Positions 1 to 64,000 of a stretch of 64,000 bases of DNA are shown here, piece by piece (the first letter of the stretch is position 1; every line of letters begins with the position of its first letter). The position numbers were made by a program, and so were the translations under genes. Origin of the DNA: a virus (lineage: Duplodnaviria > Caudoviricetes); IMG/VR virus record IMGVR_UViG_3300014203_000012, positions 96,001 through 160,000 of that record; one strand, written 5' to 3'. The notes below the pieces were generated by a model, which was not told the origin of the DNA, made no database searches, and saw only the letters and a program-made list of their open reading frames with translations.

Positions 1-973
1 ACGTTGCTTTATACAAACAGAAGTACAAATGGTCGATATCAAATCCGCAAATAGTTTTTAACCATGTATCCATATTTTGTGGTTTGTTGGCATCAACAAG
101 ATGGTTAAACATGATTGAATATGCGGTTCTAAATGCCTGCATACGATTCTTAAAGTTTTCTGGATTTAGATTTGTGATTTCTTCACCGCTTAACGCAGAG
201 AACGTAATAAGACGTTTAGTGTTAGGAAGCGCCCACTGTGCGGTGTTTAGTTGCTTAGTGCTGTTTCTGAGAGCCTTTGTCAAAGAAATGGGTTTAGTTG
301 AAACTCTGAATTCTTTGAGATCAACAGTGGAAGATGTAGCTTTAATTGTTTCACGAATTTGTGATTGATATGTTTTGAATATTCCTTCTTGGCGGGTATG
401 CTCTTCCTCTTTTAGTTTCTTTTCTTCCTCAGTTTCTTTCTTATCTTCAGCAGGGTCTTCTTCCACTTCAGTTTCTTCTTCCAATTCATCGTCGCCCATA
501 AGTTCTTTAAGATCGCTATCATCAATAGAGAACCTATTGCTATCTTCCAATGCACCAAGATCTATACTATTAAGGATTTTACTTTCAACTGATTCCATTT
601 TTGCCGTCTGAGGTGCAGCAACTTTTATGTCGTCACCACGAGTAGGAGCTTCAGCTTCAGCTTCAATTCTTGCAGAAACCACTTTGTCTTTTAATGGATT
701 AATAACATTTTGCAATAAGTCTTGTTTAACCCTATCCATATTATCATCGATGAGTTTCATTTCGTTTTCCTCAAACTTTTTTTGAGGTTCTACTTTTAAT
801 ACGAAAGGAGCTATTTCTCCGATTTCCGCTTTTTCAGCGTTAGCATCTACACCACCAACCTGGGTTGGTGTAATAATTTCAGCTTTTGCTGTTGTAATTT
901 CAGGTTCTTTTACCGTAGTACTCTTGACCCCAAGGTCTGCTAATGTAATTTTTTTCTCTTTGTCTTTTCTCAT
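1..973 (-). CDS. Putative baseplate-hub-associated protein (possibly T4 gp26-like); 3' end runs off the window
   Basis: ATG at 973 with GGGG RBS. Open frame MRKDKEKKITLADLG..., an acidic linker, then ...WLKTICGFDIDHLYFCLYKAT. It follows the gp25-like gene and is absent from the ORF track because it is truncated. The function call is weak. Confidence 0.5.
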   Translation of the reverse strand, partial: MRKDKEKKITLADLGVKSTTVKEPEITTAKAEIITPTQVGGVDANAEKAEIGEIAPFVLKVEPQKKFEENEMKLIDDNMDRVKQDLLQNVINPLKDKVVSARIEAEAEAPTRGDDIKVAAPQTAKMESVESKILNSIDLGALEDSNRFSIDDSDLKELMGDDELEEETEVEEDPAEDKKETEEEKKLKEEEHTRQEGIFKTYQSQIRETIKATSSTVDLKEFRVSTKPISLTKALRNSTKQLNTAQWALPNTKRLITFSALSGEEITNLNPENFKNRMQAFRTAYSIMFNHLVDANKPQNMDTWLKTICGFDIDHLYFCLYKAT

Positions 974-990
974 TTAAATTACCCCCTATT

Positions 991-1359
991 TTATAATGAA
1001 TCTAATGTTTTTGTTTCTTTATCAAAGGTTAGGTTGTACACAATTTCATCTACCACGATAGCTATTTTAACTGCCTTATCTGATTCTGATATAGCAACTT
1101 CAGTGGCAATCAATTCTGGTAGGTATGTAGTCATCTGTTCTTCGATATCAGCTTTAAGCTGTTCTAAATCTTCACTAGACGAATAGCGATATCTAGACAC
1201 AATGCCAATACCCATATCAGGTCTAGTTGGAAATGTTCCCTTTTCTAATAGTATCAATTCTACAAGTTTGACGCATGTAGCATCTTGATCTTCTAAAACT
1301 TTGGGTCTGTTGAATTCATTCAACGAAAGAGTGTATTCTCTCAAAGTAACAACACTCAT
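991..1359 (-). CDS. Baseplate wedge subunit, gp25/GpW-like
   Basis: 122 aa. The motif LILLEKGTFPTRPDMGIGI matches the gp25 family pattern L.T..GER...P.FG. Confidence 0.75.
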   Translation of the reverse strand: MSVVTLREYTLSLNEFNRPKVLEDQDATCVKLVELILLEKGTFPTRPDMGIGIVSRYRYSSSEDLEQLKADIEEQMTTYLPELIATEVAISESDKAVKIAIVVDEIVYNLTFDKETKTLDSL

Positions 1360-1386
1360 TTAGTCACCACATCCCCTTTATAAATT

Positions 1387-1398
1387 TACTATTAAGTT
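1387..1398 (-). promoter_or_regulatory. Late-type promoter variant AACT-N6-TA
   Basis: Minus-strand AACTTAATAGTA about 28 nt upstream of the gp25-like start. Confidence 0.45.
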
Positions 1399-1442
1399 AC
1401 TAGCGTAAAATCGTACATCATACACAAATTAATAAAACCAGA

Positions 1443-1454
1443 AACATACCAATA
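1443..1454 (+). promoter_or_regulatory. Late-type promoter AACA-N6-TA
   Basis: AACATACCAATA about 22 nt upstream of ATG 1477. Same form as the AR9 nvRNAP late consensus. Confidence 0.6.
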
Positions 1455-1476
1455 ATTAAAAAGGGAGGCGTACGAT

Positions 1477-1839
1477 ATGGCTAAAAGAATTGGCAGATCG
1501 AATTTAGTGGGAAAAACTTTTGGATATCGTGAAGTTCTTGAATATGATGAAAAATCTAGAGATACTGGGGCGTCTAGATGTGTATGTGGAAAAATATCCA
1601 GTGTTAGTAGCGGGTCTTTACGAGAGGCAACAAATTGTGGATGCCTAAAAATAAAAGATCTTACAGATCGAAGATTTGGAAAATTGGTAGCGATTAAGAG
1701 AGTATATACTGATAATGCATATGGTGTACATTGGTTATGTCACTGCGATTGTGGTAATGATAAAATTCAAATAGTTGAAAGGGTTCCTATATTAACCCAA
1801 ATAATAAATAGAGTTGATATAAATAATAAGGAGAGCTGA
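1477..1839 (+). pseudogene. Remnant of an HNH/AP2-type homing endonuclease (N-terminal Cys repeat modules only)
   Basis: Two modules (NLVGKTFG...CVCG and DLTDRRFGKLVAI...WLCHCDCGN) typical of phage HNH/AP2 endonuclease N-termini. No nuclease domain follows. Confidence 0.55.
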
Positions 1840-1846
1840 AAGGATT

Positions 1847-4135
1847 ATGAAAAAATATAATTGCCCATATTGCTCTAAACGTTTTTCTAGAGATGAGTTA
1901 AGTTCACACTTGGATACTGAGCATATTGAAATGATTCCAGACGGTATAACTGCTATTCAACTTGTATTTAATCTGGTAAACAAACGTGATCATGGAATAT
2001 GTGTTGTTTGTAAAAGAGCTACTGAATGGCAGGAAAATAATGGAAAATACGGTAGGTTATGTGGACGTACACAATGCGCAGACGCGTTAAGAGACGCATA
2101 TAAAAAGAATATGATTAAAGTACACGGTAAGACTACTCTATTAAATGACCCTGAAATACAAAAGCGTATGTTAGCAAATAGAGGCATCTCTGGTAAGTAT
2201 AAGTTTACTGATGGTGGATATCATGTATATACTGGCAGTTACGAACATCGTGCGCTTGAATTCATAGATAAAGTGCTAGGATTTAGCTCCAGTGAGATAA
2301 TGTGTCCAGGCCCGATATTTGAGTATGAATATAACGGGGATAAACATCAGTGGATTACCGATATGCTGATTATTCCTTTCAATCTAGTCATCGAAGTTAA
2401 AGATGGTGGTAATTCGCCAAATAATCGTACTATGACTAGTTACAGAGAAAAGCAAGTTGCTAAAGAGAAACTCATATCTGAAATTGGGACGTTTAATTAT
2501 TTGAGATTGACTGATAATGATTTCTCTCAACTGTTATTCAGTATTGCCGAGCTTAAAGCTCAAATGATTGATGATAGTGAAGATAATAAGAAAGTTATTA
2601 TCAATATCAACGAAGAGGTAGAAGCTTTACAAGAGGGTATAAATTATAAAATGATTAAAGATAAACTTATAGGATCTAAGCCTAAGAATTATAATATTAG
2701 GTTAGAGTCTTATACCAAAGCTAAAGAAGCAATATATAACTCTGCAGATGCATATGGGTTTAAAAAATATATGAGAGTATTTCCATACGATCAAAATAAT
2801 AACCAATTAACTTATTATGTATATGAAGAATCTAAAACTTGTTTATTATTTGCAGTGGATCTAAAAAGTATATCTAAAGAAGAAGATCGTAGAAATATTG
2901 TGTCGAAGATAAAAAAGTTTCTTAATGAGATAAATATTGAATGGCAAAAGATTAGCAAATTTAAAGATTTTGAAATAAAACTACATTTAGACACAGATAA
3001 ATATAAATATGGAGAATTTGCTATATATCATTATAATAAAATAAATGAAGGTATGGAATTTCTAGAAGAAATGTCTGTAGAAAGTAAATTAGATAAAGAT
3101 CATACACAAAAAGGAAATAAATCTTTATCTTCATTCAAAAAAGTTTCTATTAATTATACCGAGATTCAGAGATATAAATCGAATATGAAATCTCTATCTC
3201 ATATAAGAACCACTAGAGAATACAAAGGAACTATATTCTTAGATAAAGACAAACCAGTTTGTTATGTAAACGTAAATATTGATACTGGAATGGTGCAAGC
3301 TTTAGAAATATCTAAGGATTATCAAGGGTATGGATTATCATCCCAGTTGGTATCGTATGCAATGAATGCACTACATGCTACTTCTCTTACTGTAAATAAA
3401 AATAACGAAGTAGCAATAAAAGTATATAAACAAATGGGATTCAAGATTATTAAAAGTAGCGATACTATGATAACTATGTCTACTAAAAAGAATATACAAG
3501 AATTCATGGGATGCGCTGGTCCTGGTGGTATGCCAGGTGCTGGTCAAGGTATATACATGACGCAGTATGGACCTAAGAGTACCTTTGGAGATGATAACGT
3601 TGAAGGTTATGCAATCCATAATGATATTATTACTGATAGGATATTACTTGTTGACAAACGAGGGAATCTTACTGTAAAAGAATCTTCTTTTTTACAAGGA
3701 AGAAAGCTTAGAATATTTAAGTACGTAGGCGAGAATGCGCTTGGTTATGCAAATATCATAAGCTCAGTAAACAAAAGAGCATATAGAGAATATCTGTATG
3801 AAGCATTAACCGGAAAGAGATTATTATCTGACGATCAAGTTATTTGCGATGACTGCTTTACCGAAGTATCAGCCGCTAAAATATTTTCAGAATATAGTTC
3901 CGTTGCTCAAACTATCGTAGACCAATATAAGAAGATAATGGGAGAAGAAGTAATAAGACTTCCACTAATGAGTAAAGCTGCTATAAAAGAAGCGTCTAAG
4001 CTTCTAGGGAATAATAGGAGTATAAACGTATTTGAGAATATGAATGGATACTTTGCTGAGAACGCAGTAACTCGTGAAAGAACTGCATATTTTAAAAGGA
4101 TATGCGATATTCAGATTGAGGTGATAAAATGTTAG
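1847..4135 (+). CDS. Multidomain virion protein: Zn fingers, TnsA/T4 gp4-like PD-(D/E)xK nuclease, inserted unknown domain, GNAT acetyltransferase
   Basis: C2H2 motif CPYC...HLDTEH and CVVC. Nuclease-like YTGSYE...WITDML...LVIEVKD. GNAT motif A ALEISKDYQGYGLSSQL and motif B NEVAIKVYKQMGF (about 3200-3460). Confidence 0.7.
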   Translation: MKKYNCPYCSKRFSRDELSSHLDTEHIEMIPDGITAIQLVFNLVNKRDHGICVVCKRATEWQENNGKYGRLCGRTQCADALRDAYKKNMIKVHGKTTLLNDPEIQKRMLANRGISGKYKFTDGGYHVYTGSYEHRALEFIDKVLGFSSSEIMCPGPIFEYEYNGDKHQWITDMLIIPFNLVIEVKDGGNSPNNRTMTSYREKQVAKEKLISEIGTFNYLRLTDNDFSQLLFSIAELKAQMIDDSEDNKKVIININEEVEALQEGINYKMIKDKLIGSKPKNYNIRLESYTKAKEAIYNSADAYGFKKYMRVFPYDQNNNQLTYYVYEESKTCLLFAVDLKSISKEEDRRNIVSKIKKFLNEINIEWQKISKFKDFEIKLHLDTDKYKYGEFAIYHYNKINEGMEFLEEMSVESKLDKDHTQKGNKSLSSFKKVSINYTEIQRYKSNMKSLSHIRTTREYKGTIFLDKDKPVCYVNVNIDTGMVQALEISKDYQGYGLSSQLVSYAMNALHATSLTVNKNNEVAIKVYKQMGFKIIKSSDTMITMSTKKNIQEFMGCAGPGGMPGAGQGIYMTQYGPKSTFGDDNVEGYAIHNDIITDRILLVDKRGNLTVKESSFLQGRKLRIFKYVGENALGYANIISSVNKRAYREYLYEALTGKRLLSDDQVICDDCFTEVSAAKIFSEYSSVAQTIVDQYKKIMGEEVIRLPLMSKAAIKEASKLLGNNRSINVFENMNGYFAENAVTRERTAYFKRICDIQIEVIKC

Positions 4136-6363
4136 GATTAGACTACGAGGTTGTCAAACATGTTTGTTTAGATGATAGAGAGATAGCTGATTGGCGTGTG
4201 GCGCATAATAAGATCCTTTTATACAGTAAGTATGAAACAGAGAAAAAGTTAAAAGAAGACTGGGGATCATTTACCGATATGCAAATAGGGGATAGACGGG
4301 AAAGCGATTGGAAGTCTATAGATCTGTTTGGTCTTAGTAACACTGCTAGATACGAAGATATGCTATCAGAATTTCTTAAGAGCGATATTGAGGATGAATT
4401 GTATGATAATTTGTATGTTCCTGTAAAAGAATCTGCATATTCTCAAGCAGATGAATGGAACAAGAATAATATTAATAAAATTATTACCAAAGCAACGTCT
4501 TTAGAAGACTTAGAGGATCAATGGGATGCATATAATAGAATCCCAATTGACCGTAGATTCGAAGTAAATGATGCATCCAATGATCTATTTAAAATGGATA
4601 ATACCCAACATTATTCAATGCAAAAAAGTGAATTTCTTAAACAGGATATAGATGATGTGGAACCTACTTTACTCTATAGCCCAGTTAAAGAAGAAGCATT
4701 AAGATTATACGCATCAAAGATAGATACTATTGGGGCTGCGGAAACTTGTATGAAAATACAAGAATCTACTTTAGGGATAGCAACTAATATTATATTTGAA
4801 AGTGCAGTAAAGAATATTAGTGATAAAATAGATATGGATAATATGATGGCTCTATCTATTACCCCATTCTATTCTCCGTATGAAATGGAAAAGCTAGGTA
4901 TATCTGATATAGATACTGGTATATATAGCGGCGACCCTGATAATCTTCTTATTGGATCTATTACAACCAAACAATGGTTCCAAGAATATAAGAATAAGTT
5001 TAATGGGTTTAATGACGAAGACTATACTAGCCAATCTACATGGGCTGAAACTGTACGAAAGCTATACTCTAATTATAAAGATATAAAGGAATCTGGAGAT
5101 ACCTTTGCTATTAATAATAGAAAGCAATCTATTCTTGATCTTGGATGGAATCCAGAAATAGAGTTCAATGAAAGTAATAGAATATATGCAGATAACCGTA
5201 TAAATTCTATACTCAAAGAACAATATTCTCGATATAGAATTATTGATGTGGAGGAAAGCATATCTTTATTTAAAGAAGAAGCTAATGAAGATTATCTTGG
5301 AGCTCTTAGACAGGTTGCTGTTCGCCCAGTCTACATTGTATTCTTTAACTCTAAAACTATATTCAATAAATTAGTAAGAACTATGACTAAAAGTGTGTAC
5401 AGCCACGTTGCTATATCATTTACACCTTCTTTAAAAACTATGTATAGTTTCGATGCTAAGCGTGGTGGTTTCTCAGCCGAATATATGAAGGACTATATAA
5501 AATCTGGAGAAGTTAAAGCTATTCAGGTATTTTGCACTTTCATAGATGCAGATAAATATGAAATATTGCAATCTAGGATACATGAATACTCTAGAAATAA
5601 AAAGAAATTAGGGTATTCGTTTATCAATCTAATTACTATACCATTTAAAATAAATTATATTGATAGCTCTAAACAAGTTTGCTCTCAATTTGTAGATGGT
5701 ATGCTTAAATTAATAGACTTGGATATTACTCATCGTAATTCTAACATGATATCTCCAGGTCAACTTAATAAAAGTCTTAAAAAATACAAAGGTGATATGT
5801 ATAAAATATACACTGGTGCACCAGCAAAGTATAATCCAGATAGAATAATTGCGTTTATGAATAGAATAGCTAGCACAGTTATTAATGTAGAATCTGAAGT
5901 GCTAAGACCATTCCTTACCATATCTGCAATCAAAGAAGCTAAAGAATTCCCAGTACAGTTTACAGATGATGGTGATCTTCTTATATCTAAAGGTAAAGAC
6001 TTAGACTTCGAGGGAGAGTATTCTAGATGTCATATGGCATTAGTTCAATACGATAAGGCTAAAAATGCAGAAGCTATGAAGTATTGTTTATGTAAGTTAT
6101 GGTATATGAATATTGTTTTGGAAGAAAAGATCCATGATGATAAATCTGATAAGGATAAGATTAAAGAATACCATAAAGCTAGAGCTAAGATATTGAATGA
6201 TCTTAATGGATATATGACTAAAGTACAGAAGTTAGATAAAGACTTCGATATGCTTAAGGTATATAAAGAAAGTCCATTTGATAATAGCGAGATTAAAATA
6301 AGAAGATCTACACTAATTTACACTATCGATTTATTCAAAAGACTTATTGGTGCTACCAAATAA
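4129..6363 (+). CDS. Virion protein with an internal duplication and an inserted permuted papain-like (YaeF/YiiX-type NlpC/P60) hydrolase domain
   Basis: YSHVAISF (His at about 5404) precedes VCSQFV (Cys at about 5680), the permuted order. The N-terminal repeat ends SEFLKSDIED / SEFLKQDIDD. Confidence 0.65.
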   Translation: MLGLDYEVVKHVCLDDREIADWRVAHNKILLYSKYETEKKLKEDWGSFTDMQIGDRRESDWKSIDLFGLSNTARYEDMLSEFLKSDIEDELYDNLYVPVKESAYSQADEWNKNNINKIITKATSLEDLEDQWDAYNRIPIDRRFEVNDASNDLFKMDNTQHYSMQKSEFLKQDIDDVEPTLLYSPVKEEALRLYASKIDTIGAAETCMKIQESTLGIATNIIFESAVKNISDKIDMDNMMALSITPFYSPYEMEKLGISDIDTGIYSGDPDNLLIGSITTKQWFQEYKNKFNGFNDEDYTSQSTWAETVRKLYSNYKDIKESGDTFAINNRKQSILDLGWNPEIEFNESNRIYADNRINSILKEQYSRYRIIDVEESISLFKEEANEDYLGALRQVAVRPVYIVFFNSKTIFNKLVRTMTKSVYSHVAISFTPSLKTMYSFDAKRGGFSAEYMKDYIKSGEVKAIQVFCTFIDADKYEILQSRIHEYSRNKKKLGYSFINLITIPFKINYIDSSKQVCSQFVDGMLKLIDLDITHRNSNMISPGQLNKSLKKYKGDMYKIYTGAPAKYNPDRIIAFMNRIASTVINVESEVLRPFLTISAIKEAKEFPVQFTDDGDLLISKGKDLDFEGEYSRCHMALVQYDKAKNAEAMKYCLCKLWYMNIVLEEKIHDDKSDKDKIKEYHKARAKILNDLNGYMTKVQKLDKDFDMLKVYKESPFDNSEIKIRRSTLIYTIDLFKRLIGATK

Positions 6364-6368
6364 TATAT

Positions 6369-6393
6369 GTAGGATAGTATTATGCTATCCTAC
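6369..6393 (+). terminator. Intrinsic terminator hairpin
   Basis: GTAGGATAG-tattatg-CTATCCTAC followed by a T tract. Confidence 0.75.
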
Positions 6394-6402
6394 TTTATTT
6401 TT

Positions 6403-6424
6403 TGATTATATATTATATCAATGA
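6403..6424 (+). promoter_or_regulatory. Early-type promoter TATATATTAT...TGA
   Basis: TGATTATATATTATATCAATGA, one of 10 intergenic copies. Confidence 0.7.
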
Positions 6425-6439
6425 TAATATATTAGGAGG

Positions 6440-6835
6440 GTGATAATATTGAAGAGTATTAATGTGACAGACAATAATATCGAAGAGGTTATCAACATTT
6501 TAAACGAAGCATTTAAAGAAAAAGTGTTTAATATTTATTTTGGTAAGGTATCCAATATATACAACGCGCCGGAAACATTTTTTACTAATATTCCATACGA
6601 TAGAATTGGTGGTATGCGTATACCGCAAAAGGTGGAAGCTAACAAATCAAGTGATAAAATAAGAGAAATATGTGGATGTATTATAGATTTCCGTACACGC
6701 GGTGATTTTTATCATGTGTATGCAAATAGAAGTATTATTGTTATTGCAGATAATGGGAATATATATCTTATAACATTAGACAAAAATCTAGAAGAACAAC
6801 AAACTACATATGAATTTAAAATAGCGGCGGCATAG
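6440..6835 (+). CDS. Hypothetical early protein
   Basis: GGAGG RBS, with its own promoter and terminator (hairpin 6834-6853). Confidence 0.7.
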   Translation: MIILKSINVTDNNIEEVINILNEAFKEKVFNIYFGKVSNIYNAPETFFTNIPYDRIGGMRIPQKVEANKSSDKIREICGCIIDFRTRGDFYHVYANRSIIVIADNGNIYLITLDKNLEEQQTTYEFKIAAA

Positions 6836-6909
6836 AGCACTATAATGTGCTCTTTTCAATTTCTAATACATTTGTTACAATAAGATAAAAGAGAATAGGG
6901 GGTTTTATA

Positions 6910-7812
6910 ATGAGTAATAAAACTAATATATTTATAGGAGCGAAGTTCTATAAATATAAAGAAGATGGAAGTTTAGAAGTAATTAGGGTGATTAGAGTTA
7001 AAAGTGAGAAAATGTACGTTGTAATCAAAGATAACGATACTAGTCTCAAATATATTAAAACGGCAGATGAATTGCACGAATATGGTTTACTTAGATCAGA
7101 TGCTATATATACATTCAGCATTGTAGTCAATGCTGAAGATAATGTACAGCTTCGTGATATAATAGTAACAATGAGTAGAAAGAAAGATAAGAATGAGCCA
7201 TACGTCGTATGTCGCCAAATGATGCACAATATGTATTCTCATATGGTGACAACTGATACGGTTCTAGGCTGTTGCGTATCACAAGATTCATGCCCAGCTG
7301 ATGTGAATTTCAAATCTACTCTTATATGCAACCAATTAGTTAAAACCGTTTCAGTTCATGGATATTTTGAAGATATGCCAGAGGTTATACTTAAGCTTGC
7401 AGAAAAGCTTATTAGACAAGGAGATAAGATTCTTGCAGAACAGCGCTCTATATTAGGGGATGCATATAAAGGATTATGCAGTTCTGTTAAAGAATTATTA
7501 GAGGAAAACTTATTTTGGGAAGAGGTAAATAAAGGTTTAAAAATCACTAAACTAAATGATAAAATAGAAAATTGTTCACTCAATCTTGAGCAACTAACTT
7601 ACCTTGAAGAAGACATTTCATATCTAATGGATAAGGTGCATGTAGTCGAATATGGGCCCGATATTGATTTCAGTCAACTTAAGTCTGATTATATGCTTAT
7701 CCGAGATTCTGAAAATAAACTTTATTTTGTAAGCTTTTTGCGTGGTAGTTTTATAAAACAAGAACATTTGAGTGAAGAAGAACTTGAGAAATTTAACTCT
7801 ATAAAAATATAA
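6910..7812 (+). CDS. Hypothetical protein
   Basis: 300-aa ORF with GGGGG RBS and a TACA-N6-TA motif at 6876-6887. Confidence 0.75.
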   Translation: MSNKTNIFIGAKFYKYKEDGSLEVIRVIRVKSEKMYVVIKDNDTSLKYIKTADELHEYGLLRSDAIYTFSIVVNAEDNVQLRDIIVTMSRKKDKNEPYVVCRQMMHNMYSHMVTTDTVLGCCVSQDSCPADVNFKSTLICNQLVKTVSVHGYFEDMPEVILKLAEKLIRQGDKILAEQRSILGDAYKGLCSSVKELLEENLFWEEVNKGLKITKLNDKIENCSLNLEQLTYLEEDISYLMDKVHVVEYGPDIDFSQLKSDYMLIRDSENKLYFVSFLRGSFIKQEHLSEEELEKFNSIKI

Positions 7813-7813
7813 T

Positions 7814-7835
7814 TGATTATATATTATAGAGATGA
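7814..7835 (+). promoter_or_regulatory. Early-type promoter
   Basis: TGATTATATATTATAGAGATGA. Confidence 0.7.
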
Positions 7836-7896
7836 ATTAATAAGCTGGTAACTACATATGTGGGTAACAGCAATAAAAATTAAAGGGGTAATTAGA

Positions 7897-8709
7897 ATGA
7901 ACTTTGAAGACAGAAACAACCGATCCAGAGGAAATGCACAACCACAGCAGGAAGCAGTGGAAGAAAAGGTTAATGAAAAAGGCGAAAAAAGAATTCCTGC
8001 TCGCATCCAAATCAAGTCAATTGAAATGGAAGGCACCTTCAAATCAAAACTTGTCACTTCAACTAAATTGTGTGCTATGATTAATAAAATCATGCGCGGT
8101 GTAAGTCCAGATTTTGATGGTTCCCGTATTCAAGTGCTTGGGGCAAATGTCGTATGCGAATTGTTCTTTTGTGAGAATCCACATGTGCCACTTCGTGAAG
8201 GTCAAATTCAAGTAATTGATCGTCGCGATAATATTTATGGTACTAATGGTAAAGTGAAAAATGCTGCTAGTGTTATTGAACGATTCAATCGCAGAAATGC
8301 GGTTGCCACTCAATACGAAGTAACTCAAGAAGGTAAAGAAGCATTTGGTGAATTCGTTCCATCTCACCTTATCACTAATCGTGAAAAGAAGATTATTGAT
8401 TGGGGTCGCGCCGCTGCAGAAGATTGCGAATCTGCATACAACGGTCGTAATAAAATCTATGTAAAAGTGCAATTTGACTTGCATAAATTCTTACGCAAAG
8501 TCTATGGCGGTAAAGCTGCAGATGGGTCTGATTACATCTATGAGCTTTCAGTATTGAAACCATTGGATGCAATCAAATTACCAGGCGGCAATATTGTAGC
8601 CACAAAATGGCTAGTAAATGTTCTTCAGGTTGATGAAGCTAGTGTTCGTACAACCTATGAAGAGAGCGGTTTCAGCCCTCTCCAGAACACACTGAATATC
8701 ATTCGCTAA
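7897..8709 (+). CDS. Hypothetical early protein, probably highly expressed
   Basis: The start at ATG 7897 (AGGGG RBS) fits better than 7858. Codons are rich in CGT/CGC/GGT. A GAAA-loop hairpin follows. Confidence 0.75.
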   Translation: MNFEDRNNRSRGNAQPQQEAVEEKVNEKGEKRIPARIQIKSIEMEGTFKSKLVTSTKLCAMINKIMRGVSPDFDGSRIQVLGANVVCELFFCENPHVPLREGQIQVIDRRDNIYGTNGKVKNAASVIERFNRRNAVATQYEVTQEGKEAFGEFVPSHLITNREKKIIDWGRAAAEDCESAYNGRNKIYVKVQFDLHKFLRKVYGGKAADGSDYIYELSVLKPLDAIKLPGGNIVATKWLVNVLQVDEASVRTTYEESGFSPLQNTLNIIR

Positions 8710-8714
8710 CATAC

Positions 8715-8748
8715 ATATACAGGAGTAGAGAAATCTACTCCTGTATAT
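8715..8748 (+). terminator. Terminator hairpin with GAAA loop
   Basis: ATATACAGGAGTAGA-gaaa-TCTACTCCTGTATAT. Confidence 0.8.
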
Positions 8749-8782
8749 ATTATTATTATTTTTTATTTGGAGGTAATACAAA

Positions 8783-9025
8783 ATGGATTGCGGAGATGCA
8801 GATAAAGATACCCCAAATATAGTAGATTTGATAGAATATACAAAACATATTTTATCAAATTTTAAATTTAAAGAGGGAAAAGAACCTACAGATAATGAGA
8901 TTTCTGAACTGTCTACTTCGATATCAAAAGATTATTTTGATGCGTTTACTAAAGTATATCATTATTTTAAATGGGACGAGAGAATAGAAAAAGGACCCTT
9001 CCCGGGCACTAAATCATTTTATTAG
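8783..9025 (+). CDS. Hypothetical protein
   Basis: GGAGG RBS, 80 aa. Confidence 0.65.
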   Translation: MDCGDADKDTPNIVDLIEYTKHILSNFKFKEGKEPTDNEISELSTSISKDYFDAFTKVYHYFKWDERIEKGPFPGTKSFY

Positions 9026-9037
9026 GGGGTATAAGAA

Positions 9038-9427
9038 ATGGCTGCTATTTTTGAATATCATGTTAATGACGAGGTTGATGAAGTTATTGATGAAAAAGGT
9101 AATACCGTTATCCTATTTAGAAAACTAGCATGGGGTAAAGGTGCAGAGAAACTTGAATTAAGAAAATGGTTTGTTGATATAAATAAAGAAACACCTTCTA
9201 AGGGAGTCACTTTCCTAACAGAAGAAGGCCCACATAATCTAGTGCATACCTTTATTAAGAAGGGGTTTGGCGATACTGAAAAGATTTTAACAGAACTAAA
9301 AGCCAGAGATGGATTTGAAGATGCTCTTTCTAGTGTAATTGGTAAGAAAAAGGTAAAAGAAATTAAGGAACAAGATGCCGTTGAAGGTGAAGCGGTTTAC
9401 TACGATCCTAAAGAAATGCTGGGGTGA
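9038..9427 (+). CDS. PC4/YdbC-like ssDNA-binding protein
   Basis: LAWGKGAEKLELRKW...PSKGVTFLTEE resembles the YdbC/PC4 pattern SW...KYDIR.W...GKGITL..EE. Confidence 0.65.
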   Translation: MAAIFEYHVNDEVDEVIDEKGNTVILFRKLAWGKGAEKLELRKWFVDINKETPSKGVTFLTEEGPHNLVHTFIKKGFGDTEKILTELKARDGFEDALSSVIGKKKVKEIKEQDAVEGEAVYYDPKEMLG

Positions 9428-9432
9428 TTTAA

Positions 9433-9837
9433 ATGGCAATCGAAAATGAAGTTCAAGGTGGAATAGCAGAAGGGCCATTTGAGCAGTTTGAAATATGCAC
9501 CTATGATACAAATTGCAAGTTTAAAGACACCGATGGGTATTGTATCTTTGAAGTGTGCATTATTCAACACACCCTACCGCCACTTACAATGCTATGGTAC
9601 TTTGAATGTGTAATATGTAAAACTATAGATTGTATAAGACCAAACGATATGAAGATGCATATTTGCTCAAAATGTATTGAAAGAATACATGCAGTAGAGG
9701 CTCTTCCTGTTACTTGTCGATGGTGTGGTGCCACTATAACCTCTCCACCATCATGGGTATTTTCAGGATTGTGCCCAGACTGTTTGGGCAGATTAAAGAA
9801 AGCTGCATGGGAGCATGATTTTAATGATTTACGATGA
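9433..9837 (+). CDS. Cys-rich zinc-binding protein
   Basis: Multiple CxxC pairs (CVIC, CSKC, CRWC, CPDC). Confidence 0.65.
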   Translation: MAIENEVQGGIAEGPFEQFEICTYDTNCKFKDTDGYCIFEVCIIQHTLPPLTMLWYFECVICKTIDCIRPNDMKMHICSKCIERIHAVEALPVTCRWCGATITSPPSWVFSGLCPDCLGRLKKAAWEHDFNDLR

Positions 9838-10876
9838 TAATACTCCAATAGAATATGTATTATACGGCCAATTTATAAAGTATGAATCATTAAAGAATAT
9901 GGTTGCACTAGAGTTTGCAAACTCTAATGCGGAAGAAGTTAATATCTTTATAGATCTTAATCAAATGCTTTTACCAGCATTTAGATATCTTAAGATTCAA
10001 GATTATAATGTCATCAGCTCTACGATTATAAACTATTGCGCCCATATGAGAGCGTACTTCAGAACTAGACATGGGGTACAATCTAATATTATTCTAGTAT
10101 TTACACGCAATATGTCTAGTAACAACACAAAGTTTTGCGCGGAATATAACAGCCATTATAGACTGAGAATGCAATCAAATGAAAAGATTATGGAAGCAGT
10201 CTATTATAATTTAGATATTCTAAAAACCCTATGCCCATATTTACCAGATATATATCTGAAGATCGGCACTGTAGAACCTGCTGTTATGATACATGATCTT
10301 ATAACTAAAACGTTTACCGATAAGCCTAATATAGTTATATCATCATCTCAGTATGCATACCAACTACCTGCAACTACACCAAATACTGTTGTGTTTAGAA
10401 AGAAGACAACCACTAAAATGGATACTTCTTACTCATACAACATGGTTAATGCAATGAATGCTTTTATATACGAGACAAAAGGAGCAGTTGTAAATGAAGT
10501 ACTTAATACTAAAGCTATTAGTTTGCTTATGGTATTAAGTGGATTACCTAAACGTAATATAAAAAGTATATTCGATATCAGGAAAGCTATGAATATTATT
10601 CAAAGCATACCAGATACATGTTTAGGTGACATTGATGCTATGTATAGCTATATAACAACATATCTAGCTTCAACAAAAGTTAAGAGAGCTCTTTCATATG
10701 AAGAGTTTGTTAATAGATTCAAAGCTATAGATCTTTTGTATCAGCATAAGCTATATGAACTATTGCCTGAGTCTAAAGAACAATCTTACTTACAACGATT
10801 CAGAGATCCAGCTACTGTAAAGGATATAAATGATAAATATTTTAAAACAGTTCCACTGGATTTAGAAAGATTATAA
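9824..10876 (+). CDS. Divergent 5'-3' exonuclease/FEN (PIN-fold)-like protein
   Basis: IFIDLNQ near the N-terminus, IILVF strand, VEP, IVISS..YAYQL, LSG..KRNI. The layout resembles the T4 RNase H / Pol I 5' nuclease, but several acidic residues are degenerate. Confidence 0.45.
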   Translation: MIYDDNTPIEYVLYGQFIKYESLKNMVALEFANSNAEEVNIFIDLNQMLLPAFRYLKIQDYNVISSTIINYCAHMRAYFRTRHGVQSNIILVFTRNMSSNNTKFCAEYNSHYRLRMQSNEKIMEAVYYNLDILKTLCPYLPDIYLKIGTVEPAVMIHDLITKTFTDKPNIVISSSQYAYQLPATTPNTVVFRKKTTTKMDTSYSYNMVNAMNAFIYETKGAVVNEVLNTKAISLLMVLSGLPKRNIKSIFDIRKAMNIIQSIPDTCLGDIDAMYSYITTYLASTKVKRALSYEEFVNRFKAIDLLYQHKLYELLPESKEQSYLQRFRDPATVKDINDKYFKTVPLDLERL

Positions 10877-10895
10877 TCTAAAGGAGATACTATAC

Positions 10896-11360
10896 ATGGA
10901 CTATGAAGAATTTACTAAAACTGCATTCAAGTTTATTGTAAAGAGTGGAAATTATAAGAAACTTAAATATATTAGACTAAAAATTCATAAAGGTAATGCA
11001 AATATGCATGGTTTATGTTTTCGATGCACAATTATGATATTCATAGATAAGATATTGTTAGCTAAAGTTAACGATTCAGAAGATGATATAAAAGCTTATA
11101 TCATCTTCGTAATAGCTCATGAATTATCGCATTCGCTTCAAATTATAAATTCTGTACGATATGGTGATGATATGAAATATCGATATTTCATAGAAGCTTC
11201 AGCTGATCTGGATGCTTCAACTTATATAAAAGAAAATTATGAAATTCTTGAAAAGAGACTAGGGTATTTTTCTTTAGATACTATAGAAAGTATAGAAGAT
11301 AAAGCTATAGAATATTTGAAGAAATCTACTGTGAAGTACAGGATCAAACATATTAGGTAA
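10896..11360 (+). CDS. HExxH zinc metallopeptidase-like (ImmA/IrrE-like)
   Basis: IAHELSH...IEASAD. Paralog of 50950-51675. Confidence 0.65.
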   Translation: MDYEEFTKTAFKFIVKSGNYKKLKYIRLKIHKGNANMHGLCFRCTIMIFIDKILLAKVNDSEDDIKAYIIFVIAHELSHSLQIINSVRYGDDMKYRYFIEASADLDASTYIKENYEILEKRLGYFSLDTIESIEDKAIEYLKKSTVKYRIKHIR

Positions 11361-11378
11361 TAGGGCAACCTATTACCT
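11355..11378 (+). terminator. Terminator hairpin with GCAA loop
   Basis: AGGTAATAGG-gcaa-CCTATTACCT followed by a T tract. Confidence 0.75.
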
Positions 11379-11405
11379 TTTATTTTTTGTAAGGAGGAGA
11401 TAATT

Positions 11406-13760
11406 TTGGCTCAATACAAATATTATATTGAAATGAACTATATAAATGAAAAAACTAATCTAGCAATAAAACCAGAGAATATAAAGCATTTTTTTATAGA
11501 TAGTGATTATGAAAATGCACATATCGCAATGATGTATGCCGTATTGAATATCGATAAAAGCTTTTATGATGAGATTATAACTAATGCTAAAACCGCTACC
11601 ATAATCACTAATATATATAAGATTTTAACCGATGATGCAACTGAAACTAAGATACTGACCAGTTACAAAGGAGAATGCTCCTATTTCATATCTGGCGATA
11701 TTAACTACAATAAAGAGATTGATTATGCTACAACCAGTGATGATACAGCTAAGAAAGAAGACATATATAAGCAGGTTCAGATAGGTCTTATGTATAAAGA
11801 GTGTATCGACAATAATAAGCAAACAAATAACACTACTATCAAAGATACCACGATGATAAATGCAGTTGCATCATATTTAACAAAGGTTCCTCTTCTTATA
11901 GAGAACTTTACGTATAACGATAATATATCACAACTAGTAGTGCCACCTCAAGATTCTCTATTCAAAACAATAAATTTCTTCAATTCAATTAAAGTATTCT
12001 ATGACACACCATATAGGTTCTTTATAGAGCCAGGATGTACCTATCTTATAAGCAGTTCAGGTAAAGCTGTACAAAAAGCTAGTGAAAAGTATAATACGAT
12101 TATACTTAGCATCCATTCTATAATAGATGACGATGCTAATATATTAGGAATGGAAGAAGACGATACTAATAAATGTTATAGAGTTGATGTGAATGTATTA
12201 GATACTCATTATACAATAGACAATGATACTTGCAAAACTGTTAATAATATCAGCTCTATCATAAATCCTAGTAAAGAAAATTCTCTTATTGCTTTAGGTG
12301 ATATTCAAAAGGCAATGGCATCTGTAGAAAAAATACGAACTAATATACTCAACTCTATAACTGGAAAGCTGAATGTGCTAAAAACTATACCAAGTGCTAT
12401 AAACAATTCTAAAATACAAATTAATGCAAGCACAAGTAATGTATCTAAAGATACCGATGGCAGCGTAGCTTTAGTATCCCAAGCTATAGAAATAATACAA
12501 GCCATACCAGAAGAACAGCCAACACCAGTAGAAGGAGAACCAACACCAACTCCAATAAAAACAATGTCTGCTCTTGAAAAGGGTACAGTGATAGCTAAAC
12601 TAAATATAGATAAACAGAGTTTGATTACTAATACGACTAAGTTTAATAATCTTAATACGAGTTTTGCTGAATCTTCAAATAGTATGATGAATTGTATGGG
12701 GAAAACAACAACTGTAGTTCCAAGTCTACTCAATGCTATTACCGCTATAAATATTACAGATAATACTGCACAGATAAAAAGTACTGCAACCGCAACTAAA
12801 GTAGCAAATATTGCTAACCAACTTTTTACTACAACCACACTACTTCCTCATATAGATAATGGGACTGCGTTGATAACGTCAACGCAAAACATAATAGCAG
12901 ATCTAACGGCAGTTGGAGTTCCTGAATTAACTGAGACTGTAACTTCACTTCAAACTAATCTAGCTAGCACAGTATCTGAGGTGGCAAATGTAACTACTCA
13001 CCTTAATGCGTATAAAGCATTCCCAGTAGAAATGGGTTCGGTCTACGCTAATATTAGCCCATACATTAATAAATTTGATGGTCTTACTGTAAATCTTAAA
13101 CGGCAATTTACGAATCTTACAACGGATATTCAAGATACTAATACAGAGTCTAGTACTCTAAGCAGTATAATAAATGATAGCACTAGTATTTTAAACTCAT
13201 TAAAGACTAAAGGTATTAGTCTAAGCTCATTGGCTGACATATCTAAAGATATAAATTCGGTTAAAGATATATCGCAGATAGGTAAAGTTGGTGTAAGTAA
13301 ATTTAATGTAGGGTTGAATTTTAATGGTACTTCTACGATTAATGATGGTGGAACTAGAGTAATAAGAATAAACAATGATAATTCAAATAAAATAAAAAAT
13401 ATTAAAGCTAATATGGAGAATAAATCTAATAAACTTACTCTAAATAAGAACGATTTAGATACTTCAGTATTTACCATTAATAAAGAATATGTTGTAAAAA
13501 ACTATGATGCTCATTCTAATAAAGATGGTAGATTCTTATTGAATAGAAAAGTAGAAATCTTTCTTAGAGAAGATACTAAGTTTCTTCTAAATACAATGCT
13601 TGAGTTTGATAAACTTGCAGATGATAATATAGGGGCGACTAAAGCTGCTGAATTGGGGAAGAAAATTATAATCGATAAACTTAATACAATTCCAACGGCT
13701 AGCCAAATAATTAGCAATGCTACTGATATTATCAATACTATTAAAAACGCGACCAAATGA
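11406..13760 (+). CDS. Virion protein, baseplate-hub-like, with a long T/N/S-rich central insertion
   Basis: Beta-rich N-terminal ~290 aa and C-terminal ~100 aa, separated by ~350 aa of low-complexity helical sequence. AGGAGG RBS, TTG start. The hub call is inference. Confidence 0.45.
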   Translation: MAQYKYYIEMNYINEKTNLAIKPENIKHFFIDSDYENAHIAMMYAVLNIDKSFYDEIITNAKTATIITNIYKILTDDATETKILTSYKGECSYFISGDINYNKEIDYATTSDDTAKKEDIYKQVQIGLMYKECIDNNKQTNNTTIKDTTMINAVASYLTKVPLLIENFTYNDNISQLVVPPQDSLFKTINFFNSIKVFYDTPYRFFIEPGCTYLISSSGKAVQKASEKYNTIILSIHSIIDDDANILGMEEDDTNKCYRVDVNVLDTHYTIDNDTCKTVNNISSIINPSKENSLIALGDIQKAMASVEKIRTNILNSITGKLNVLKTIPSAINNSKIQINASTSNVSKDTDGSVALVSQAIEIIQAIPEEQPTPVEGEPTPTPIKTMSALEKGTVIAKLNIDKQSLITNTTKFNNLNTSFAESSNSMMNCMGKTTTVVPSLLNAITAINITDNTAQIKSTATATKVANIANQLFTTTTLLPHIDNGTALITSTQNIIADLTAVGVPELTETVTSLQTNLASTVSEVANVTTHLNAYKAFPVEMGSVYANISPYINKFDGLTVNLKRQFTNLTTDIQDTNTESSTLSSIINDSTSILNSLKTKGISLSSLADISKDINSVKDISQIGKVGVSKFNVGLNFNGTSTINDGGTRVIRINNDNSNKIKNIKANMENKSNKLTLNKNDLDTSVFTINKEYVVKNYDAHSNKDGRFLLNRKVEIFLREDTKFLLNTMLEFDKLADDNIGATKAAELGKKIIIDKLNTIPTASQIISNATDIINTIKNATK

Positions 13761-13806
13761 CACATTATACCCCAGTATACAAAGCGTATACTGGGGTATA
13801 ATGTGT
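13760..13806. terminator. Bidirectional terminator with a 21-bp perfect stem
   Basis: ACACATTATACCCCAGTATAC-aaagc-GTATACTGGGGTATAATGTGT between convergent genes. Confidence 0.85.
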
Positions 13807-15204
13807 TTATGCTTTAGGAGTGGTAGCGGTTGCAGCAGCTTTAATAGCGTCTATTCCGCCTGGAAAATTAGGATTTGCCGCAATAACTTTAGTGTTAAGC
13901 TCTGAAGTTAATTTGCTCTTTGTATTAGCATCAGTTTTAGGATCTTCTATCTGCGCAATAGTCTTCAATATTCCAGCAGGATCGTCTAATTTAAGAGCGA
14001 TTCTATGGTCAGTTCCAGTTTGAGCAACCTGAGTATCTCCGTCCTTGCCCACATGCGCACCTACATGCAATTTAATGAGTTTCATATAATCTTTATAAAT
14101 TACATGAGATGATGTCATCTTAGCAGTAACAACTGCACTTGCCGCACCATTATAAGATCCAATCTTTTTAGTAAGAACATCAAGATCTTCGGTTGCGGTT
14201 GGAACTACAGCTGGTTCTGTAGAAGTTTGAACAGATGCCATATTGCTAGATGCTTTTGTACCGCCAGTTGTTGCTGTTGTATTGGCAGCTGCATTAGGAT
14301 CGGATTTAGTCCCAATAGTCATATTTCCTCCTCCAGCCGCATCTACTTCAGAGAAGTAAGAACCAATATAATTATCTAAAGAGTATGATGCATGTATAGG
14401 TTTTCCATCAGGGCCTAATATAGGTTTTGGTGTAGTTATTTGTTGTTGATTTACAGGTTTTCCATCAGGGCCTAGCATAGGTTTTGGTGTAGTTGTGGTA
14501 TCAGTTACATTCGGTTTAACTTCTGGTTTAACTGGTGGGTTCTGAGCATCGCTTTTAGATTTCTGGATAATCGCTTGAGCATCATTAAACGTTTTACTGA
14601 GTGTATTCTTATCTTTTTCAATTGTTACTTTAATCTTATCAAAATCATGGCAGAAATTATACAGATCGGTCATGTTCAGATTGGTAAGATTAGTAGACTT
14701 CTTATCTTCTCCACCTTGGAAATATGCTACCGCAAATCCAGCGAAATCTTTTGTTGCATCTTTGTAGTCAGGAATCAATTTGCTCTTAAATGTAATATCA
14801 GCTTCATCCACAGGAATAGTATCTTTTACTGTATTGAATGGTGGAACTGATACTGAAGTCATTCGATGTATACCTGCAGCATAATCGCGCATTTCAAGAT
14901 CAACATCTTCTGGTTTCTTATTAAGAATAATATCCTTATACTGCTCAAGATATCCTTTATCTGAGTTGACTATTTTCTGGGTAAATTCAACAAACTTAGC
15001 CCATACACGGTTTAAGAATGCAATGAATTTATCCCATAGCGCTCTGATTTTATCTCCCACATCTTCATGAACCGTCCAAAGCTTTTTAGGGGAGGCAGAC
15101 TCGGATACACCGACAATACTTTTTACAAAACCATTAATCTTTTCAGTTTCAATAGCTGATTCTACCATAAACTGAAAGTATCTAGCATCTTCAGTATATG
15201 TCAT
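13807..15204 (-). CDS. Internal head protein paralog 4
   Basis: VHE|DVGDKIRALWDKFIAFLNRVWAKF amphipathic helix and a YFQGGE core shared with its paralogs. Confidence 0.65.
   Translation of the reverse strand: MTYTEDARYFQFMVESAIETEKINGFVKSIVGVSESASPKKLWTVHEDVGDKIRALWDKFIAFLNRVWAKFVEFTQKIVNSDKGYLEQYKDIILNKKPEDVDLEMRDYAAGIHRMTSVSVPPFNTVKDTIPVDEADITFKSKLIPDYKDATKDFAGFAVAYFQGGEDKKSTNLTNLNMTDLYNFCHDFDKIKVTIEKDKNTLSKTFNDAQAIIQKSKSDAQNPPVKPEVKPNVTDTTTTPKPMLGPDGKPVNQQQITTPKPILGPDGKPIHASYSLDNYIGSYFSEVDAAGGGNMTIGTKSDPNAAANTTATTGGTKASSNMASVQTSTEPAVVPTATEDLDVLTKKIGSYNGAASAVVTAKMTSSHVIYKDYMKLIKLHVGAHVGKDGDTQVAQTGTDHRIALKLDDPAGILKTIAQIEDPKTDANTKSKLTSELNTKVIAANPNFPGGIDAIKAAATATTPKA
14399..14494 (-). repeat. 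57-nt-period direct repeat (TTPKP[MI]LGPDGKP twice)
   Basis: GGTTTTCCATCAGGGCCTA..ATAGGTTTTGGTGTAGTT at 14399 and 14456. Confidence 0.85.
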
Positions 15205-16346
15205 ATCAAATCCCCCTCCCCATTTAATATATCATCGTCTAATATATCATCATCCATATCTGATACATACTCATCTGGTATATTAGAAAGATCTACTTCT
15301 TCATTCTTAGCAAGAAGTTTCTTGAATGCCCCATACATAATTTGCTTATCTTGTGTAAAGCAATCTTTAAGAGCATCCAGTTTAGCAGAGAAAGCAATAA
15401 GATGCATATTAGAAATTTCTTGAATCTCTTGAGACTTTGCTTTCATGAATAAGTCATAAATCGCAATTTTATTTGATGAAGTATCACCATCGACAATATC
15501 TTCGATACTAACTTGTTCTTTTCCATCAACAGTTTCTTTTGTAACAGTATCGAGATTTTTCTTAATGCCATTATAAAGCTTTTCAACATTATCAGCATGA
15601 CGCTGTGTCGAAGTTTTCATCTTATCATACCCAGTAAAAAATGCTAATGCTTCATTAACAATAGCAGTAGTTACTGTGATTTTAACTTTAGATGAATCAC
15701 CATCTCTAAATACTTTAAAGAGTTCATCTTTAAAGTCGGACTCATCAATATTTGACTTAGCTCCAATACATCGTTTTCTAGTTGTATCTAAATAAGAATT
15801 TGAATTCTTCTTATCTAAAAATGTATTATATGAAGCTTGTAGATCTTTTGCAGATTTAGCACTATCTGTTTTATCAATCTTAAAATCTGCAATAGAATCA
15901 CTAAAAGTCTGTAATATTTCTAAAGCAGGAACACCTTCTACAAATTTGTAATTGAATCCAGAAATATCAAATTCATGAGTAGATGTGAATTTACTTAATT
16001 CCTCTTTATGCTGTTCAATATACTTGTCTCGCATAAAAAGAGAATTGATCCTTACCCAAAACTTAGCAAGAAGTTTTTTAATAAATGTAATGATCTTACC
16101 AATAAAAGCTTTAATCCCATCGAAGAATTCAGAGAATGATTCTCTTACTACAATAGGGTCGTTGCAAGATTCATTAATATTATTATACAATCCAGCATTT
16201 AATAATGTAAAGCTTTTAGTTTGTTCAGTTAAGAAGTTCAATGTTTCAATAAAGAAAGAATCATCATTGTACGAATCTGTACTTCCAACTGGCATAATAG
16301 AAGTATGCTCATCTAATAGTGATAATGGACTAAACAGTTTACTCAT
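15201..16346 (-). CDS. Internal head protein paralog 3
   Basis: VRE|SFSEFFDGIKAFIGKIITFIKKLLAKF and FKDELFKVFRDGD. Confidence 0.7.
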   Translation of the reverse strand: MSKLFSPLSLLDEHTSIMPVGSTDSYNDDSFFIETLNFLTEQTKSFTLLNAGLYNNINESCNDPIVVRESFSEFFDGIKAFIGKIITFIKKLLAKFWVRINSLFMRDKYIEQHKEELSKFTSTHEFDISGFNYKFVEGVPALEILQTFSDSIADFKIDKTDSAKSAKDLQASYNTFLDKKNSNSYLDTTRKRCIGAKSNIDESDFKDELFKVFRDGDSSKVKITVTTAIVNEALAFFTGYDKMKTSTQRHADNVEKLYNGIKKNLDTVTKETVDGKEQVSIEDIVDGDTSSNKIAIYDLFMKAKSQEIQEISNMHLIAFSAKLDALKDCFTQDKQIMYGAFKKLLAKNEEVDLSNIPDEYVSDMDDDILDDDILNGEGDLI

Positions 16347-16372
16347 TTAACTTTCCTCCTTATATAATAAAA

Positions 16373-16398
16373 CAGGGAATACCATTTGGTATTCCCTG
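16373..16398 (-). terminator. Hairpin terminator or attenuator
   Basis: CAGGGAATACCA-tt-TGGTATTCCCTG. Confidence 0.7.
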
Positions 16399-16409
16399 CG
16401 TTATATAGA

Positions 16410-17453
16410 TTACTTGAAGTTGACAGCGCCTAAGAAATCATCTGAAGCGTTTTCATCATAATTAGTTGTCCAGCTTCCTGATTCTTTAACAGAAGCGCGG
16501 ATTACCTGAGCGGCAAATCCTTTAGCTTGGCTAACTTCATTAGAGATTGCTTGCATTTGAGCACCAACATAAGTTTGTTTAATGGCAATCATGCCTTTAA
16601 GCTGGCTTACGATAATAGGATATGCTGCAGTTTTCTTTGAAGCTGAAGATTTTTCACCTTCAGTACCAGAACCTGTTTGAGTGTCGATTGAAGTTTTGCT
16701 AGCTGCATCACAAGCTTTGATAGCAGCTTCAATACTTTTCTCTAACGCTTTATAGCTATCGGTAATAGTTTTGGAAAGTTTATCACTTCCAAGAACTTTA
16801 GCGAAATATGCTAAATCAATACCATCAACTTCAGATTTGGCACTTTCGCCATTACGGAAATATTGGAATAGCTCTTTACTGAATTCGCTTGCGGTAAAAG
16901 ATCCACCGCCAATTAATACACCACGAGCAGTTTCCATTGCCTCATCAGCTTTATCTCTACCGGCGACCAAAGCTTCAGCTTCAGCATCAGTAATATTAAC
17001 TTTTGGTAATGTATCAGTCACAAGTTTAGAATTTGAAACGTCATGGTGAGTAAACTTGTATCCAGTAAACTTGAGTTTATCTTTATCAACTTTACTGAGT
17101 TTTTCAGCTATTTCTTTCTTGTATTTATCGAAGAAAGATTTGCCGCCTTTGAATTGAGCATCGAACCGGCTCATAAAGCTATGGAAAATACCTTTAATTT
17201 TAGCGATGATACTCACGAAGAATTTCTTCACTTTTTCCCAGAAGTTGCCCATAGCACCTTCATTATAAACACATTCACCGGATTCACGAATCATTTTGTT
17301 TTCATGCAAACCAATAGCTTGCATAAGACTATTATAATTGCTTTCGCTTTCTGCTACAGCGGAAAGTGCAGCTTCATGATAATTTGAAATATATGTTGGA
17401 ACGGATTCAACTGCCAATGCAGTTGTGCTTGATCCCTCTTCAAAAAAAGCCAT
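16410..17453 (-). CDS. Internal head protein paralog 2
   Basis: YNE|GAMGNFWEKVKKFFVSIIAKIKGIF and FSKELFQYFRNGE. Confidence 0.75.
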   Translation of the reverse strand: MAFFEEGSSTTALAVESVPTYISNYHEAALSAVAESESNYNSLMQAIGLHENKMIRESGECVYNEGAMGNFWEKVKKFFVSIIAKIKGIFHSFMSRFDAQFKGGKSFFDKYKKEIAEKLSKVDKDKLKFTGYKFTHHDVSNSKLVTDTLPKVNITDAEAEALVAGRDKADEAMETARGVLIGGGSFTASEFSKELFQYFRNGESAKSEVDGIDLAYFAKVLGSDKLSKTITDSYKALEKSIEAAIKACDAASKTSIDTQTGSGTEGEKSSASKKTAAYPIIVSQLKGMIAIKQTYVGAQMQAISNEVSQAKGFAAQVIRASVKESGSWTTNYDENASDDFLGAVNFK

Positions 17454-17476
17454 TATGTTTTCCTCCTCTTTTTATA

Positions 17477-18592
17477 TTAGTTTACTGCTTCTAGAGCAGA
17501 GAGAACTTCGTATTCAGCTGCTTCCTGTTCAACTTCGATCAATGAAGTATCTTCATGTTTCTTAGGGTTGAACGCAACAATAGCTGCAGCGATACGGCGT
17601 GACTGGGCAACTGCAAATTTAATTTCAGTCAATGCAGCACTGTTTGCAATACCGAGAGCTTCTTGCATAGCAGAAACCTGTTTCTGCATACTAGTTGCAG
17701 TCTTTTGATGAGCGCCTGCATCACCAGTAAGTTTACCATTACCAGTAGGAGTTGATCCGTCAGCTCTGGTCCCGCTCATACGAGTACCAACATCATTGGC
17801 ATCATTCTTACTAGAATCGACTGCATAATCTGTAGTCTGTTTCTGGAATTTTTCAACTTGTTTTAAGCATACGCCTAATGCTTTTTCTTGAGCTGTAGCC
17901 ATCTTTCTAACTTTTTCAATAGGATCATCTTTGCCAGAAATGAAAGATACATAACTAGCAATGGAACTGCCGTTAACTTCATGACCTTGCTCTAAATCAT
18001 CAAAGCATTTTTCATGAAACTCTTTACGGAATTCTTTAGCAGAAGCTTTAACTGATGGAGTTGACATAACGCCAAGATATTGTTCTACTAAATCTGAAGT
18101 GTCAACCTCGGTTGAATTTAATGCACCTTTAAGCGCAACTTTAGCCACATCGATATTGATGTTACTAACACCAGTTGGTTTTGAGTATGATACTTTCAAG
18201 CCGGTTAGATCTTTACCGGAGAAGATTTCTTTCTTATACTTGTTATAGAAAGCGCGACCGTCTTTGTTCATCCAAGCTTCAAATTTAGCAATAAATCCAG
18301 TAAAAATACCTTTAATTTTAGCGATAATTTTTCTGATAAATGCTTTAATTTTTTCCCAGAAGCTACCTAAAGCACCTTCTTGAACTGCAAGAATTTCTGA
18401 TTCTCCGGCACCTTCACGCACCATACGGTTTTCTCTAATATCTGTTTTTAGAGCAGCTGTGAACATAGCCATGTCATTTTGAAAACCTTCAACCATTGCT
18501 AATTGAGCACCAATGGTTCCACTGTATCCCTCAGCAGCTTCTACATGTACTGTACCGAGGCTACCGATTTCGTTATCATCGAAAAAACTCAT
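17477..18592 (-). CDS. Internal head protein paralog 1
   Basis: Acidic propeptide followed by VQE|GALGSFWEKIKAFIRKIIAKIKGIF. Architecture resembles the phiKZ gp93/gp95-type inner head family. Confidence 0.75.
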   Translation of the reverse strand: MSFFDDNEIGSLGTVHVEAAEGYSGTIGAQLAMVEGFQNDMAMFTAALKTDIRENRMVREGAGESEILAVQEGALGSFWEKIKAFIRKIIAKIKGIFTGFIAKFEAWMNKDGRAFYNKYKKEIFSGKDLTGLKVSYSKPTGVSNINIDVAKVALKGALNSTEVDTSDLVEQYLGVMSTPSVKASAKEFRKEFHEKCFDDLEQGHEVNGSSIASYVSFISGKDDPIEKVRKMATAQEKALGVCLKQVEKFQKQTTDYAVDSSKNDANDVGTRMSGTRADGSTPTGNGKLTGDAGAHQKTATSMQKQVSAMQEALGIANSAALTEIKFAVAQSRRIAAAIVAFNPKKHEDTSLIEVEQEAAEYEVLSALEAVN

Positions 18593-18653
18593 TATATATT
18601 CCTCCTTAAATAATACTCATACTTTAATATATGGATAATTATCTCCATAGATT

Positions 18654-18665
18654 TATTAATATGTT
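18654..18665 (-). promoter_or_regulatory. Late-type promoter AACA-N6-TA
   Basis: Minus-strand AACATATTAATA upstream of the head-protein cluster. Confidence 0.6.
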
Positions 18666-18713
18666 TATATCTTCATTTATGCCATTTATTCTTATGCAAT
18701 AAAAAGTATAAGA

Positions 18714-21314
18714 TCAAGATACTATATCGTAGGTTATATCTGGTTCGTTGTTTGTTAGAGTATTTACATTCAGAAATTCAGGCACTGTACTAGATTCGAC
18801 AAACGAATCAATATCTTGTTTATATATGCTTTGTTTGATTGGGCCGTACCCATTCAGGTCTATAAACTTAAAATATACCACCTGCAATCTATATTTTGTG
18901 GTAATATAGGTAATAAGATTTGGCATATGCAAATCTGTTATAGTATTAATATCTTCTAAGTAGTCTTTAATATCTGAATCGATGTCATCCAGAATATAGC
19001 TGTCTTGTGCCATAACAAATTTAACTTCAAATCTGAGAGACATATTTACTTTATTAAGTAAAGATTCATTGTCTATATTGTATAGCAAAGATGGTCCATA
19101 TGTGTTAAAGAACTTAAAGTCAACCCCAAACGAATCTTGTAATAGCACTAAACATGATTCTATCCAAATACGCCTATAATCTACAGCTTTGATAAAAGCT
19201 TTCATTCTATCTTCCGTATTCAAATATGTGTATCTAACTAGAGGCATCTTTTTTATAAAGTAATCGTACGTTGCATCTGCATTCTTCTTAAGAGTAATAT
19301 ACGACGTAACGATATTAGTATAATCATAGTATAAGTCTAGACCAGAATTGAGAATGCCATAGACATTGCATAAACTATATCCATCCAACCCAGGGATAAT
19401 GGAATCTATACCTTTTTCTCTTCCATATTCCTCATCAAATTTACCAAGCATATATAATTTTATATCTATATTAGCGGGTAAGTATGCAATAGTTTCAGTG
19501 TCTGTGTTTATATCTTTCATTCCGTGTTCTATAGCAATTTTATCATTTTTGTCAATGATATCCTTAGTCGCAAATTCTATTTGGAATGTATAAGTAAAGT
19601 CTTTATCATTGTAGTCTATTAGTGTAGCAGTAGTATATCTATAAGCTTCACCATCTAAATATACAATACCAAATACCTTAATATTACATTCTGTTATATT
19701 CCCATTATCATCAGTATTAATTAAACCGAAATCGGTATTAATATTTTGAGTAGTTTCGATAGTTAATTTATAGGTATCTCTATCTGTATAGAATAGTCTC
19801 TTGCATATTATCTCAGTAGCAACAAATTGCAATTGAGACTTAGCATTTATATACTCAAACGTTAATGTTCTAGTATAATCTAAGATATTTAAGTAGTATG
19901 ATACAAAGAATGGGGATTTATTTATCACTGTTAAGAATGGATTCATATATAGGAATCCACTTTTATCATATGCAGCTATCTCAGTCGGTGTTGCGCCAGG
20001 AATACCAACGGTTTTATCTCCGTTATAATACATAATAGCGCCAGGCTGCATTACATAGTTGATAGCATTTATGTTTTGATACATGGATTTACTGATCTCT
20101 ATATCTAAAGTATTTGTAGGAACTATATTACCGTCGGTTTTAAGAAGTAGATATGAATAGTATAGTCGTTCTATTTGATTATGAACCTTTTCTAAGAAGT
20201 ATAAGCGGCAATCTGTTGAGTTTATAGAGTTAAAGTAGTTATTAATATCGCTATATGTCGTAACTACGCCTCTAGATAAAGCCTCCTTAGGAATAGCTTC
20301 TTTTAATTCTTCTATAGTTTTCTTATCTGTACCAGATTCGGAATCGGATATAGGTTTCGTCACTATAAATATATTATCATATGCGTAGGTATCTGATGTG
20401 AGATCTTGTATTACATTGTCAGTATACGAAAAATTACATTCAGATCCGTTAGTAGTATAAACATTTATGGTGACTTCACAATTTGCTCTGGGTTGATAAG
20501 AATCTCTATTAAACTTGATACGTATAGTCTTGGAATCTATATACATGTAATTGCAAAATTCTTTACCGCTAGTATAATCGTATAATCCATCATATACACA
20601 ATTCAAATAGTGAATAGTTCCACCCTCTGCAACCTCAACGTTGAAATACGCCAATTGATCGTCAAAGCTAAAGTTGATAATCTTATTTTCCAATGGATTA
20701 TTTACAATTATTTTCTTATAGATAGTACTATGGTTGATCTGTCTTATATCGGTATTAATCATTATAAGATTAGTGCCACTCATAGTAATATTACCGAGAG
20801 TTGGCAGATATGGATTCACAATATCAGTTATTTCATTACGATCATTAATATCATACATTGCAGTGTATACATAAGTTCCATTAGGAAGAAGACTGCGCTC
20901 TATAATAATATTAAAATCAGTATGATACTCATACTTACCAATTTTAATAGCAAACTCCCGATCAAGAACAAATTTATCATCTTGCATATTGGATAATAGA
21001 TTGGTTTCTGGTATACAAATAAATACATTCATATTTGCTGGTATTGCACGTATTTTATTAATACCAAGCGATAGTGCATGGCATATTACATTACGTTCAA
21101 ATTTGGCTTTTGTAGGTATCGCTTCATTAGAATATTCGGATGCCATAATTGTAGCATTCTCAATTATATTCGAATGAATTTCAGATAAATACCCATAAAT
21201 ACCCATGGTAAGAGTATCTTCTGGTATATCTATAAACTTAGCCTTTATACTATCTACAAAAGTAGCTATCTGATACAAATCAGTAGACGTTGTAGTTGAA
21301 GTTGAATCAGCCAT
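18714..21314 (-). CDS. Baseplate wedge protein (T4 gp6/gpJ-like)
   Basis: 866 aa. NEAIPTKAKFERNVICHA, VYTTNG, and SGTDKKTIEELK...RGVVTTYSD match gp6-type motifs (GG.D.E....IR...R.VT..DY). Confidence 0.7.
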   Translation of the reverse strand: MADSTSTTTSTDLYQIATFVDSIKAKFIDIPEDTLTMGIYGYLSEIHSNIIENATIMASEYSNEAIPTKAKFERNVICHALSLGINKIRAIPANMNVFICIPETNLLSNMQDDKFVLDREFAIKIGKYEYHTDFNIIIERSLLPNGTYVYTAMYDINDRNEITDIVNPYLPTLGNITMSGTNLIMINTDIRQINHSTIYKKIIVNNPLENKIINFSFDDQLAYFNVEVAEGGTIHYLNCVYDGLYDYTSGKEFCNYMYIDSKTIRIKFNRDSYQPRANCEVTINVYTTNGSECNFSYTDNVIQDLTSDTYAYDNIFIVTKPISDSESGTDKKTIEELKEAIPKEALSRGVVTTYSDINNYFNSINSTDCRLYFLEKVHNQIERLYYSYLLLKTDGNIVPTNTLDIEISKSMYQNINAINYVMQPGAIMYYNGDKTVGIPGATPTEIAAYDKSGFLYMNPFLTVINKSPFFVSYYLNILDYTRTLTFEYINAKSQLQFVATEIICKRLFYTDRDTYKLTIETTQNINTDFGLINTDDNGNITECNIKVFGIVYLDGEAYRYTTATLIDYNDKDFTYTFQIEFATKDIIDKNDKIAIEHGMKDINTDTETIAYLPANIDIKLYMLGKFDEEYGREKGIDSIIPGLDGYSLCNVYGILNSGLDLYYDYTNIVTSYITLKKNADATYDYFIKKMPLVRYTYLNTEDRMKAFIKAVDYRRIWIESCLVLLQDSFGVDFKFFNTYGPSLLYNIDNESLLNKVNMSLRFEVKFVMAQDSYILDDIDSDIKDYLEDINTITDLHMPNLITYITTKYRLQVVYFKFIDLNGYGPIKQSIYKQDIDSFVESSTVPEFLNVNTLTNNEPDITYDIVS

Positions 21315-21321
21315 TTAAATA

Positions 21322-22329
21322 TCACACCTTCCATTTAAGTTTATATTGTTTATATTTACTAAGACTACTAGTATCTAAAGATATGAATGGCACTAATACA
21401 TTTTCTCCACTAATTGCATTAATAGATGGATCATATATGCTTATTTCAGTACCAGAATTACTAGATATACTAGCTAAGTAATTGAAATCTGATATAGTAT
21501 TAGGATGCATATCATCCTGAAATGTACATTTAAATTGTACTGTAAATTTGAGATGTCCATCTGCAGATAAATCAGAAAAGGCTTCTCTCGGAACTGTTTT
21601 TGGATAGCACCCAAACATTTGAGCCCAATGTATTATAGTCTCTCCATCTTCTCCTACTATAAACTTATATAAAGTCATTTGGTCGTGTAAAACTTTCTTT
21701 TTACGATATAATTCACTAGGAGGTGTAACCTTACCAATATATTTTTTCTTACTATACTCATCAAATGCTTTAAACCAAAGATACACGTCTAAATACTTAG
21801 TATCTTCAAATTCTATTGAGAACTCTGCTTCTTCATCAGAATGATCTGAAGCTTTTCTATAGAACAGTTTTGTTCCATAAAGATTAGACGCTGTCTCAAC
21901 GTCCTCCACACTAATAGAAGATAGATCTAAATTAGACGTTTTCTGGTTACTCAATATTCTAACAAATGGGGTAGATCCATCTGCACTATATTGTAGATCT
22001 CTTAAGACGGTATTGTTATACCCTCTACGTGCTAAATCATAGAAGAAAGGCACATTAGCTAATTCTTTATTAAGTGTGCATATATCACCATTATTAAATA
22101 TATGCAAATCTGGTTTTGTGAAGAATACGTACTCTCTAGTACTAGATACCATACTATATGGGTCTAATCTAGGAAACCTATAGAATACATTAAATCGGTC
22201 TAGTTCTCCTCTGGTATATATTCCATTAGATCTTATAAACTTTTTGTATTCATCGCTAGATGTTGTCAGCAATGAATTAAATGCCTCATTATTAACTGAT
22301 GATGTTTTTGTTTGAAATTCATCTGCCAC
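21322..22329 (-). CDS. Tail-tube-like baseplate protein (gp19/gp54-like fold)
   Basis: FSIEFEDT...WF...FGCYPKTV...FTVQF pattern. GTG start with GAGGGG RBS. Confidence 0.55.
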   Translation of the reverse strand: MADEFQTKTSSVNNEAFNSLLTTSSDEYKKFIRSNGIYTRGELDRFNVFYRFPRLDPYSMVSSTREYVFFTKPDLHIFNNGDICTLNKELANVPFFYDLARRGYNNTVLRDLQYSADGSTPFVRILSNQKTSNLDLSSISVEDVETASNLYGTKLFYRKASDHSDEEAEFSIEFEDTKYLDVYLWFKAFDEYSKKKYIGKVTPPSELYRKKKVLHDQMTLYKFIVGEDGETIIHWAQMFGCYPKTVPREAFSDLSADGHLKFTVQFKCTFQDDMHPNTISDFNYLASISSNSGTEISIYDPSINAISGENVLVPFISLDTSSLSKYKQYKLKWKV

Positions 22330-22355
22330 GTTAAATCCCCTCCGTTCCTTTGGTT

Positions 22356-22367
22356 TAATCTGATGTT
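22356..22367 (-). promoter_or_regulatory. Late-type promoter AACA-N6-TA
   Basis: Minus-strand AACATCAGATTA. Confidence 0.6.
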
Positions 22368-22398
22368 GTCATATATAGTTTTAGCCTAAAATTTATTA

Positions 22399-22420
22399 CA
22401 CTTATATATTATATAGGTGA
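22399..22420 (+). promoter_or_regulatory. Early-type promoter
   Basis: CACTTATATATTATATAGGTGA. Confidence 0.65.
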
Positions 22421-22553
22421 CAACAAAATAAAAAAGGTTTACACATTACAGTTTGTGTAATTGTGTAGGCATCAATTAATATATTATTTCCCCCATGACA
22501 CGATGAAGTTTATGCGAAAGTGTAAAAAAATAAAAATTTGGGGGTATTATTAT

Positions 22554-22814
22554 ATGATGAATTGGGGAGATCCTTACGAGTCTGTTATTAATCAACAAAT
22601 CAGTAGACAAATGAGGGAAGATGACTTATGCGAATCTCAAGTTCAATTGAATCGTAAATTAACATCATCTTTGGAATTATGTACTGAGAGAGATAACAAG
22701 ACTGTAATCCACAACCATTTTAACATAATTATCAATGTTGCTCCGAATACGACTGACGACAAAATAACTTCTATCGTACAACAGCTAATTTGTATAGTTG
22801 ATAGAGTTAATTGA
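22554..22814 (+). CDS. Small hypothetical early protein
   Basis: GGGGG RBS before ATG 22554. Confidence 0.55.
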   Translation: MMNWGDPYESVINQQISRQMREDDLCESQVQLNRKLTSSLELCTERDNKTVIHNHFNIIINVAPNTTDDKITSIVQQLICIVDRVN

Positions 22815-22907
22815 TCTAATCTGTATTTAATTGCACTCATTGTAATTTGTATAACCTTTTTATTTTTTGGACATATGAGTAAAATATACATAGGAGGTAT
22901 AATCGGT

Positions 22908-24164
22908 ATGGATAATAGTGCAACACATATTCACGAGACTGTAATTAGAGACATAGTTTCTGTGATAAGTGATATCTCTTCAGAAACTGAATTGGCTGGT
23001 ATGTTTAGTGGTACTAGCTTCAGGAGCATAGCAAAAGGTTCTTCTAATTTAACTCTTGTATTCCCTGTTATAGCTACAGAAAATACACCAATAGACTCGT
23101 CTAGAATGATCTGCCGAGCAATTGAAAGGAAAGCTGTAGCTATGTTACAAATGCTCTTTTCTGCAATTTGCATTTCAGACAAGAAAAATGCCATGGAACA
23201 TATAAAACAGTTCCATAACAATATCGATATGGGTGATGATTTAACAGTAGACGAATTTATCGGTATAGTAGATAAGATGGCAACTCAAGAATCCTCTGGT
23301 ATCGATATCATAAACAAAGGAAAATATGATATGGTTATGGAAGACTTAAAAAACAATACAACTAAATTCTTAGATGAAAGTGTAAACCCAAGAAGCATAA
23401 ATGAATATCAGGTTGACACTAGCAGAGCAGAAGGTATTATTGTTGAAGCCACTCCAACTGCACCAGAAGATAGATTAAAAACTGCGGTTGGGATTGCAAA
23501 AGATCAAGTATTTTCAACCGATATTAAGAAGGCTAATGAATTAGTCCCATCAATGATGGTCATTAATTTTATTAGATCTAATGACGCAGGGCAATCTATC
23601 CCTACTACTGCAGTTATTGGTGTTAAAGCTAAGCTACAGTACGTATCTTCAACTGATATGATTAATCGTATCGTTATAAAAAATAAAGATAAGAATGGGT
23701 TATTCAATCTCTTAAAAGCAACTACTAGAGAGATCTCTTTTTGGAAGGATTTTGTTTTTGCTGTTGATAGTGCTAAATTAGATGCACTATCTACATCAGG
23801 TCGTGGCTCTTCCTCTAAGATTTGGAAATTACTTGAACGTAGAGGCATTAAAAGTAGAATACGCAGAGTCACTGGTACAACCAATGATGCTAGTGCTATC
23901 AGTACTTTAATATTAGCTAAAGAAGAAGCGGAAACTCTTAAAAAAGAGTATAACGTTGACGTTAGCCGTCCAGGTGTTGCTGGTAATATAATGGAAGCAT
24001 ATAACCTTATGGGGTTTGTTATTAACGATCAAGTATTGGAAAAGGTCGACTTCTTATTTGATGATGGCTCTAACGAATATGAAATTATTTCGTTTACCCA
24101 CCTTGAGAGAGAAGAAAGCGGAAACTATAAAAAGGTAATTAACCTTTTAGCTAAATCAAGATAA
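22908..24164 (+). CDS. Putative virion (head) protein
   Basis: AGGAGG RBS before ATG 22908, GACA-N6-TA at 22870-22881, and IHE/LDE/IVE putative processing sites. Confidence 0.6.
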   Translation: MDNSATHIHETVIRDIVSVISDISSETELAGMFSGTSFRSIAKGSSNLTLVFPVIATENTPIDSSRMICRAIERKAVAMLQMLFSAICISDKKNAMEHIKQFHNNIDMGDDLTVDEFIGIVDKMATQESSGIDIINKGKYDMVMEDLKNNTTKFLDESVNPRSINEYQVDTSRAEGIIVEATPTAPEDRLKTAVGIAKDQVFSTDIKKANELVPSMMVINFIRSNDAGQSIPTTAVIGVKAKLQYVSSTDMINRIVIKNKDKNGLFNLLKATTREISFWKDFVFAVDSAKLDALSTSGRGSSSKIWKLLERRGIKSRIRRVTGTTNDASAISTLILAKEEAETLKKEYNVDVSRPGVAGNIMEAYNLMGFVINDQVLEKVDFLFDDGSNEYEIISFTHLEREESGNYKKVINLLAKSR

Positions 24165-24177
24165 GGAGGAAACCAAA

Positions 24178-25185
24178 TTGAAAAGTTATTTCAGAGCAGC
24201 AGTAAATGAACATATGGACATAACTGACCAAAAAACAAGAAGTACAGTCCTCTCTATTAATGAGCAGGATCAAGATACTGTGTTATTGTCTTTAACCGGA
24301 AAACTATATGAAATGATTGTTGAAAAAGTAGACGATATAGATTTTGGAGATATTCCTGATACTAAAGGGGATATTACTCAATTGCCAGCATATACTAAAA
24401 TCACTTCTAGTATTGATACTCTTACCGCTATACTAGAGCAGTATAAACAACCTACCGATACAATAGATACTATCCAAAATGCGTTATCTAATTTGGTAAA
24501 TCATAAAGAGTTATTTAAAAGAGGGTACGCAGCTAATATTGAAATCATTATGGTTACTTATAGTGAAATGGCTTTAGGCATAGTTAATAGTATTTCATAT
24601 ATGATCGCAGCTACAATTGAATTCATTAAAAATCCTAGTGATGAAGGATTTAAGATCTCTTTAGATAAAACTGGGCTAGCCAGAACAAAAGATTCTTTGA
24701 TCTATTCTAATCTAGGCAGATTTAATGAAGCCTGCAAACAGAACCAGTTAGAAAACGCATTTGAGCCTCTTATCAAGGCACGAGTAAAGAATTTCACTGG
24801 AATTGAAATTGGTGTTGTTGCCGGTGGTATTGCCATTGCTGGTATACTACTTAACATCCTTCCAATCTTACGCGAAATGACTTTCTTTTTTTATTCAACT
24901 CGTACAAGAATAAGTCAATACTTCGATCTTCAGGCAGATTTACTTGAGATGAACTCTAATGCTATTCGTATGAATGAAATAGATACATTAGATGAAAAAA
25001 ATAAAGTTGCCAAACGTCAAGCTTCTATAGCTGGTGCTTTCCGTACATTATCAAACAAAATTTGTATAAATAATGTTGCTGCGGAAAAAGACACACCAAA
25101 ATCTATGAAATCAGAAGATAAAAAAATGAAGATTGATGATATTGTTGATTCTTTACCGGATTCAGCGGCACAATCATTATTCTAA
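24178..25185 (+). CDS. Putative virion protein with one hydrophobic segment
   Basis: AGGAGG RBS, TTG start, segment GIEIGVVAGGIAIAGILLNILPIL. Confidence 0.6.
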   Translation: MKSYFRAAVNEHMDITDQKTRSTVLSINEQDQDTVLLSLTGKLYEMIVEKVDDIDFGDIPDTKGDITQLPAYTKITSSIDTLTAILEQYKQPTDTIDTIQNALSNLVNHKELFKRGYAANIEIIMVTYSEMALGIVNSISYMIAATIEFIKNPSDEGFKISLDKTGLARTKDSLIYSNLGRFNEACKQNQLENAFEPLIKARVKNFTGIEIGVVAGGIAIAGILLNILPILREMTFFFYSTRTRISQYFDLQADLLEMNSNAIRMNEIDTLDEKNKVAKRQASIAGAFRTLSNKICINNVAAEKDTPKSMKSEDKKMKIDDIVDSLPDSAAQSLF

Positions 25186-25201
25186 GAAAGGAGTGATATA
25201 A

Positions 25202-26164
25202 GTGTTTACAGTTGATAAGATAATGACTCATGGACAGTTTGCTCAAGAAATGTTAGAGCAAATGAATTCAGAAGTTTCACCATATAATGCTAAGTCATAT
25301 AATGAACATTTAAAAACTATGGAAAATAAAAAGAACCGCAATGAAACTGACTTTATGTATGAAGGTGTTGAAAAGGTAGCTAATGCTAAAATGAGAATGT
25401 CTAAGTTCTCTGAAGCTCTATCTGCTCATCTTCTAAAAGAATGTTTCTGTGTGGTATTTGATAAGATCATGGAAGCTGAAAGGTGCACTCAGCATGAACA
25501 ATCAATTGGTCGTTCTATGATTTCCAAACTTATTAAAGAAGAAGGCACGTCAGCACTTTTAACGAGATTTGAAAATAAAAGCATGATACTTTCTGAGTTT
25601 GCTAGGTATACTGAAAAGTATCATAGGCTTGCAATGGAATCAGTAGCGACTAAAACTATTGCCGCTCCTGAAGACGATACATGTTATGTCTTAGATAAAG
25701 AAATTGCTGAGAAATTCATGGATGATGTAAAAGACTTAGTTCCAGATAAAACTATAGATCTCATCAGAGATAGAGTCGAAGATGCAATGCAAGAATTTAT
25801 TGATCAAAACACTGAAAATAAAATTGCTATTAAGGATATATACCTTAACGCAAAAATGTCAGTAGAGAAAGCTTCTAGCGATGCAGTGAAAGAAGAATTT
25901 ACTTCTAGAGCTAAGGGGTTAGCTGCTAGGGTTTATGAGAAACCTACTAAAGTATTTGGGGCTATGGTTACTGCTGTTGGGGAGGCTGTTATGAAAACAG
26001 ACGCTCTTAAAGCTGAGTATGTGGACGGTAGTAAACTAAAACTAGAGCATTTATGCAATGATGTAAGAGTTATGTATACTGTGCTTGAAATGGCTAACAC
26101 TTTAAATGTAGTAAACGTAGACTCTACTTACATTAAACAAGCCATCACTGATCTAAAAGGATAA
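25202..26164 (+). CDS. Putative virion protein
   Basis: Same operon, helical, with MYE/VKE sites. Confidence 0.6.
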   Translation: MFTVDKIMTHGQFAQEMLEQMNSEVSPYNAKSYNEHLKTMENKKNRNETDFMYEGVEKVANAKMRMSKFSEALSAHLLKECFCVVFDKIMEAERCTQHEQSIGRSMISKLIKEEGTSALLTRFENKSMILSEFARYTEKYHRLAMESVATKTIAAPEDDTCYVLDKEIAEKFMDDVKDLVPDKTIDLIRDRVEDAMQEFIDQNTENKIAIKDIYLNAKMSVEKASSDAVKEEFTSRAKGLAARVYEKPTKVFGAMVTAVGEAVMKTDALKAEYVDGSKLKLEHLCNDVRVMYTVLEMANTLNVVNVDSTYIKQAITDLKG

Positions 26165-26165
26165 A

Positions 26166-26204
26166 AAATAAACCCCATACACATAATGTGTATGGGGTTT
26201 ATTT
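26166..26204. terminator. Bidirectional terminator
   Basis: AAATAAACCCCATACACA-taa-TGTGTATGGGGTTTATTT. Confidence 0.85.
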
Positions 26205-26209
26205 ATTTT

Positions 26210-26363
26210 TTATTTATGCTTAATACTGGTTAATGGATTAATATTTTTTAATCCGCATTTAGGACATTCGCTATCACACATAGATTCCCAATCTTCTGAC
26301 CATACTGTGTTACAATCAGGGCAATCATAATTATTTGTGTAGTTCCCTTAAAGTCTTTTTCAT
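26210..26363 (-). pseudogene. Frameshifted small zinc-ribbon gene
   Basis: AGGAGG plus ATG gives MKKTLRELHK*. The +1 frame continues NYTNNYDCPDCNTVWSEDWESMCDSECPKCGLKNINPLTSIKHK*. Confidence 0.6.
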
Positions 26364-26365
26364 TT

Positions 26366-26968
26366 CTATTCTGACCTCCTAATATTATTCGTTATATCCA
26401 ATGGTGGATATTGCGGGTTCATCAGAGCAGATAGCAGATTAAATCCAAAAGGCGCGGGACAATTCCTAATTGCACTTTCAGTTAGTTTATCAAATTCAAG
26501 TATTGACGTTTCACGCAATTTAGATAGTTGTGGGATAAATGCAATGATAGAACGAAGCATTTTAGCGTCTTCCTTTTTAATAGTATTCCCATGCATAACA
26601 ATTATCGATTGAACTAAATCATTTAAGTTTAAGCAAATATCTGCAATAACGTCACTCTTAAATTTCTCAGGTTCTAATATACTAAATGTTTCCCCACAAA
26701 TGGCGCATGTATGTGAGCCATCTGTATTTTGCTTAAGAGATATATTACCATTTTCGCATCTATGTGTGCAATCTTTTTTCTCTTCCATATCACATCCAAT
26801 TTCATTGGTAGGTATACCTTGAAATTTTACAACGTCTGCCTTTATATTATAACTCCCCAAACGTTGTAAAATCTCTTTGTTAAATGGCATAAGACTTACC
26901 AAATTAGATGCCAAGTCTATATCCTTATTCTCTACAGTTATCTCGATATTAATATTGATCTTCTTCAT
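26366..26968 (-). CDS. Early protein with a zinc-finger motif
   Basis: AGGAGG before ATG 26968, CTH...CAIC, early promoter upstream. Confidence 0.65.
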   Translation of the reverse strand: MKKININIEITVENKDIDLASNLVSLMPFNKEILQRLGSYNIKADVVKFQGIPTNEIGCDMEEKKDCTHRCENGNISLKQNTDGSHTCAICGETFSILEPEKFKSDVIADICLNLNDLVQSIIVMHGNTIKKEDAKMLRSIIAFIPQLSKLRETSILEFDKLTESAIRNCPAPFGFNLLSALMNPQYPPLDITNNIRRSE

Positions 26969-27004
26969 TATATATTCCTCCTTAAGATGCAATTTTATTA
27001 TTGC

Positions 27005-27026
27005 TCATCTATATAATATATAACTC
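27005..27026 (-). promoter_or_regulatory. Early-type promoter
   Basis: Minus-strand GAGTTATATATTATATAGATGA. Confidence 0.7.
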
Positions 27027-27043
27027 AAAAGATATAACTTAGC

Positions 27044-27078
27044 ATATCCCCGTAATACATAATGTATTACGGGGATAT
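27044..27078 (-). terminator. Terminator hairpin
   Basis: ATATCCCCGTAATACA-taa-TGTATTACGGGGATAT. Confidence 0.8.
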
Positions 27079-27080
27079 AT

Positions 27081-27488
27081 TTATAATGTAATGATTACAG
27101 TATTCTCGCCAATACGAGAAATATAATAGAATAAGTTCTCTGGAAGGCTATAGAATTTCAATACTTCTTCCATGCTCATGTGGGAATAAATATCAGTCTT
27201 ATACCGATCAAAGAATTTTTTCATTGCTGCATCGATAGCTTCATAAAATACAATTGAGTTGTATCTATCACCTTCAAACTTTTTCATGAATGCCTTACGG
27301 AATTGAATTTGAATAGATTTGTTAACATAATCAATGCTATAGCTAGAGATATAGCTAGAGATATTGCCTTTTTCATTTCTAATGATCTCCAGTAATGTGT
27401 CCAATTTATCAGTACTATAAAATTGGCTTTTACATAATTTCTGTCTTACGTCACCTGCGAATGTAATAATTTCATCTTGTTGTCTCAT
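27081..27488 (-). CDS. Hypothetical protein
   Basis: 135 aa, AGGAG RBS. Confidence 0.7.
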   Translation of the reverse strand: MRQQDEIITFAGDVRQKLCKSQFYSTDKLDTLLEIIRNEKGNISSYISSYSIDYVNKSIQIQFRKAFMKKFEGDRYNSIVFYEAIDAAMKKFFDRYKTDIYSHMSMEEVLKFYSLPENLFYYISRIGENTVIITL

Positions 27489-27505
27489 TTTAATTTCTCC
27501 TATTC

Positions 27506-28210
27506 CTATTTAAAATATTTAACTTCTCCGTCATATCGTTTTGATATTGTTTTGAATTGATGCCTATTAAATAACATATTTAGATACCGTAGTCGTATTT
27601 CCACTCTCGGTAAAACCGAATAATGTTTCTCTACAGTTCCTTTTATAACTAAAGCATCATCTAGCCAGATATTACTATTGGACATATCGCTATATTTCTT
27701 TCCTATATTGTCCCAGTCTGGTTTATACAAATGTCGATCCATACCTATTTCTGCTAAATAGGTTTCTACCGCATTATAATAACTTGGAGTTTTAAAAAAT
27801 GTAGTATATAATATATCGCACGGGGTATATATTATAGAATTTAAATTAACGAAATCTTGTTCAGTTAGAAGCCTATCCATAAACCTATTATCTTCTGCAC
27901 CATTTATAGAATACACATGGACAAAACTAGGATTAGATAATGCTGCATTTGCTAGATTATTTCTATTTATAAGTCTGAATCTAGGTCTAGGTGATCCTTC
28001 TGGTATTTCATAAAGTACTATAAATATTTCAGTATAGTATAATTCATTAAGCATTCTTTCATGTTTATCGATTATTTCATCGGCTTTCTTATCAGTTATT
28101 TTTAATTTATCATATAACCAATTTAATCTCTGGAGATAATCCTTTGGAATGTCTCCATATTTGTTTTCATACTCTAAAGCTTTTATTTCTCTTTTTTTAT
28201 TAGTTGTCAT
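27506..28210 (-). CDS. rusA: RusA-like Holliday junction resolvase
   Basis: SPRPRF, KPDWDNIGKKYSD and WLDDALV match the RusA KPD.DN..K...D and DD..V motifs. Confidence 0.8.
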   Translation of the reverse strand: MTTNKKREIKALEYENKYGDIPKDYLQRLNWLYDKLKITDKKADEIIDKHERMLNELYYTEIFIVLYEIPEGSPRPRFRLINRNNLANAALSNPSFVHVYSINGAEDNRFMDRLLTEQDFVNLNSIIYTPCDILYTTFFKTPSYYNAVETYLAEIGMDRHLYKPDWDNIGKKYSDMSNSNIWLDDALVIKGTVEKHYSVLPRVEIRLRYLNMLFNRHQFKTISKRYDGEVKYFK

Positions 28211-28227
28211 TTTAACACCGCCAATTT

Positions 28228-28262
28228 ATAAAGCTAAAGCCGTCTATTGGCTTTAGCTTTAT
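28228..28262 (-). terminator. Terminator hairpin overlapping a late promoter variant
   Basis: ATAAAGCTAAAGCC-gtctatt-GGCTTTAGCTTTAT, with minus-strand TACA-N6-TA at 28254-28265. Confidence 0.7.
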
Positions 28263-28275
28263 GTAATTGAACGCA

Positions 28276-30126
28276 TTAATTTTTATTAAATAGATTTAGC
28301 ATTTTATTCGTTGCCCACTGGTCTAATCCGCCCGCAACGTCAGTGTATATCTTATCCATATATTTATCCCTAAAATATTGCGAGTAGTATAAATATAACG
28401 TTCGTTTTAAGTCTGGTTCGTTTATATTAATACCGCACAGATTAGCTACATAATCCATAAGCGTAATATTACTTAACAAACCTTTCTTAATATCATCATT
28501 TGTAGTAATAGCCATAGCACCATATAATTCCTTAATGGTAAAATGTACGTCTACAGATGTAGGCAATCCACTAGGAGTCCAGCTTCCTTCTTGCCCTTTA
28601 GTGATACTCATATTAGTTATTATACCCATATCACAATTAAATAGACCTTTATAGAAAGCTCTAACAAGAAATGGAGATACATATCCATTCGGCCCAACAG
28701 ATCTTGGAGATACATATCCGACTAAGTGTAGTATAGGAACTATAATATTTAGATATATACTATAATTATCACAATCAGGAGAGGTTAATTTAATGCTTAT
28801 ATCATAATCTCTAGAGAATTGCGAATCGTTCCATATCTCTGGAAATATAAGTTTACCACCAGCTATTACAGTCTTAAGTCCATTCGTAATACCGCCAATA
28901 AGACCATTACTATTTGCCATTTTAGAAACCATATCTTGTTTATTTTGTTCAGTTTTTGCAATTTGTTTATCCGCACTAAATGCATCTAACTCCATACCGG
29001 TCAAAGCTCCAGCTCCACCAAGTATAAAATTCATTTCTCTACCTATATCAGAGATACCATTTACTTTCCCTGCTATCATTGATTGCCCTGTACTATTTGA
29101 GAATGAATCAGATATTTGATTTTCTGAATTTATATAAAATGCTACCCCTCCTCGGTAGTTTAACATGCTATGAAGAGTTTCATTAGAATTGCTTTGCCAA
29201 TCATAGTTTCCTAGTGTTTTATCACCATAATATGTTTCATCTTGTAAATTAAGCAATTTTGCCGCTGCTCTACACATTGGATTTACATGTTTAAAATATG
29301 AGGTCCAATTCACATTTAATCCATAATATCTACCTGGATTGTTTATGAGAGAATCTAAATCAGTCTTGCTTGATCCATCTCCAGTAAATGTCGTAACTAC
29401 ATACTCTAAAATATTTTCCTTTTCTTTTTTACTATAACCGGATAAGAATTCTGGACTTCCAGGAACCATAACGAGTAAAGGTAATTTTGAAACTATTTTT
29501 TCTGCATATTTACGACCAAACGAATCAGAATTGTTGGGATCTATGCGCCTATCTGCGATTTCCATATATTGATATGGCATACCATATACTCCACGCAATG
29601 ACGTTATACGCAATCCATCTAATATAGAATCTGTATTTTTTGTAGTTCCAACAGTAGATTCTGTAGTACTAGAAGTGACATCTCTAGGTGGAGGGGTTGG
29701 AGTTATTGCTATCTCTGGTGGAACCATAATTGTGCCATTTGCGGTTACACTTATATCTGAAATATTTACCCAATATTGATTTTCCCCATTTGATATTTGT
29801 GCCGTAGTCCCTTTTATTGCAACTACTCCAAATGTAACACTAGTTACAGATATTGGTAGGAATCCACCATCTGTAGTTTTTACTTTATCTGTAGAATTAA
29901 ATTTTATATAAGATCCAACTTTTACATCAGTCTTGGTGGTTTCACCAACTTTTTCAACTGATCCGTCAGCGTTGAGTACCCACCCCACACTTGTATGATA
30001 CCAACTATTTGTTACTTCACTAACAACTAAACAACTTCCAGCGATTATACTGTCTAGTATAGGAGAGGTTATTGTACAATCTGAATGTGCATCTACTGTA
30101 TTATTAAATTTATATATATCTGCCAT
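28276..30126 (-). CDS. Baseplate tail-tube cap-like (T4 gp48-like) protein with N-terminal SH3-like domains
   Basis: C-terminal RDYDISIKL...MGIITNMSITKG...GLPTSVDVHFTIKEL. N-terminal WYHTSVGWV and QYWVNISDI, then a Pro/Thr linker. Confidence 0.55.
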   Translation of the reverse strand: MADIYKFNNTVDAHSDCTITSPILDSIIAGSCLVVSEVTNSWYHTSVGWVLNADGSVEKVGETTKTDVKVGSYIKFNSTDKVKTTDGGFLPISVTSVTFGVVAIKGTTAQISNGENQYWVNISDISVTANGTIMVPPEIAITPTPPPRDVTSSTTESTVGTTKNTDSILDGLRITSLRGVYGMPYQYMEIADRRIDPNNSDSFGRKYAEKIVSKLPLLVMVPGSPEFLSGYSKKEKENILEYVVTTFTGDGSSKTDLDSLINNPGRYYGLNVNWTSYFKHVNPMCRAAAKLLNLQDETYYGDKTLGNYDWQSNSNETLHSMLNYRGGVAFYINSENQISDSFSNSTGQSMIAGKVNGISDIGREMNFILGGAGALTGMELDAFSADKQIAKTEQNKQDMVSKMANSNGLIGGITNGLKTVIAGGKLIFPEIWNDSQFSRDYDISIKLTSPDCDNYSIYLNIIVPILHLVGYVSPRSVGPNGYVSPFLVRAFYKGLFNCDMGIITNMSITKGQEGSWTPSGLPTSVDVHFTIKELYGAMAITTNDDIKKGLLSNITLMDYVANLCGININEPDLKRTLYLYYSQYFRDKYMDKIYTDVAGGLDQWATNKMLNLFNKN

Positions 30127-30154
30127 TTTAATCCCACCTCATAAGGTATAATTT

Positions 30155-30166
30155 TAATATAGTGTT
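30155..30166 (-). promoter_or_regulatory. Late-type promoter AACA-N6-TA
   Basis: Minus-strand AACACTATATTA, abutting the hairpin at 30165-30192. Confidence 0.6.
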
Positions 30167-30192
30167 GGGAAGGTCAATTATGACCTTCCCAA
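30165..30192 (-). terminator. Terminator hairpin
   Basis: TTGGGAAGGTCA-atta-TGACCTTCCCAA. Confidence 0.8.
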
Positions 30193-30203
30193 GTATATAG
30201 TTT

Positions 30204-33200
30204 TTATGAAATAGCTATGGCTCTCATAGCACTTATAATACTTTGAGTGTCTTTAGTCGCCATTATATCACCAAATCCATTATTACTTCCATTACCCATT
30301 GAGGATAATTTAGATAATATTGAAGCTGGAGATAGACTAGATTTTTGGTTAGATGCGGTAGTAGTGTTTGTTTGAGCTTGAGTTGATGGTGTCTGCCCAG
30401 TAAGAGCTCCAGCGATAGAAGCTAGTAATGAAATAATCATATCTAATTTAGGACTATAATCAGGAGCGCAAGCTTGTGATATTTGCGATTTATCTTGTTG
30501 TGCTTGAGCTACTGATACAGGATTTGAACTATTTGCTTTGATAATATTAGGGTCTATAATATTTTTATCTATAGAATCGGTTATAGACTCTATATTAGTT
30601 TGGTCAGTTCCTCTACCCCAAATGGGACTACCAGTACCTACCCCACCATTAAGATGTTTTAGAGCAAAGTTTTTTCTGGCTTGTTTTAATTGAGATAATA
30701 GTTCTTGACCTCTACTATTTTTAGTTTTAATAATAGAATTATCCTGAGATGAGGATTCTTGGGTATCCGTTTTATTATTAAAACCATCAATGAAATTAGT
30801 TGAGATACCATTTAATGGATTATCTGTATTTTTAGTAGCCTCTTTTACAAGAGCATTTGCATAACTAGGATTAACTTCACTTATAGGTTGTTTACCACTT
30901 AGTGTTTTAGCAGTTAAATCAGATTGAGCTATCCCTTCAGGTGAAGGAAGATTAATTGCAGGGCTAGTACTATTTGGTTTGAGTTGAGCTTGTGCCGCAT
31001 CCCACATTTCTTTTATTTTCTGGGCTTTAGCTTTAGCCACATCCATTGAATCGTCGTCTGTAATTTTATTATAGTCTTGTATAAAGTCTTCTGGTACAGC
31101 TTTAATGGAATCTTTAATCTGATCTAGCATAGTACCAGTTCCAAATTTACGAGGACCTGTTTTACCAGTTCCAAATTTGTTTAGTCCAGATTTACCACTA
31201 GCGCTTCCAGGACCCGCTTCGGCTGCAGTATCTACACCGTTTGTTTTATTGCCAGTTACTACAGAACCATCACCAGCCCCAGTTGCAACGTATCCAAATA
31301 TATTTTTATCTCCCCATGTATCCGCCATAGGTCCGTGTTTTACTTTTAGTGTACTAGACGAGTTACCGAAATAACCACCTTTACCATCAGCAATAACAAC
31401 ATGATCTGGATCGCTAGGATCGCTATCAGTATTTATAAGACCAATATCACCCTCAGCTCCACCTTTAGATGCATCTTTCCATAACCCAGATGCTTTAGCT
31501 TGTTCCATAAGGGTTGGTGTCCAAAGAGGCATACTATTAGCGAATTCATTTCCAGAGTGTTCTATATAGTCTTTAGCAAATGCAGTACAGCCATTAGGAC
31601 CATAGCCTTGCGGTTGATCTGATTCGACTAAACCTTCAGCCCAAGTAGAAGCTTTTTGTATTCCAGCATTTGTACTATTTGATACGAATTTTTCTCCAGT
31701 GTATCCGTCGGATTGTTTCTTATCTTTCTTATCCTTAGAACCAAATATACTGCTAAATGGATTATCATCACCAAATATCATTTTAAGTTTATCAGCGCCA
31801 AAGAAACTTCCAGCTTGAGATGTAATAGCCCCAGCTAAAGGTCCAAGAGCCTGTTGCATTTTACCAGTCATTGATTTAGCCGCGCTTAGAACCCCACCTA
31901 ACATTCCATCACTACTTGCGGTTTGAGCTGCAGCCGCAACTTTATTACTATTATTAATTGGAGTAGCTCCAGGAGCGGATTCTCCAGAAAGCGAAACTCC
32001 AGCGGTATTAACTGATGGTTTAGTAATCTCTGTTGTAGTAGTAGGTGCAAGTCCAGGAGCTGCACTATTATCCAATTCAATTCCTCTACCCCATTTACCT
32101 TTACCTGTGTGTGGTGGAGTAGTAGCATCAGAACTATTAAGATTGAAAGCATTGCTCATTGTTTCAGCTAATTCACTAAGTTGGCCAAAGAAACCAGTAT
32201 TCTTTTTCTTAGTATCTTTATTATTAGTTTTGCTATTAGTCGCAGAACCACTAAATGGTTTTCCCTGACCTATAGTATTAAAAATATTTTCGCCATAGGA
32301 TACACGCTTACCCATTTCAGAACCACCGCTAACTTCAAAATCGGTATCCCAAATTTCAGCAGCTTCTTTAATACTTTTTGATGAGTTAAGTTTATCAACT
32401 ACCCCCCTTTCATTCATTTCCTGCCACATGAAATTAAGTTGGGTATCTAATAAATTTGGATCTCCTAGAGCTGACATTCTAGCGTATCTATCATTTTTAT
32501 CCCACTGACAAATACCTCGGTGTGTTCCATTATCTGCAGTAGGGTCAAAACTAGATTCTTGCTGAATATTTCCCATAATACCAGCTATAGCTTCGGAGCT
32601 CATTTTTTTATCTTTTAAGAAGTTCCATATTTTTTGGGCATTATCCTCTGTGCCACGACCCCATTTACCAGTACCTAGTTTACCCATTGCAGATTTGAGG
32701 ACTTTATTTCCTCGTCCAAATTTACCTTTACCTGCAGCGATAGCCATGGAAGATTTACCTAGTACACTACTGGCTTTATACATTTTGTCTGGTGTTGTAG
32801 ACTCTGGATCTTGTACAGTTATATTTCCTTTACCATCCATGCCAGTACCGACGACATAATGATTATACTGACCGTATGGATTGTCATTGTTAACACCTTT
32901 ATTATCTTTACCCATTAGCAATACTGGATTGCCCTGAGAAAGATTAGATTTTATATCAGTTGGAGATTGAACTTGTTCAGTGCCTATACCATATTTGCCA
33001 AGAATATCTCCAAAATAGCCAGGTTCTGTTCCTCCATCTTTTTCTTTATATCCCTTGGATAAGGCATATTTAGCCGCGCTCTTAGGATCTATGTTGACTC
33101 CTAGTGCACTTGCCATATTAGTCGCAGAAACAGGACCACATCCACTGTCCTCCATAGTCTGAGGGGTGCTGTCTTGAGAAGTATTGAAGTTCATGGCATT

Positions 33201-36200
33201 AGCCGGATCTAATTGTGAGTGAAACCCATCAGCTAAAGTTCCAGCACCTCTACCAAACTTAGGACCGGTTTTACCAGTAGCAGAATTTTTATCCATCCAA
33301 GTAGCTACTGTATTTTTGGCAGAGTTGTATGCATTCCCAACTTTATCCGATATATTCTGAGCCCCATTCTTAACTGAGTCCCAGGCATTGTTAGCCATCT
33401 TTTTAGTAGAATCCCATGCATTAGCTGCAAAATTCTTAACAGAATCCCAAGTATTACTAGCTATATCTTTAGCAGAATTCCAAGATTTCTGAAAAAATCC
33501 TCCAACTCCAGATGGTCCTTTATTCTCACTAGGATCTTTATTGTCTTGACTTTCGTTAGTAGAGTCACTTCCACCATTTCTTAATTTTTCTACATCCGCT
33601 CTGGTAAATCCGCATGGAGGTCCGATAATACCTAATGCCATATCTAATACATCATCTGTTTGTATCACATACCCAAGTATAGGAATCATATTAACCACGG
33701 CATCTACGAAGCCAGCAACAAATTTCATCCCAGCAGTAGATCCTGATTTGATTTGGTATAATTCGTCGGAACCGCTCCACCCATGCCAAAACCATGATAT
33801 TGCTTCTCCAACAGCTAAAACAACATCCCCAATACCAGCAGTCGCAGCTCCTACTGTAGCATATGCTGCAGCCATACTAAGTTTAGCTCCAAGTTTCTCT
33901 ACTATTTTAGCAATATTTTTAGGAGCAGCCATCTTCTCTAATAGTTTACCACAAAATTCCTGCACAGCAGTATATGCTTTACTACTAGGAATAAACTTTC
34001 CTACTTTCTCTACTAAAGATTTTAATGCGTCTTTAGCTTTAGCTATAAAAGCTTGAGCTTTTTCCACAATTTCTGGATTATTAGCTATATCCCTTACAAT
34101 GCGCAATCCACCACCAATAAGACCAGACGCGGTATTACTAAATGAAGGAGCATTAGTAGTAGTAGTATTAGGCGCATCTGAATTATCTGGAGTTGCAGCT
34201 TCTGCTTTAGATGATGAAAATAATGAAGTGCCAATAGCAGCAGCTCCAGCTGCTAATGCTAATTTACCTTTATGCTTAGATATAAAAGATCCAGCTCTAC
34301 TTAACGCTCCAGGTTTTCCACCAGCCGCAGCCGCTCCTTTAGCTTTTGTGGCTTTACCGTCGCTACGATCTCTGATTTCTTGCGCAGCATCAGCTATTGG
34401 ATTTCCTGAAGAATCACCAACTCCTGCTCCGCCTTTTAGTAGATCTATTATCTGTTGAAGATAGCTAACCATAGTAGTTCTATGGGTATTCATGGCAGCT
34501 AATAAATCCGTAGGTTCGTCTACTGCGTTTCCGTCACCGTCAACTGCAGAAGATGAGTCTCCACCACCAAATAATCCACTTATCTTCCCACCTGCTTTGC
34601 CTAGTAGTGATTTACCTTTAGTTAATCCTTTACCAAGGAATCCACCAATTTTGCTATTACCAAATCTAGTGCTTAGTGCACCTAGTTTACCAACCATTGC
34701 TCCACCTAATTTAGTTCCAATTATCTTATCTTTTATTTTAGATGCGAATCCACCTAGCTTATTACCAGCCCAGCCAGCAGCTCCACCTAATTTATTACCA
34801 GCCCAGCCAGCAGCTGCTCCAAGTTTATTCCCAACCCAACTAGCAGCTCCACCTAGTTTACCGCCCATCCAACTTCCAACTCCACCTAAACCTAAAAGTT
34901 GTAATGGTAAACCTAATAAGCTACCAAAGCTTTTGAGCATGGTCATAGGCAATTTAACTAGATCTAGTAACCCACTTAAAGCTCCAGCCAGTCCACCTTT
35001 AGCTATAGATTTGGCCGCTTCAGCACCAACCTTAAGTTTACCACTAGCAACGCCAGCCATTATCTTAAGATTAGTTAGAATACCTTTTTGAGTATTATCT
35101 CTATCCGATATCTTTTCTTGAATGGCTTTATTATCTTTGCTATTAGCCATAACCATAGACCCATCGGTAGATTTGGTATAGCTTTCTATACCATACTCGG
35201 TGTTTACTTGAGTTGGACTTTTAGAATCTTTAGGTACTGGGGTGCTAGTTGCAGCGAATTTATTTTCATTAGCTGGTACGACTTGTTCACCTTTCGATAA
35301 AACCGCTACTCCACCTTTAGTAATACTCGTAGCACCATCAGCAAAACCATTAGGTAATATTGAGGGGTGTCTGAGAGTTTTGTACTTGTCCGCAATAGAG
35401 GCGCCAATAGATGATATTCCCGCACCAATAGCATTTTTTGTAGATCTGATACCGCCAGCTATATCATTAGCGGCCATAGAAATACCAGTTTTAGCGATAG
35501 ATTTGCCACGACTAAATTCTTCACCTATAGGTGAAATTACTTTACCCACATCGTCTTTATATTTCTGATAATTAGTTCTAGGGTCGTAATTATTTCCGTT
35601 TACTTTAGATACGTTATCAGCAGCTTTTTCATCATCTTCATTTGTTGAGTCATACATTTTATCTATAGCTTTATCTTTAGCACTGCCTAGATATTGTGAT
35701 TTCTTAGGAGCCATCTTTTTCAAAGTGTCTTGACTTACATTATTGAATCCACCTTTAAATAGTTCTACCATAGCTTTAATTACTTCAGGATCTTCATTCA
35801 TAATAGCATCCATATTAGTAATCTTCATTCCAGTTTGAACAAATGCTAGTATATTACCAAAACCCTCATCGGACATTTTAGCTAATTTATCATAGTCTTT
35901 AATCTCATATCCCGATTGTCCTAGTTCGATAAATCGTTTAAACGTATTAGCATCATAACTTAGTATTTTATCTAGATCTTTAAACTTATACCCATTATAA
36001 GCAAGCTTTTTAATGTCTTGGAATCTGTTAGGGTTATCAGCAAGAACATTTTTATTAGCTTCAGATATCTTTTGACCATCATACGCTTTAGATATTGATT
36101 CGTTAGTAGTATTAACAAGTTCATTATTCTGACCAGTATATATTTCACTAGCTTTATCGCCAATTTTATTAGCTCGATCTAGTTTCTTTTGTTGCTTAGG

Positions 36201-39200
36201 ATTTATACCCATAGCATTGTCTCTGATTTGCGCTAGTATTTCTACTTGCTCTTTCATAAACATTGCAAGTTTATCTGTATTAGCATCTAGTGAAGAATTA
36301 ATAGAGTCAAATTGATTACCCTCTTTAATAGTACCATCTTTGCTTTCATCTCTAGATTGTATTTCAGTTTGTAGAACTGAACGGTATTTATCTAGATTAT
36401 CTGCATTGATCCCTTTGATACCATGATCTTTTTCTAATTTTGCATATAGTTCATTTTCATTTCCAGTATAGTTTTCTTTTCTAGCCTTCATTTCTCTAAC
36501 TTTATTAGATTTAACATTTACTTCTTTAGAGAGTTTTGCTTTTTCAGCTGTACTTAAATCAGATTCCTGGATAAGACGTTGAGCTTTTTCCATATCTCCA
36601 GCGTGAGCAGCTTTAAGAATAGCTTTAGATTTTGAAACTCCTAGTTTATCAGTAACTGTAGAGCCTAGATCTTTTACATATTCAGCATGACGTTCATCTA
36701 AGAACCCTTTACCTTTTTTAAGTTCTCCCATGAGATTATGTGCTTTTTCTAAGTCATCTTTACTAGAATTAGATAGGTTTTCATCATATCCCTTTAACTT
36801 ATAATCTTTACCACGTTTAGCCATGAACTCAAGACGTTCATCTGCAGTCATGTAGTCAGCATTAGATTTTTCTATTTGATGCTGTCTTACTTTATCTCCA
36901 ACCCAGCCAATTGCTTTAGATGGAGCAGATATTACTTTAGCTCCTATATTAGCAGCTTTCTTAGCTGCCCACGTTACTGGTTTTAGTATTGCTTTTACTG
37001 GAGCCATGAGTTTTTTAACAAGTGGTATGCCTAAAGCAGATTTTATCGCCCAACCAAAAGCCTTTCCTATACCTTTAAACGTATCTTTTATAGCCAAACT
37101 TATTTGTTTACCAATAGGAGCTATAGAACGTTTGATTGGATCGAGCATATCTTTCTTCATAAAATCAAAGAATTTAGTTTTAAAAGTAGAAGCGAAACCT
37201 GCTAACGGATCTATCAATGTTTCTCTTAAAGCCCCAGATAAACCGCCTTTACGTACGCCTTTAGAATCTGCTTTTCCAAGCATGAAATCTTTAAATTCAT
37301 CTGTGGTTGATACTAATCCCAGTCCTGTACCAAGAGCAGCATTACCTAGTAGACCGAATGGTCCTAAAAACATAGTTCCAATTGCAGCAGCAGCTACATT
37401 AGGGAAAGCTTTTTGTATAAGTTTTTGGCTGTCTCCATTGATTAAGCCATCTTTCTCACCGAATAATGCATTTTGTATACCTTCATTATTCTTAGCAAAA
37501 CTAATAGCTGAACCCATCATAAGACCACCAAGTGGTCCAAGTGGAGTTAACATGCCAAGCACCGTACCAGTTATACCATAAGTCTTAGCATCAGGTAAAT
37601 ACTTCGACATGCTTTCTTGTAATTCATCAGAGAATAATCCGCCGCCTCTTTTGCCGGTGTCGTTCCCTTCTGCATCGTATACTTTTTCACCAAATAAGCC
37701 CTTTTGGAAAGTTTCACTATTGGATACAACAGATAATGCCGAACCTGCAATAGCTCCTAATAATGGACCACCTATTCCAGTAAGTAAACCTACTGTACCA
37801 CCAAGTAACCCACCAGCTATACCTTTAGGTAAATGCTTTTTAACTTCTGCATTTACTTTTGAAATTTTCATTCCAGCTTCTTTAGTATCAAATAATTGGT
37901 TAGCAAAATCGCCTATACCATTTTTAAAGTTATTTACACCTTTAGAAATAGCACCTTCTTGGCCAAAAGCAGGAGTACCATTAGCATTTTCAGCAATATC
38001 ATTTTTATCAAAGACTTTTCCAAGTCTTTGTTTGATATTTCTTTCATTTACTTCATCCTTACGTCTATCTGCTTTATCTTTATTAGGATTGAATGGATTC
38101 TCATCAGATGGGATAATTGCTTCTCCCTCTGATACTATACTTAATCCACTCTTAGTAATATTTCTAGCACCTTGGGCAAAGTGATTAACTTTGACTTGTC
38201 TTTCATCTAATTTAGGATTGCTTTTGAGATCGAATCCAAAGTTATTATAATAATCTTCTCCTCGTTCGGACGTTCCTCTTTCTGCGTCAGATAAGAATTT
38301 ATTCCCGATAGGCGTGAAATTTTCCAAAGGTGTATCCGTAGCTAAAGTTGGTAATATAGATGGAGAATGGTATTTCAGATTAGCTGTATATGATTCTACT
38401 AAATTTTTCTTTTTATACGATTCTAAGTAGGGAGCAATAGAAGGATTTGCTTTTGATGCGGATGCTACAAATTTAGTAAAACTCTCACTAATAGCTTTAA
38501 GACGTTCTACCGAATTGGTATCGAGTATAGCCTGTACGGTAGTGCTTATTTGCTCTTCTGGGATAGACATCTTCCCAAGCGTATCAGAAAAAATCTCTGT
38601 ATATCTTCCGTATAATGCACCCTTAGATGCGATTATATCATTCATTTTATTAGTAAGATCAGAGGTGTCTTTACCTACAGTAGCTCTTTGGTTTATCTGG
38701 ATTCGTATAGATTTTAAAGGATCACCTTTACCTAATCCTTTAACAGCTGTCATATATTCGGCCGATAACTCATCTACTTTTTTATATGCGACTTTAGCTT
38801 CTGGATCTGAAGTCGCCAACCCTAAAAGAGTAGCTAAAGAATCTAACGCTTGAGTAAAAGATTTTCGTTCAGTCGCATTACCAGTGAATGCTTTCTTATT
38901 AGCTTCAGCTTGCGATAATATAATATTTGGATCACTTATAGCTTTGTCTTTTGTAGTTCCAAACTGTTTCCAACTTTCATCTTGCTCTCTTTGTAAAGAT
39001 GATCGTTTTTGTTCTAATTTTTCTCTACCAGTCTTCATTGAAGAGGTTGCGTGTTCTAAAGCCATACCTTTACTAAAAATAGCATTAGCTCTTTTATTTT
39101 TAAGAAGATGCGAATACTTTGGATCACTTAGATCTAGTTTGGATAGGATTGTATCGCTAGGAAGTTCTAATATAGATTTGATAGTATTGAGATCTTCAAT

Positions 39201-42200
39201 TTTACCATTACGCTGAGCAAGTAACTCACTATCATCTTCATTATAGTTTTGAATAGCGAGATCAGTTTCCTGTATCTTACCTTTTCTTTCGGTATAAGAT
39301 TGTATTTTATTATTAAATACTTTTTTAGTTTTAGAATCTCTAAGTTTTATAGAATTTAGGTAGTCTAATCTTTCTTGTAGTTCAGATATTTTTTTAGGAT
39401 TTGTTTCTTCCTTTAATTTATTGGCTATAGTTTGACGCTCTTTAGTGTTAGCGTCTATACGTTTTACAGATTTATTATTTTTAACAGTATGCTTAAATGC
39501 TGTTACCTCGTCTATAGCATCAACACCAGTAGTTCTCTTAGCACTAGCTATTTTTTGATCTGTAGTTTGTTCACCTAGAATTTTATTATTATAGAATTGA
39601 TCTGCATCTTTATAGGACTTTTTCATGTCCTTTTTTACTTCTTCGTATGCTTGGTTATATGCATTTTTAACCGCATCTATAGTAGGAGTTAGTATACCTT
39701 CCTTACCAACAAAATAATCACTGATACCTTTGGTTATACCATCGATATCTACACCCATTCCCTTTAAAGCATTTTTACTAGCTTTCCACATGGATTCGCC
39801 ACCAAATTTATCTTTAAAAGGTTTTAGAAGAGTATTGTCCATCCAATCGTTTATTTTACCGAAAGTGCCTTGCAGTTCCCAACTCATACGATTAAAGAAA
39901 CCTTTAATCTTATTTCCATTTTTGTCTTTAACGTCGGATTCTTGACCATAGAAGAAGTTATAAATATTCTCATCTGCTTTACTTATTACTCCAGTGAGTA
40001 TATCCGCAGGCTTAGCAGTTAATTTATCTATACCGTTTCTAATAACGTCATATTTAGCTCCCAAAGAACCAGCTCTGATAAGTTGATTTAAGAAAGTAGT
40101 TTTATTATCTTTATCAGCAGTTTCTTCTAAATTTTTCTTAGAATCTTTTGCACTAGTAGCGATCATATCTGTTAGCCAGGTAGAATTATTTTCCATAGAT
40201 CTTTTATTATCTCTTACATTTCTATTACTAGCATTAACACGAATAGCCCCAGACGCCTCTGATGTATCGTCCATATAACGATCTACTCTCCCAATCATCT
40301 TACCTTGAGATTTAGCTTGATTATATCTAGAATTTTCAATACGCTCAAAAGAGTCATTCATTGATTTGGTTCTATCCTGTTCTATTTTAGCATTAGATTT
40401 TTCTTTAGGCCCTAGAGTTCTTTCAAATTGTTTTTTTAACTCTTCGTCTGATACGTTGGAGAAATCATCTTGGCGACCATTCGCTTTATTCTTTCCACTT
40501 TTTCCACCGCGAGAAGATCCGCAACCAAAACCATTAGTTTTTCTAATAGCAAATAGCTCACCTTGTATTCCTCTTAAATAGTCAAAGATATTCTTTTTAA
40601 ACGGATCTGTTACTTTAAGAATATTAGACTGATCTCCTAGATTGCCATATTTTTCTTTAATAATACCAGTTTTATCGTCAGTTTTAATATGAGAATCCGC
40701 ATTGTATCCATTAAATAGATTTCCGTATAGTGAGTTACCATCTTTTTCTATACCTTCCATTTGACGATTATGCATTTCTCTTTGAGATTGTATATTGTTA
40801 GCAGACTTCATTGCAGTTCCACGTTTAAGATTGGAAAACATGGTTTTAAAAAGTTTCATATTAGCTTTACTTTCTATACCATATTTAGTGTTATCAGATT
40901 CGTCCTTAGAATTTGGGTCGAAGTGCCCAAAATCATCATATATTTTTGTAAATATGGTTTCCATATCTTTATGCATAGCTTCTTTATCTTCTCTAGATTT
41001 AAAAGATAAAGCTTCCATCATTTTCTTCATCTCGTCAGACATATCAGACGTGGCCGATTGAACGTTAGTTTTTTTAATATTATTAAACTGCGTTTGTACT
41101 GCTTTAGCATTAGTCCATTTACCACTTTTAAGATCATAGAATCGTTCATTAGTTCCACCAATCAATGCTTCTATTCTTCTCAAGTGACCAGGTATAACTT
41201 CGATTAAGCTTTTATTAGCTATTCCATTCCATTGCATATTTCCTTGTTCATATTTAGAAGTGTCAATAGTACTTTTAACAGTATTCTTTAATCCAAATAT
41301 TTTACCAAGGAACTGCTCTAATGGATTTGCATTATCATCATTAGCATTTTTATTAAACTTAGCAGTCATAGTGGCGAAAGCGCCAGATAAAGTATCATCG
41401 AATTTCTTCAATGCTGTAGTTAATTTTGGTCCCATCGCACTAGCTATTAAGAACTGTGGTATGATAGCTAATGGATTATTCGCAAACATTTTAAGATTCT
41501 CTTCTGAAAGCATACCAAGCATACCACCAGATGCTTCATTAGCAGCATTTACAAAGTTACCACCAACAGCTTTACCATAAGCTTTAAGATCTGGAGTTCC
41601 ACTAGCGTTTACAACATCATCAAATCTATTTGCTTTCTTCTCTTTTTCTTCCTTCAATTCAACTTTATACTTTTCACGTTGCATTGTAAGCATTTCTTTA
41701 AGAATAGCATTCTGTTCTTGTAAAAGACCAGTCGTAGATTCGAAGTATCTCTTAGAGTTTTCAGCATGTGCACTTACTACTTCAGTATTGAATTTGTATA
41801 AAGCGTCAATACCATTAGACAATCCGCCAAAGCCAGATTGTATACTATTCATAAGTCTAATAGATTGAGTGTATTGCATATTAGCATTGCTCTTAGCAGT
41901 TCCTGCAATATATTCAGCAGAATTAGCAACAGCATTGGTTACAGCATATGCATTCTTTTCGGATGCAGAGTTGACTGCTTTGATAACCATTTGATCGCCA
42001 TCTGTTATTGTAGGAGTTGCATTGGTATCTGTAGTATTATCGAATTCTGACATATCTTCCGTGTCGCCAAAATCACCAAAAGAAGAATCTTCTCTTTTCT
42101 TGTTATACAGATTACCAGACTTGATATCTTCCATTGCATTACCAAATGCTAAATCGCTAAGTCTATATACAGTACTACCCTGGATTAGGTCTTTAGCACG

Positions 42201-42368
42201 TTTTACTGTGGTCTTATAATCTCTAACCGAGTGGAATACTTCTTTATAGAGTTCTTGATTAGACTCAGCAAAACTTGATAATGCTGGCGCTTTCTCTGAC
42301 ATATGCTGTATAGCAGCATACGAAACAGACTTGCCTAAGTTCTTTATATAATCAGCAACAGGATTCAT
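30204..42368 (-). CDS. Giant tape measure protein / tail-associated lysin with C39-like peptidase, phage tail lysozyme and NlpC/P60(CHAP)-like domains
   Basis: Start at ATG 42368 (AGGAGG RBS), about 4054 aa. Gly-rich hydrophobic helices and 11-aa W repeats. DSGCGP...HYVV...VQDP (about 33230-32760), AIAGIMGNIQQES...GICQW (about 32640-32280), NGCTAF...DHVVI (about 31660-31290). Confidence 0.8.
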   Translation of the reverse strand: MNPVADYIKNLGKSVSYAAIQHMSEKAPALSSFAESNQELYKEVFHSVRDYKTTVKRAKDLIQGSTVYRLSDLAFGNAMEDIKSGNLYNKKREDSSFGDFGDTEDMSEFDNTTDTNATPTITDGDQMVIKAVNSASEKNAYAVTNAVANSAEYIAGTAKSNANMQYTQSIRLMNSIQSGFGGLSNGIDALYKFNTEVVSAHAENSKRYFESTTGLLQEQNAILKEMLTMQREKYKVELKEEKEKKANRFDDVVNASGTPDLKAYGKAVGGNFVNAANEASGGMLGMLSEENLKMFANNPLAIIPQFLIASAMGPKLTTALKKFDDTLSGAFATMTAKFNKNANDDNANPLEQFLGKIFGLKNTVKSTIDTSKYEQGNMQWNGIANKSLIEVIPGHLRRIEALIGGTNERFYDLKSGKWTNAKAVQTQFNNIKKTNVQSATSDMSDEMKKMMEALSFKSREDKEAMHKDMETIFTKIYDDFGHFDPNSKDESDNTKYGIESKANMKLFKTMFSNLKRGTAMKSANNIQSQREMHNRQMEGIEKDGNSLYGNLFNGYNADSHIKTDDKTGIIKEKYGNLGDQSNILKVTDPFKKNIFDYLRGIQGELFAIRKTNGFGCGSSRGGKSGKNKANGRQDDFSNVSDEELKKQFERTLGPKEKSNAKIEQDRTKSMNDSFERIENSRYNQAKSQGKMIGRVDRYMDDTSEASGAIRVNASNRNVRDNKRSMENNSTWLTDMIATSAKDSKKNLEETADKDNKTTFLNQLIRAGSLGAKYDVIRNGIDKLTAKPADILTGVISKADENIYNFFYGQESDVKDKNGNKIKGFFNRMSWELQGTFGKINDWMDNTLLKPFKDKFGGESMWKASKNALKGMGVDIDGITKGISDYFVGKEGILTPTIDAVKNAYNQAYEEVKKDMKKSYKDADQFYNNKILGEQTTDQKIASAKRTTGVDAIDEVTAFKHTVKNNKSVKRIDANTKERQTIANKLKEETNPKKISELQERLDYLNSIKLRDSKTKKVFNNKIQSYTERKGKIQETDLAIQNYNEDDSELLAQRNGKIEDLNTIKSILELPSDTILSKLDLSDPKYSHLLKNKRANAIFSKGMALEHATSSMKTGREKLEQKRSSLQREQDESWKQFGTTKDKAISDPNIILSQAEANKKAFTGNATERKSFTQALDSLATLLGLATSDPEAKVAYKKVDELSAEYMTAVKGLGKGDPLKSIRIQINQRATVGKDTSDLTNKMNDIIASKGALYGRYTEIFSDTLGKMSIPEEQISTTVQAILDTNSVERLKAISESFTKFVASASKANPSIAPYLESYKKKNLVESYTANLKYHSPSILPTLATDTPLENFTPIGNKFLSDAERGTSERGEDYYNNFGFDLKSNPKLDERQVKVNHFAQGARNITKSGLSIVSEGEAIIPSDENPFNPNKDKADRRKDEVNERNIKQRLGKVFDKNDIAENANGTPAFGQEGAISKGVNNFKNGIGDFANQLFDTKEAGMKISKVNAEVKKHLPKGIAGGLLGGTVGLLTGIGGPLLGAIAGSALSVVSNSETFQKGLFGEKVYDAEGNDTGKRGGGLFSDELQESMSKYLPDAKTYGITGTVLGMLTPLGPLGGLMMGSAISFAKNNEGIQNALFGEKDGLINGDSQKLIQKAFPNVAAAAIGTMFLGPFGLLGNAALGTGLGLVSTTDEFKDFMLGKADSKGVRKGGLSGALRETLIDPLAGFASTFKTKFFDFMKKDMLDPIKRSIAPIGKQISLAIKDTFKGIGKAFGWAIKSALGIPLVKKLMAPVKAILKPVTWAAKKAANIGAKVISAPSKAIGWVGDKVRQHQIEKSNADYMTADERLEFMAKRGKDYKLKGYDENLSNSSKDDLEKAHNLMGELKKGKGFLDERHAEYVKDLGSTVTDKLGVSKSKAILKAAHAGDMEKAQRLIQESDLSTAEKAKLSKEVNVKSNKVREMKARKENYTGNENELYAKLEKDHGIKGINADNLDKYRSVLQTEIQSRDESKDGTIKEGNQFDSINSSLDANTDKLAMFMKEQVEILAQIRDNAMGINPKQQKKLDRANKIGDKASEIYTGQNNELVNTTNESISKAYDGQKISEANKNVLADNPNRFQDIKKLAYNGYKFKDLDKILSYDANTFKRFIELGQSGYEIKDYDKLAKMSDEGFGNILAFVQTGMKITNMDAIMNEDPEVIKAMVELFKGGFNNVSQDTLKKMAPKKSQYLGSAKDKAIDKMYDSTNEDDEKAADNVSKVNGNNYDPRTNYQKYKDDVGKVISPIGEEFSRGKSIAKTGISMAANDIAGGIRSTKNAIGAGISSIGASIADKYKTLRHPSILPNGFADGATSITKGGVAVLSKGEQVVPANENKFAATSTPVPKDSKSPTQVNTEYGIESYTKSTDGSMVMANSKDNKAIQEKISDRDNTQKGILTNLKIMAGVASGKLKVGAEAAKSIAKGGLAGALSGLLDLVKLPMTMLKSFGSLLGLPLQLLGLGGVGSWMGGKLGGAASWVGNKLGAAAGWAGNKLGGAAGWAGNKLGGFASKIKDKIIGTKLGGAMVGKLGALSTRFGNSKIGGFLGKGLTKGKSLLGKAGGKISGLFGGGDSSSAVDGDGNAVDEPTDLLAAMNTHRTTMVSYLQQIIDLLKGGAGVGDSSGNPIADAAQEIRDRSDGKATKAKGAAAAGGKPGALSRAGSFISKHKGKLALAAGAAAIGTSLFSSSKAEAATPDNSDAPNTTTTNAPSFSNTASGLIGGGLRIVRDIANNPEIVEKAQAFIAKAKDALKSLVEKVGKFIPSSKAYTAVQEFCGKLLEKMAAPKNIAKIVEKLGAKLSMAAAYATVGAATAGIGDVVLAVGEAISWFWHGWSGSDELYQIKSGSTAGMKFVAGFVDAVVNMIPILGYVIQTDDVLDMALGIIGPPCGFTRADVEKLRNGGSDSTNESQDNKDPSENKGPSGVGGFFQKSWNSAKDIASNTWDSVKNFAANAWDSTKKMANNAWDSVKNGAQNISDKVGNAYNSAKNTVATWMDKNSATGKTGPKFGRGAGTLADGFHSQLDPANAMNFNTSQDSTPQTMEDSGCGPVSATNMASALGVNIDPKSAAKYALSKGYKEKDGGTEPGYFGDILGKYGIGTEQVQSPTDIKSNLSQGNPVLLMGKDNKGVNNDNPYGQYNHYVVGTGMDGKGNITVQDPESTTPDKMYKASSVLGKSSMAIAAGKGKFGRGNKVLKSAMGKLGTGKWGRGTEDNAQKIWNFLKDKKMSSEAIAGIMGNIQQESSFDPTADNGTHRGICQWDKNDRYARMSALGDPNLLDTQLNFMWQEMNERGVVDKLNSSKSIKEAAEIWDTDFEVSGGSEMGKRVSYGENIFNTIGQGKPFSGSATNSKTNNKDTKKKNTGFFGQLSELAETMSNAFNLNSSDATTPPHTGKGKWGRGIELDNSAAPGLAPTTTTEITKPSVNTAGVSLSGESAPGATPINNSNKVAAAAQTASSDGMLGGVLSAAKSMTGKMQQALGPLAGAITSQAGSFFGADKLKMIFGDDNPFSSIFGSKDKKDKKQSDGYTGEKFVSNSTNAGIQKASTWAEGLVESDQPQGYGPNGCTAFAKDYIEHSGNEFANSMPLWTPTLMEQAKASGLWKDASKGGAEGDIGLINTDSDPSDPDHVVIADGKGGYFGNSSSTLKVKHGPMADTWGDKNIFGYVATGAGDGSVVTGNKTNGVDTAAEAGPGSASGKSGLNKFGTGKTGPRKFGTGTMLDQIKDSIKAVPEDFIQDYNKITDDDSMDVAKAKAQKIKEMWDAAQAQLKPNSTSPAINLPSPEGIAQSDLTAKTLSGKQPISEVNPSYANALVKEATKNTDNPLNGISTNFIDGFNNKTDTQESSSQDNSIIKTKNSRGQELLSQLKQARKNFALKHLNGGVGTGSPIWGRGTDQTNIESITDSIDKNIIDPNIIKANSSNPVSVAQAQQDKSQISQACAPDYSPKLDMIISLLASIAGALTGQTPSTQAQTNTTTASNQKSSLSPASILSKLSSMGNGSNNGFGDIMATKDTQSIISAMRAIAIS
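33300..33490 (-). repeat. 11-aa tape-measure repeats (WDSVKN...)
   Basis: WNSAKDIASNT/WDSVKNFAANA/WDSTKKMANNA/WDSVKNGAQNI. Confidence 0.75.
34740..34880 (-). repeat. 33-nt tandem repeats (GNKLGGAAGWA)
   Basis: TTATTACCAGCCCAGCCAGCAGCT recurs with 33-nt period. Confidence 0.8.
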
Positions 42369-42395
42369 ATCCCATTCCTCCTTTCTTTTAACATT

Positions 42396-42407
42396 TATAT
42401 CTATGTT
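42396..42407 (-). promoter_or_regulatory. Late-type promoter AACA-N6-TA
   Basis: Minus-strand AACATAGATATA, 28 nt before the tape measure start. Confidence 0.6.
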
Positions 42408-42430
42408 TTCACCTACACTTCTTATACGAG

Positions 42431-42470
42431 ACAAACCATAGAGACTACCACATTGTGGTAGTCTCTTATA
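42431..42470. repeat. Direct repeat copy 1, containing a terminator hairpin, flanking the RCC1 gene
   Basis: ACAAACCATAGAGACTACCACATTGTGGTAGTCTCTTATA. Confidence 0.85.
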
Positions 42471-42471
42471 T

Positions 42472-43602
42472 CTATTTTTCACCATATGCCGATTTGGTAT
42501 CAGTTAAGAACATTGTAAATTTTGTTCTTGGAATGATTTCTAATATATTATCCCATAATAAAGATATATTAGATAGATTAGGTATTAGTGTAGGAGTGGT
42601 ACATGTCGTAATATCACCTAAACCTAATTGAGGGTTATTACCATATGCTTTTACAGTACCGTCATCTAGTAATACCATTGAATAATAATACCCACTTGCT
42701 ATTTGTTTTACATTAGTTAGATTAGGTATTAACGTAGGACTAGTACGATTAACTGCATCACCTAACCCTAATTGTCCGCCAACATTATATCCAAAGGTAT
42801 ATACTGTACCATCGGTTATTAATATCGATGTGTGGTGGGTTCCACCAGATATTTGTTTTGCGTTAGATATACCAGGTATTAAAGTAGGAGTAGATATTGG
42901 ATTTGTGGTATTGCCTAAACCTAATTCACCGAGACTATTATAACCAAATGCTTTTATTGTACCATCATTTAATAATGCAAACGAATTATAACTACCTCCT
43001 GCTATTTGTTTTACGTTACTTAGACTAGGTATTAATTTAGGCATTAAACTATTACCAACATATCCTAATTGACCGGAATCATTCAGCCCAAATGATTTTA
43101 CTGTACCATCATTTAGTAATGCTAAAGAATGATATATACCACCTGCTATTTGTTTTACATTAGTTAAATTAGGTATTATTGTAGGAGTTTTATATGGTGT
43201 TGTAGTATTTCCTAACCCTAATTCACCTTGAGCATTATATCCCCACCCTTTTACAGTTCCATCATTTAATACTGCCAGCGAATGATTATTACATCCTACT
43301 ATTTGTTTTACATTCGTCAATCCAGGTATTAACGTAGGAGTAGATATCGGGGTTGTGGTATTGCCTAAACCTAATTGACCATCCGTATTATTACCAAATG
43401 AATATAATGTACCGTCATTTAGTAAAACTAAAGAATAATCATACCCACATGATGTTTGTTTTACGTTAGTTAAATTAGGTATTAACGTAGGGGTGTCGAG
43501 ATTTGTGATATTACCTAAACCTAATTGACCGGTAGTGTTATAACCAAATGATTTTACTGTACCATCGTTTAATAAAACTAAAGAATGTAGATTTACACTC
43601 AT
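42472..43602 (-). CDS. RCC1/BLIP-II-like 7-bladed beta-propeller protein
   Basis: Seven repeats of HSL.LLNDGTV..FG.N..GQLGLG...TPTLIP.L.NVKQI. ATG 43602 after GAGGTG; late promoter AACA-N6-TA at 43655-43666. Confidence 0.9.
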   Translation of the reverse strand: MSVNLHSLVLLNDGTVKSFGYNTTGQLGLGNITNLDTPTLIPNLTNVKQTSCGYDYSLVLLNDGTLYSFGNNTDGQLGLGNTTTPISTPTLIPGLTNVKQIVGCNNHSLAVLNDGTVKGWGYNAQGELGLGNTTTPYKTPTIIPNLTNVKQIAGGIYHSLALLNDGTVKSFGLNDSGQLGYVGNSLMPKLIPSLSNVKQIAGGSYNSFALLNDGTIKAFGYNSLGELGLGNTTNPISTPTLIPGISNAKQISGGTHHTSILITDGTVYTFGYNVGGQLGLGDAVNRTSPTLIPNLTNVKQIASGYYYSMVLLDDGTVKAYGNNPQLGLGDITTCTTPTLIPNLSNISLLWDNILEIIPRTKFTMFLTDTKSAYGEK

Positions 43603-43692
43603 TATACTCACCTCTTATTTCTTTTACACAATATTCATATATTTGATTTAGTATTATAAAGGTGTTGTATATATTCAGCTCCCATATATTAA

Positions 43693-43730
43693 ACAAACAA
43701 TAGAGACTACCACATTGTGGTAGTCTTATA
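43693..43730. repeat. Direct repeat copy 2, containing a terminator hairpin, flanking the RCC1 gene
   Basis: ACAAACAATAGAGACTACCACATTGTGGTAGTCTTATA. Confidence 0.85.
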
Positions 43731-43742
43731 TAATTATTCTTT

Positions 43743-44273
43743 TTATTTAACCCAAGGTGGGCAAGGAGCATATACTTTTAAGCTTTCATAACCTTGAACG
43801 AAAGCTTCACCGCGCCCAAAGATTTTATTGCCATCTGCATCCACACCAATTTGTTTAGGATATGGACGACTGCCAGCTTCAACTTCTTTTAAACTAACTG
43901 CAACGTCAGACTTTTCTCTGCCGCCTAATTGAAGCTTGCGACCGCAATGAACATAAGTGTTGATAAATTCTTTTGAAACGTCAACAAGGTTTTCTGCTTC
44001 TGCACGTTTGAATTCATATTTTTCCATAAGAGTAGCAGCTTCATTTTGTGGGATTTTTGCTGCGCCTGACATCGCCGAAGCAACCATTGCTCGAACTGCC
44101 TTAGAAGGATTGAAAGAATCAGATTTTCCTTCTTTTGAATAAATGCCAACTTCGTATGAAGTGTCATTCATCATTGCCCTCATTACACGAGCCTCATCTT
44201 TACGACTACTCGTTACTTGAGTGATTGTGCCTTTAATTTCCTCGATTAGTGCTTTTACTGTTTCCTTTTCCAT
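43743..44273 (-). CDS. Divergent HU/IHF-like DNA-binding protein with an N-terminal extension
   Basis: AENLVDVSKEFINTYVHCGRKLQLGG...SLKEVEAGSRPYP...GEAFVQGYESLKVYAP aligns by eye with HU helix 2, GDKVQL.G and the arm. Codons suggest high expression. Confidence 0.45.
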   Translation of the reverse strand: MEKETVKALIEEIKGTITQVTSSRKDEARVMRAMMNDTSYEVGIYSKEGKSDSFNPSKAVRAMVASAMSGAAKIPQNEAATLMEKYEFKRAEAENLVDVSKEFINTYVHCGRKLQLGGREKSDVAVSLKEVEAGSRPYPKQIGVDADGNKIFGRGEAFVQGYESLKVYAPCPPWVK

Positions 44274-44324
44274 TTTTACTTCCCCCTATTTTAGTTTATT
44301 TGGATATAGTTGATTATAAATAAG

Positions 44325-44355
44325 TTACATGTATAATAAATTATTATACATGTAA
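44325..44355 (-). terminator. AT-rich palindrome / terminator abutting a late promoter variant (44315-44326)
   Basis: TTACATGTATAATAA-a-TTATTATACATGTAA. Confidence 0.6.
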
Positions 44356-44367
44356 TTGTATTGAAAC

Positions 44368-45417
44368 CTAATTAACCGTAAACTTTTGATTGCCTACAGA
44401 TAAACTATATGCAAACATTTGTATATTTTGACTTAATTCATCTATATCTTTTTCAATTTTCGATAATTTCGTATATACATACTGAACTTGGTCACTGGAT
44501 ACTTCTGTCATAAGACTTTCACACATCGCCAAATACATACGCTCTAAATCTAACTCACTTTCTATACGAAAGCGTTTAAGTGTAAGACCATCAAGCAATG
44601 GTGAATTATCTCCAACGATAGGCATGAACTTATCAAGATTGGCAAAGATATCTTGTATATCAAAAGTTTTAGTTCCCACTATACAAAATTCTTGTAATAC
44701 CACAGTTTTAGATGCGGTGTTAAATTTTTTATTTAGTTCATTAAGATATGTAGTGGCGTCGCTTATCTTAAGAGATGAGCAGGCTGCACTGCAACAATTC
44801 TCTGGAAATTTTATATTTGTTGAAGGTTTTTCTTTCATATTAGGATTTACTTCACTAATTGGAACGGATTTAAGTATCTCATCATCTTTTAGCTCACGAG
44901 GTTTAATACATTTAGTTTTTTCACTTGACTTTGTTTTGACAAGCGGAGAGCCGAACATATCTTCCAGGTTTGATTTATCTTCTACCAAATCTAGACATGG
45001 TACAGGATCGTTTTCAGATACTATTCTTGAGAAATATAGTTCTATATTATTATGAGTTATATGCCAACCAACTGCACTCAATACTAACTCTTTAACAAAT
45101 TTAATATTTTTAATACCTTTGAATTTTTTGTTATCGGTATTAATGTCTATTTGACACGCTGAATCTAGACAAAGCGCATGTACTGTTTGAGGTACGATGT
45201 TAAAGCATAATGCATTATCGTAGAATCCAACATACTTTATGATCATATTTACAGCAATACCGGTATATGGATTATTGAAATATTCAAATATTACTGGAAG
45301 ATCGTTAATAGAAATTGTAACTTTATCTACTCCTGCCTTATTTAGAATAGCAATAAATTCTTGTAAATTGAAGTCTTTCATATTTACATTATTCGGAACT
45401 ACACAAAGTTTAATCAT
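44368..45417 (-). CDS. Hypothetical protein
   Basis: 349 aa, GAGGTG RBS. Confidence 0.7.
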   Translation of the reverse strand: MIKLCVVPNNVNMKDFNLQEFIAILNKAGVDKVTISINDLPVIFEYFNNPYTGIAVNMIIKYVGFYDNALCFNIVPQTVHALCLDSACQIDINTDNKKFKGIKNIKFVKELVLSAVGWHITHNNIELYFSRIVSENDPVPCLDLVEDKSNLEDMFGSPLVKTKSSEKTKCIKPRELKDDEILKSVPISEVNPNMKEKPSTNIKFPENCCSAACSSLKISDATTYLNELNKKFNTASKTVVLQEFCIVGTKTFDIQDIFANLDKFMPIVGDNSPLLDGLTLKRFRIESELDLERMYLAMCESLMTEVSSDQVQYVYTKLSKIEKDIDELSQNIQMFAYSLSVGNQKFTVN

Positions 45418-45512
45418 TTTTATACACCTCTTATTATATATTCTTTACCCTAGTGTCCGCACTCCAATCAAGTTCTAATTTAATATTGCCTTAGTATAAG
45501 ATGATTAGCATT

Positions 45513-45647
45513 TTATTTTCCTCCTATTTTTTTAAGTCTTACCACAGGATATATGAGTTTAATTGGTTTACACCTTTCATGTAATATTTGATCTATTTGT
45601 TCTCTACTGCATTTAGATATTGTATCTAGAAAATCTGATTTATTCAT
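45513..45647 (-). CDS. Small 44-aa hypothetical protein (not in the ORF track)
   Basis: GGAGG RBS, MNKSDFLDTISKCSREQIDQILHERCKPIKLIYPVVRLKKIGGK*, and GACT-N6-TA at 45671-45682. Confidence 0.6.
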   Translation of the reverse strand: MNKSDFLDTISKCSREQIDQILHERCKPIKLIYPVVRLKKIGGK

Positions 45648-45731
45648 ACCATATACCTCCAATAATTAGTTACTTATAAGTCTATACTCTTTCAATTATT
45701 TATATTTACACCCATCTAAATGGATACAGCA

Positions 45732-45743
45732 AACACTAGAGTA
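45732..45743 (+). promoter_or_regulatory. Late-type promoter AACA-N6-TA
   Basis: AACACTAGAGTA, 28 nt before the RNAP gene. Confidence 0.6.
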
Positions 45744-45771
45744 AATTTGATACAGAAGGTGGTGGATAACA

Positions 45772-48700
45772 ATGTCTGTATACTTAGACGATATAAAACC
45801 TCTAAGGCTAACAAAGACAGAGTTTTTTCTTCCTATTAACGAAGAGGATAAGAAAAAGAACAGTGCAATATTCTTACTAACTCCTAATCTAGAAAGTTCT
45901 ATAAATATGATGAAGCACCCATTGGCGCTCAACCGAAGGTTGTTCGAATCATATTATATAGAGAAGGACATCGCTTTTATTCTTAACGAGTCAAGGCAAT
46001 TAGTAGTTGGTGAGGATATAATACCAGTGGAATACAACCCACTAAATCCTATGAATTCTATAAAGATGCATCATAAAAAATATCATAAGTCAATTGTAAA
46101 ACCAGTTGAGATGATAAAGGAAGGACTAGTCCCTAAACTTACATTTTATCACGGGACATCACTAAAATTAAATTCGTTACATCCAACCTCTCCAATGCTT
46201 GGTAATAAATTAGAAGATGCTAAATGGGCTACTTATCTATGGAGAGATAAAACAAAAGCTAGATATTTCGCTATTCAAAAAACTTGTAGAAATATATTAA
46301 GAAAAGAAGACAAAGATAAAAACTATATGAAACCTGCATATGATATAGCATCTGGTAAATCATTTTTATTAGAAAAGGATTGGGATTGTGTAAAAGATAT
46401 GGTGGTTGGAAATGTAGCATATGTATACACAACAGAAGTCCCAGCAAATAAGATAGGGTTTGGGCATTGTAGTTCTATTGCAGAGTTTACAACTGATATT
46501 GAATTGCCATTATTAAAAACTGAACGTATATATATAACAAGTGCTATATTTGATGAGGCTTTCATTAAAGTAGGAGAATCAGAATTAAAGGATAGAACTG
46601 CTAATGTACTAAATACAGCTTCTCGTGGTATATTAAAATATATAATGCACGATCAAGATGAAATATTTAAGAAAGAAATGATTATTAAAAAGAAATTAAA
46701 AAATAAAGAAATATCACCTGGAGATAATCTAAATATAATCTTAGATAATCTAGAAGAGCAGGCTATACTTTCAGAAGCTGTAGAGCAGATAGTAGTAGAA
46801 GATTATGATAGACCACGAGGAGAATATTCTATTAATGAAGACTTTGTTCATACTAACTATGAGCATGAAGAATATAAGATTTTCTTTGGCGACGCAGTTC
46901 AATCTATATTAGAAGACGAAAACCCTAAATCTAAATTGTACTCTTCCGCTATGCGTAAACTTCTCTATTCTGAGAGGATTAAGAACCAAAAAGAGTGTGT
47001 TCTTATCCATGATAAAGTAAAAACAGATCTGACATTTATCAAGTATACCTATATCAACTATGCTCTTTATAAACAAAAGAATCTATTTATAGATTGGTCT
47101 TACTATACTCAAACCTTCTTTAAGAATAATATTTATAAGATGGATAGAGCGGTTGACCTATACTTTGAGTTTATCACTAGATTCTTGGATGATGCTAGAT
47201 TAGATGATAACGGGTATGTAAAGAAAACAGTATTTGTTCCAGTACAGGATTGGATAAAAACTGATATTGTTGCGTGGGATTATACCAAAGACATCAACCC
47301 TATTTCAGTTATCTATAGACTACTCAAACGTAAATCTACTCTATTAAAAGAAAAATGGGGTGGATATAATTTTGTATTCCTATCAAACAACGCATACTTC
47401 AAACTAGACTTCAATGATTTTGATGATAAAGGACTTCCTTTATTCACCATGCTAGTAAGCAAGCTTAGTACTGGTCAAACACAAGATGCTGAGTTTGAAA
47501 AGAACGATTCCCCAAAAGCTATTCTCCATAAGATAATAGATAATATTGAAGATGGTGGAATAGAAATAAGCAATCTTACTGGTGGTACCTCTAAACTTTC
47601 TCCTGAAGATATCAAAAAGAAACTCGATATGGGAGGATCAGATAATATCGCCGATGATAAGCGCCCTAAAGAAGAAGTAGAAGATGAGAAGAAAGCTAAA
47701 TTAGTTACTCATATAAAGGATACCGCAGAAAAGTCTACAGATGAAAAGAATGCTATGGAAAATCTAAATTCTGATATAGATAGCGAATGGGTTAAAAATC
47801 TCATAACTGACCTACAATCTGAAGATGGACCAAATATGAACATAGCTAGAAAAGCTAGAATAAGTAGTCTTAGATCTGACTTTGCTAATAAAAAATTAAA
47901 TAATACAAAGATTGAAGATATCATCTATCAAAATAAAAGGATGACTGAATTGGAAACTGATGTGATTCCGATTAAGAATATAAATGAAGAATGGAATGAT
48001 GTTAAGTTTACTACGTTTAGTAAGAACTACAATCTAGATTCAGATATATATGCTATACTGGCCGATATGGGAACTAAATCAGATCCTATTATGGTTATAG
48101 ATGTGGATCGTGTTGACACTTCTACTTCAGAAGATTATGTAGAAACTTGGTCTGTAAAATTTGAAGATGCAAACGGTAAAAGATTTACCACAAAACTAGA
48201 TATTCCTAAGTTTGTAAATAATAGATTTATGAAGCTTAGAGGCAATCTAAAAGTAGTTAGTGGTCAATTGGTACTACTCCCTATTATCAAGACAGATGAG
48301 GATACTGCTCAAATAGTATCGTCATATAATAAAATCTTTGTAAGACGGGTAAATCCTAGTGGTGGTTCTAAAACTACACGAAGCGTAAGTAAGTTAATTA
48401 AAGCTCTATCTAAATATGAAGGAACTAAAATCAAAGTATTTGAAGGGGATAATAGTTTCGTATGTGAAAAATATGATCTACCTATTGAATACAGAGATTT
48501 AGCCGGAATGTATAGCAAGATAGTATTATCAGATGGAAGTTATTATTGCTTTAATATGGATGATATAAAAACACTACCATTGGAATATCCAAAAGAAGAT
48601 AGTAGTAGAATTCCGTTCTATGTAAATGCAAAGGGTAAAGTGGAAACATGCGCAGATGATCCAGCTAATATAATCCTGGATAGATTGTGTTTTGATGATA

Positions 48701-50922
48701 TAGAATTTGCAAAGATCGTAGAAGGTATAAAGCCAGATAAAAGATTAAGTTATACGACTGCTAGTATTCTTAACACTGATATTCCTATTATAGTTGTTAT
48801 GGCATATAGTGAAGGCTTACAAACTGCTATGAAAAAAGGTAATGTAACATTCCAATTTACCGATAAACGACCAGACTCGAATACGCCATCTATTAAATTC
48901 TCAGATGGGTATATAACCTACGATACCAGTATAAGTAGTTCTCTTTTAATGGCTGGTCTTTTGCAATGTGACACGGCTAGTTATTCTATTAAGGATATCA
49001 ATAAAAAAGAAATGTGGCTTGATTTCTTAGATAACTTTGGTGGAAGAATAAAAGCAGATGGGATGGATAACTTCTATGATTTGATGATGGACCCAATGAC
49101 TAAAGAAATATGCGAGTTATATAATCTACCATCAGACTATGTAGAAGCTTTAGGCTATGCTAGTGATCTATTAGTAGATACAAAATTCAATAGGCATGTA
49201 GATATAACTGGTAATAGAATAAGAACCAATGAAATAGTTGCTGGGTATGTATATAAAGCATTATCTAAAAGCTATGGCGAATACAAAAATCAGTTAAAGA
49301 GAAATAAGAAAGATGCTTCTCTTACTATAAAACAATCTGCGGTTATAGATGCTATTTTAACAGATCCTACGTCAACAGATTTATCTATTTTAAATGCACT
49401 GCTTGAAGTGGAATCTGCTAATGCTATGTCGTTTAAAGGCTTATCTGGTATGAACTCAGATAGAAGTTATAGTTTGGATAAAAGAACGTATGATGAATCT
49501 ATGCTTGGAGTGTTAGCTTCTTCAACAGGATTTGCTGCAAATGTTGGTATTACTAGACAGGCTTCTATAAATAGTAATGTAAAAGGAAATAGGGGATTGA
49601 TATCTACCCCTAAAACTAAAGATGCAAATACATTAAATATGTTGTGCGCTACAGAGGCTTTAACTCCTTTTGGATCTACACATGACGATCCTATTAGAAC
49701 AGCAATGGCTTTTGTTCAAACTTCTAAGCATCAAATGCGGGTAAAGAAATCTTCCCCTAATCTTGTAACTATGGGAATGGATGAGGCTTTACCGTATATT
49801 ACTTCAGATACTTTCTCTCATAAATTCAAAGGTAAAAAGGGTAAGGTAATAGAAGTTACTGATGACTATCTTATATTTGAAGAAACCGGAGATGCTGTTA
49901 GGAGTGATGGAGTTACATCTAGAGGATATGTAGATCTGAGAGAAACTGTTATGAAGAACTCAGATGGTGGATTTTATGTAACAGTTAAGCTTGATCCTTG
50001 TGTTAAGAAGGGCGATACATTGAAATATAACGATATCCTTGCATATGATAAAACTTCATACTCTAAAGCTATTGGTACAGATAAGACTGAGAAGATAATA
50101 TCTTATAATATTGGCACTTTGGCTAAACTTGGAATCCTCACAACTGATGAGGCTTATGAAGATAGTGCTATTATTGTAGATTCCTTAGCTGATTCGTTGA
50201 CTACGACTTATTGTGTTAAAAAAGAAAGAGCTTTATCTAAAGATACAAATGTATATAATGTAGCTAAGAAGGGCGATACTATAGAAGAGGGAGATCCTCT
50301 AATCATATTCCAAAATGCGTTTGAAGAGAAAGATGCTAATGCTTTACTCAAATCTATAACAGATGATGATGTGGAAGCTATATCTGACTTAGGACGTATA
50401 CATGTGAGATCTAAATTAACTGGCTGGGTTCAGGATGTTAAAATCTATCGTACTTGTGAACTAGACGAGTTATCCCCATCATTAAAGAAACTAGTTAGTT
50501 TTTATGAAAAACAAATTCAAACTAATAAGAAGCTATTTAAAGATAATAAGATTGAAGGTGCTAACTATTTACTAGAACCGGATTATAAGTTACCTTCCAC
50601 TGGTAAGCTTAAAGGTGTAGATACTGGAGTTCTAATCGAATTCTATATCAAGTGTGAAGATAAAATGGGTATTGGTGATAAACTTGTATATAGCTCAGCA
50701 ATCAAGGGTGTAGTAAAAGATATTATACCTATAGGTGAAGAACCATATACAGATTTTCATAAAGATGAACAAGTAGATGCGTTATTAACTACATTATCTA
50801 TCAATGCTCGTATGGTTGGATCTATAATCTTGAATGGATCTTTAAATAAAGTTCTTGTAGAGTTGGATAGACAATGTAAAGAAAAACTAGGGATTCCGTG
50901 GAAAAATTTAAAAGATATGTAA
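45772..50922 (+). CDS. Multisubunit RNA polymerase beta-like subunit (probable virion RNAP) with a long N-terminal extension containing an ART-like domain
   Basis: RpoB-like motifs: SFKGLSG, STGFAANVGI, LTPFGSTHDDPIRTAM, AYEDSAII, GIGDKL...KGVV, DALLTTLSINARM. It ends soon after the last motif, so the subunit is split. The late promoter and processing-like sites suggest the virion enzyme. Confidence 0.85.
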   Translation: MSVYLDDIKPLRLTKTEFFLPINEEDKKKNSAIFLLTPNLESSINMMKHPLALNRRLFESYYIEKDIAFILNESRQLVVGEDIIPVEYNPLNPMNSIKMHHKKYHKSIVKPVEMIKEGLVPKLTFYHGTSLKLNSLHPTSPMLGNKLEDAKWATYLWRDKTKARYFAIQKTCRNILRKEDKDKNYMKPAYDIASGKSFLLEKDWDCVKDMVVGNVAYVYTTEVPANKIGFGHCSSIAEFTTDIELPLLKTERIYITSAIFDEAFIKVGESELKDRTANVLNTASRGILKYIMHDQDEIFKKEMIIKKKLKNKEISPGDNLNIILDNLEEQAILSEAVEQIVVEDYDRPRGEYSINEDFVHTNYEHEEYKIFFGDAVQSILEDENPKSKLYSSAMRKLLYSERIKNQKECVLIHDKVKTDLTFIKYTYINYALYKQKNLFIDWSYYTQTFFKNNIYKMDRAVDLYFEFITRFLDDARLDDNGYVKKTVFVPVQDWIKTDIVAWDYTKDINPISVIYRLLKRKSTLLKEKWGGYNFVFLSNNAYFKLDFNDFDDKGLPLFTMLVSKLSTGQTQDAEFEKNDSPKAILHKIIDNIEDGGIEISNLTGGTSKLSPEDIKKKLDMGGSDNIADDKRPKEEVEDEKKAKLVTHIKDTAEKSTDEKNAMENLNSDIDSEWVKNLITDLQSEDGPNMNIARKARISSLRSDFANKKLNNTKIEDIIYQNKRMTELETDVIPIKNINEEWNDVKFTTFSKNYNLDSDIYAILADMGTKSDPIMVIDVDRVDTSTSEDYVETWSVKFEDANGKRFTTKLDIPKFVNNRFMKLRGNLKVVSGQLVLLPIIKTDEDTAQIVSSYNKIFVRRVNPSGGSKTTRSVSKLIKALSKYEGTKIKVFEGDNSFVCEKYDLPIEYRDLAGMYSKIVLSDGSYYCFNMDDIKTLPLEYPKEDSSRIPFYVNAKGKVETCADDPANIILDRLCFDDIEFAKIVEGIKPDKRLSYTTASILNTDIPIIVVMAYSEGLQTAMKKGNVTFQFTDKRPDSNTPSIKFSDGYITYDTSISSSLLMAGLLQCDTASYSIKDINKKEMWLDFLDNFGGRIKADGMDNFYDLMMDPMTKEICELYNLPSDYVEALGYASDLLVDTKFNRHVDITGNRIRTNEIVAGYVYKALSKSYGEYKNQLKRNKKDASLTIKQSAVIDAILTDPTSTDLSILNALLEVESANAMSFKGLSGMNSDRSYSLDKRTYDESMLGVLASSTGFAANVGITRQASINSNVKGNRGLISTPKTKDANTLNMLCATEALTPFGSTHDDPIRTAMAFVQTSKHQMRVKKSSPNLVTMGMDEALPYITSDTFSHKFKGKKGKVIEVTDDYLIFEETGDAVRSDGVTSRGYVDLRETVMKNSDGGFYVTVKLDPCVKKGDTLKYNDILAYDKTSYSKAIGTDKTEKIISYNIGTLAKLGILTTDEAYEDSAIIVDSLADSLTTTYCVKKERALSKDTNVYNVAKKGDTIEEGDPLIIFQNAFEEKDANALLKSITDDDVEAISDLGRIHVRSKLTGWVQDVKIYRTCELDELSPSLKKLVSFYEKQIQTNKKLFKDNKIEGANYLLEPDYKLPSTGKLKGVDTGVLIEFYIKCEDKMGIGDKLVYSSAIKGVVKDIIPIGEEPYTDFHKDEQVDALLTTLSINARMVGSIILNGSLNKVLVELDRQCKEKLGIPWKNLKDM

Positions 50923-50931
50923 AAAATAAAT

Positions 50932-50960
50932 TAGAGGTATAGCATTATGCTATACCTCTA
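50932..50960. terminator. Bidirectional terminator
   Basis: TAGAGGTATAGCA-tta-TGCTATACCTCTA. Confidence 0.8.
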
Positions 50961-51675
50961 CTACTGGTTTTATAAATATAATTAAACTTGGTATATCGTC
51001 ATCTTCATAATTGGCGGTGGATAAAACTAATGTAAATGGGTATAATATATTAAATATTTCAATAAACGTTCCAGTATCACTATTTAATATATTATGACGT
51101 TTAATAATAAATTCTGTATCAGTGATATCATTGATAAAAAGTACAGTTTCGAATCTAGTAAAATCTTTCTCTATAAAATCTAAATTAAAACTTAGTTCTA
51201 ATAGAGTTGTATAAAACTTAGCTAATGATATTTTCACATATGGAGTTTTAATTAACGTTTTAGCTTTTTCCATTATAGCTTCTATATAAGATATATCAAA
51301 ATCTCCATTTATTTCATCTGAGATAGCGTCATAATTTTGTAATATATATGACGTGCTAAAAAGATTTGCTTGAGCTTCTATATCATCATTATAACTAACT
51401 TCTTTCAATTTATAATCTATCACTTGATCTATGTGTGCTAACTCATGGGCAATTACTAATATAATTGATACTTCTACACCTCCTCTATATTGTTGCATTA
51501 TATCAGATATACATATTTCTACTATGCCATTATGTGTATTACCGGCAAAATTAATCATTTTATCACTTTGGAGTATTCGTAAAGAAGTTGTCTTTACGAC
51601 ACTATTGATTTTACCATTTAAATAATTAAATATTTTGTGTGCAAAATCTTCATAATACTTCATATCTTTTTCCAT
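50950..51675 (-). CDS. HExxH metallopeptidase-like early protein (ImmA/IrrE-like)
   Basis: IAHELAH...IEAQAN. Start at ATG 51675 after GGTGG. Confidence 0.65.
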   Translation of the reverse strand: MEKDMKYYEDFAHKIFNYLNGKINSVVKTTSLRILQSDKMINFAGNTHNGIVEICISDIMQQYRGGVEVSIILVIAHELAHIDQVIDYKLKEVSYNDDIEAQANLFSTSYILQNYDAISDEINGDFDISYIEAIMEKAKTLIKTPYVKISLAKFYTTLLELSFNLDFIEKDFTRFETVLFINDITDTEFIIKRHNILNSDTGTFIEIFNILYPFTLVLSTANYEDDDIPSLIIFIKPVVEV

Positions 51676-51698
51676 AATATAACCACCTTTATTTTTAC

Positions 51699-51720
51699 TC
51701 ATCTATATAATATATAATCA
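51699..51720 (-). promoter_or_regulatory. Early-type promoter
   Basis: Minus-strand TGATTATATATTATATAGATGA. Confidence 0.7.
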
Positions 51721-51730
51721 AAAAATAAAT

Positions 51731-51753
51731 AGGTATATCATTATGATATACCT
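51731..51753 (-). terminator. Terminator hairpin
   Basis: AGGTATATCA-tta-TGATATACCT. Confidence 0.7.
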
Positions 51754-51760
51754 CTTTATT

Positions 51761-52198
51761 TTATTTAATATCTTTTAAATTAGGAACAATATTACCACTA
51801 CAATCCGGTTTTGGTATAGATATAGATATATTCTTTATGCCCTTTTTTAATTCTGAGAAAGGTATAGGCGTCATATCTATACCTTCAAATATATTTGGAA
51901 TTTGTTTATCCAATTTTAATATATTATCAAACACTTCAAGATCTTGTTCAGTAACTAGTTCTTCTATACTTAAACAATCACCATCATAATCTCCAGCTAG
52001 TTGGGGAAGCGGTTTGAATACTCTCCTATATTTATTTCTTAGATATTTTAATAGTCTTTTTCTTACCTTTTTATTCTTAGAAATATCAACCTTAGCATAG
52101 CTATCTAATAAGATATACATATTATTTAAAGTAACATATTTATCCCCGTAAGCTTCCATAACAGTTAATTGAGTTTTAACCAATTTCAATATAATCAT
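51761..52198 (-). CDS. Hypothetical protein containing an RNAP beta'-like LAGDYDGD motif
   Basis: GAGGGAG RBS before ATG 52198. Contains LPQLAGDYDGDCLSI. Confidence 0.6.
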   Translation of the reverse strand: MIILKLVKTQLTVMEAYGDKYVTLNNMYILLDSYAKVDISKNKKVRKRLLKYLRNKYRRVFKPLPQLAGDYDGDCLSIEELVTEQDLEVFDNILKLDKQIPNIFEGIDMTPIPFSELKKGIKNISISIPKPDCSGNIVPNLKDIK

Positions 52199-52210
52199 CT
52201 CCCTCAAATT

Positions 52211-52241
52211 TAAGAGGTGTAGTATAATACTACACCTCTTA
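52211..52241 (-). terminator. Hairpin
   Basis: TAAGAGGTGTAGTA-taa-TACTACACCTCTTA. Confidence 0.7.
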
Positions 52242-52244
52242 TAC

Positions 52245-52436
52245 TTATTCCCATATTAATAAAACAGATATTAATGTAACGTACCCAACTAGTGTACCGA
52301 ATGAGACTTTGGATATCGCGATCGTATCCTCTCTAGTCCAATTCTTTATTAAGTATCTAACCCCTAAAACCAAGGTTGTCCATATTATAGTTACGAAGTC
52401 CCTTATATCATAAAACATTGCTTCTACCAGGATCAT
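52245..52436 (-). CDS. Small membrane protein (early)
   Basis: 63 aa with two hydrophobic segments. AGGAG RBS. Confidence 0.6.
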   Translation of the reverse strand: MILVEAMFYDIRDFVTIIWTTLVLGVRYLIKNWTREDTIAISKVSFGTLVGYVTLISVLLIWE

Positions 52437-52471
52437 AGTAATCCACTCCTATATTAATATTTTAGTTATAT

Positions 52472-52536
52472 TCACTTCTATAATATATAATCAAATAGTT
52501 ATACTATTGCATTTTGATTATATATTATATAGATGA
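52472..52536. promoter_or_regulatory. Divergent pair of early-type promoters
   Basis: Minus-strand TGATTATATATTATAGAAGTGA (52472-52493) and plus-strand TGATTATATATTATATAGATGA (52515-52536). Confidence 0.7.
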
Positions 52537-52579
52537 GCAATAAACAATTGCATCTTATATTGAAGGTGGTAATTATATA

Positions 52580-53146
52580 ATGGAAAAAATCACAATAACT
52601 AAGAAAAATATTAATATTGTTGCATCAAAACTAAATTCGTTTTTCACTAAGGCAGATAAGGCTATACTGACGAATGGTACTTCTTGTTTAATAGACGATG
52701 GAGTTAAATTTATTATAACAAAAAAGACATTAACTGATGAAATTATATGCCCAAATGATATAGAGTTGAGGGAGAATGATAAATTTATAGGTATACCATT
52801 TTGTGTAATTGGTGGTGGTAAATTAAAAATTGAGTTACGTTTTGATACAATACTATATATTGATGATATGGAGTTAATATCTTATAATCAACTAACTGAA
52901 GCTATTAAGATAACATTGAGCGTAGAAAGACTTTATATTCCTGAGATAAAAAAGGATGATTCGGAATTGATTGCTGGTCTTAAGCAGGCTATAATTAATA
53001 AGGGTATTACGTTGGATGAGTATCGAGAATTATTTGAAAATGTACCTGGTTGTGAAACTATACTAGATCAATTGGATTTGACTATATCTGATTTGTTAAA
53101 TATTTGTAAAAAATTAAGATTAAGAATTTCTATAGGTAAAAGATAA
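52580..53146 (+). CDS. Early protein with a possible C-terminal HTH
   Basis: The C-terminus KGITLDEY...LTISDLLNICKKLRLRISI resembles an XRE-type HTH. Confidence 0.55.
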   Translation: MEKITITKKNINIVASKLNSFFTKADKAILTNGTSCLIDDGVKFIITKKTLTDEIICPNDIELRENDKFIGIPFCVIGGGKLKIELRFDTILYIDDMELISYNQLTEAIKITLSVERLYIPEIKKDDSELIAGLKQAIINKGITLDEYRELFENVPGCETILDQLDLTISDLLNICKKLRLRISIGKR

Positions 53147-53152
53147 AGTATG

Positions 53153-53175
53153 AAGGTAAGCATTGTGCTTACCTT
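53153..53175 (+). terminator. Terminator hairpin
   Basis: AAGGTAAGCA-ttg-TGCTTACCTT followed by a T tract. Confidence 0.8.
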
Positions 53176-53547
53176 TTTTATTTTTTATAATTAATACAGA
53201 TATAATAAAGTAAATTTATATTCAGATAATCAATTAAGATTATCTGAATATATCTATTTGAATGCGATTAGACCGTTAGCCCCTAATATAATTATCTATA
53301 AATATAGTATCTTTTATATATTACTTCTATTCTTTCTTATTTTTCCTCCCTTCTCCTATATTATTGTTATTGATTTAATAAAAGATTACATTTTAATATA
53401 TTTCTGAGATATTCCTATATACTAAATATAAAAAAGGCCCCAGTGTATATTTTACACTGGGTCAGAGAGTATATAGTGGGATTACTAATATGTATATATC
53501 AGTATTATTTTACACTAATATATATGATTATAAAAGACAAACCAGAG

Positions 53548-53647
53548 CCCTAGTGTGTTATGTCACACTAGGGATGATATATATATAGTATTTCGGGATA
53601 GAAACGCTAAGCTTCCTTCACCCCAAAGTAAGTGATACTTTTGTATC
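53548..53647 (-). ncRNA. Candidate structured small RNA B
   Basis: TACA-N6-TG promoter variant at 53647-53658. G:U-containing stem UUUGGGGUG...UAUCCCGAA that pairs well only on the minus strand. Ends at hairpin 53548-53573. Confidence 0.35.
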
Positions 53648-53659
53648 ACCTTTATGTAA

Positions 53660-53800
53660 CAAAATATATCCCAAGTAATCAATGATTACTTGGGATATAT
53701 TTAAAAATGTGTTGACTTGATGCGTGCGAATTCATCTAGCAGTTTATTAGTAGGGCAAACTAATAATACTAAGAGGACTAGTTGCTTGCATAACTAGTTT
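53660..53800 (-). ncRNA. Candidate structured small RNA A
   Basis: Perfect AACA-N6-TA at 53800-53811 pointing into DNA with no SD-led ORF. Hairpins at 53778-53798 and 53745-53767, and a terminator palindrome at 53662-53702. Confidence 0.4.
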
Positions 53801-53830
53801 ATCTTTATGTTCATCTAGTTTATTTTTTAA

Positions 53831-54538
53831 TTATTCGATTGAAAACTCCATAGCTTTTCTGATGATCTTATCACCAGAATCGAATAATATTACATAATTT
53901 AAATTTTTTGTGTCTTTAAACTCAACTGCCCATAATGGAACAGTAAACCCTTCCATTATGATTCTCTTAAGGTATCGTAAGAAATCATCTTGCTCATCAT
54001 TTGGTACTAACGTACCATTACACTCTATCTCAGAAATCTTTCCTTCAACTTCATAATCTTCGATGATTTTATTTACGATATCTAATTCATTGCTTACTTC
54101 AACTCCTACTTCTTCTGTCTTAGTTTGCTTAATAGCTTCAACCATGCTATCTTCTATAGTATCTGCATTATCATCGCAATATATAGCTTGATAGAAATCC
54201 ATTGCATTTACTTTAATTTCATTGATATTTGTTTTAGCTTTAAGATCTATTGTTGGTGTATTAAAAGCCTCTTCGATCGCAGACTTTTCCAATTCCATAA
54301 TATCTTCTAAAGTATCCTCATCTGTAACCTCTTTCATCTCACCATTCGATAATATAACTTGTACTTTACCACGAACTAAATACGTTGCAATCATAAGCTT
54401 ATCTAAACAAGTCTGATACGTTGCAACATTCTTTCCTTTACTGATACTATTGAGTGTAGAGATGAGATCAATGTTTACCTGAATACCTAACATTTCTGAA
54501 TAGTTATTTGGTTGTGGTGTTAAAAATACAAATACCAT
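53831..54538 (-). CDS. Acidic hypothetical protein
   Basis: 235 aa, GAGGAGG RBS. Confidence 0.7.
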   Translation of the reverse strand: MVFVFLTPQPNNYSEMLGIQVNIDLISTLNSISKGKNVATYQTCLDKLMIATYLVRGKVQVILSNGEMKEVTDEDTLEDIMELEKSAIEEAFNTPTIDLKAKTNINEIKVNAMDFYQAIYCDDNADTIEDSMVEAIKQTKTEEVGVEVSNELDIVNKIIEDYEVEGKISEIECNGTLVPNDEQDDFLRYLKRIIMEGFTVPLWAVEFKDTKNLNYVILFDSGDKIIRKAMEFSIE

Positions 54539-54539
54539 T

Positions 54540-55055
54540 TTATTCTTCCTCCTCTGGGTATAATTTTGTTAATACTTTAGATACCGCGTAATATGTAGAC
54601 TTAGTCATAATTTGTTTATAATATTCTTCATTATTTTCAAACCATTGAGCCGCATTAGTTTTAAATTTGTATCCCATTGCAATCCAATCTAGAATCATTT
54701 CAGCTATATATACTCGATCCATATTAAGTGGACGCATACCTTGTTTTTCTCGAAGAATCCAGAATTCCGGATGATGTTTATTAGTATTCATATGGTTTAA
54801 CCATCCAAGATTCATCTCATCTTCTGCTATCTCTAGATCTTCATCTTTAGCTGGGAAGAACTTTTTCCTATACCCGTCAAATTCTTCTAAAGAAAATTTA
54901 GATTTATCGTGGATACATACTAACCTAAATAACTCACCCTCTAATGATGGAGTTCCTAGTATCTCCAGTATTCGTGCCCCATATTCATTATACGCTTTCA
55001 TAACATTTTCAGTATGCTCCAAAATATATTTTACATATTGTTCGTCTTCTTTCAT
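54540..55055 (-). CDS. HD-like phosphohydrolase (DUF5662-like)
   Basis: H...HDKSKF...H...NKHHPEFW...EMILDW. Confidence 0.7.
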   Translation of the reverse strand: MKEDEQYVKYILEHTENVMKAYNEYGARILEILGTPSLEGELFRLVCIHDKSKFSLEEFDGYRKKFFPAKDEDLEIAEDEMNLGWLNHMNTNKHHPEFWILREKQGMRPLNMDRVYIAEMILDWIAMGYKFKTNAAQWFENNEEYYKQIMTKSTYYAVSKVLTKLYPEEEE

Positions 55056-55148
55056 AATATAACCTCCTATATTAGATTATTATATTGTAAACGAGTATAT
55101 TATTATACACATAATTAAACAAATATAAAATAAGAGAGGTGTTTATAA

Positions 55149-55685
55149 ATGGGTGCAAACGATCATTCTTTAGTTTTACTAAACGATGGCACAGTAAAAG
55201 CATTTGGGGATAATATCGAAGGTCAATTAGGTTTAGGTAATACTACTTCACCAATTACTAGTCCTGCACTAATATCTAGTCTAAGTAATGTAAAACAAAT
55301 AGGCTGTGGCGGTACTTATTCTTTAGTTTTACTAAACGATGGTACTGTAAAAGCATTTGGCTATAATACTAGTGGTCAATTAGGTTTAGGTAACGTAACC
55401 ACACCAATTACTAGTCCTACGTTAATACCTAGCCTAATTAACGTAAAACTGATAGCATGTGGTGGGGAGTATTCATTAGCATTACTAAGCGATGGTACAG
55501 TAAAGGGATTCGGTCAAAATACACATGCCCAATTAGGATTAGGTAATATCGTATCACCAAAGAGCACTCCTACACTAATACCTAATATAAATAACGCTGC
55601 ATTCTTATGGGATAATACATTATTTTCAATAACAAGATTTGTAATGTTCTTATCCGACGCCAAATCAATATATTCTAGTATATAA
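55149..55685 (+). CDS. RCC1-repeat protein with 3 repeats, paralog of 42472-43602
   Basis: Three RCC1 repeats with the same N-terminal register and the conserved C-terminal LWDN...F.MFL.D.KS.Y. Confidence 0.9.
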   Translation: MGANDHSLVLLNDGTVKAFGDNIEGQLGLGNTTSPITSPALISSLSNVKQIGCGGTYSLVLLNDGTVKAFGYNTSGQLGLGNVTTPITSPTLIPSLINVKLIACGGEYSLALLSDGTVKGFGQNTHAQLGLGNIVSPKSTPTLIPNINNAAFLWDNTLFSITRFVMFLSDAKSIYSSI

Positions 55686-55687
55686 AT

Positions 55688-55716
55688 ACAAGGCTACAGT
55701 AATACTGTAGCCTTGT
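55688..55716 (+). terminator. Terminator hairpin
   Basis: ACAAGGCTACAGTA-a-TACTGTAGCCTTGT. Confidence 0.75.
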
Positions 55717-55779
55717 CTCGTGTATAAATATATTAGATATACGACTATATAGTAATCTAAAGGGGGGGGGGTATATATT

Positions 55780-56445
55780 ATGAGTGGTAAGCTTATTGCG
55801 TTTGATGGGCTGGATTGTAGTTTCAAAGAAACTAATTCTAAGATGTATTTAGAATATTTATTACAGAAAGGCGAAAAGGCAGTATTGTATTCTTTTCCAA
55901 GATATAATATGGAGCAATCGGTTTTTGTGAGAGAATATTTAGCTGGTGCTTATGGTAAAAAGAATGAACTCGATACTACGGTAATATCCATGTTTTATAT
56001 GATGGATATGTTTGATTGTGCACAAAAGGAAATCATACCAAAACTAAAAGAAGGATATACTGTTGTTCTTGATAGATATTGGTACTGTAATCTATTTTAT
56101 CGTTTAGGTTTAGGTGGAGCTTATAGTGCAATAGTAAGCCATAATATCATATCACAAATTGAAAATCTTGCAAGAAAACTAGATCTACCGAAGGCTGATA
56201 TTGTAGTAAAACTCAAATCAGATCCCGACGTTATGCTTGATTTCATTCACAAAAAGAATTCCAAGGCAGATCAGCACGAGTCAGATGATAAATATTTATT
56301 AACTGTGGCTAAAGTGTTTGATGTAATAGATCTTAGTAAATATGTGACAGATCGGGTTGTGGATGTTTATACTACTAAAGATAAACAAATCCGCAATAAA
56401 GAAGATATCTTTAATGATATACTTGCTGGTATTAATCATGAATAA
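55780..56445 (+). CDS. tmk: Thymidylate (dNMP) kinase
   Basis: LIAFDGLDCSFKET P-loop, SFPRY, VVLDRY, LPKAD. Confidence 0.85.
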   Translation: MSGKLIAFDGLDCSFKETNSKMYLEYLLQKGEKAVLYSFPRYNMEQSVFVREYLAGAYGKKNELDTTVISMFYMMDMFDCAQKEIIPKLKEGYTVVLDRYWYCNLFYRLGLGGAYSAIVSHNIISQIENLARKLDLPKADIVVKLKSDPDVMLDFIHKKNSKADQHESDDKYLLTVAKVFDVIDLSKYVTDRVVDVYTTKDKQIRNKEDIFNDILAGINHE

Positions 56446-56896
56446 AGATGGGAAAAAGGTAATCGCTATACTTACAGACAGAAGCTTTTATGCACATAAT
56501 ATAGAAGTTCCTATCAATCATATATCCGATATACTTAAGGCTAATCATAAGGATACTATTTTTGTATATGGTATGAATAGCCGAGTTGATGATAGTGTAG
56601 AGAGATTTTGTGCTACATATAGAGTTCCGAAAGAGAATATGATTAAGTTCGAGTACAGTACGGACAATCCAACTATTGTATCAAAACAATTTGCTAATGT
56701 GATTACCTACAGTCCAGATAAGGTATATATTTTCAGAGATAATCCAAGTAGTGCCGATACTAATACTCTTATAAATAAATGCAAGCAGTATAATATACCA
56801 GTCGTTACTATAAATAGCCAGAACGAAGAGTGTATTATTGACAAACCGTTTGCTCATGATAATAAAATATATTATAAAAATAAAGGAGGATTTTAA
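56438..56896 (+). CDS. Degenerate SLOG/YspA (DUF2493-like) protein
   Basis: VIAILTDRSF...FVYGMNSRVD..VERFC...T..LI..C...NIPV parallels SLOG motifs. ATG 56438 overlaps the end of tmk. Confidence 0.45.
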   Translation: MNKDGKKVIAILTDRSFYAHNIEVPINHISDILKANHKDTIFVYGMNSRVDDSVERFCATYRVPKENMIKFEYSTDNPTIVSKQFANVITYSPDKVYIFRDNPSSADTNTLINKCKQYNIPVVTINSQNEECIIDKPFAHDNKIYYKNKGGF

Positions 56897-58219
56897 ATGA
56901 ACTTTTTTTCAAAATTAATAGGTCTATTTAAAAAAGATAAAGCATTTGATAAGAAAGCAAAATTAATAGTAGACGAGTATGGAGATCTAAGCGTTAGTCT
57001 TATATCTTTTAGCGATGCATCGTATATGTCAAGCTTTGCTGCAAAAATGTGTGTCGGGGCTCCAGTAGAAGAGGATTATGATAAACGGTTAGGTCATATC
57101 TCTCGTGTAATTTCTAGAGGGCACGAATCTACTATTGCACATTCTAATATTATAATGCTTGTATTACTCGATAGTGCATTTAATTCTAAATTCATCGAGA
57201 TAGCTCCAGCATTAAAATTTGCAGAGTATGTCACATCTGAGCAAGAAGATGGGTCTAATGCGATCTTAATTGGCGGTAGTGTTAGAGCATATAAATATTT
57301 TTTCCGTGAAGTAAAAGATTTGAGCAACCCTATTTGTAATGCAATTAAAGAAACGTTATATCAATCAGCTGAATCTGCTTTCTTTGAAGATTTTATTGCA
57401 GATGGGTTAATGGATAAAGCTAAGTTTCAGTTCTATCCAATTGCTAATACAAATGTTGTAAGCGAAGAAGTAGCTGATGCAGATGGGGAAAAATATATGC
57501 AAGATTATTGTGAAGCCACTGTCAAAGCTCAGAATATTTTAAAGGGTAAAGTATGTGATATTGCATATGCTGATGATGTATTAGGTATTTTGGATAAAGT
57601 TGAAGGATATGGTTTTACCCTTCGCGATATATTAAAACTCACAACTTGTACTGTTATTTTCCACGATATTTCTAGGATTATCTCTCAGCAACTTACTCGC
57701 CATCTTGCTGGTATTGCGCAAGAATCTCAACGATATGTAGATTACAGTACTGCTAAATTTATAGATCCTACTCAATTTAATAAAAAATATGATATGACTA
57801 AAAATTATAAAATTGAGATTGGTCTTAATAAATATGAAATGTCTTCTACTGAACTTGGTAAAATGCTTCTTTTAATATATCCTCAACTTGTCGCGCAGGG
57901 TATGCTTAAACAGGATGCTAGAGGATTCTTGGTGCAGAATGGAGAAACTAAACTTGTTATGACATTTACACTTTCTAACTTAATTCATTTTATCAAGGAA
58001 AGAAAACCTAATGTTGCACAGCCAGAGGCACAATATATCACAAATGATATGATCGAAGGGTTATACAAGTATGAAGCAACAACGTATCTATTTAGCAGTA
58101 TTGGTGTTGATGGGCTAATCAATATTTGTGAAACTCCAGTATATAAAGCTAAAGAAGGAGAAGATTTAGCAGCGATAGAAAATTCTATTGACGAGATTAT
58201 ATCTGAGGAGGAAATATAA
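56897..58219 (+). CDS. thyX: FAD-dependent thymidylate synthase ThyX with a tandem two-domain architecture
   Basis: Domain 1 has RGHESTIAH. Domain 2 has ISRIISQQLTRH...QESQRY, QDARGFL and AQPE. At 440 aa it is about twice the normal length. Confidence 0.85.
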   Translation: MNFFSKLIGLFKKDKAFDKKAKLIVDEYGDLSVSLISFSDASYMSSFAAKMCVGAPVEEDYDKRLGHISRVISRGHESTIAHSNIIMLVLLDSAFNSKFIEIAPALKFAEYVTSEQEDGSNAILIGGSVRAYKYFFREVKDLSNPICNAIKETLYQSAESAFFEDFIADGLMDKAKFQFYPIANTNVVSEEVADADGEKYMQDYCEATVKAQNILKGKVCDIAYADDVLGILDKVEGYGFTLRDILKLTTCTVIFHDISRIISQQLTRHLAGIAQESQRYVDYSTAKFIDPTQFNKKYDMTKNYKIEIGLNKYEMSSTELGKMLLLIYPQLVAQGMLKQDARGFLVQNGETKLVMTFTLSNLIHFIKERKPNVAQPEAQYITNDMIEGLYKYEATTYLFSSIGVDGLINICETPVYKAKEGEDLAAIENSIDEIISEEEI

Positions 58220-58482
58220 TGACACCAGAGACTAGAACTAATTTAGAAACTGCACATAATAATCTAATCCCATCAAAGAGAAGAGTTTTACGACTCAAAG
58301 ATGGAACTGAAAAATCTTTCATTGATCTTAAACCGAACGATATATTTCAAGTTATCGAGCCAGACGGTGTAGTTGATTCGTACGTAAGCGATGGAAAAAC
58401 AGTAAGTTGGAACAAATGTGTAGATGAACCGTACCTCAATGCCGAAAGTGTTGTAACTGTAAAAGTAGAGCCTGTAATTTAA
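58219..58482 (+). CDS. Hypothetical protein
   Basis: GAGGAGG RBS, translationally coupled to thyX. Confidence 0.65.
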   Translation: MTPETRTNLETAHNNLIPSKRRVLRLKDGTEKSFIDLKPNDIFQVIEPDGVVDSYVSDGKTVSWNKCVDEPYLNAESVVTVKVEPVI

Positions 58483-58550
58483 AATATATACACATCTCTA
58501 CACTATATTGAACTAGAAAAGATCTACCTAAATAAAGGAGGAGATATAAA

Positions 58551-58970
58551 ATGAACAATTTTAAACAATTTACTACATTTGAAGATGGTATAACAGAACT
58601 ATGTAAACTAGTACCTGATGTCACAAAATACACTAAGTACACAAAAACTGAACAAGAGGTATCTAGTAAGTTAATGGAGTGCATTAAAGATAACTATCCT
58701 ACTGTCTATAGTCCAGAATATCCTGCAACTTATTCGCTAAGTATAAGTGCTCGTGAGGTTGGATTTAAAACACGCAGTTTCTTTGCATTCGGTTGGAAAA
58801 TTCTAATATCCCCTAAAGATAATACAGTTACATATGGTTTCCGTATTTCTTTTAGCGACTTTAAAAATATCTTTAATAATAAAACAGAAGAGCTTTTGGC
58901 AACCAATGGTTGGGCATCAATACCAACTATTAAAAGAGATATTAAAAAACCCGTTGCCACTAAAGTATGA
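58551..58970 (+). CDS. Hypothetical protein
   Basis: AGGAGG RBS, followed by a hairpin at 58977-59006. Confidence 0.7.
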   Translation: MNNFKQFTTFEDGITELCKLVPDVTKYTKYTKTEQEVSSKLMECIKDNYPTVYSPEYPATYSLSISAREVGFKTRSFFAFGWKILISPKDNTVTYGFRISFSDFKNIFNNKTEELLATNGWASIPTIKRDIKKPVATKV

Positions 58971-58976
58971 TGATAT

Positions 58977-59006
58977 AATGCACTAGAGCAATTGCTCTAG
59001 TGCATT
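58977..59006 (+). terminator. Palindromic terminator
   Basis: AATGCACTAGAGCAATTGCTCTAGTGCATT, a perfect palindrome. Confidence 0.75.
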
Positions 59007-59042
59007 CTCTTGTTTACATACACTTAAAGGTGGTGATATTAT

Positions 59043-59774
59043 ATGGCAAGGAATCCTAATAATGTAATTAAAGTTGATTATAATGCTCTAAAATCAGAGG
59101 TAGTTAAAATTGAAAGCCTTCCAGAATTTGATATACCGGATTATGATTTAGCCAATCATAAAGAGTTTCCTAAATATATCTCGGCAATAGAAAAGATATG
59201 TAGAGGATCATTTGAGTATAAACAGTATGTAGGGTTTTTAAGAGATTATGTTGATATGAATAAATGTAGTTTTTATAAAAACGTTACTAATATGGACTCG
59301 TTTAAAATTAAGATCCACATACACCACGAACCCATAACACTATATGATATTGTGCTTGCAGTGTATAATAAACGATGCGCTTTCAGAGAATCCATTTCAG
59401 ATGAAATGGTCGCTAAAGAAGTAATGTATAATCACTACAAGATGAATATAGGACTAATTCCATTATCTGAGACTGTTCATGAATTGGTTCATAATCAATA
59501 TCTGTTCGTACCAACTACTGCAGTATTTGGGGTGTATAAAACATTTGTTGATATTTATAAAGATTTCATAGAAGAGGAAACTTTGGATAATCTAAGAAAA
59601 GCAGAAGAGGCTAGCACTCACTACAATTATACACAAGCTGAATCTTTACTAAACACTAATATGATATTCATTGACCCCTCAGGAGCATACAAATTACCCA
59701 AGTATGAAGATGTCATTTCTAGTATGAAAGCTAGAGTTGAAGAGTTAAAACTGCCAGCTAGCGCTCGATCGTAA
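59043..59774 (+). CDS. HNH-like (His-Me finger) protein
   Basis: IHIHHEP...LIPLSETVHELVH, with TACA-N6-TA at 59015-59026. Confidence 0.5.
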   Translation: MARNPNNVIKVDYNALKSEVVKIESLPEFDIPDYDLANHKEFPKYISAIEKICRGSFEYKQYVGFLRDYVDMNKCSFYKNVTNMDSFKIKIHIHHEPITLYDIVLAVYNKRCAFRESISDEMVAKEVMYNHYKMNIGLIPLSETVHELVHNQYLFVPTTAVFGVYKTFVDIYKDFIEEETLDNLRKAEEASTHYNYTQAESLLNTNMIFIDPSGAYKLPKYEDVISSMKARVEELKLPASARS

Positions 59775-59787
59775 TACTATGATATCT

Positions 59788-59809
59788 TACTTATATATTA
59801 TAAAGATGA
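59788..59809 (+). promoter_or_regulatory. Early-type promoter
   Basis: TACTTATATATTATAAAGATGA. Confidence 0.7.
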
Positions 59810-59836
59810 GAATAATAAAAAGTGAGGTAATATAAT

Positions 59837-59962
59837 ATGACTAATGTTAAATATTTACTACTAAACGTGTCAAGACCTAAAGTTAGATTACCTAAGGTTT
59901 ATCCTAGGATAATCAAATTCGCTATCAATTTTTATCAGAAATATTTCTTTCTATCTATATAA
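59837..59962 (+). CDS. 41-aa basic/hydrophobic early peptide (not in the ORF track)
   Basis: GAGG RBS. MTNVKYLLLNVSRPKVRLPKVYPRIIKFAINFYQKYFFLSI*. Own promoter and a downstream hairpin with T tract. Confidence 0.55.
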   Translation: MTNVKYLLLNVSRPKVRLPKVYPRIIKFAINFYQKYFFLSI

Positions 59963-60003
59963 AGATAAGGCGGGTCTTCCCGCTTTATTTTTTGTTTGTG
60001 TGG

Positions 60004-60015
60004 AACATAATAGTA
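60004..60015 (+). promoter_or_regulatory. Late-type promoter AACA-N6-TA
   Basis: AACATAATAGTA. Confidence 0.6.
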
Positions 60016-60058
60016 AAATTCTCTCTAACACAGGTGAATTAAATGTGGAGGTGTAGGT

Positions 60059-60544
60059 ATGTCCTTATTCAAAAATAGTACACAACTTATTATTGAAATG
60101 ACTAAAGGTGAAGGTGGAATTACTGATGATGATCTAGATATCAAACTTAATTCCATTAGTTTTGATGATGTATTGGCTGACATGCAGTCTATCCAAATGG
60201 GTGAACTTGGATATAAAGTTGAAATGGTTACTGTCCGTGAATGCAAACGTCTTGGCTATGATTTAGTAGAAATGGATGAACTTGCAAAATACATGGTAAG
60301 TAATAACATTCGCGACTTTAAAGAAGCGATTGAAAATGTTGCTGAATCGTGTGCTCGCGATTCTAAGAAATTTGCTATTGTTATTGATGAAGCTTCAATT
60401 AGAAATTCGATATATGAGGCAGAATGTAGTTCAAAATGCGCCGATGAAGTTTTCAAAAAGGCTAAAGTTAACAATGTTGCTGATACTAAGAAAGTATTAG
60501 ATATCCTTTATGATAAAGGCTTAAATGTCGTCAAAAGGGGATAA
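60059..60544 (+). CDS. Putative late/virion protein
   Basis: GGAGG RBS, late promoter, IIE/VRE/IDE/IYE sites. Confidence 0.6.
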   Translation: MSLFKNSTQLIIEMTKGEGGITDDDLDIKLNSISFDDVLADMQSIQMGELGYKVEMVTVRECKRLGYDLVEMDELAKYMVSNNIRDFKEAIENVAESCARDSKKFAIVIDEASIRNSIYEAECSSKCADEVFKKAKVNNVADTKKVLDILYDKGLNVVKRG

Positions 60545-60555
60545 TATTACAATTA

Positions 60556-60593
60556 AATATATCGGATAGCCTTATTCGGCTATCCGATATATT
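60556..60593 (+). terminator. Terminator hairpin
   Basis: AATATATCGGATAGCC-ttattc-GGCTATCCGATATATT. Confidence 0.8.
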
Positions 60594-60611
60594 GTGTCTT
60601 AATATTACTCC

Positions 60612-60633
60612 TAAATATATATTATATAGGTGA
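60612..60633 (+). promoter_or_regulatory. Early-type promoter
   Basis: TAAATATATATTATATAGGTGA. Confidence 0.7.
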
Positions 60634-60647
60634 TAAACTAATAAGGA

Positions 60648-61028
60648 GTGGATAAAATGAACTTAGAAAATCATGATAATATAAATACAATTTTAAAATA
60701 TTTATTACAATGTCTAGCTATGGTAGATAAGGCATATATAGTTAGAAGCAATTTCATATCTAGTATACATACAGCAGATACTCTAGCTATAAAATTATTT
60801 GCGTTAAAACACAATCTATTAACCGATGAAGATTTTAAAGAATGGATTGACGAGGCATTATGCTATATGCATGATATTAAAAAAGATATACGAGCTAGAA
60901 TAAGCAGAATGCCACAAAAAGAACTAATGATATTAATGAACGACGAATCCGCAACATTCAAATTTATAGAGAAATACCTAACTAAAGAGGAGGAATTAAA
61001 AAATGATCGCTTTTTTCAATGCAGTTAA
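60648..61028 (+). CDS. Hypothetical early protein
   Basis: ORF downstream of an early promoter. The true start may be ATG 60657. Confidence 0.65.
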   Translation: MDKMNLENHDNINTILKYLLQCLAMVDKAYIVRSNFISSIHTADTLAIKLFALKHNLLTDEDFKEWIDEALCYMHDIKKDIRARISRMPQKELMILMNDESATFKFIEKYLTKEEELKNDRFFQCS

Positions 61029-61698
61029 TACCTATACAGACGCATCAATAGTAAAAGATATTGATGGGAATTTCATATCATGCGCTGGGTTTGTAACCAC
61101 GTTTCATGGTGAGATAATAGACAAAGGGACTAAAATAGTATACCAAACTACAAATAACTATGGAGAGATAATGGCTATATATTTGGGTATTCAAAGCTTA
61201 TTATCTTTTAAAGAATATGATGCATTTCTCAATCTGTTTTCTGATTCTAAAATATCAGTATTCGGATTAAAGGAATGGATTTATGGTTGGTTAAGAAATA
61301 TGGATAGCAGAACAAAAATGCTAATCAATTCTAGTGGGACCAACGTAGCCAATCAGGACATATTTTGTAACATTATAAATTTCATTGTACAAAATAATAC
61401 ACATCTATCTATTTATCATCAGCGGGGTCATCAGAATCCAGCTAATGTAACTCATATGGAAGTGGTAAGAAAATCATTTTTGGAAAATAATAATATTGAA
61501 ATTACTGATGATATAATCCGAGAAATTTGCTATTATAATGACGTAGTTGATAATATGACTAGGGATGCATTGGTGCGTACAGTTGCAAAGGACGGGTTCA
61601 ATCCACAGACTTGTAGAAAGCCTAAGATTGTAGCTACCAGAGTATTGAATTGGGATATGATGAAACAATATAAAACATTAATCGAAGGGAAGGGTTAA
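61003..61698 (+). CDS. rnhA: Ribonuclease HI
   Basis: YTDAS, TTNNYGEIMAI, FSDS, HQRGH and YNDVVD give the D-E-D-D catalytic set. Confidence 0.85.
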   Translation: MIAFFNAVNTYTDASIVKDIDGNFISCAGFVTTFHGEIIDKGTKIVYQTTNNYGEIMAIYLGIQSLLSFKEYDAFLNLFSDSKISVFGLKEWIYGWLRNMDSRTKMLINSSGTNVANQDIFCNIINFIVQNNTHLSIYHQRGHQNPANVTHMEVVRKSFLENNNIEITDDIIREICYYNDVVDNMTRDALVRTVAKDGFNPQTCRKPKIVATRVLNWDMMKQYKTLIEGKG

Positions 61699-61700
61699 AT

Positions 61701-62099
61701 ATGGAAACTGTTAACGAAGCTACTGTAGTTACTACAGGGGGAAGATTTTATACAGATAAAATGAATTCGTGTTATGATGAATTTTTAAGGCTCAAACCAG
61801 ATTTTAATGTTCTTGGTGAGGTATTCTTTGCACTACTACACGATGCAACAATATCGCTTATTAAATCTGCAGCTAAGAGCTGTGACAATGCAACGCTAAA
61901 TGATAATACTGAGAGTATAGTTAATTTGACAGATAAGTATGCTAGATTATATTTTGCGCTACAACGAGAAGAGACAGCTTTACTAATGCTTAGGTCAGCG
62001 TTGTATGACATAATTCGTGGATATGATTATACAAATAACAAGTACGATGCATTAGCATTAAATTTATATGAACGTATTCGAAAGTTAATAACAGTTTAG
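61701..62099 (+). CDS. Hypothetical protein
   Basis: 132 aa, follows the RNase H gene. Confidence 0.65.
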   Translation: METVNEATVVTTGGRFYTDKMNSCYDEFLRLKPDFNVLGEVFFALLHDATISLIKSAAKSCDNATLNDNTESIVNLTDKYARLYFALQREETALLMLRSALYDIIRGYDYTNNKYDALALNLYERIRKLITV

Positions 62100-62119
62100 A
62101 ATATATATTATATAGATGA
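62098..62119 (+). promoter_or_regulatory. Early-type promoter
   Basis: AGAATATATATTATATAGATGA. Confidence 0.7.
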
Positions 62120-62160
62120 GCATGGATAAATTGTATTAAGAGAGAGAAAGGGAGATTAAT

Positions 62161-64000
62161 ATGGCTTGCAATAATTTAGAGCATAATTACAATTGTAATT
62201 GTGATAAAGATGGAAAAGTTATACTTATCGAGATATCAGATGATATCATTACTGGATACAACGGATTAATCGCTGCTATTCCAGACACAGATTCACTTCT
62301 AGCGGAATTTAATGGATATATCCAACAGTATGGTGGATTGGATAAGGTGTGCGAAATATTTCCTTATATCGATCTTGATCTTAACCGTTATGGTATATTC
62401 GTTCCTAAGAACATGAATCCATTTTCTAAGTTTTCTAATATGTATCATATTATGAAAGCTAGAAGACGAGACGAAGCTAAAGATTATGCCGCAATGGAGG
62501 CAAATAGGGTAACTAAAAATGAAAACGGCTCAGTATTTGGTAGTGGCTTTTCTGGACTTCCTATGATGCCACCTGAACAGCCAATGATGGGTGCCTATGT
62601 TCCAGCGAATGAATACGATCAATCTATGCAAATGGGATACAATCAACCTATGATGCAACAATCATCTATACCTGGATTCGTTCCAGCTAATGGGTATGCG
62701 CAAAATATGCAACAACCACAGCATATTAATATGGGTGGATATGTATCTGTCAATGGTCAATGCCAAATCAATTCTATGGATAGTTATACTTCATCTGCTC
62801 AGAACTATACAAATACAAGTCGAGAAGCTGAACAGTTTGCACTAGCTGCCGCTCAAGTGTTTGTTAGTAGAGAAGAAGAAAATCCAGCAGACAAAGAGCC
62901 AACTATAAGTTTTGGTTCTAATAAGTTTGTAGAAAATGAAAAGGAAACTGGCTATAGTTTCAATTGCAATAAAATAGGCGATATGGAGCCCGAAGGTGGT
63001 TTATTAAATTTTAACCCAGAATGGCATCCTAATGATCCTAGAAATTATGCACAAACCCAACCACAACAAATGGTAGGCGGTGCATTCGGTATGCCATTCG
63101 TTCCACAGACTAACTACTATCAAACTCCTGGATTTGTAAACGAGAACCGATCGGATAAGGAGACGTTCTTTTCGGTTGGTAAATTGGCTCAAGATAGGAT
63201 GTTGCAACAGCCTAATCTTGATACAAATATTCCTTATATGAATGCACAAAATAAGAACTGGAAACCTAATCATCCAATTCTTAAAAATGCAGAATTTCCA
63301 GAGGGGATTGATGAATCCCACCCAGAGTTTGAAAGAGTTAGAAACCAGATGAAGTTCGAATGCTTCGGGCCAGAAGCTGAAATGGCTAGAGCATATACTC
63401 CAAGCATAGACCCTTCTATATTAAATAGAAATATTATCGACACTGGAGATCCAACTATGTTAGCTCCAGAAATGGATGAGGCTGAAGTTGAACATAGGTT
63501 ATTGGATGAACAATTTGGTGAACGCAGAAGAATGAAAATATCGCAAGTTAATCAGGCAGAAAGCGATTTCGTTGCAATGATGCACCAACAACAACCACCT
63601 ACAACAATGCCGCAGAATCTTGGAGGGAATCCATATTTTGCAAATAATCCTTGGCTACAAAATCATCAAGCCCAAATGGCTCGTATGAGCAATATGGGCA
63701 TGGCAAATAGTGGTGGATATTATGGAGCAGTCCCAGGTATGAACATGATGCCTCCTGCTATTGGCATGATGCCTAACATGGGGATGATTCCTGGAGCGAA
63801 CGCTCAGTATTTTCAGACAGATAATGAATGGATGCTTCCAACTGAAGAAGAAATAAAAACTGGAAAGGTGGCAATAGCTACAGTTGTCAGGGATGGTAAA
63901 ATATCTGAGGACATCGTAGAGCCTGTAAGAAAAAGAGAAGAGGAGGATATTAAAGTCGCAATAGTGCGAAAACACACTGATGAAAATGGAGTTGAATATG
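62161..64000 (+). CDS. Large early protein with Q/M/P/N/G-rich low-complexity regions; runs off the window end
   Basis: GGGAG RBS and ATG 62161 (MACNNLEHNYNCNCD...). The frame appears open to 64000. Absent from the ORF track. Confidence 0.75.
   Translation, partial: MACNNLEHNYNCNCDKDGKVILIEISDDIITGYNGLIAAIPDTDSLLAEFNGYIQQYGGLDKVCEIFPYIDLDLNRYGIFVPKNMNPFSKFSNMYHIMKARRRDEAKDYAAMEANRVTKNENGSVFGSGFSGLPMMPPEQPMMGAYVPANEYDQSMQMGYNQPMMQQSSIPGFVPANGYAQNMQQPQHINMGGYVSVNGQCQINSMDSYTSSAQNYTNTSREAEQFALAAAQVFVSREEENPADKEPTISFGSNKFVENEKETGYSFNCNKIGDMEPEGGLLNFNPEWHPNDPRNYAQTQPQQMVGGAFGMPFVPQTNYYQTPGFVNENRSDKETFFSVGKLAQDRMLQQPNLDTNIPYMNAQNKNWKPNHPILKNAEFPEGIDESHPEFERVRNQMKFECFGPEAEMARAYTPSIDPSILNRNIIDTGDPTMLAPEMDEAEVEHRLLDEQFGERRRMKISQVNQAESDFVAMMHQQQPPTTMPQNLGGNPYFANNPWLQNHQAQMARMSNMGMANSGGYYGAVPGMNMMPPAIGMMPNMGMIPGANAQYFQTDNEWMLPTEEEIKTGKVAIATVVRDGKISEDIVEPVRKREEEDIKVAIVRKHTDENGVEY

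Follow-up and report, generated by a model that had tools for sequence, protein, structure and literature searches.

Exchangeable enzyme modules at joints with a prohead-protease motif in three predicted late proteins of an uncultured AR9/PBS1-like giant phage

What is an enzyme-like domain doing within a virion RNA polymerase subunit, and why do two further genes of the same phage carry enzyme domains of other kinds near similar short motifs? The question arises in a 64,000-nucleotide stretch of phage DNA (the window), where an earlier note had described three late proteins with enzyme domains bounded by hydrophobic-x-Glu motifs and had proposed that these domains are cargo, excised during head maturation and injected as free enzymes. 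Proteins A, B and C were compared with 12, 76 and about 130 homologues, respectively; the homologues are interrelated, and the conservation counts given below are therefore not independent observations. Putative cut positions are marked with a slash.

1847-4135, plus strand: protein A; invariant Zn-finger/nuclease-like module and C-terminal module, exchangeable GNAT module
4129-6363, plus strand: protein B; invariant N-terminal repeats and C-terminal domain, exchangeable YiiX-type papain-like hydrolase
45772-50922, plus strand: protein C; invariant leader and virion RNA polymerase beta core, exchangeable ART-like domain

Sequence comparison indicates that this uncultured AR9/PBS1-like giant phage has exchangeable enzyme modules on all three late proteins. 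At fixed hot spots in the homologues, enzyme modules are inserted, swapped or missing, and the repertoire comprises GNAT, NUDIX, P-loop kinase, HD, M23, MazF, transglutaminase-like, papain-like and ART-like modules. Most hot-spot flanks keep a Glu with a hydrophobic P3 and a small P1' in the alignments, the motif being [L/I/V/M]-x-Glu with Ser, Ala or Gly as the next residue. T4 gp21-type prohead proteases cut by this same rule. Because the joints bear the motif of a head-maturation protease, the enzymes probably travel inside the virion, are released by cleavage and are passed on to the next host. We therefore read the three late genes of this jumbo phage as encoding modular precursors, in which invariant parts and exchangeable enzymes meet at motif-marked joints and would be cut, retained in the head and delivered, and assign this reading a probability of roughly 0.55.

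Hydrophobic-x-Glu occurs at a background of about 3 per 100 aa over the window's proteins, and the clusters of it that had been noted in single sequences are near chance (shuffle z of 3.07, 0.39 and 0.99 for proteins A, B and C, respectively). The motif in four head paralogs, also noted earlier, is borne out by alignment: the four sites share one column and immediately precede a conserved helix.

13807-15204, minus strand: head paralog, VHE47/D at 15064-15072
15201-16346, minus strand: head paralog, VRE69/S at 16140-16148
16410-17453, minus strand: head paralog, YNE65/G at 17259-17267
17477-18592, minus strand: head paralog, VQE72/G at 18377-18385

Subthreshold matches to phiKZ_IP (PF12699) fall on the helix after the site in three of the four (E of 5e-5, 2.5e-3 and 0.77), and the paralogs are probably internal head proteins distantly related to those of phiKZ. 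By its family matches, the phage encodes a T4 gp21-family (Peptidase_S77) prohead protease: the gene at G000:C1:64581-65426 of the same genome, a homologue of AR9 g114, scores 40.3 bits against Pfam Peptidase_S77 (cut-off, 27) and matches phrog_207 with an E of 1.8e-23.

The identification of protein C as an RNA polymerase subunit is confirmed by orthology to AR9 g189, annotated as a virion RNAP subunit (beta), and its core matches phrog_3148 (E of 8e-125) and Pfam RNA_pol_Rpb2_6.

45772-46011, plus strand: conserved N-terminal leader, residues 1 to about 75-80
46123-46776, plus strand: ART-like cargo module, residues 118-335, ending LSE335/A
46777-46914, plus strand: spacers ahead of the polymerase core, with sites INE356/D and ILE381/D
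46915-50922, plus strand: virion RNA polymerase beta core, residues 382-1716

The leader, a candidate capsid-targeting propeptide, is N-terminal in about 120 of 129 homologues irrespective of what comes next, and its HMM also matches exon 1 of AR9 g189 (E of 4e-4). The distance from leader to core ranges from 75 to 1865 residues among 82 long homologues; inserts in the family include NUDIX, GNAT, P-loop kinase and DUF6582. Protein C has candidate sites at LNE73/S and IKE117/G; in the post-leader column of the family, Glu is found in 109/122, with L/I/V/M/F at P3 in 102/109 and A/S/G/M at P1' in 90/109. Glu occupies the E381 column in 129 of 133 homologues, with I/L/F/M/V/Y at P3 in 127/129, and is present in 82/118 at E335 and in 59/135 at E356.

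The ART-like fold that had been suggested for residues 118-335 gains moderate support from modelling. The best Foldseek match of the model (pLDDT, 71.5; pTM, 0.70) is Arr (E of 0.016, probability of 0.94), VIA Z is 4-5, and ART-fold proteins account for almost all 50 rows among the matches listed. An ADP-ribosyltransferase-like fold is thus weakly supported, with His127, Tyr217/219 and Glu238 as candidate residues; one of five homologues lacks the His, and E335 is invariant in the five-sequence module alignment. The module also occurs alone (P0111, 224 aa) and within the nonpolymerase multidomain proteins P0109 (A-type) and P0183.

In protein B, the insertion hot spot is a short interval between two conserved Glu residues.

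4180-4701, plus strand: two tandem N-terminal repeats, residues 18-105 and 108-191, the first ending VKE101/S
5314-5883, plus strand: permuted papain-like (YiiX / NlpC-P60 type) domain, residues 396-585
5404-5406, plus strand: His426
5680-5682, plus strand: Cys518
5884-5937, plus strand: insertion hot spot, NVE588/S, 15-residue spacer, IKE603/A
5938-6363, plus strand: conserved C-terminal helical domain, residues 604-744

Inserts of 90-500 residues (GNAT, AAA_33 P-loop kinase or Zn ribbon) lie between the positions of E588 and E603 in 23 homologues, and 21 of these 23 have [IV]-x-E 16-18 residues past a fixed anchor; DUF553 transglutaminase-like, HD and NUDIX modules stand elsewhere in the family. 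Both borders of the interval are conserved: E588 is Glu in 37/39 homologues with a hydrophobic P3, and E603 is Glu in 40/41 and, in a wider set, in 68/74, all with a hydrophobic P3. The repeat HMM gives two matches, and E101 is Glu in 37/39; of these 37, 33 have a hydrophobic P3 and 28 have Ser at P1'. Linkers 86-98 and 174-184 have low pLDDT in the AlphaFold model. No other part of the family is as widely conserved as the C-terminal helical domain, for which searches gave no fold or family match.

The permuted papain is upheld by an AlphaFold model (pLDDT, 78) that matches cysteine peptidase 3kw0 (E of 9e-4, probability of 1.0), with further Foldseek matches to YiiX (2if6) and TseH (6v98), all three of which we take to be amidase or cell-wall-hydrolase types; a Pfam search of the domain gave no match. 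His426 is N-terminal to Cys518, and each of the two residues reaches at least 90% conservation among 41 homologues. As swappable cargo, the domain stands only in part: it is retained across most of the family, but it is absent from the homologues of three 215-260 kb contigs and forms a solo protein of 290 aa in Fusobacterium phage JD-Fnp1. No conserved site was found at its N-terminal border.

Protein A is built of four modules.

1847-2635, plus strand: N-terminal module, residues 1-263, Zn finger and nuclease-like, ending ININEE-VEALQE263/G
2636-3091, plus strand: middle module of unassigned function, residues 264-415
3092-3502, plus strand: GNAT acetyltransferase module, residues 416-552 (Pfam match, 448-536), ending NIQE552/F
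3503-4135, plus strand: conserved C-terminal module, residues 553-762, preceded by hydrophobic-x-E/x-M-G-L-A-G

The GNAT domain is confirmed by matches above cut-off to PF13673 (E of 4.5e-9) and PF00583 (E of 2.3e-6) at residues 448-536. The content of the middle region varies among homologues, being GNAT, GNAT+M23+NUDIX or a P-loop ATPase; in two homologues, MazF/PemK takes the place of the N-terminal module. That N-terminal module matches phrog_15137 (E of 7e-45) and stands alone (about 238 aa) in AR9 (g233), LPJP1 and phiR1-37 (g237); the record of phiR1-37 g237 is labelled "phage structural protein," and that of g233 in AR9 bears no virion-protein label. All eight homologues that have the N-terminal module end it with [LIM]-x-E/[GSTQ], and a Glu directly precedes the MGLAG start in all nine with the C-terminal module, which is also found at the N terminus of some B-family proteins and of P0109. 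Residues 264-415 gave no match in Pfam and other family searches, and other modules stand in their place in homologues; the C-terminal site (INE401, LEE408 or SVE415) is not kept in the closest homologue, and no conserved site was found at the border with GNAT.

Late transcription is suggested by promoter-like motifs. Late promoters of AR9 follow the consensus AACA-(6N)-TA/G, and AR9 g189 is a late gene (PMC5312081). A pattern search of the window found the following.

1443-1454, plus strand: AACA-N6-TA late-promoter-like motif upstream of operon 1477-6363
18654-18665: late-promoter-like motif for the head paralog genes (13807-18592)
45732-45743, plus strand: AACA-N6-TA late-promoter-like motif, 29 nt upstream of the RNAP subunit gene

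AACA-N6-TA is rarer than expected window-wide (44 found versus 74 expected), but several copies closely precede structural genes.

The nearest known concept to this swappable cargo is that of the polyvalent proteins of phages and conjugative elements (Iyer, Burroughs, Anand, de Souza, Aravind 2017; PMC5512222). Polyvalent proteins likewise fuse unrelated effector-type domains (ART, GNAT, kinases and peptidases, with NUDIX neighbours) near virion genes, are predicted to undergo packaging and processing and to be delivered along with the DNA, and have repeatedly gained domains from solo versions (PMC5512222). In contrast, processing there is attributed mainly to embedded peptidases, whereas here the joints carry the motif of a separate prohead protease, three conserved scaffolds take insertions at defined hot spots, and one scaffold is a subunit of a multisubunit virion RNA polymerase; neither "phiKZ" nor "jumbo" appears in the text of PMC5512222.

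T4 Alt and the internal proteins, which are processed and ejected (PMC7411985), share with our proteins, as proposed here, a Peptidase_S77 family protease that cuts at hydrophobic-x-Glu before a small residue, removal of an N-terminal targeting peptide, delivery of an ART with the DNA, and late expression. The T4 targeting sequence, however, has 10-20 residues and each T4 ejection protein (Alt, IPI-III) one function, whereas the leader here has about 75, each protein is a chain of modules with several putative sites, and protein A has no identified leader. The heads of giant phages (phiKZ gp175, 201phi2-1, SPN3US gp245) resemble this system in their paralogous internal proteins with long propeptides ending in x-x-Glu and in a T4 gp21-related protease, and the 201phi2-1 vRNAP beta sheds a 275-residue N-terminal propeptide at TFE-275 (PMC5694885). 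In those phages, the removed regions are treated as propeptides with no assigned enzymatic domain, and P3 is Ser/Ala/Gly or Ala, in contrast to Leu/Ile/Val here, which is nearer to T4. Within the same phage group, the vRNAP C-beta of AR9/PBS1/BpSp (AR9 g078) also has an N-terminal enzyme domain on a virion RNAP subunit (PMC7598289), but that is an HD domain on another subunit, called unique and of unknown role, rather than an ART-like domain on beta. Together with motif conservation, the 201phi2-1 and g078 precedents suggest that the modules are excised.

The record of g078, however, describes it as "proteolysed," with the enzyme domain not found in virions and only the RNAP part found, which weakens the proposal of injection as free enzymes. 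The modules could instead be parts of long propeptides that are cut and lost from the mature head, with any enzyme role confined to the producing cell or prohead. The g078 record ("only RNAP domain is found in virions") favors this, as do the 275 residues lost from the 201phi2-1 beta subunit and the SPN3US propeptides of 110-130 residues, which are removed and then fragmented. We nevertheless regard it as unlikely: disposable spacers would hardly keep catalytic signatures intact over many lineages (GNAT above the Pfam cut-off; His426/Cys518) or recur as the same enzyme types on three virion-bound scaffolds, and a folded 15-25 kDa domain would not be expected to exit the shell unless cut further, while a motif scan found no strict internal site in the GNAT module (residues 409-552).

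If there were no cleavage, these would be intact multidomain fusions, packaged or not, with hydrophobic-x-Glu at the joints as a linker or domain-cap feature. The motif is indeed low in information content and near chance in single sequences, and several conserved Glu residues (E603 and E381) are at the first residues of conserved domains and could be structural rather than cleavage sites. Moreover, phage N4 packages its virion RNAP without processing (PMC5512222), and the vRNAP beta of SPN3US, in which every mapped cleavage removes an N-terminal propeptide, is not processed. Yet the three scaffolds, though unrelated, have the same P3/P1/P1' pattern at their joints, and the phiKZ_IP-like paralogs have it too. 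This shared pattern, its fit to the rule of a protease family encoded in the genome, and the position of some sites in low-pLDDT linkers that are otherwise unalignable make intact fusions distinctly improbable. Finally, the papain-like domain of protein B might process A and B itself, as has been proposed for the embedded peptidases that recur in polyvalent proteins (PMC5512222); His426 and Cys518 are conserved, and JD-Fnp1 also has an A-like gene followed by a papain-like gene. We give self-processing very little credence, as many B homologues without the domain retain the junction motifs, the polymerase family has the motif yet no papain domain, and YiiX, TseH and 3kw0 are not Glu-specific endopeptidases.

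The expectation that cargo would be absent or swapped between Glu sites in orthologs holds in all three families. The domains, the RNAP subunit identity and the paralog sites thus survive from the earlier observations, the ART-like fold does so moderately, and the interpretation retains the swaps and the encoded cognate protease; the motif clusters and free-enzyme injection do not find support. "Core virion proteins" applies by orthology to the RNAP subunit but not to A and B, and no proteomic evidence was found for B homologues.

For this phage, we infer packaging of A and B, cleavage at the joints, retention in the head and injection. Invariant parts would carry the precursor into the prohead, the prohead protease would cleave the joints as the head matures, and the folded modules, too big to exit the shell, would remain inside. 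Together with the DNA and polymerase, they may then pass into the next host and acetylate, ADP-ribosylate or hydrolyse host targets; M23 and NlpC/P60-type enzymes are cell-wall hydrolase types, which would suit proteins exiting the virion during infection.

The modular build of three large proteins, A (1847-4135, 762 aa), B (4129-6363, 744 aa), and C (45772-50922, 1716 aa), and the conserved joints between their modules are established by comparison of homologues. Protein A combines nuclease-like and GNAT domains, B a papain-like domain and scaffold parts, and C an ART-like domain and an RNA polymerase (RNAP) subunit; their homologues hold up to 4 to 5 enzyme domains in one protein. The earlier note had described clusters of hydrophobic-x-Glu motifs, as putative prohead protease sites, flanking such domains and had cautioned that the motif has low information content. 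The caution was justified, and the clusters are hardly above chance in this sequence alone: the motif occurs ∼3 times per 100 residues in the window proteins, and shuffling gave z values of 3.07 for A, 0.39 for B, and 0.99 for C. Motif counts in a single sequence were rejected as evidence on these values, and since they are near chance, the weight must rest on homologue comparison.

The GNAT domain reported in A was confirmed at residues 448-536, with scores above the Pfam cut-offs (36.8 bits, cut-off 23.6, and 28.3 bits, cut-off 20.7; PF13673 and PF00583). Residues 1-240 are of the AR9 g233 type, “Zn finger plus endonuclease” (phrog_15137, E 7e-45), and this N module is a stand-alone protein of ∼238 residues in AR9, LPJP1, and phiR1-37; its ortholog is termed “structural” in the phiR1-37 record and has no such label in the AR9 GenBank record. 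Across 12 homologues, the N module is kept or exchanged for MazF/PemK, the C module (570-760) is kept, and the middle region holds GNAT, GNAT with M23 and NUDIX, or a P-loop ATPase. The N module ends in “...ININEE” followed by [L/I/M]-x-Glu and then G, S, T, or Q in 8/8, and a hydrophobic-x-Glu stands one or two residues before the C module in 9/9. The site between the module of no family match and GNAT is not conserved in the homologues compared, and residues 264-552 may for that reason be a single unit. No N-terminal capsid targeting sequence was identified for A.

Protein B has no Pfam match, and no papain-type Pfam match appeared even at E values up to 10. The “permuted papain” claimed for it nevertheless held at the fold level: an AlphaFold model from 41 homologues (pLDDT 78) matches cysteine peptidase 3kw0, E. 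coli YiiX (2if6), and the type VI effector TseH in Foldseek (for 3kw0 and 2if6, probability 1.0 and TM by target 0.49-0.53), and His426 precedes Cys518, each at least 90% conserved. Because no papain-type Pfam match was found, the modelled domain is classed as fold-level kin only of YiiX/YaeF-type NlpC/P60 enzymes.

When 76 homologues of 437-1274 residues were mapped onto B, the conserved parts were the N-terminal repeats (one to three in the family; two in B, residues 18-105 and 108-191), the core, the papain-like domain, and a C-terminal domain (604-744) for which an Atlas look-up gave no lead. Inserts of 90-500 residues lie between B positions 588 and 603 in 23 homologues and carry GNAT, an AAA_33 P-loop kinase, or a ligase-type Zn ribbon; other homologues have a transglutaminase-like DUF553, HD, or NUDIX domain at other points. 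The insert starts directly after [I/V]-x-Glu, 16-18 residues beyond a fixed anchor, in 21/23 and ends with a second hydrophobic-x-Glu, a few residues beyond which L/I/Y-x-Glu precedes “K-x-F-P-V.” Among 41 insert-free homologues, the residues corresponding to E101 and E588 are each Glu in 37/39, and that corresponding to E603 is Glu in 40/41, with a hydrophobic P3 and a small P1' around a putative cut after Glu (P1); in a wider set the latter is Glu in 68/74, with P3 hydrophobic throughout.

The papain-like domain is itself mobile, judging from its distribution: it is a stand-alone 290-residue protein in JD-Fnp1, adjoining an A-like gene, and is absent from the B homologues of three contigs of 215-260 kb and from seven database homologues. 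No site is conserved at the N-terminal border of the domain in the 41 insert-free homologues. The gene order in JD-Fnp1 (genes 83 and 82, at L003 7959-10000), an A-type gene and then the papain-like gene, is that of A and B here; the first of the two, annotated “DNA gyrase subunit A,” encodes a protein with the A-type nuclease-like module.

Protein C is an ortholog of AR9 g189 (“virion RNAP subunit,” beta), also matches the MarsHill “viral RNA polymerase beta subunit” and phrog_3148 (E 8e-125), and is the only one of the three that is a virion component by orthology. Nearly every match to a model of residues 100-345 (pLDDT 71.5, pTM 0.70) is an ADP-ribosyltransferase fold (Arr, TreX, MbcT, diphtheria, cholera, and pertussis toxins, and PARPs). 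The match scores are weak, however (Foldseek E 0.016, VIA Z 4-5), and a sequence search of PDB chains with the module gave no match. The module (118-335) is termed ART-like as a probable assignment from the model. Tyr217, Tyr219, and Glu238 are invariant in five sequences of the module and His127 is present in 4/5, which suggests His127, Tyr217/Tyr219, and Glu238 as candidate catalytic residues. The model (m1eac571f46bf) also aligns weakly (Z 4.2, 119 residues) with part of PDB 9k3a_B, a pre-ejectosome chain of cyanophage A4 and thus an internal virion protein of solved structure.

Residues 1-600 of C gave 446 hits in an exhaustive search, and nearly all long hits start with the same conserved leader of ∼75 residues, whose HMM also matches AR9 g189. 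The T4 capsid targeting sequence is much shorter, at 10-20 residues. Protein B has N-terminal repeats. The polymerase core begins 75 to 1865 residues into the protein, minimal forms having no insert, and the inserts examined carry NUDIX, GNAT, P-loop kinases, or DUF6582. Inside an otherwise unalignable linker after the leader, one column is Glu in 109 of 122 homologues, with L/I/V/M/F at P3 in 102/109 and A/S/G/M at P1' in 90/109. Before the core, Glu is found at the E381 column in 129/133, at E335 in 82/118, and at E356 in 59/135; the ART-like module of C is bounded by IKE117|G and LSE335|A. The proposal that cargo varies between Glu joints thus held in the families of A, B, and C but not for the N-terminal border of the papain-like domain or the border preceding GNAT in A.

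A word-indexed search gave no free-standing copy of the ART-like module, but the exhaustive search gave P0111, a protein of 224 aa consisting of this module alone. The same module lies inside P0109, which joins the start of an A-type C module, a P-loop kinase, the ART-like module, and a NUDIX domain. Its occurrence in both indicates that enzyme modules move between carriers. P0109 (1041 aa, metagenomic) begins at “E-AMGLAAMNP,” the motif that comes after the putative cleavage site preceding the A-type C module, and could reflect either truncation in gene calling or a distinct gene beginning exactly at the joint. HMMs of the leader, the B repeat, the B core, the papain-like domain, and the B C-terminal domain found no further carriers in this genome.

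A prohead protease of the Peptidase_S77 family is encoded outside the window (C1, 64581-65426). The genome-level Pfam S77 search missed this ORF; it was located by tblastx as a homologue of AR9 g114 (“prohead core scaffold protein and protease” in its annotation) and then confirmed by matches to Peptidase_S77 (PF03420; 40.3 bits, cut-off 27) and phrog_207, “head maturation protease” (E 1.8e-23). The family is typified by T4 gp21 (“prohead core protein serine protease”). The T4 enzyme cleaves on the C-terminal side of (L/I)-x-Glu. In the protease of the present phage, LSE|S and VSE|S lie in the C-terminal region and could be self-cleavage sites by analogy with the C-terminal propeptide of SPN3US gp245.

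Four mutually alignable paralogs (13807-18592, minus strand) were said to share the motif at the ends of their propeptides, and their motifs do fall in one alignment column, just before a conserved helix. Three of the four match phiKZ_IP (PF12699) at 23.1, 17.5, and 9.3 bits, below the cut-off of 27, in the same profile region, exactly the helix after the motif column; by these scores they are distant relatives of phiKZ_IP and not members. An Atlas look-up also points to internal head proteins, which the paralogs probably are. A tblastn search of phage records with one paralog gave no match, and an HMM of all four found nothing in the AR9, LPJP1, JD-Fnp1, and MarsHill stretches examined. A search with the T4 Gp23 Pfam model turned up no capsid gene. 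At 76801-78609 of the genome lies a distant homologue of AR9 g117, whose N-terminal region has the candidate sites VTE39|S, LKE68|S, and VME103|S; these were left out of motif calibration.

The record spans 183.9 kb, of which the window (bases 96001-160000) has ∼32% G+C, and window proteins are 22-39% identical to those of AR9/PBS1, Staphylococcus S6 and MarsHill, Listeria LPJP1, Yersinia phiR1-37, and Fusobacterium JD-Fnp phages. AR9/PBS1 and allies are uracil-DNA jumbo phages, and a 440-residue protein (56897-58219, plus strand) whose C-terminal half resembles thymidylate synthase PHROGs (phrog_85, E 3e-17) is notable for that reason. Gene context follows the AR9 tail/baseplate and virion gene order, with genes 18714-42485 syntenic to the AR9 g204-g216 tail/baseplate block. 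A single ORF of 4093 residues (30204-42485, minus strand) stands where AR9 has its tape measure gene, g204 (1925 aa), and is about twice the length of the latter; adjoining it is a 379-residue protein of RCC1-like repeats (42472-43611, minus strand; phrog_7220, E 1e-72), which also match “tail protein” PHROGs. For late promoters of AR9, the consensus is AACA-N6-TA/G (PMC5312081). AACA-N6-TA is rarer than expected in the window (44 versus 74 ± 8), and several copies lie 25-65 nt 5' of structural-gene start codons, some also directly 5' of tail genes.

Selected copies of AACA-N6-TA in the window
1443-1454, upstream of the operon 1477-6363
18654-18665, minus strand, upstream of the paralog operon
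22356-22367, minus strand
30155-30166, minus strand
43655-43666, minus strand
45732-45743, upstream of C

This placement fits AR9-type late promoters and is suggestive of late timing.

An S77 protease in the same genome and a conserved (L/I)-x-Glu motif are what a T4 gp21-type substrate calls for, and cutting of the joints by this protease is the most economical inference from sequence and analogy. Three precedents exist. In its AR9 record, g078 is termed a “proteolysed protein,” and “only RNAP domain is found in virions” (for g233 and g078, virion status in AR9 is as given by the GenBank record notes only); the HD fusion of this virion RNAP subunit is described in a review as unique and of unknown role (PMC7598289); and the 201phi2-1 vRNAP beta loses 275 N-terminal residues (PMC5694885). 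The absence of any cutting of A, B, and C seems decidedly unlikely, and self-processing by the papain-like domain of B, in place of the S77 protease, highly improbable.

We favor a model in which A, B, and C would be packaged, cut at their joints by the S77 protease, and their modules delivered, and we give this full sequence of events a probability of about 0.55. The modules could instead be cut off and discarded, a loss favored by the g078 note and by the SPN3US cleavage pattern, which involves propeptides only (PMC10052503). Delivery is favored, however, by the maintenance of catalytic motifs, by the recurrence of the same enzyme types on three presumed capsid-bound carriers, and by the presence of cell wall hydrolase modules, and we regard discard as rather unlikely.

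The closest known concept is that of polyvalent proteins (PMC5512222), which have two to fifteen conflict-type domains per polypeptide, are phage encoded among late or virion genes, and are predicted to be packaged and to reach the host along with the DNA. The first two features are found here, the second through AR9 synteny and the late-promoter-like motifs; protease-type joints, fixed hot spots, and a multisubunit virion polymerase as carrier go beyond that concept. The conserved Glu sites give exact predicted cleavage positions that are testable, and if the packaged-cut-delivered model is true, the joints would be natural fusion sites for packaging cargo into phage heads. The rule of carrier, hot spot, and Glu motif would then point to injected anti-defense or takeover enzymes in uncultured phages, and extra domains on virion RNAP subunits, e.g., the AR9 HD domain (PMC7598289), would be accounted for. 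As a tentative extension, which may well prove too broad, we postulate that AR9/PBS1-like jumbo phages draw on one shared stock of interchangeable enzyme cassettes (GNAT, NUDIX, P-loop kinase, HD, ART-like, MazF, and cell wall hydrolases). These would occupy dedicated hot spots, delimited by protease sites, on three or more unrelated capsid-bound carriers, the virion RNAP among them, so that each head would be loaded with a lineage-specific first-strike kit, to be released by the head protease and injected along with the DNA. Should the joints be cleaved and the modules accompany the DNA, giant phages would possess a general plug-in system of enzyme delivery into a cell before any phage gene expression.

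Follow-up and report, generated by a model that had tools for sequence, protein, structure and literature searches.

The self-cleaving tail-associated lysins (Tal) of the lactococcal phages Tuc2009 and TP901-1, as well as tape measure proteins that are processed C-terminally, such as lambda gpH (to H*) and T5 pb2, are tail proteins that bear a wall hydrolase at the C-terminal end and are cleaved, in the course of assembly or infection, at a Gly-rich site or close to the C-terminus. Tal, gpH and pb2 each undergo a single cut and are not known to possess a repeated aromatic-Gly-Arg-Gly peptide or a built-in cysteine peptidase. The giant phage tail protein described here, P0001, contains seven copies of a peptide of this kind and a papain-fold C39-like peptidase module.

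Cleavage at Gly-Gly is the rule among characterised C39 enzymes (PMC12136450; preprint 10.64898/2026.05.07.723447), and C39-like domains in lysins are commonly annotated as wall-hydrolase domains (PMC3314691; preprint 10.64898/2026.04.25.720813). As in P0001, a papain-fold C39-type domain within a larger delivered protein is found in the CdiA-like toxin StbD-CT of Citrobacter rodentium (8ssk/8ssm) and in Cpe1 (9l5u); these match the P0001 module in fold (Z 11.6-12.5) with marginal sequence similarity (E 0.39). StbD-CT cuts itself in cis in a flexible linker, at Gly158, 25 aa before Cys183, and this cut is needed after delivery (preprint 10.64898/2026.05.07.723447). StbD-CT and Cpe1 use Gly-Gly sites (LHAGG / KF in GyrB/ParE), with one site and one released domain, whereas P0001 is a phage tail protein with wall hydrolases and has a candidate site, aromatic-Gly-Arg-Gly, seven times. 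The double-glycine leader peptidases of the PCAT/AMS type (ComA PEP, PCAT1, LahT150; PF03412) have the same fold as the P0001 module (Z 12.5-13.5) and share its Gln/Cys/His/Asp arrangement. Unlike them, P0001 has no ABC transporter, no amphipathic leader and no Gly-Gly, and its Pfam match is Peptidase_C39_2 rather than PF03412; no ABC domains were found in P0001, and the module sits at aa 3081-3255 of a virion protein instead of at the N-terminus of an ABC exporter.

We propose a likeness to the papain-like proteases of viral polyproteins, which also combine a multi-enzyme chain, a repeated short site and an embedded papain-fold protease. P0001 differs from these in that it is a structural component of a DNA phage virion and not a replicase, and in that its specificity is predicted. 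For the predicted site the staphopains offer a model: they cut between a glycine that follows the P2 residue and Ser or Ala, and the P2 residue of staphopain B is aromatic (PMC13750125), matching the candidate site [FWY]-G / [RK]-G of P0001.

The giant tail protein gene

The gene for P0001 is located on the minus strand at positions 30204-42485 of the window (the whole stretch of 64,000 nucleotides that was analysed), in the 183,919-bp (~184 kb) genome of an uncultured phage. It is a 4093-aa open reading frame (ORF) orthologous to AR9 gp203, whose label 'tail tape measure protein' is itself an annotation; orthology (tblastn, E 7e-7 over 429 aa) and gene position agree with this assignment. The real start is probably Met40 (42366-42368) rather than the start of the ORF, because Met40 is where the alignment of all homologs begins and because codons 1-39 overlap the RCC1 gene upstream.

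Cultured orthologs are AR9 gp203 / PBS1 gp95 and gp176 of the Fusobacterium phage JD-Fnp1, with homology over the N-terminal 430 aa (E 3e-7 to 2e-6) and with the same gene order, namely the giant protein, then a virion protein, then RusA. They are shorter than P0001 (1925 and 3026 aa) and their C-terminal parts do not contain the motif; JD-Fnp1 gp176 has a C39-like domain of its own, which is of bacterial type and different from that of P0001. The relatives of P0001 are the giant tail proteins of AR9-like jumbo phages (1127 clusters). Neither Pfam nor PHROGs, including a PF10145-type profile and the PHROG tail families, gave a tape-measure family for the whole of P0001, and the sole PHROGs match was a family with unknown function, on the lysozyme. 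A scan of viral contigs with the C-terminal 1144 aa returned no relative, and megablast against cultured phages gave no match. One DNA dataset, a landfill metagenome that is probably the source sample, and no RNA dataset is listed as containing the stretch.

Enzyme modules in the C-terminal quarter

The C-terminal part of the AF2 model contains folded blocks at aa 3080-3253, 3279-3411 and 3598-3737, and the three modules that had been named from the letters alone, a C39-like peptidase, a lysozyme and an NlpC/P60-like domain, could be recovered by Pfam or by fold. The first is the papain-fold C39-like peptidase (aa 3081-3255; 32721-33245, minus strand), identified by Peptidase_C39_2 (PF13529, aa 3112-3227, 34.8 bits against a cut-off of 24) as well as by fold, with VIA-align Z scores of 14.5 for PeiR, 13.4 for ComA PEP, 12.5 for Cpe1 and 11.6 for StbD-CT (13-14.5 for the peptidase domains of PeiR, ComA and PCAT1). 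The predicted catalytic residues Gln3109, Cys3116 (33138-33140), His3209 (32859-32861) and Asp3226 are present in this order and are invariant in A1.

The second module (aa 3279-3411; 32253-32651, minus strand) is a phage tail lysozyme, with a match to Phage_lysozyme2 (PF18013) at aa 3281-3403 (E 8e-29) and the fold of phi29 gp13 lysozyme (3csq; Z 17.5, rmsd 1.8 over 129 residues). The third, of NlpC/P60 fold (aa 3598-3737; 31275-31694, minus strand), was identified by fold matches of model residues 558-699, best described by the C. difficile autolysin Acd24020 (7cfl; Z 13.3, rmsd 2.2 over 117 residues), with further matches to 4xcm, LytE and CwlO (Z 12-13) and to RipA. Its Cys-His pair is present (Cys3633 in NGCTAF, His3695 in DHVVIA), and aa 3469-3770 gave no Pfam match at E <= 1, including PF00877. 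With phmmer against PDB sequences, the C39-like and NlpC/P60 modules found marginal matches only. Downstream follow a small helical module with a confident AF2 model and without a family (aa 3785-3836; 30978-31133, minus strand) and a C-terminal tail segment (aa 3960-4093; 30207-30608, minus strand), which belongs to one piece family ('P') also found in P0002 and P0004. No wall-binding domain is recognisable in the C-terminal 1000 aa.

A repeated peptide at the module borders

The motif [FW]G[RT]G occurs seven times in P0001, starting at aa 3077, 3256, 3275, 3465, 3771, 3781 and 3956, always within the last 1020 residues and never in the first 3076. In 20,000 shuffles of the C-terminal 1033 aa the motif occurred 0.05 times on average and never more than twice (maximum 2). 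In the rest of the 183,919-bp genome, a six-frame scan found one further match, KIFGRG, in a 176-aa ORF at 43743-44273. Six peptides quoted in an earlier note on this DNA are all present in the ORF, at most 1-2 bases away from where that note had placed them.

All copies lie on the minus strand. Motif 1 (FGRG, aa 3077-3080, context GKTGPKFGRG; 33246-33257; pLDDT <50) directly precedes the C39-like module, whose catalytic Cys follows 39 aa downstream of the motif, and motif 2 (FGRG, aa 3256-3259, context AAGKGKFGRG; 32709-32720) begins 2 aa past the last strand of this module. Motif 3 (WGRG, aa 3275-3278, context GTGKWGRG; 32652-32663) stands directly before the first lysozyme helix. Motif 4 (WGRG, aa 3465-3468, context GKGKWGRG; 32082-32093) separates the lysozyme from the NlpC/P60 module and is surrounded by a 186-aa stretch of low confidence in the model (aa 3412-3597). 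Motifs 5 and 6 (FGTG twice, aa 3771-3774 and 3781-3784, at 31164-31175 and 31134-31145; context KFGTGKTGPRKFGTG, 31134-31175) lie between the NlpC/P60 and the small helical module, and motif 7 (WGRG, aa 3956-3959, context GTGSPIWGRG; 30609-30620) lies ahead of the C-terminal tail segment. In the AF2 model all seven are in disordered linkers at module edges (pLDDT <50), and folded blocks and fold matches agree that the motifs delimit the modules, as had been claimed. The Arg codons differ among the copies (AGA, CGA and CGT), which argues for selection on the peptide; these synonymous differences rule out a DNA-level repeat or recombination hotspot.

The motif and the C39-like module in relatives

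Many relatives share a [KR]-[FWY]-G-[RK]-G peptide, which is concentrated in the C-terminal part. Among the first 60 homologs, a set collected by shared 5-residue words that possibly included the motif itself, we counted 132 [FW]GRG against 3.7 expected, almost all of them in the last 40% of the proteins. The ortholog set, which was found with the motif-free N-terminus, shows the same concentration, with 0.85 motifs per 1000 aa in the C-part and 0.09 in the N-part. The motif is absent in ordinary tape measure proteins and in secreted bacterial proteins that share the C39_2 and lysozyme2 domains, and also in Herelleviridae tape measure proteins that carry the PF18013 lysozyme too. No paper describing it in phages was found in the literature.

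Of the C-terminal parts, the C39-like module is conserved best (73-93% identity to P0003). It is present in 116 of the 127 full-length orthologs, and Cys and His are intact in all 116. In 69 of 111 orthologs a [FWY]GxG precedes the catalytic Cys by at most 80 aa (mode 32-36 aa), and in 57 of 111 one follows it at a distance of 125-175 aa, against ~4-5% expected from background. The spelling of the linker changes with the C39 clade: K[WFY]GRG accompanies DSGCGP, [RK]YGMG accompanies S/TSGCGP and an Arg-rich G[RK]G-HIY accompanies EAGC[GA]P. A dead C39 domain in CHAP-type relatives (Cys to Arg, 'YGRG' for 'SGCG') was considered and proved wrong, the YGRG being located ~20 aa after an intact DSGCGP. 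Within a protein the aromatic residue of the motif tends to be uniform (0.62 against 0.39 when shuffled).

All 38 orthologs with at least two strict motifs have a C39-like module, and the 11 without the module have at most one (Fisher p = 0.03, with phylogeny ignored); shared ancestry confounds such tests of association. Fewer than two strict motifs are found in 78 of the 116 orthologs with the module. P0084 and P0125 have no C39-like module, yet contain four or five K-F-G-[MI]-G-like linkers. Tandem copies (KWGRGKWGRG) account for 45 of 466 instances.

Exchange of modules at the motif

Cut at the motif, the proteins fall into pieces that form discrete families, the order of which varies between phages (clustering at reciprocal 70% coverage; single-linkage gave one merged cluster). 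Between P0001 and P0003, the identity of 83-93% drops to 13-23% immediately past the motif at 3275, the point from which a glucosaminidase takes the place of the P0001 lysozyme, and drops again past motifs 3771/3781. On their left side the replaced segments begin at motifs; on its right side the lysozyme segment ends at about aa 3411, which is not a motif.

A candidate processing code

Since a conserved peptide borders each module and stands on both sides of a built-in cysteine protease, P0001 is probably cut into separate enzymes in the manner of a viral polyprotein; protease and repeated sites are on the same chain, and the sites are in accessible linkers between folded units. We tentatively favour the reading, which we regard as a serious possibility although still short of probable, that the C39-like peptidase of P0001 itself recognises the motifs and cleaves there. 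A link between motif and module is plausible from the sequences because of the bracketing at fixed distance in most relatives and because each C39 clade has its own linker spelling. Further support comes from the excess of copies in the enzyme-bearing part, their position in linkers at module edges, the selection on the peptide, the intact Cys and His, the presence of the module in all 38 orthologs with at least two strict motifs, the precedents of StbD-CT and the staphopains, and the lack of the motif in ordinary proteins that have the same domains. In this reading [KR]-[FWY]-G-[RK/T]-G would be a short linear recognition site within disordered linkers, read and cut by the peptidase in cis or inside the trimer, most likely between aromatic-Gly and Arg-Gly (P2 aromatic, P1 Gly) as in the staphopains. 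As for timing, we infer that the tail would carry the C-terminal quarter as a single chain and that the modules would fold after expulsion at the cell envelope. The peptidase would then first excise itself at its two flanking sites and subsequently cut the remaining linkers, setting free soluble wall hydrolases at the location of the tail tip. This would turn the peptidase, the lysozyme and the NlpC/P60 enzyme, along with the C-terminal segments, into separate proteins. With the same fence on every module, phages could acquire, drop or exchange modules while the processing stays intact.

The earlier note had arrived at a similar interpretation from the statement that C39 peptidases cleave Gly-motif leaders. 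Its view of delimited, exchangeable modules with a plausible link to the C39-like domain stands, while this basis is only a loose fit: characterised C39 enzymes cut at Gly-Gly, which none of the seven motifs has at its core. The intact catalytic residues could also serve wall cutting alone, because the best fold match is PeiR, a cell-wall isopeptidase, and C39-like domains are routinely read as wall hydrolases. Tandem copies are unusual for protease sites and, like the linkers kept in P0084 and P0125 and the 78 module-bearing orthologs with fewer than two strict motifs, speak against self-cleavage, and the lysozyme helix begins at the last Gly of motif 3, leaving little room on the primed side. 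In the single-chain AF2 model no linker is docked on the peptidase (linker pLDDT 25-35), and a complex prediction of the C39-like module (aa 3081-3255) with linker aa 3443-3487 gave no verdict for or against (score 0.09, mark 0.32).

Tandem copies would suit avidity if the motif were an uncleaved docking peptide, a cationic-aromatic tag (Lys/Arg with Trp/Phe/Tyr and a Gly turn) on each wall-hydrolase module, which we consider unlikely but worth weighing. Such a tag might hold the module on anionic wall polymers or the membrane at the entry site, or, while the virion is being assembled, seat it on a protein of the tail or baseplate, and so replace the wall-binding domains that are absent from the C-terminal 1000 aa. 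The basic and aromatic composition and the retention of the motif in P0084 and P0125 agree with this, and the uniformity of the aromatic residue within a protein fits any single reader. However, the motif is missing from ordinary lysins and tape measure proteins whose enzyme domains are the same, the tight bracketing of the C39-like module is left unexplained, and a reader in the tail tube predicts motifs across the first 3000 aa, a region that has none. Confinement of the motif to the giant protein, the KIFGRG match aside, likewise counts against docking.

Quite unlikely, in our view, is that the motif has no dedicated reader and is a favoured flexible joint, inherited with the modules and marking safe recombination junctions between whole domains. 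The discrete piece families in phage-dependent order and the left borders of replaced segments would be expected from such a joint, whereas the synonymous differences between copies speak against exchange driven by DNA homology, and the right lysozyme border lies off the motif. Moreover, a passive linker gives hundreds of diverged proteins no reason to keep an invariant aromatic-Gly-x-Gly core preceded by Lys/Arg. Cleavage by a different protease (another phage protease, another hydrolase module or a host envelope protease), with the C39-like module as a third wall peptidase, would suit a motif without Gly-Gly and with Lys/Arg at two positions, as for a trypsin-like enzyme, and also the wall isopeptidase as best fold match, the listing of C39-like domains as catalytic domains of lysins and the motif-like linkers in orthologs without the module, but we consider it about as unlikely, since it makes the bracketing and the clade-matched spelling a coincidence and since a motif limited to one protein of the genome, again apart from KIFGRG, fits an enzyme that travels along.

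Implications

With cleavage by the embedded peptidase as the preferred reading, we consider it possible, and put it forward with due reserve, that the tail 'rulers' of this jumbo-phage clade are polyproteins, in which an embedded papain-fold peptidase with aromatic-Gly specificity, departing from the Gly-Gly rule of C39 enzymes, would excise itself and a changeable kit of wall enzymes after ejection, at a co-evolving linker code that doubles as the joint for cassette exchange. If the motif is a processing code, it would explain how a thread-like tail chain can carry several wall hydrolases that are released only at the cell surface. It would also provide a rule for hundreds of unannotated giant phage proteins, which could be cut at the motif into modules, and would define a C39-like peptidase with a new specificity. 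In addition, the linkers would be natural portable junctions for building multi-enzyme lysins.

The giant tail protein and its gene

The largest open reading frame of the window (30204-42485, minus strand) encodes P0001, a protein of 4093 aa, in a phage genome of 183,919 bp (single contig, 33% G+C). Its N-terminal 430 aa match AR9 gp203 (annotated as 'tail tape measure protein'), PBS1 gp95 and gp176 of Fusobacterium phage JD-Fnp1, and in all three phages, as here, the giant gene is followed by genes for a virion protein (28276-30126) and a RusA resolvase (27506-28210). These matches and the shared gene order identify P0001 as the giant tail protein of an AR9-like jumbo phage. Its label of tape measure protein is based on the AR9 annotation and on synteny; no tape-measure profile of Pfam or PHROGs matched. 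At the start of the frame (42366-42485, minus strand), codons 1-39 overlap the end of an upstream RCC1-repeat gene (42472-43611), and since all homologs align to P0001 from Met40 (MNPVADYIKNLGKSV), the real start is probably at 42368.

Outside the modules discussed below, three further stretches (all minus strand) stand out. Four tandem 11-residue units, SWNSAKDIASN, TWDSVKNFAAN, AWDSTKKMANN and AWDSVKNGAQN, each with a fixed Trp, form aa 3001-3044 (33354-33485), shortly before the first copy of the linker motif described below, and are modelled by AF2 as a single helix with low confidence. A second 11-residue repeat, of a Trp/Gly type, is located at aa 2538-2582 (34740-34874; SWMGGKLGGAA, SWVGNKLGAAA, GWAGNKLGGAA, GWAGNKLGGFA) and resembles the periodic aromatic repeats known from tape measure proteins. 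The Gly-rich hydrophobic runs at aa 1555-1731 (37293-37823; GIAGGLLGGTVGLLTGIGGPLLGAIAGSAL and two similar ones), strongly conserved among aligned relatives, are candidate segments that would insert into a membrane after ejection.

A repeated linker motif

Seven copies of the motif [FW]G[RT]G start at aa 3077, 3256, 3275, 3465, 3771, 3781 and 3956 of P0001 (motifs 1 to 7), and aa 1-3076 contain none. In 20,000 shuffles of the C-terminal part the expectation was 0.05 copies and the maximum 2. The motif peptides listed in the earlier note were positioned exactly. A DNA repeat as their source is ruled out by the Arg codons, which are AGA, CGA or CGT in different copies, so that conservation is at the peptide level. 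Six-frame translation of the whole genome contains one further copy, KIFGRGEAF, in a 176-aa reading frame two genes upstream (43743-44273, minus strand) that belongs to no known family; this copy is probably due to chance.

The C-terminal 1144 aa, used as the query of a word-seeded search, retrieved 59 proteins of 2577-5691 aa. Together with P0001 they contain 132 [FW]GRG against 3.7 expected, nearly all within the last 40%, with the consensus G-[KR]-G-[KR]-[WF]-G-R-G and frequent tandem copies; 58 of the 60 carry several copies once Tyr and Lys are allowed. Since such a search could favour motif carriers, 1.84 billion cluster representatives were searched anew with the N-terminal 601 aa, which contain no motif, yielding 1127 clusters at E <= 0.001. 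Among the best 150, 127 full-length proteins served as unbiased orthologs: 38 have at least two [FWY]G[RK]G within their last 40%, 62 have none, and the density of a looser form in the C-part is nine times that in the N-part. The motif is confirmed in P0001 and extends to a large family of tail proteins from jumbo phages; a literature search found no published description of it.

The AR9 and JD-Fnp1 counterparts, tape measure proteins of Herelleviridae that share the lysozyme, the ordinary tape measure proteins examined and secreted bacterial proteins with C39_2 and lysozyme2 are all without the motif, and no carrier was found among cultured phages. Three secreted-looking bacterial proteins (P0066-P0068, 643-799 aa) combine Phage_lysozyme2 with C39_2, and in addition Amidase_2, without it, showing that the pair of lysozyme and C39-like domains also occurs as an ordinary wall hydrolase. 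The only public run containing window positions 30204-34000 (72% of sampled words) is a landfill metagenome, probably the source sample.

Modules and their exchange

Pfam places Peptidase_C39_2 at aa 3112-3227 and Phage_lysozyme2 at aa 3281-3403. An AF2 model of aa 3040-4093, built from an alignment of 18 relatives, has confident blocks at aa 3080-3253, 3279-3411, 3598-3737 and 3785-3836 and pLDDT below 50 around all seven motifs. The peptidase block starts where motif 1 ends, motif 2 begins 2 aa past its last strand, the first lysozyme helix starts at the end of motif 3, and 2 aa separate motif 6 from the next helix. By structure comparison, the peptidase block resembles C39-type and PeiR peptidases (Z 12.5-14.5), the lysozyme block phi29 gp13 lysozyme (Z 17.5) and the third block NlpC/P60 endopeptidases (Z 13.3). 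The motif-delimited architecture first proposed from the sequence is therefore correct.

When the 60 proteins were cut at the motifs and the pieces clustered with a reciprocal coverage of at least 70%, they fell into discrete families, each of consistent length, whose order and number vary from protein to protein; in several relatives the lysozyme domain starts within a few residues of a motif end. One relative, P0003, has a glucosaminidase in the slot held by the lysozyme in P0001. Identity between the two is 73-93% across the C39-like peptidase, 13-23% directly after motif 3 and again 60-80% in the NlpC/P60 module, before falling past motifs 5 and 6. The replaced segments have motifs at their left borders; the right border of the first lies away from a motif. 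In four other relatives (P0014-P0016, P0028), a module of about 166 aa is repeated two or three times in tandem, each copy preceded by an identical GKGKWGRGFG.

Is the motif a cleavage site?

A profile built from the C39-like module (aa 3081-3255, catalytic Cys3116) detected it in 60 of 60 first-set proteins, in 116 of 127 unbiased orthologs (catalytic Cys and His intact in all 116) and in 38 of 38 orthologs with multiple motifs. In 69 of 111 orthologs, [FWY]GxG precedes the catalytic Cys by no more than 80 aa, most commonly by 32-36 aa, and in 57 of 111 it occurs 125-175 aa downstream (4-5% predicted from background). Linker types follow peptidase clades: K[WFY]GRG accompanies DSGCGP, [RK]YGMG S/TSGCGP, and Arg-rich G[RK]G-HIY EAGC[GA]P. 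Copies of one protein share their aromatic residue at 0.62 versus 0.39 by chance. These patterns fit one co-evolving reader in the same chain but are confounded by common descent, and two proteins, P0084 and P0125, retain K-F-G-[MI]-G-like linkers and have no C39-like module. The motif is genuinely associated with that module, though not exclusively.

The C39 enzymes characterised so far, for example the leader peptidases and two toxins, Cpe1 and StbD-CT, cut at Gly-Gly (PMC12136450; preprint 10.64898/2026.05.07.723447), which the P0001 motif lacks. The closest mechanistic precedent is StbD-CT, whose structure is among the fold matches: it cleaves itself in cis in a flexible linker 25 aa before the catalytic Cys, a step needed after delivery (preprint 10.64898/2026.05.07.723447). 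Pro follows the second motif Gly in 35 of 466 instances, making the bond after this Gly unlikely as a universal cut and favouring a putative scissile bond between aromatic-Gly and Arg-Gly. Staphopains, likewise enzymes of the papain fold, prefer an aromatic residue at P2 followed by Gly at P1 (PMC13750125).

It might also be possible that the motif is an uncleaved docking tag, that another protease cleaves it, or that it is a mere joint; all three are live rivals. Against a protease role, lysin surveys count C39-like domains among the wall-hydrolase domains (PMC3314691; preprint 10.64898/2026.04.25.720813), and the best fold match of the module's AF2 model is a wall isopeptidase. Self-processing of P0001 is the best-supported explanation of the motif, unproven and, in our estimate, a little short of an even chance. 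In kind, the motif system compares with tail lysins and self-cleaving delivered proteins.
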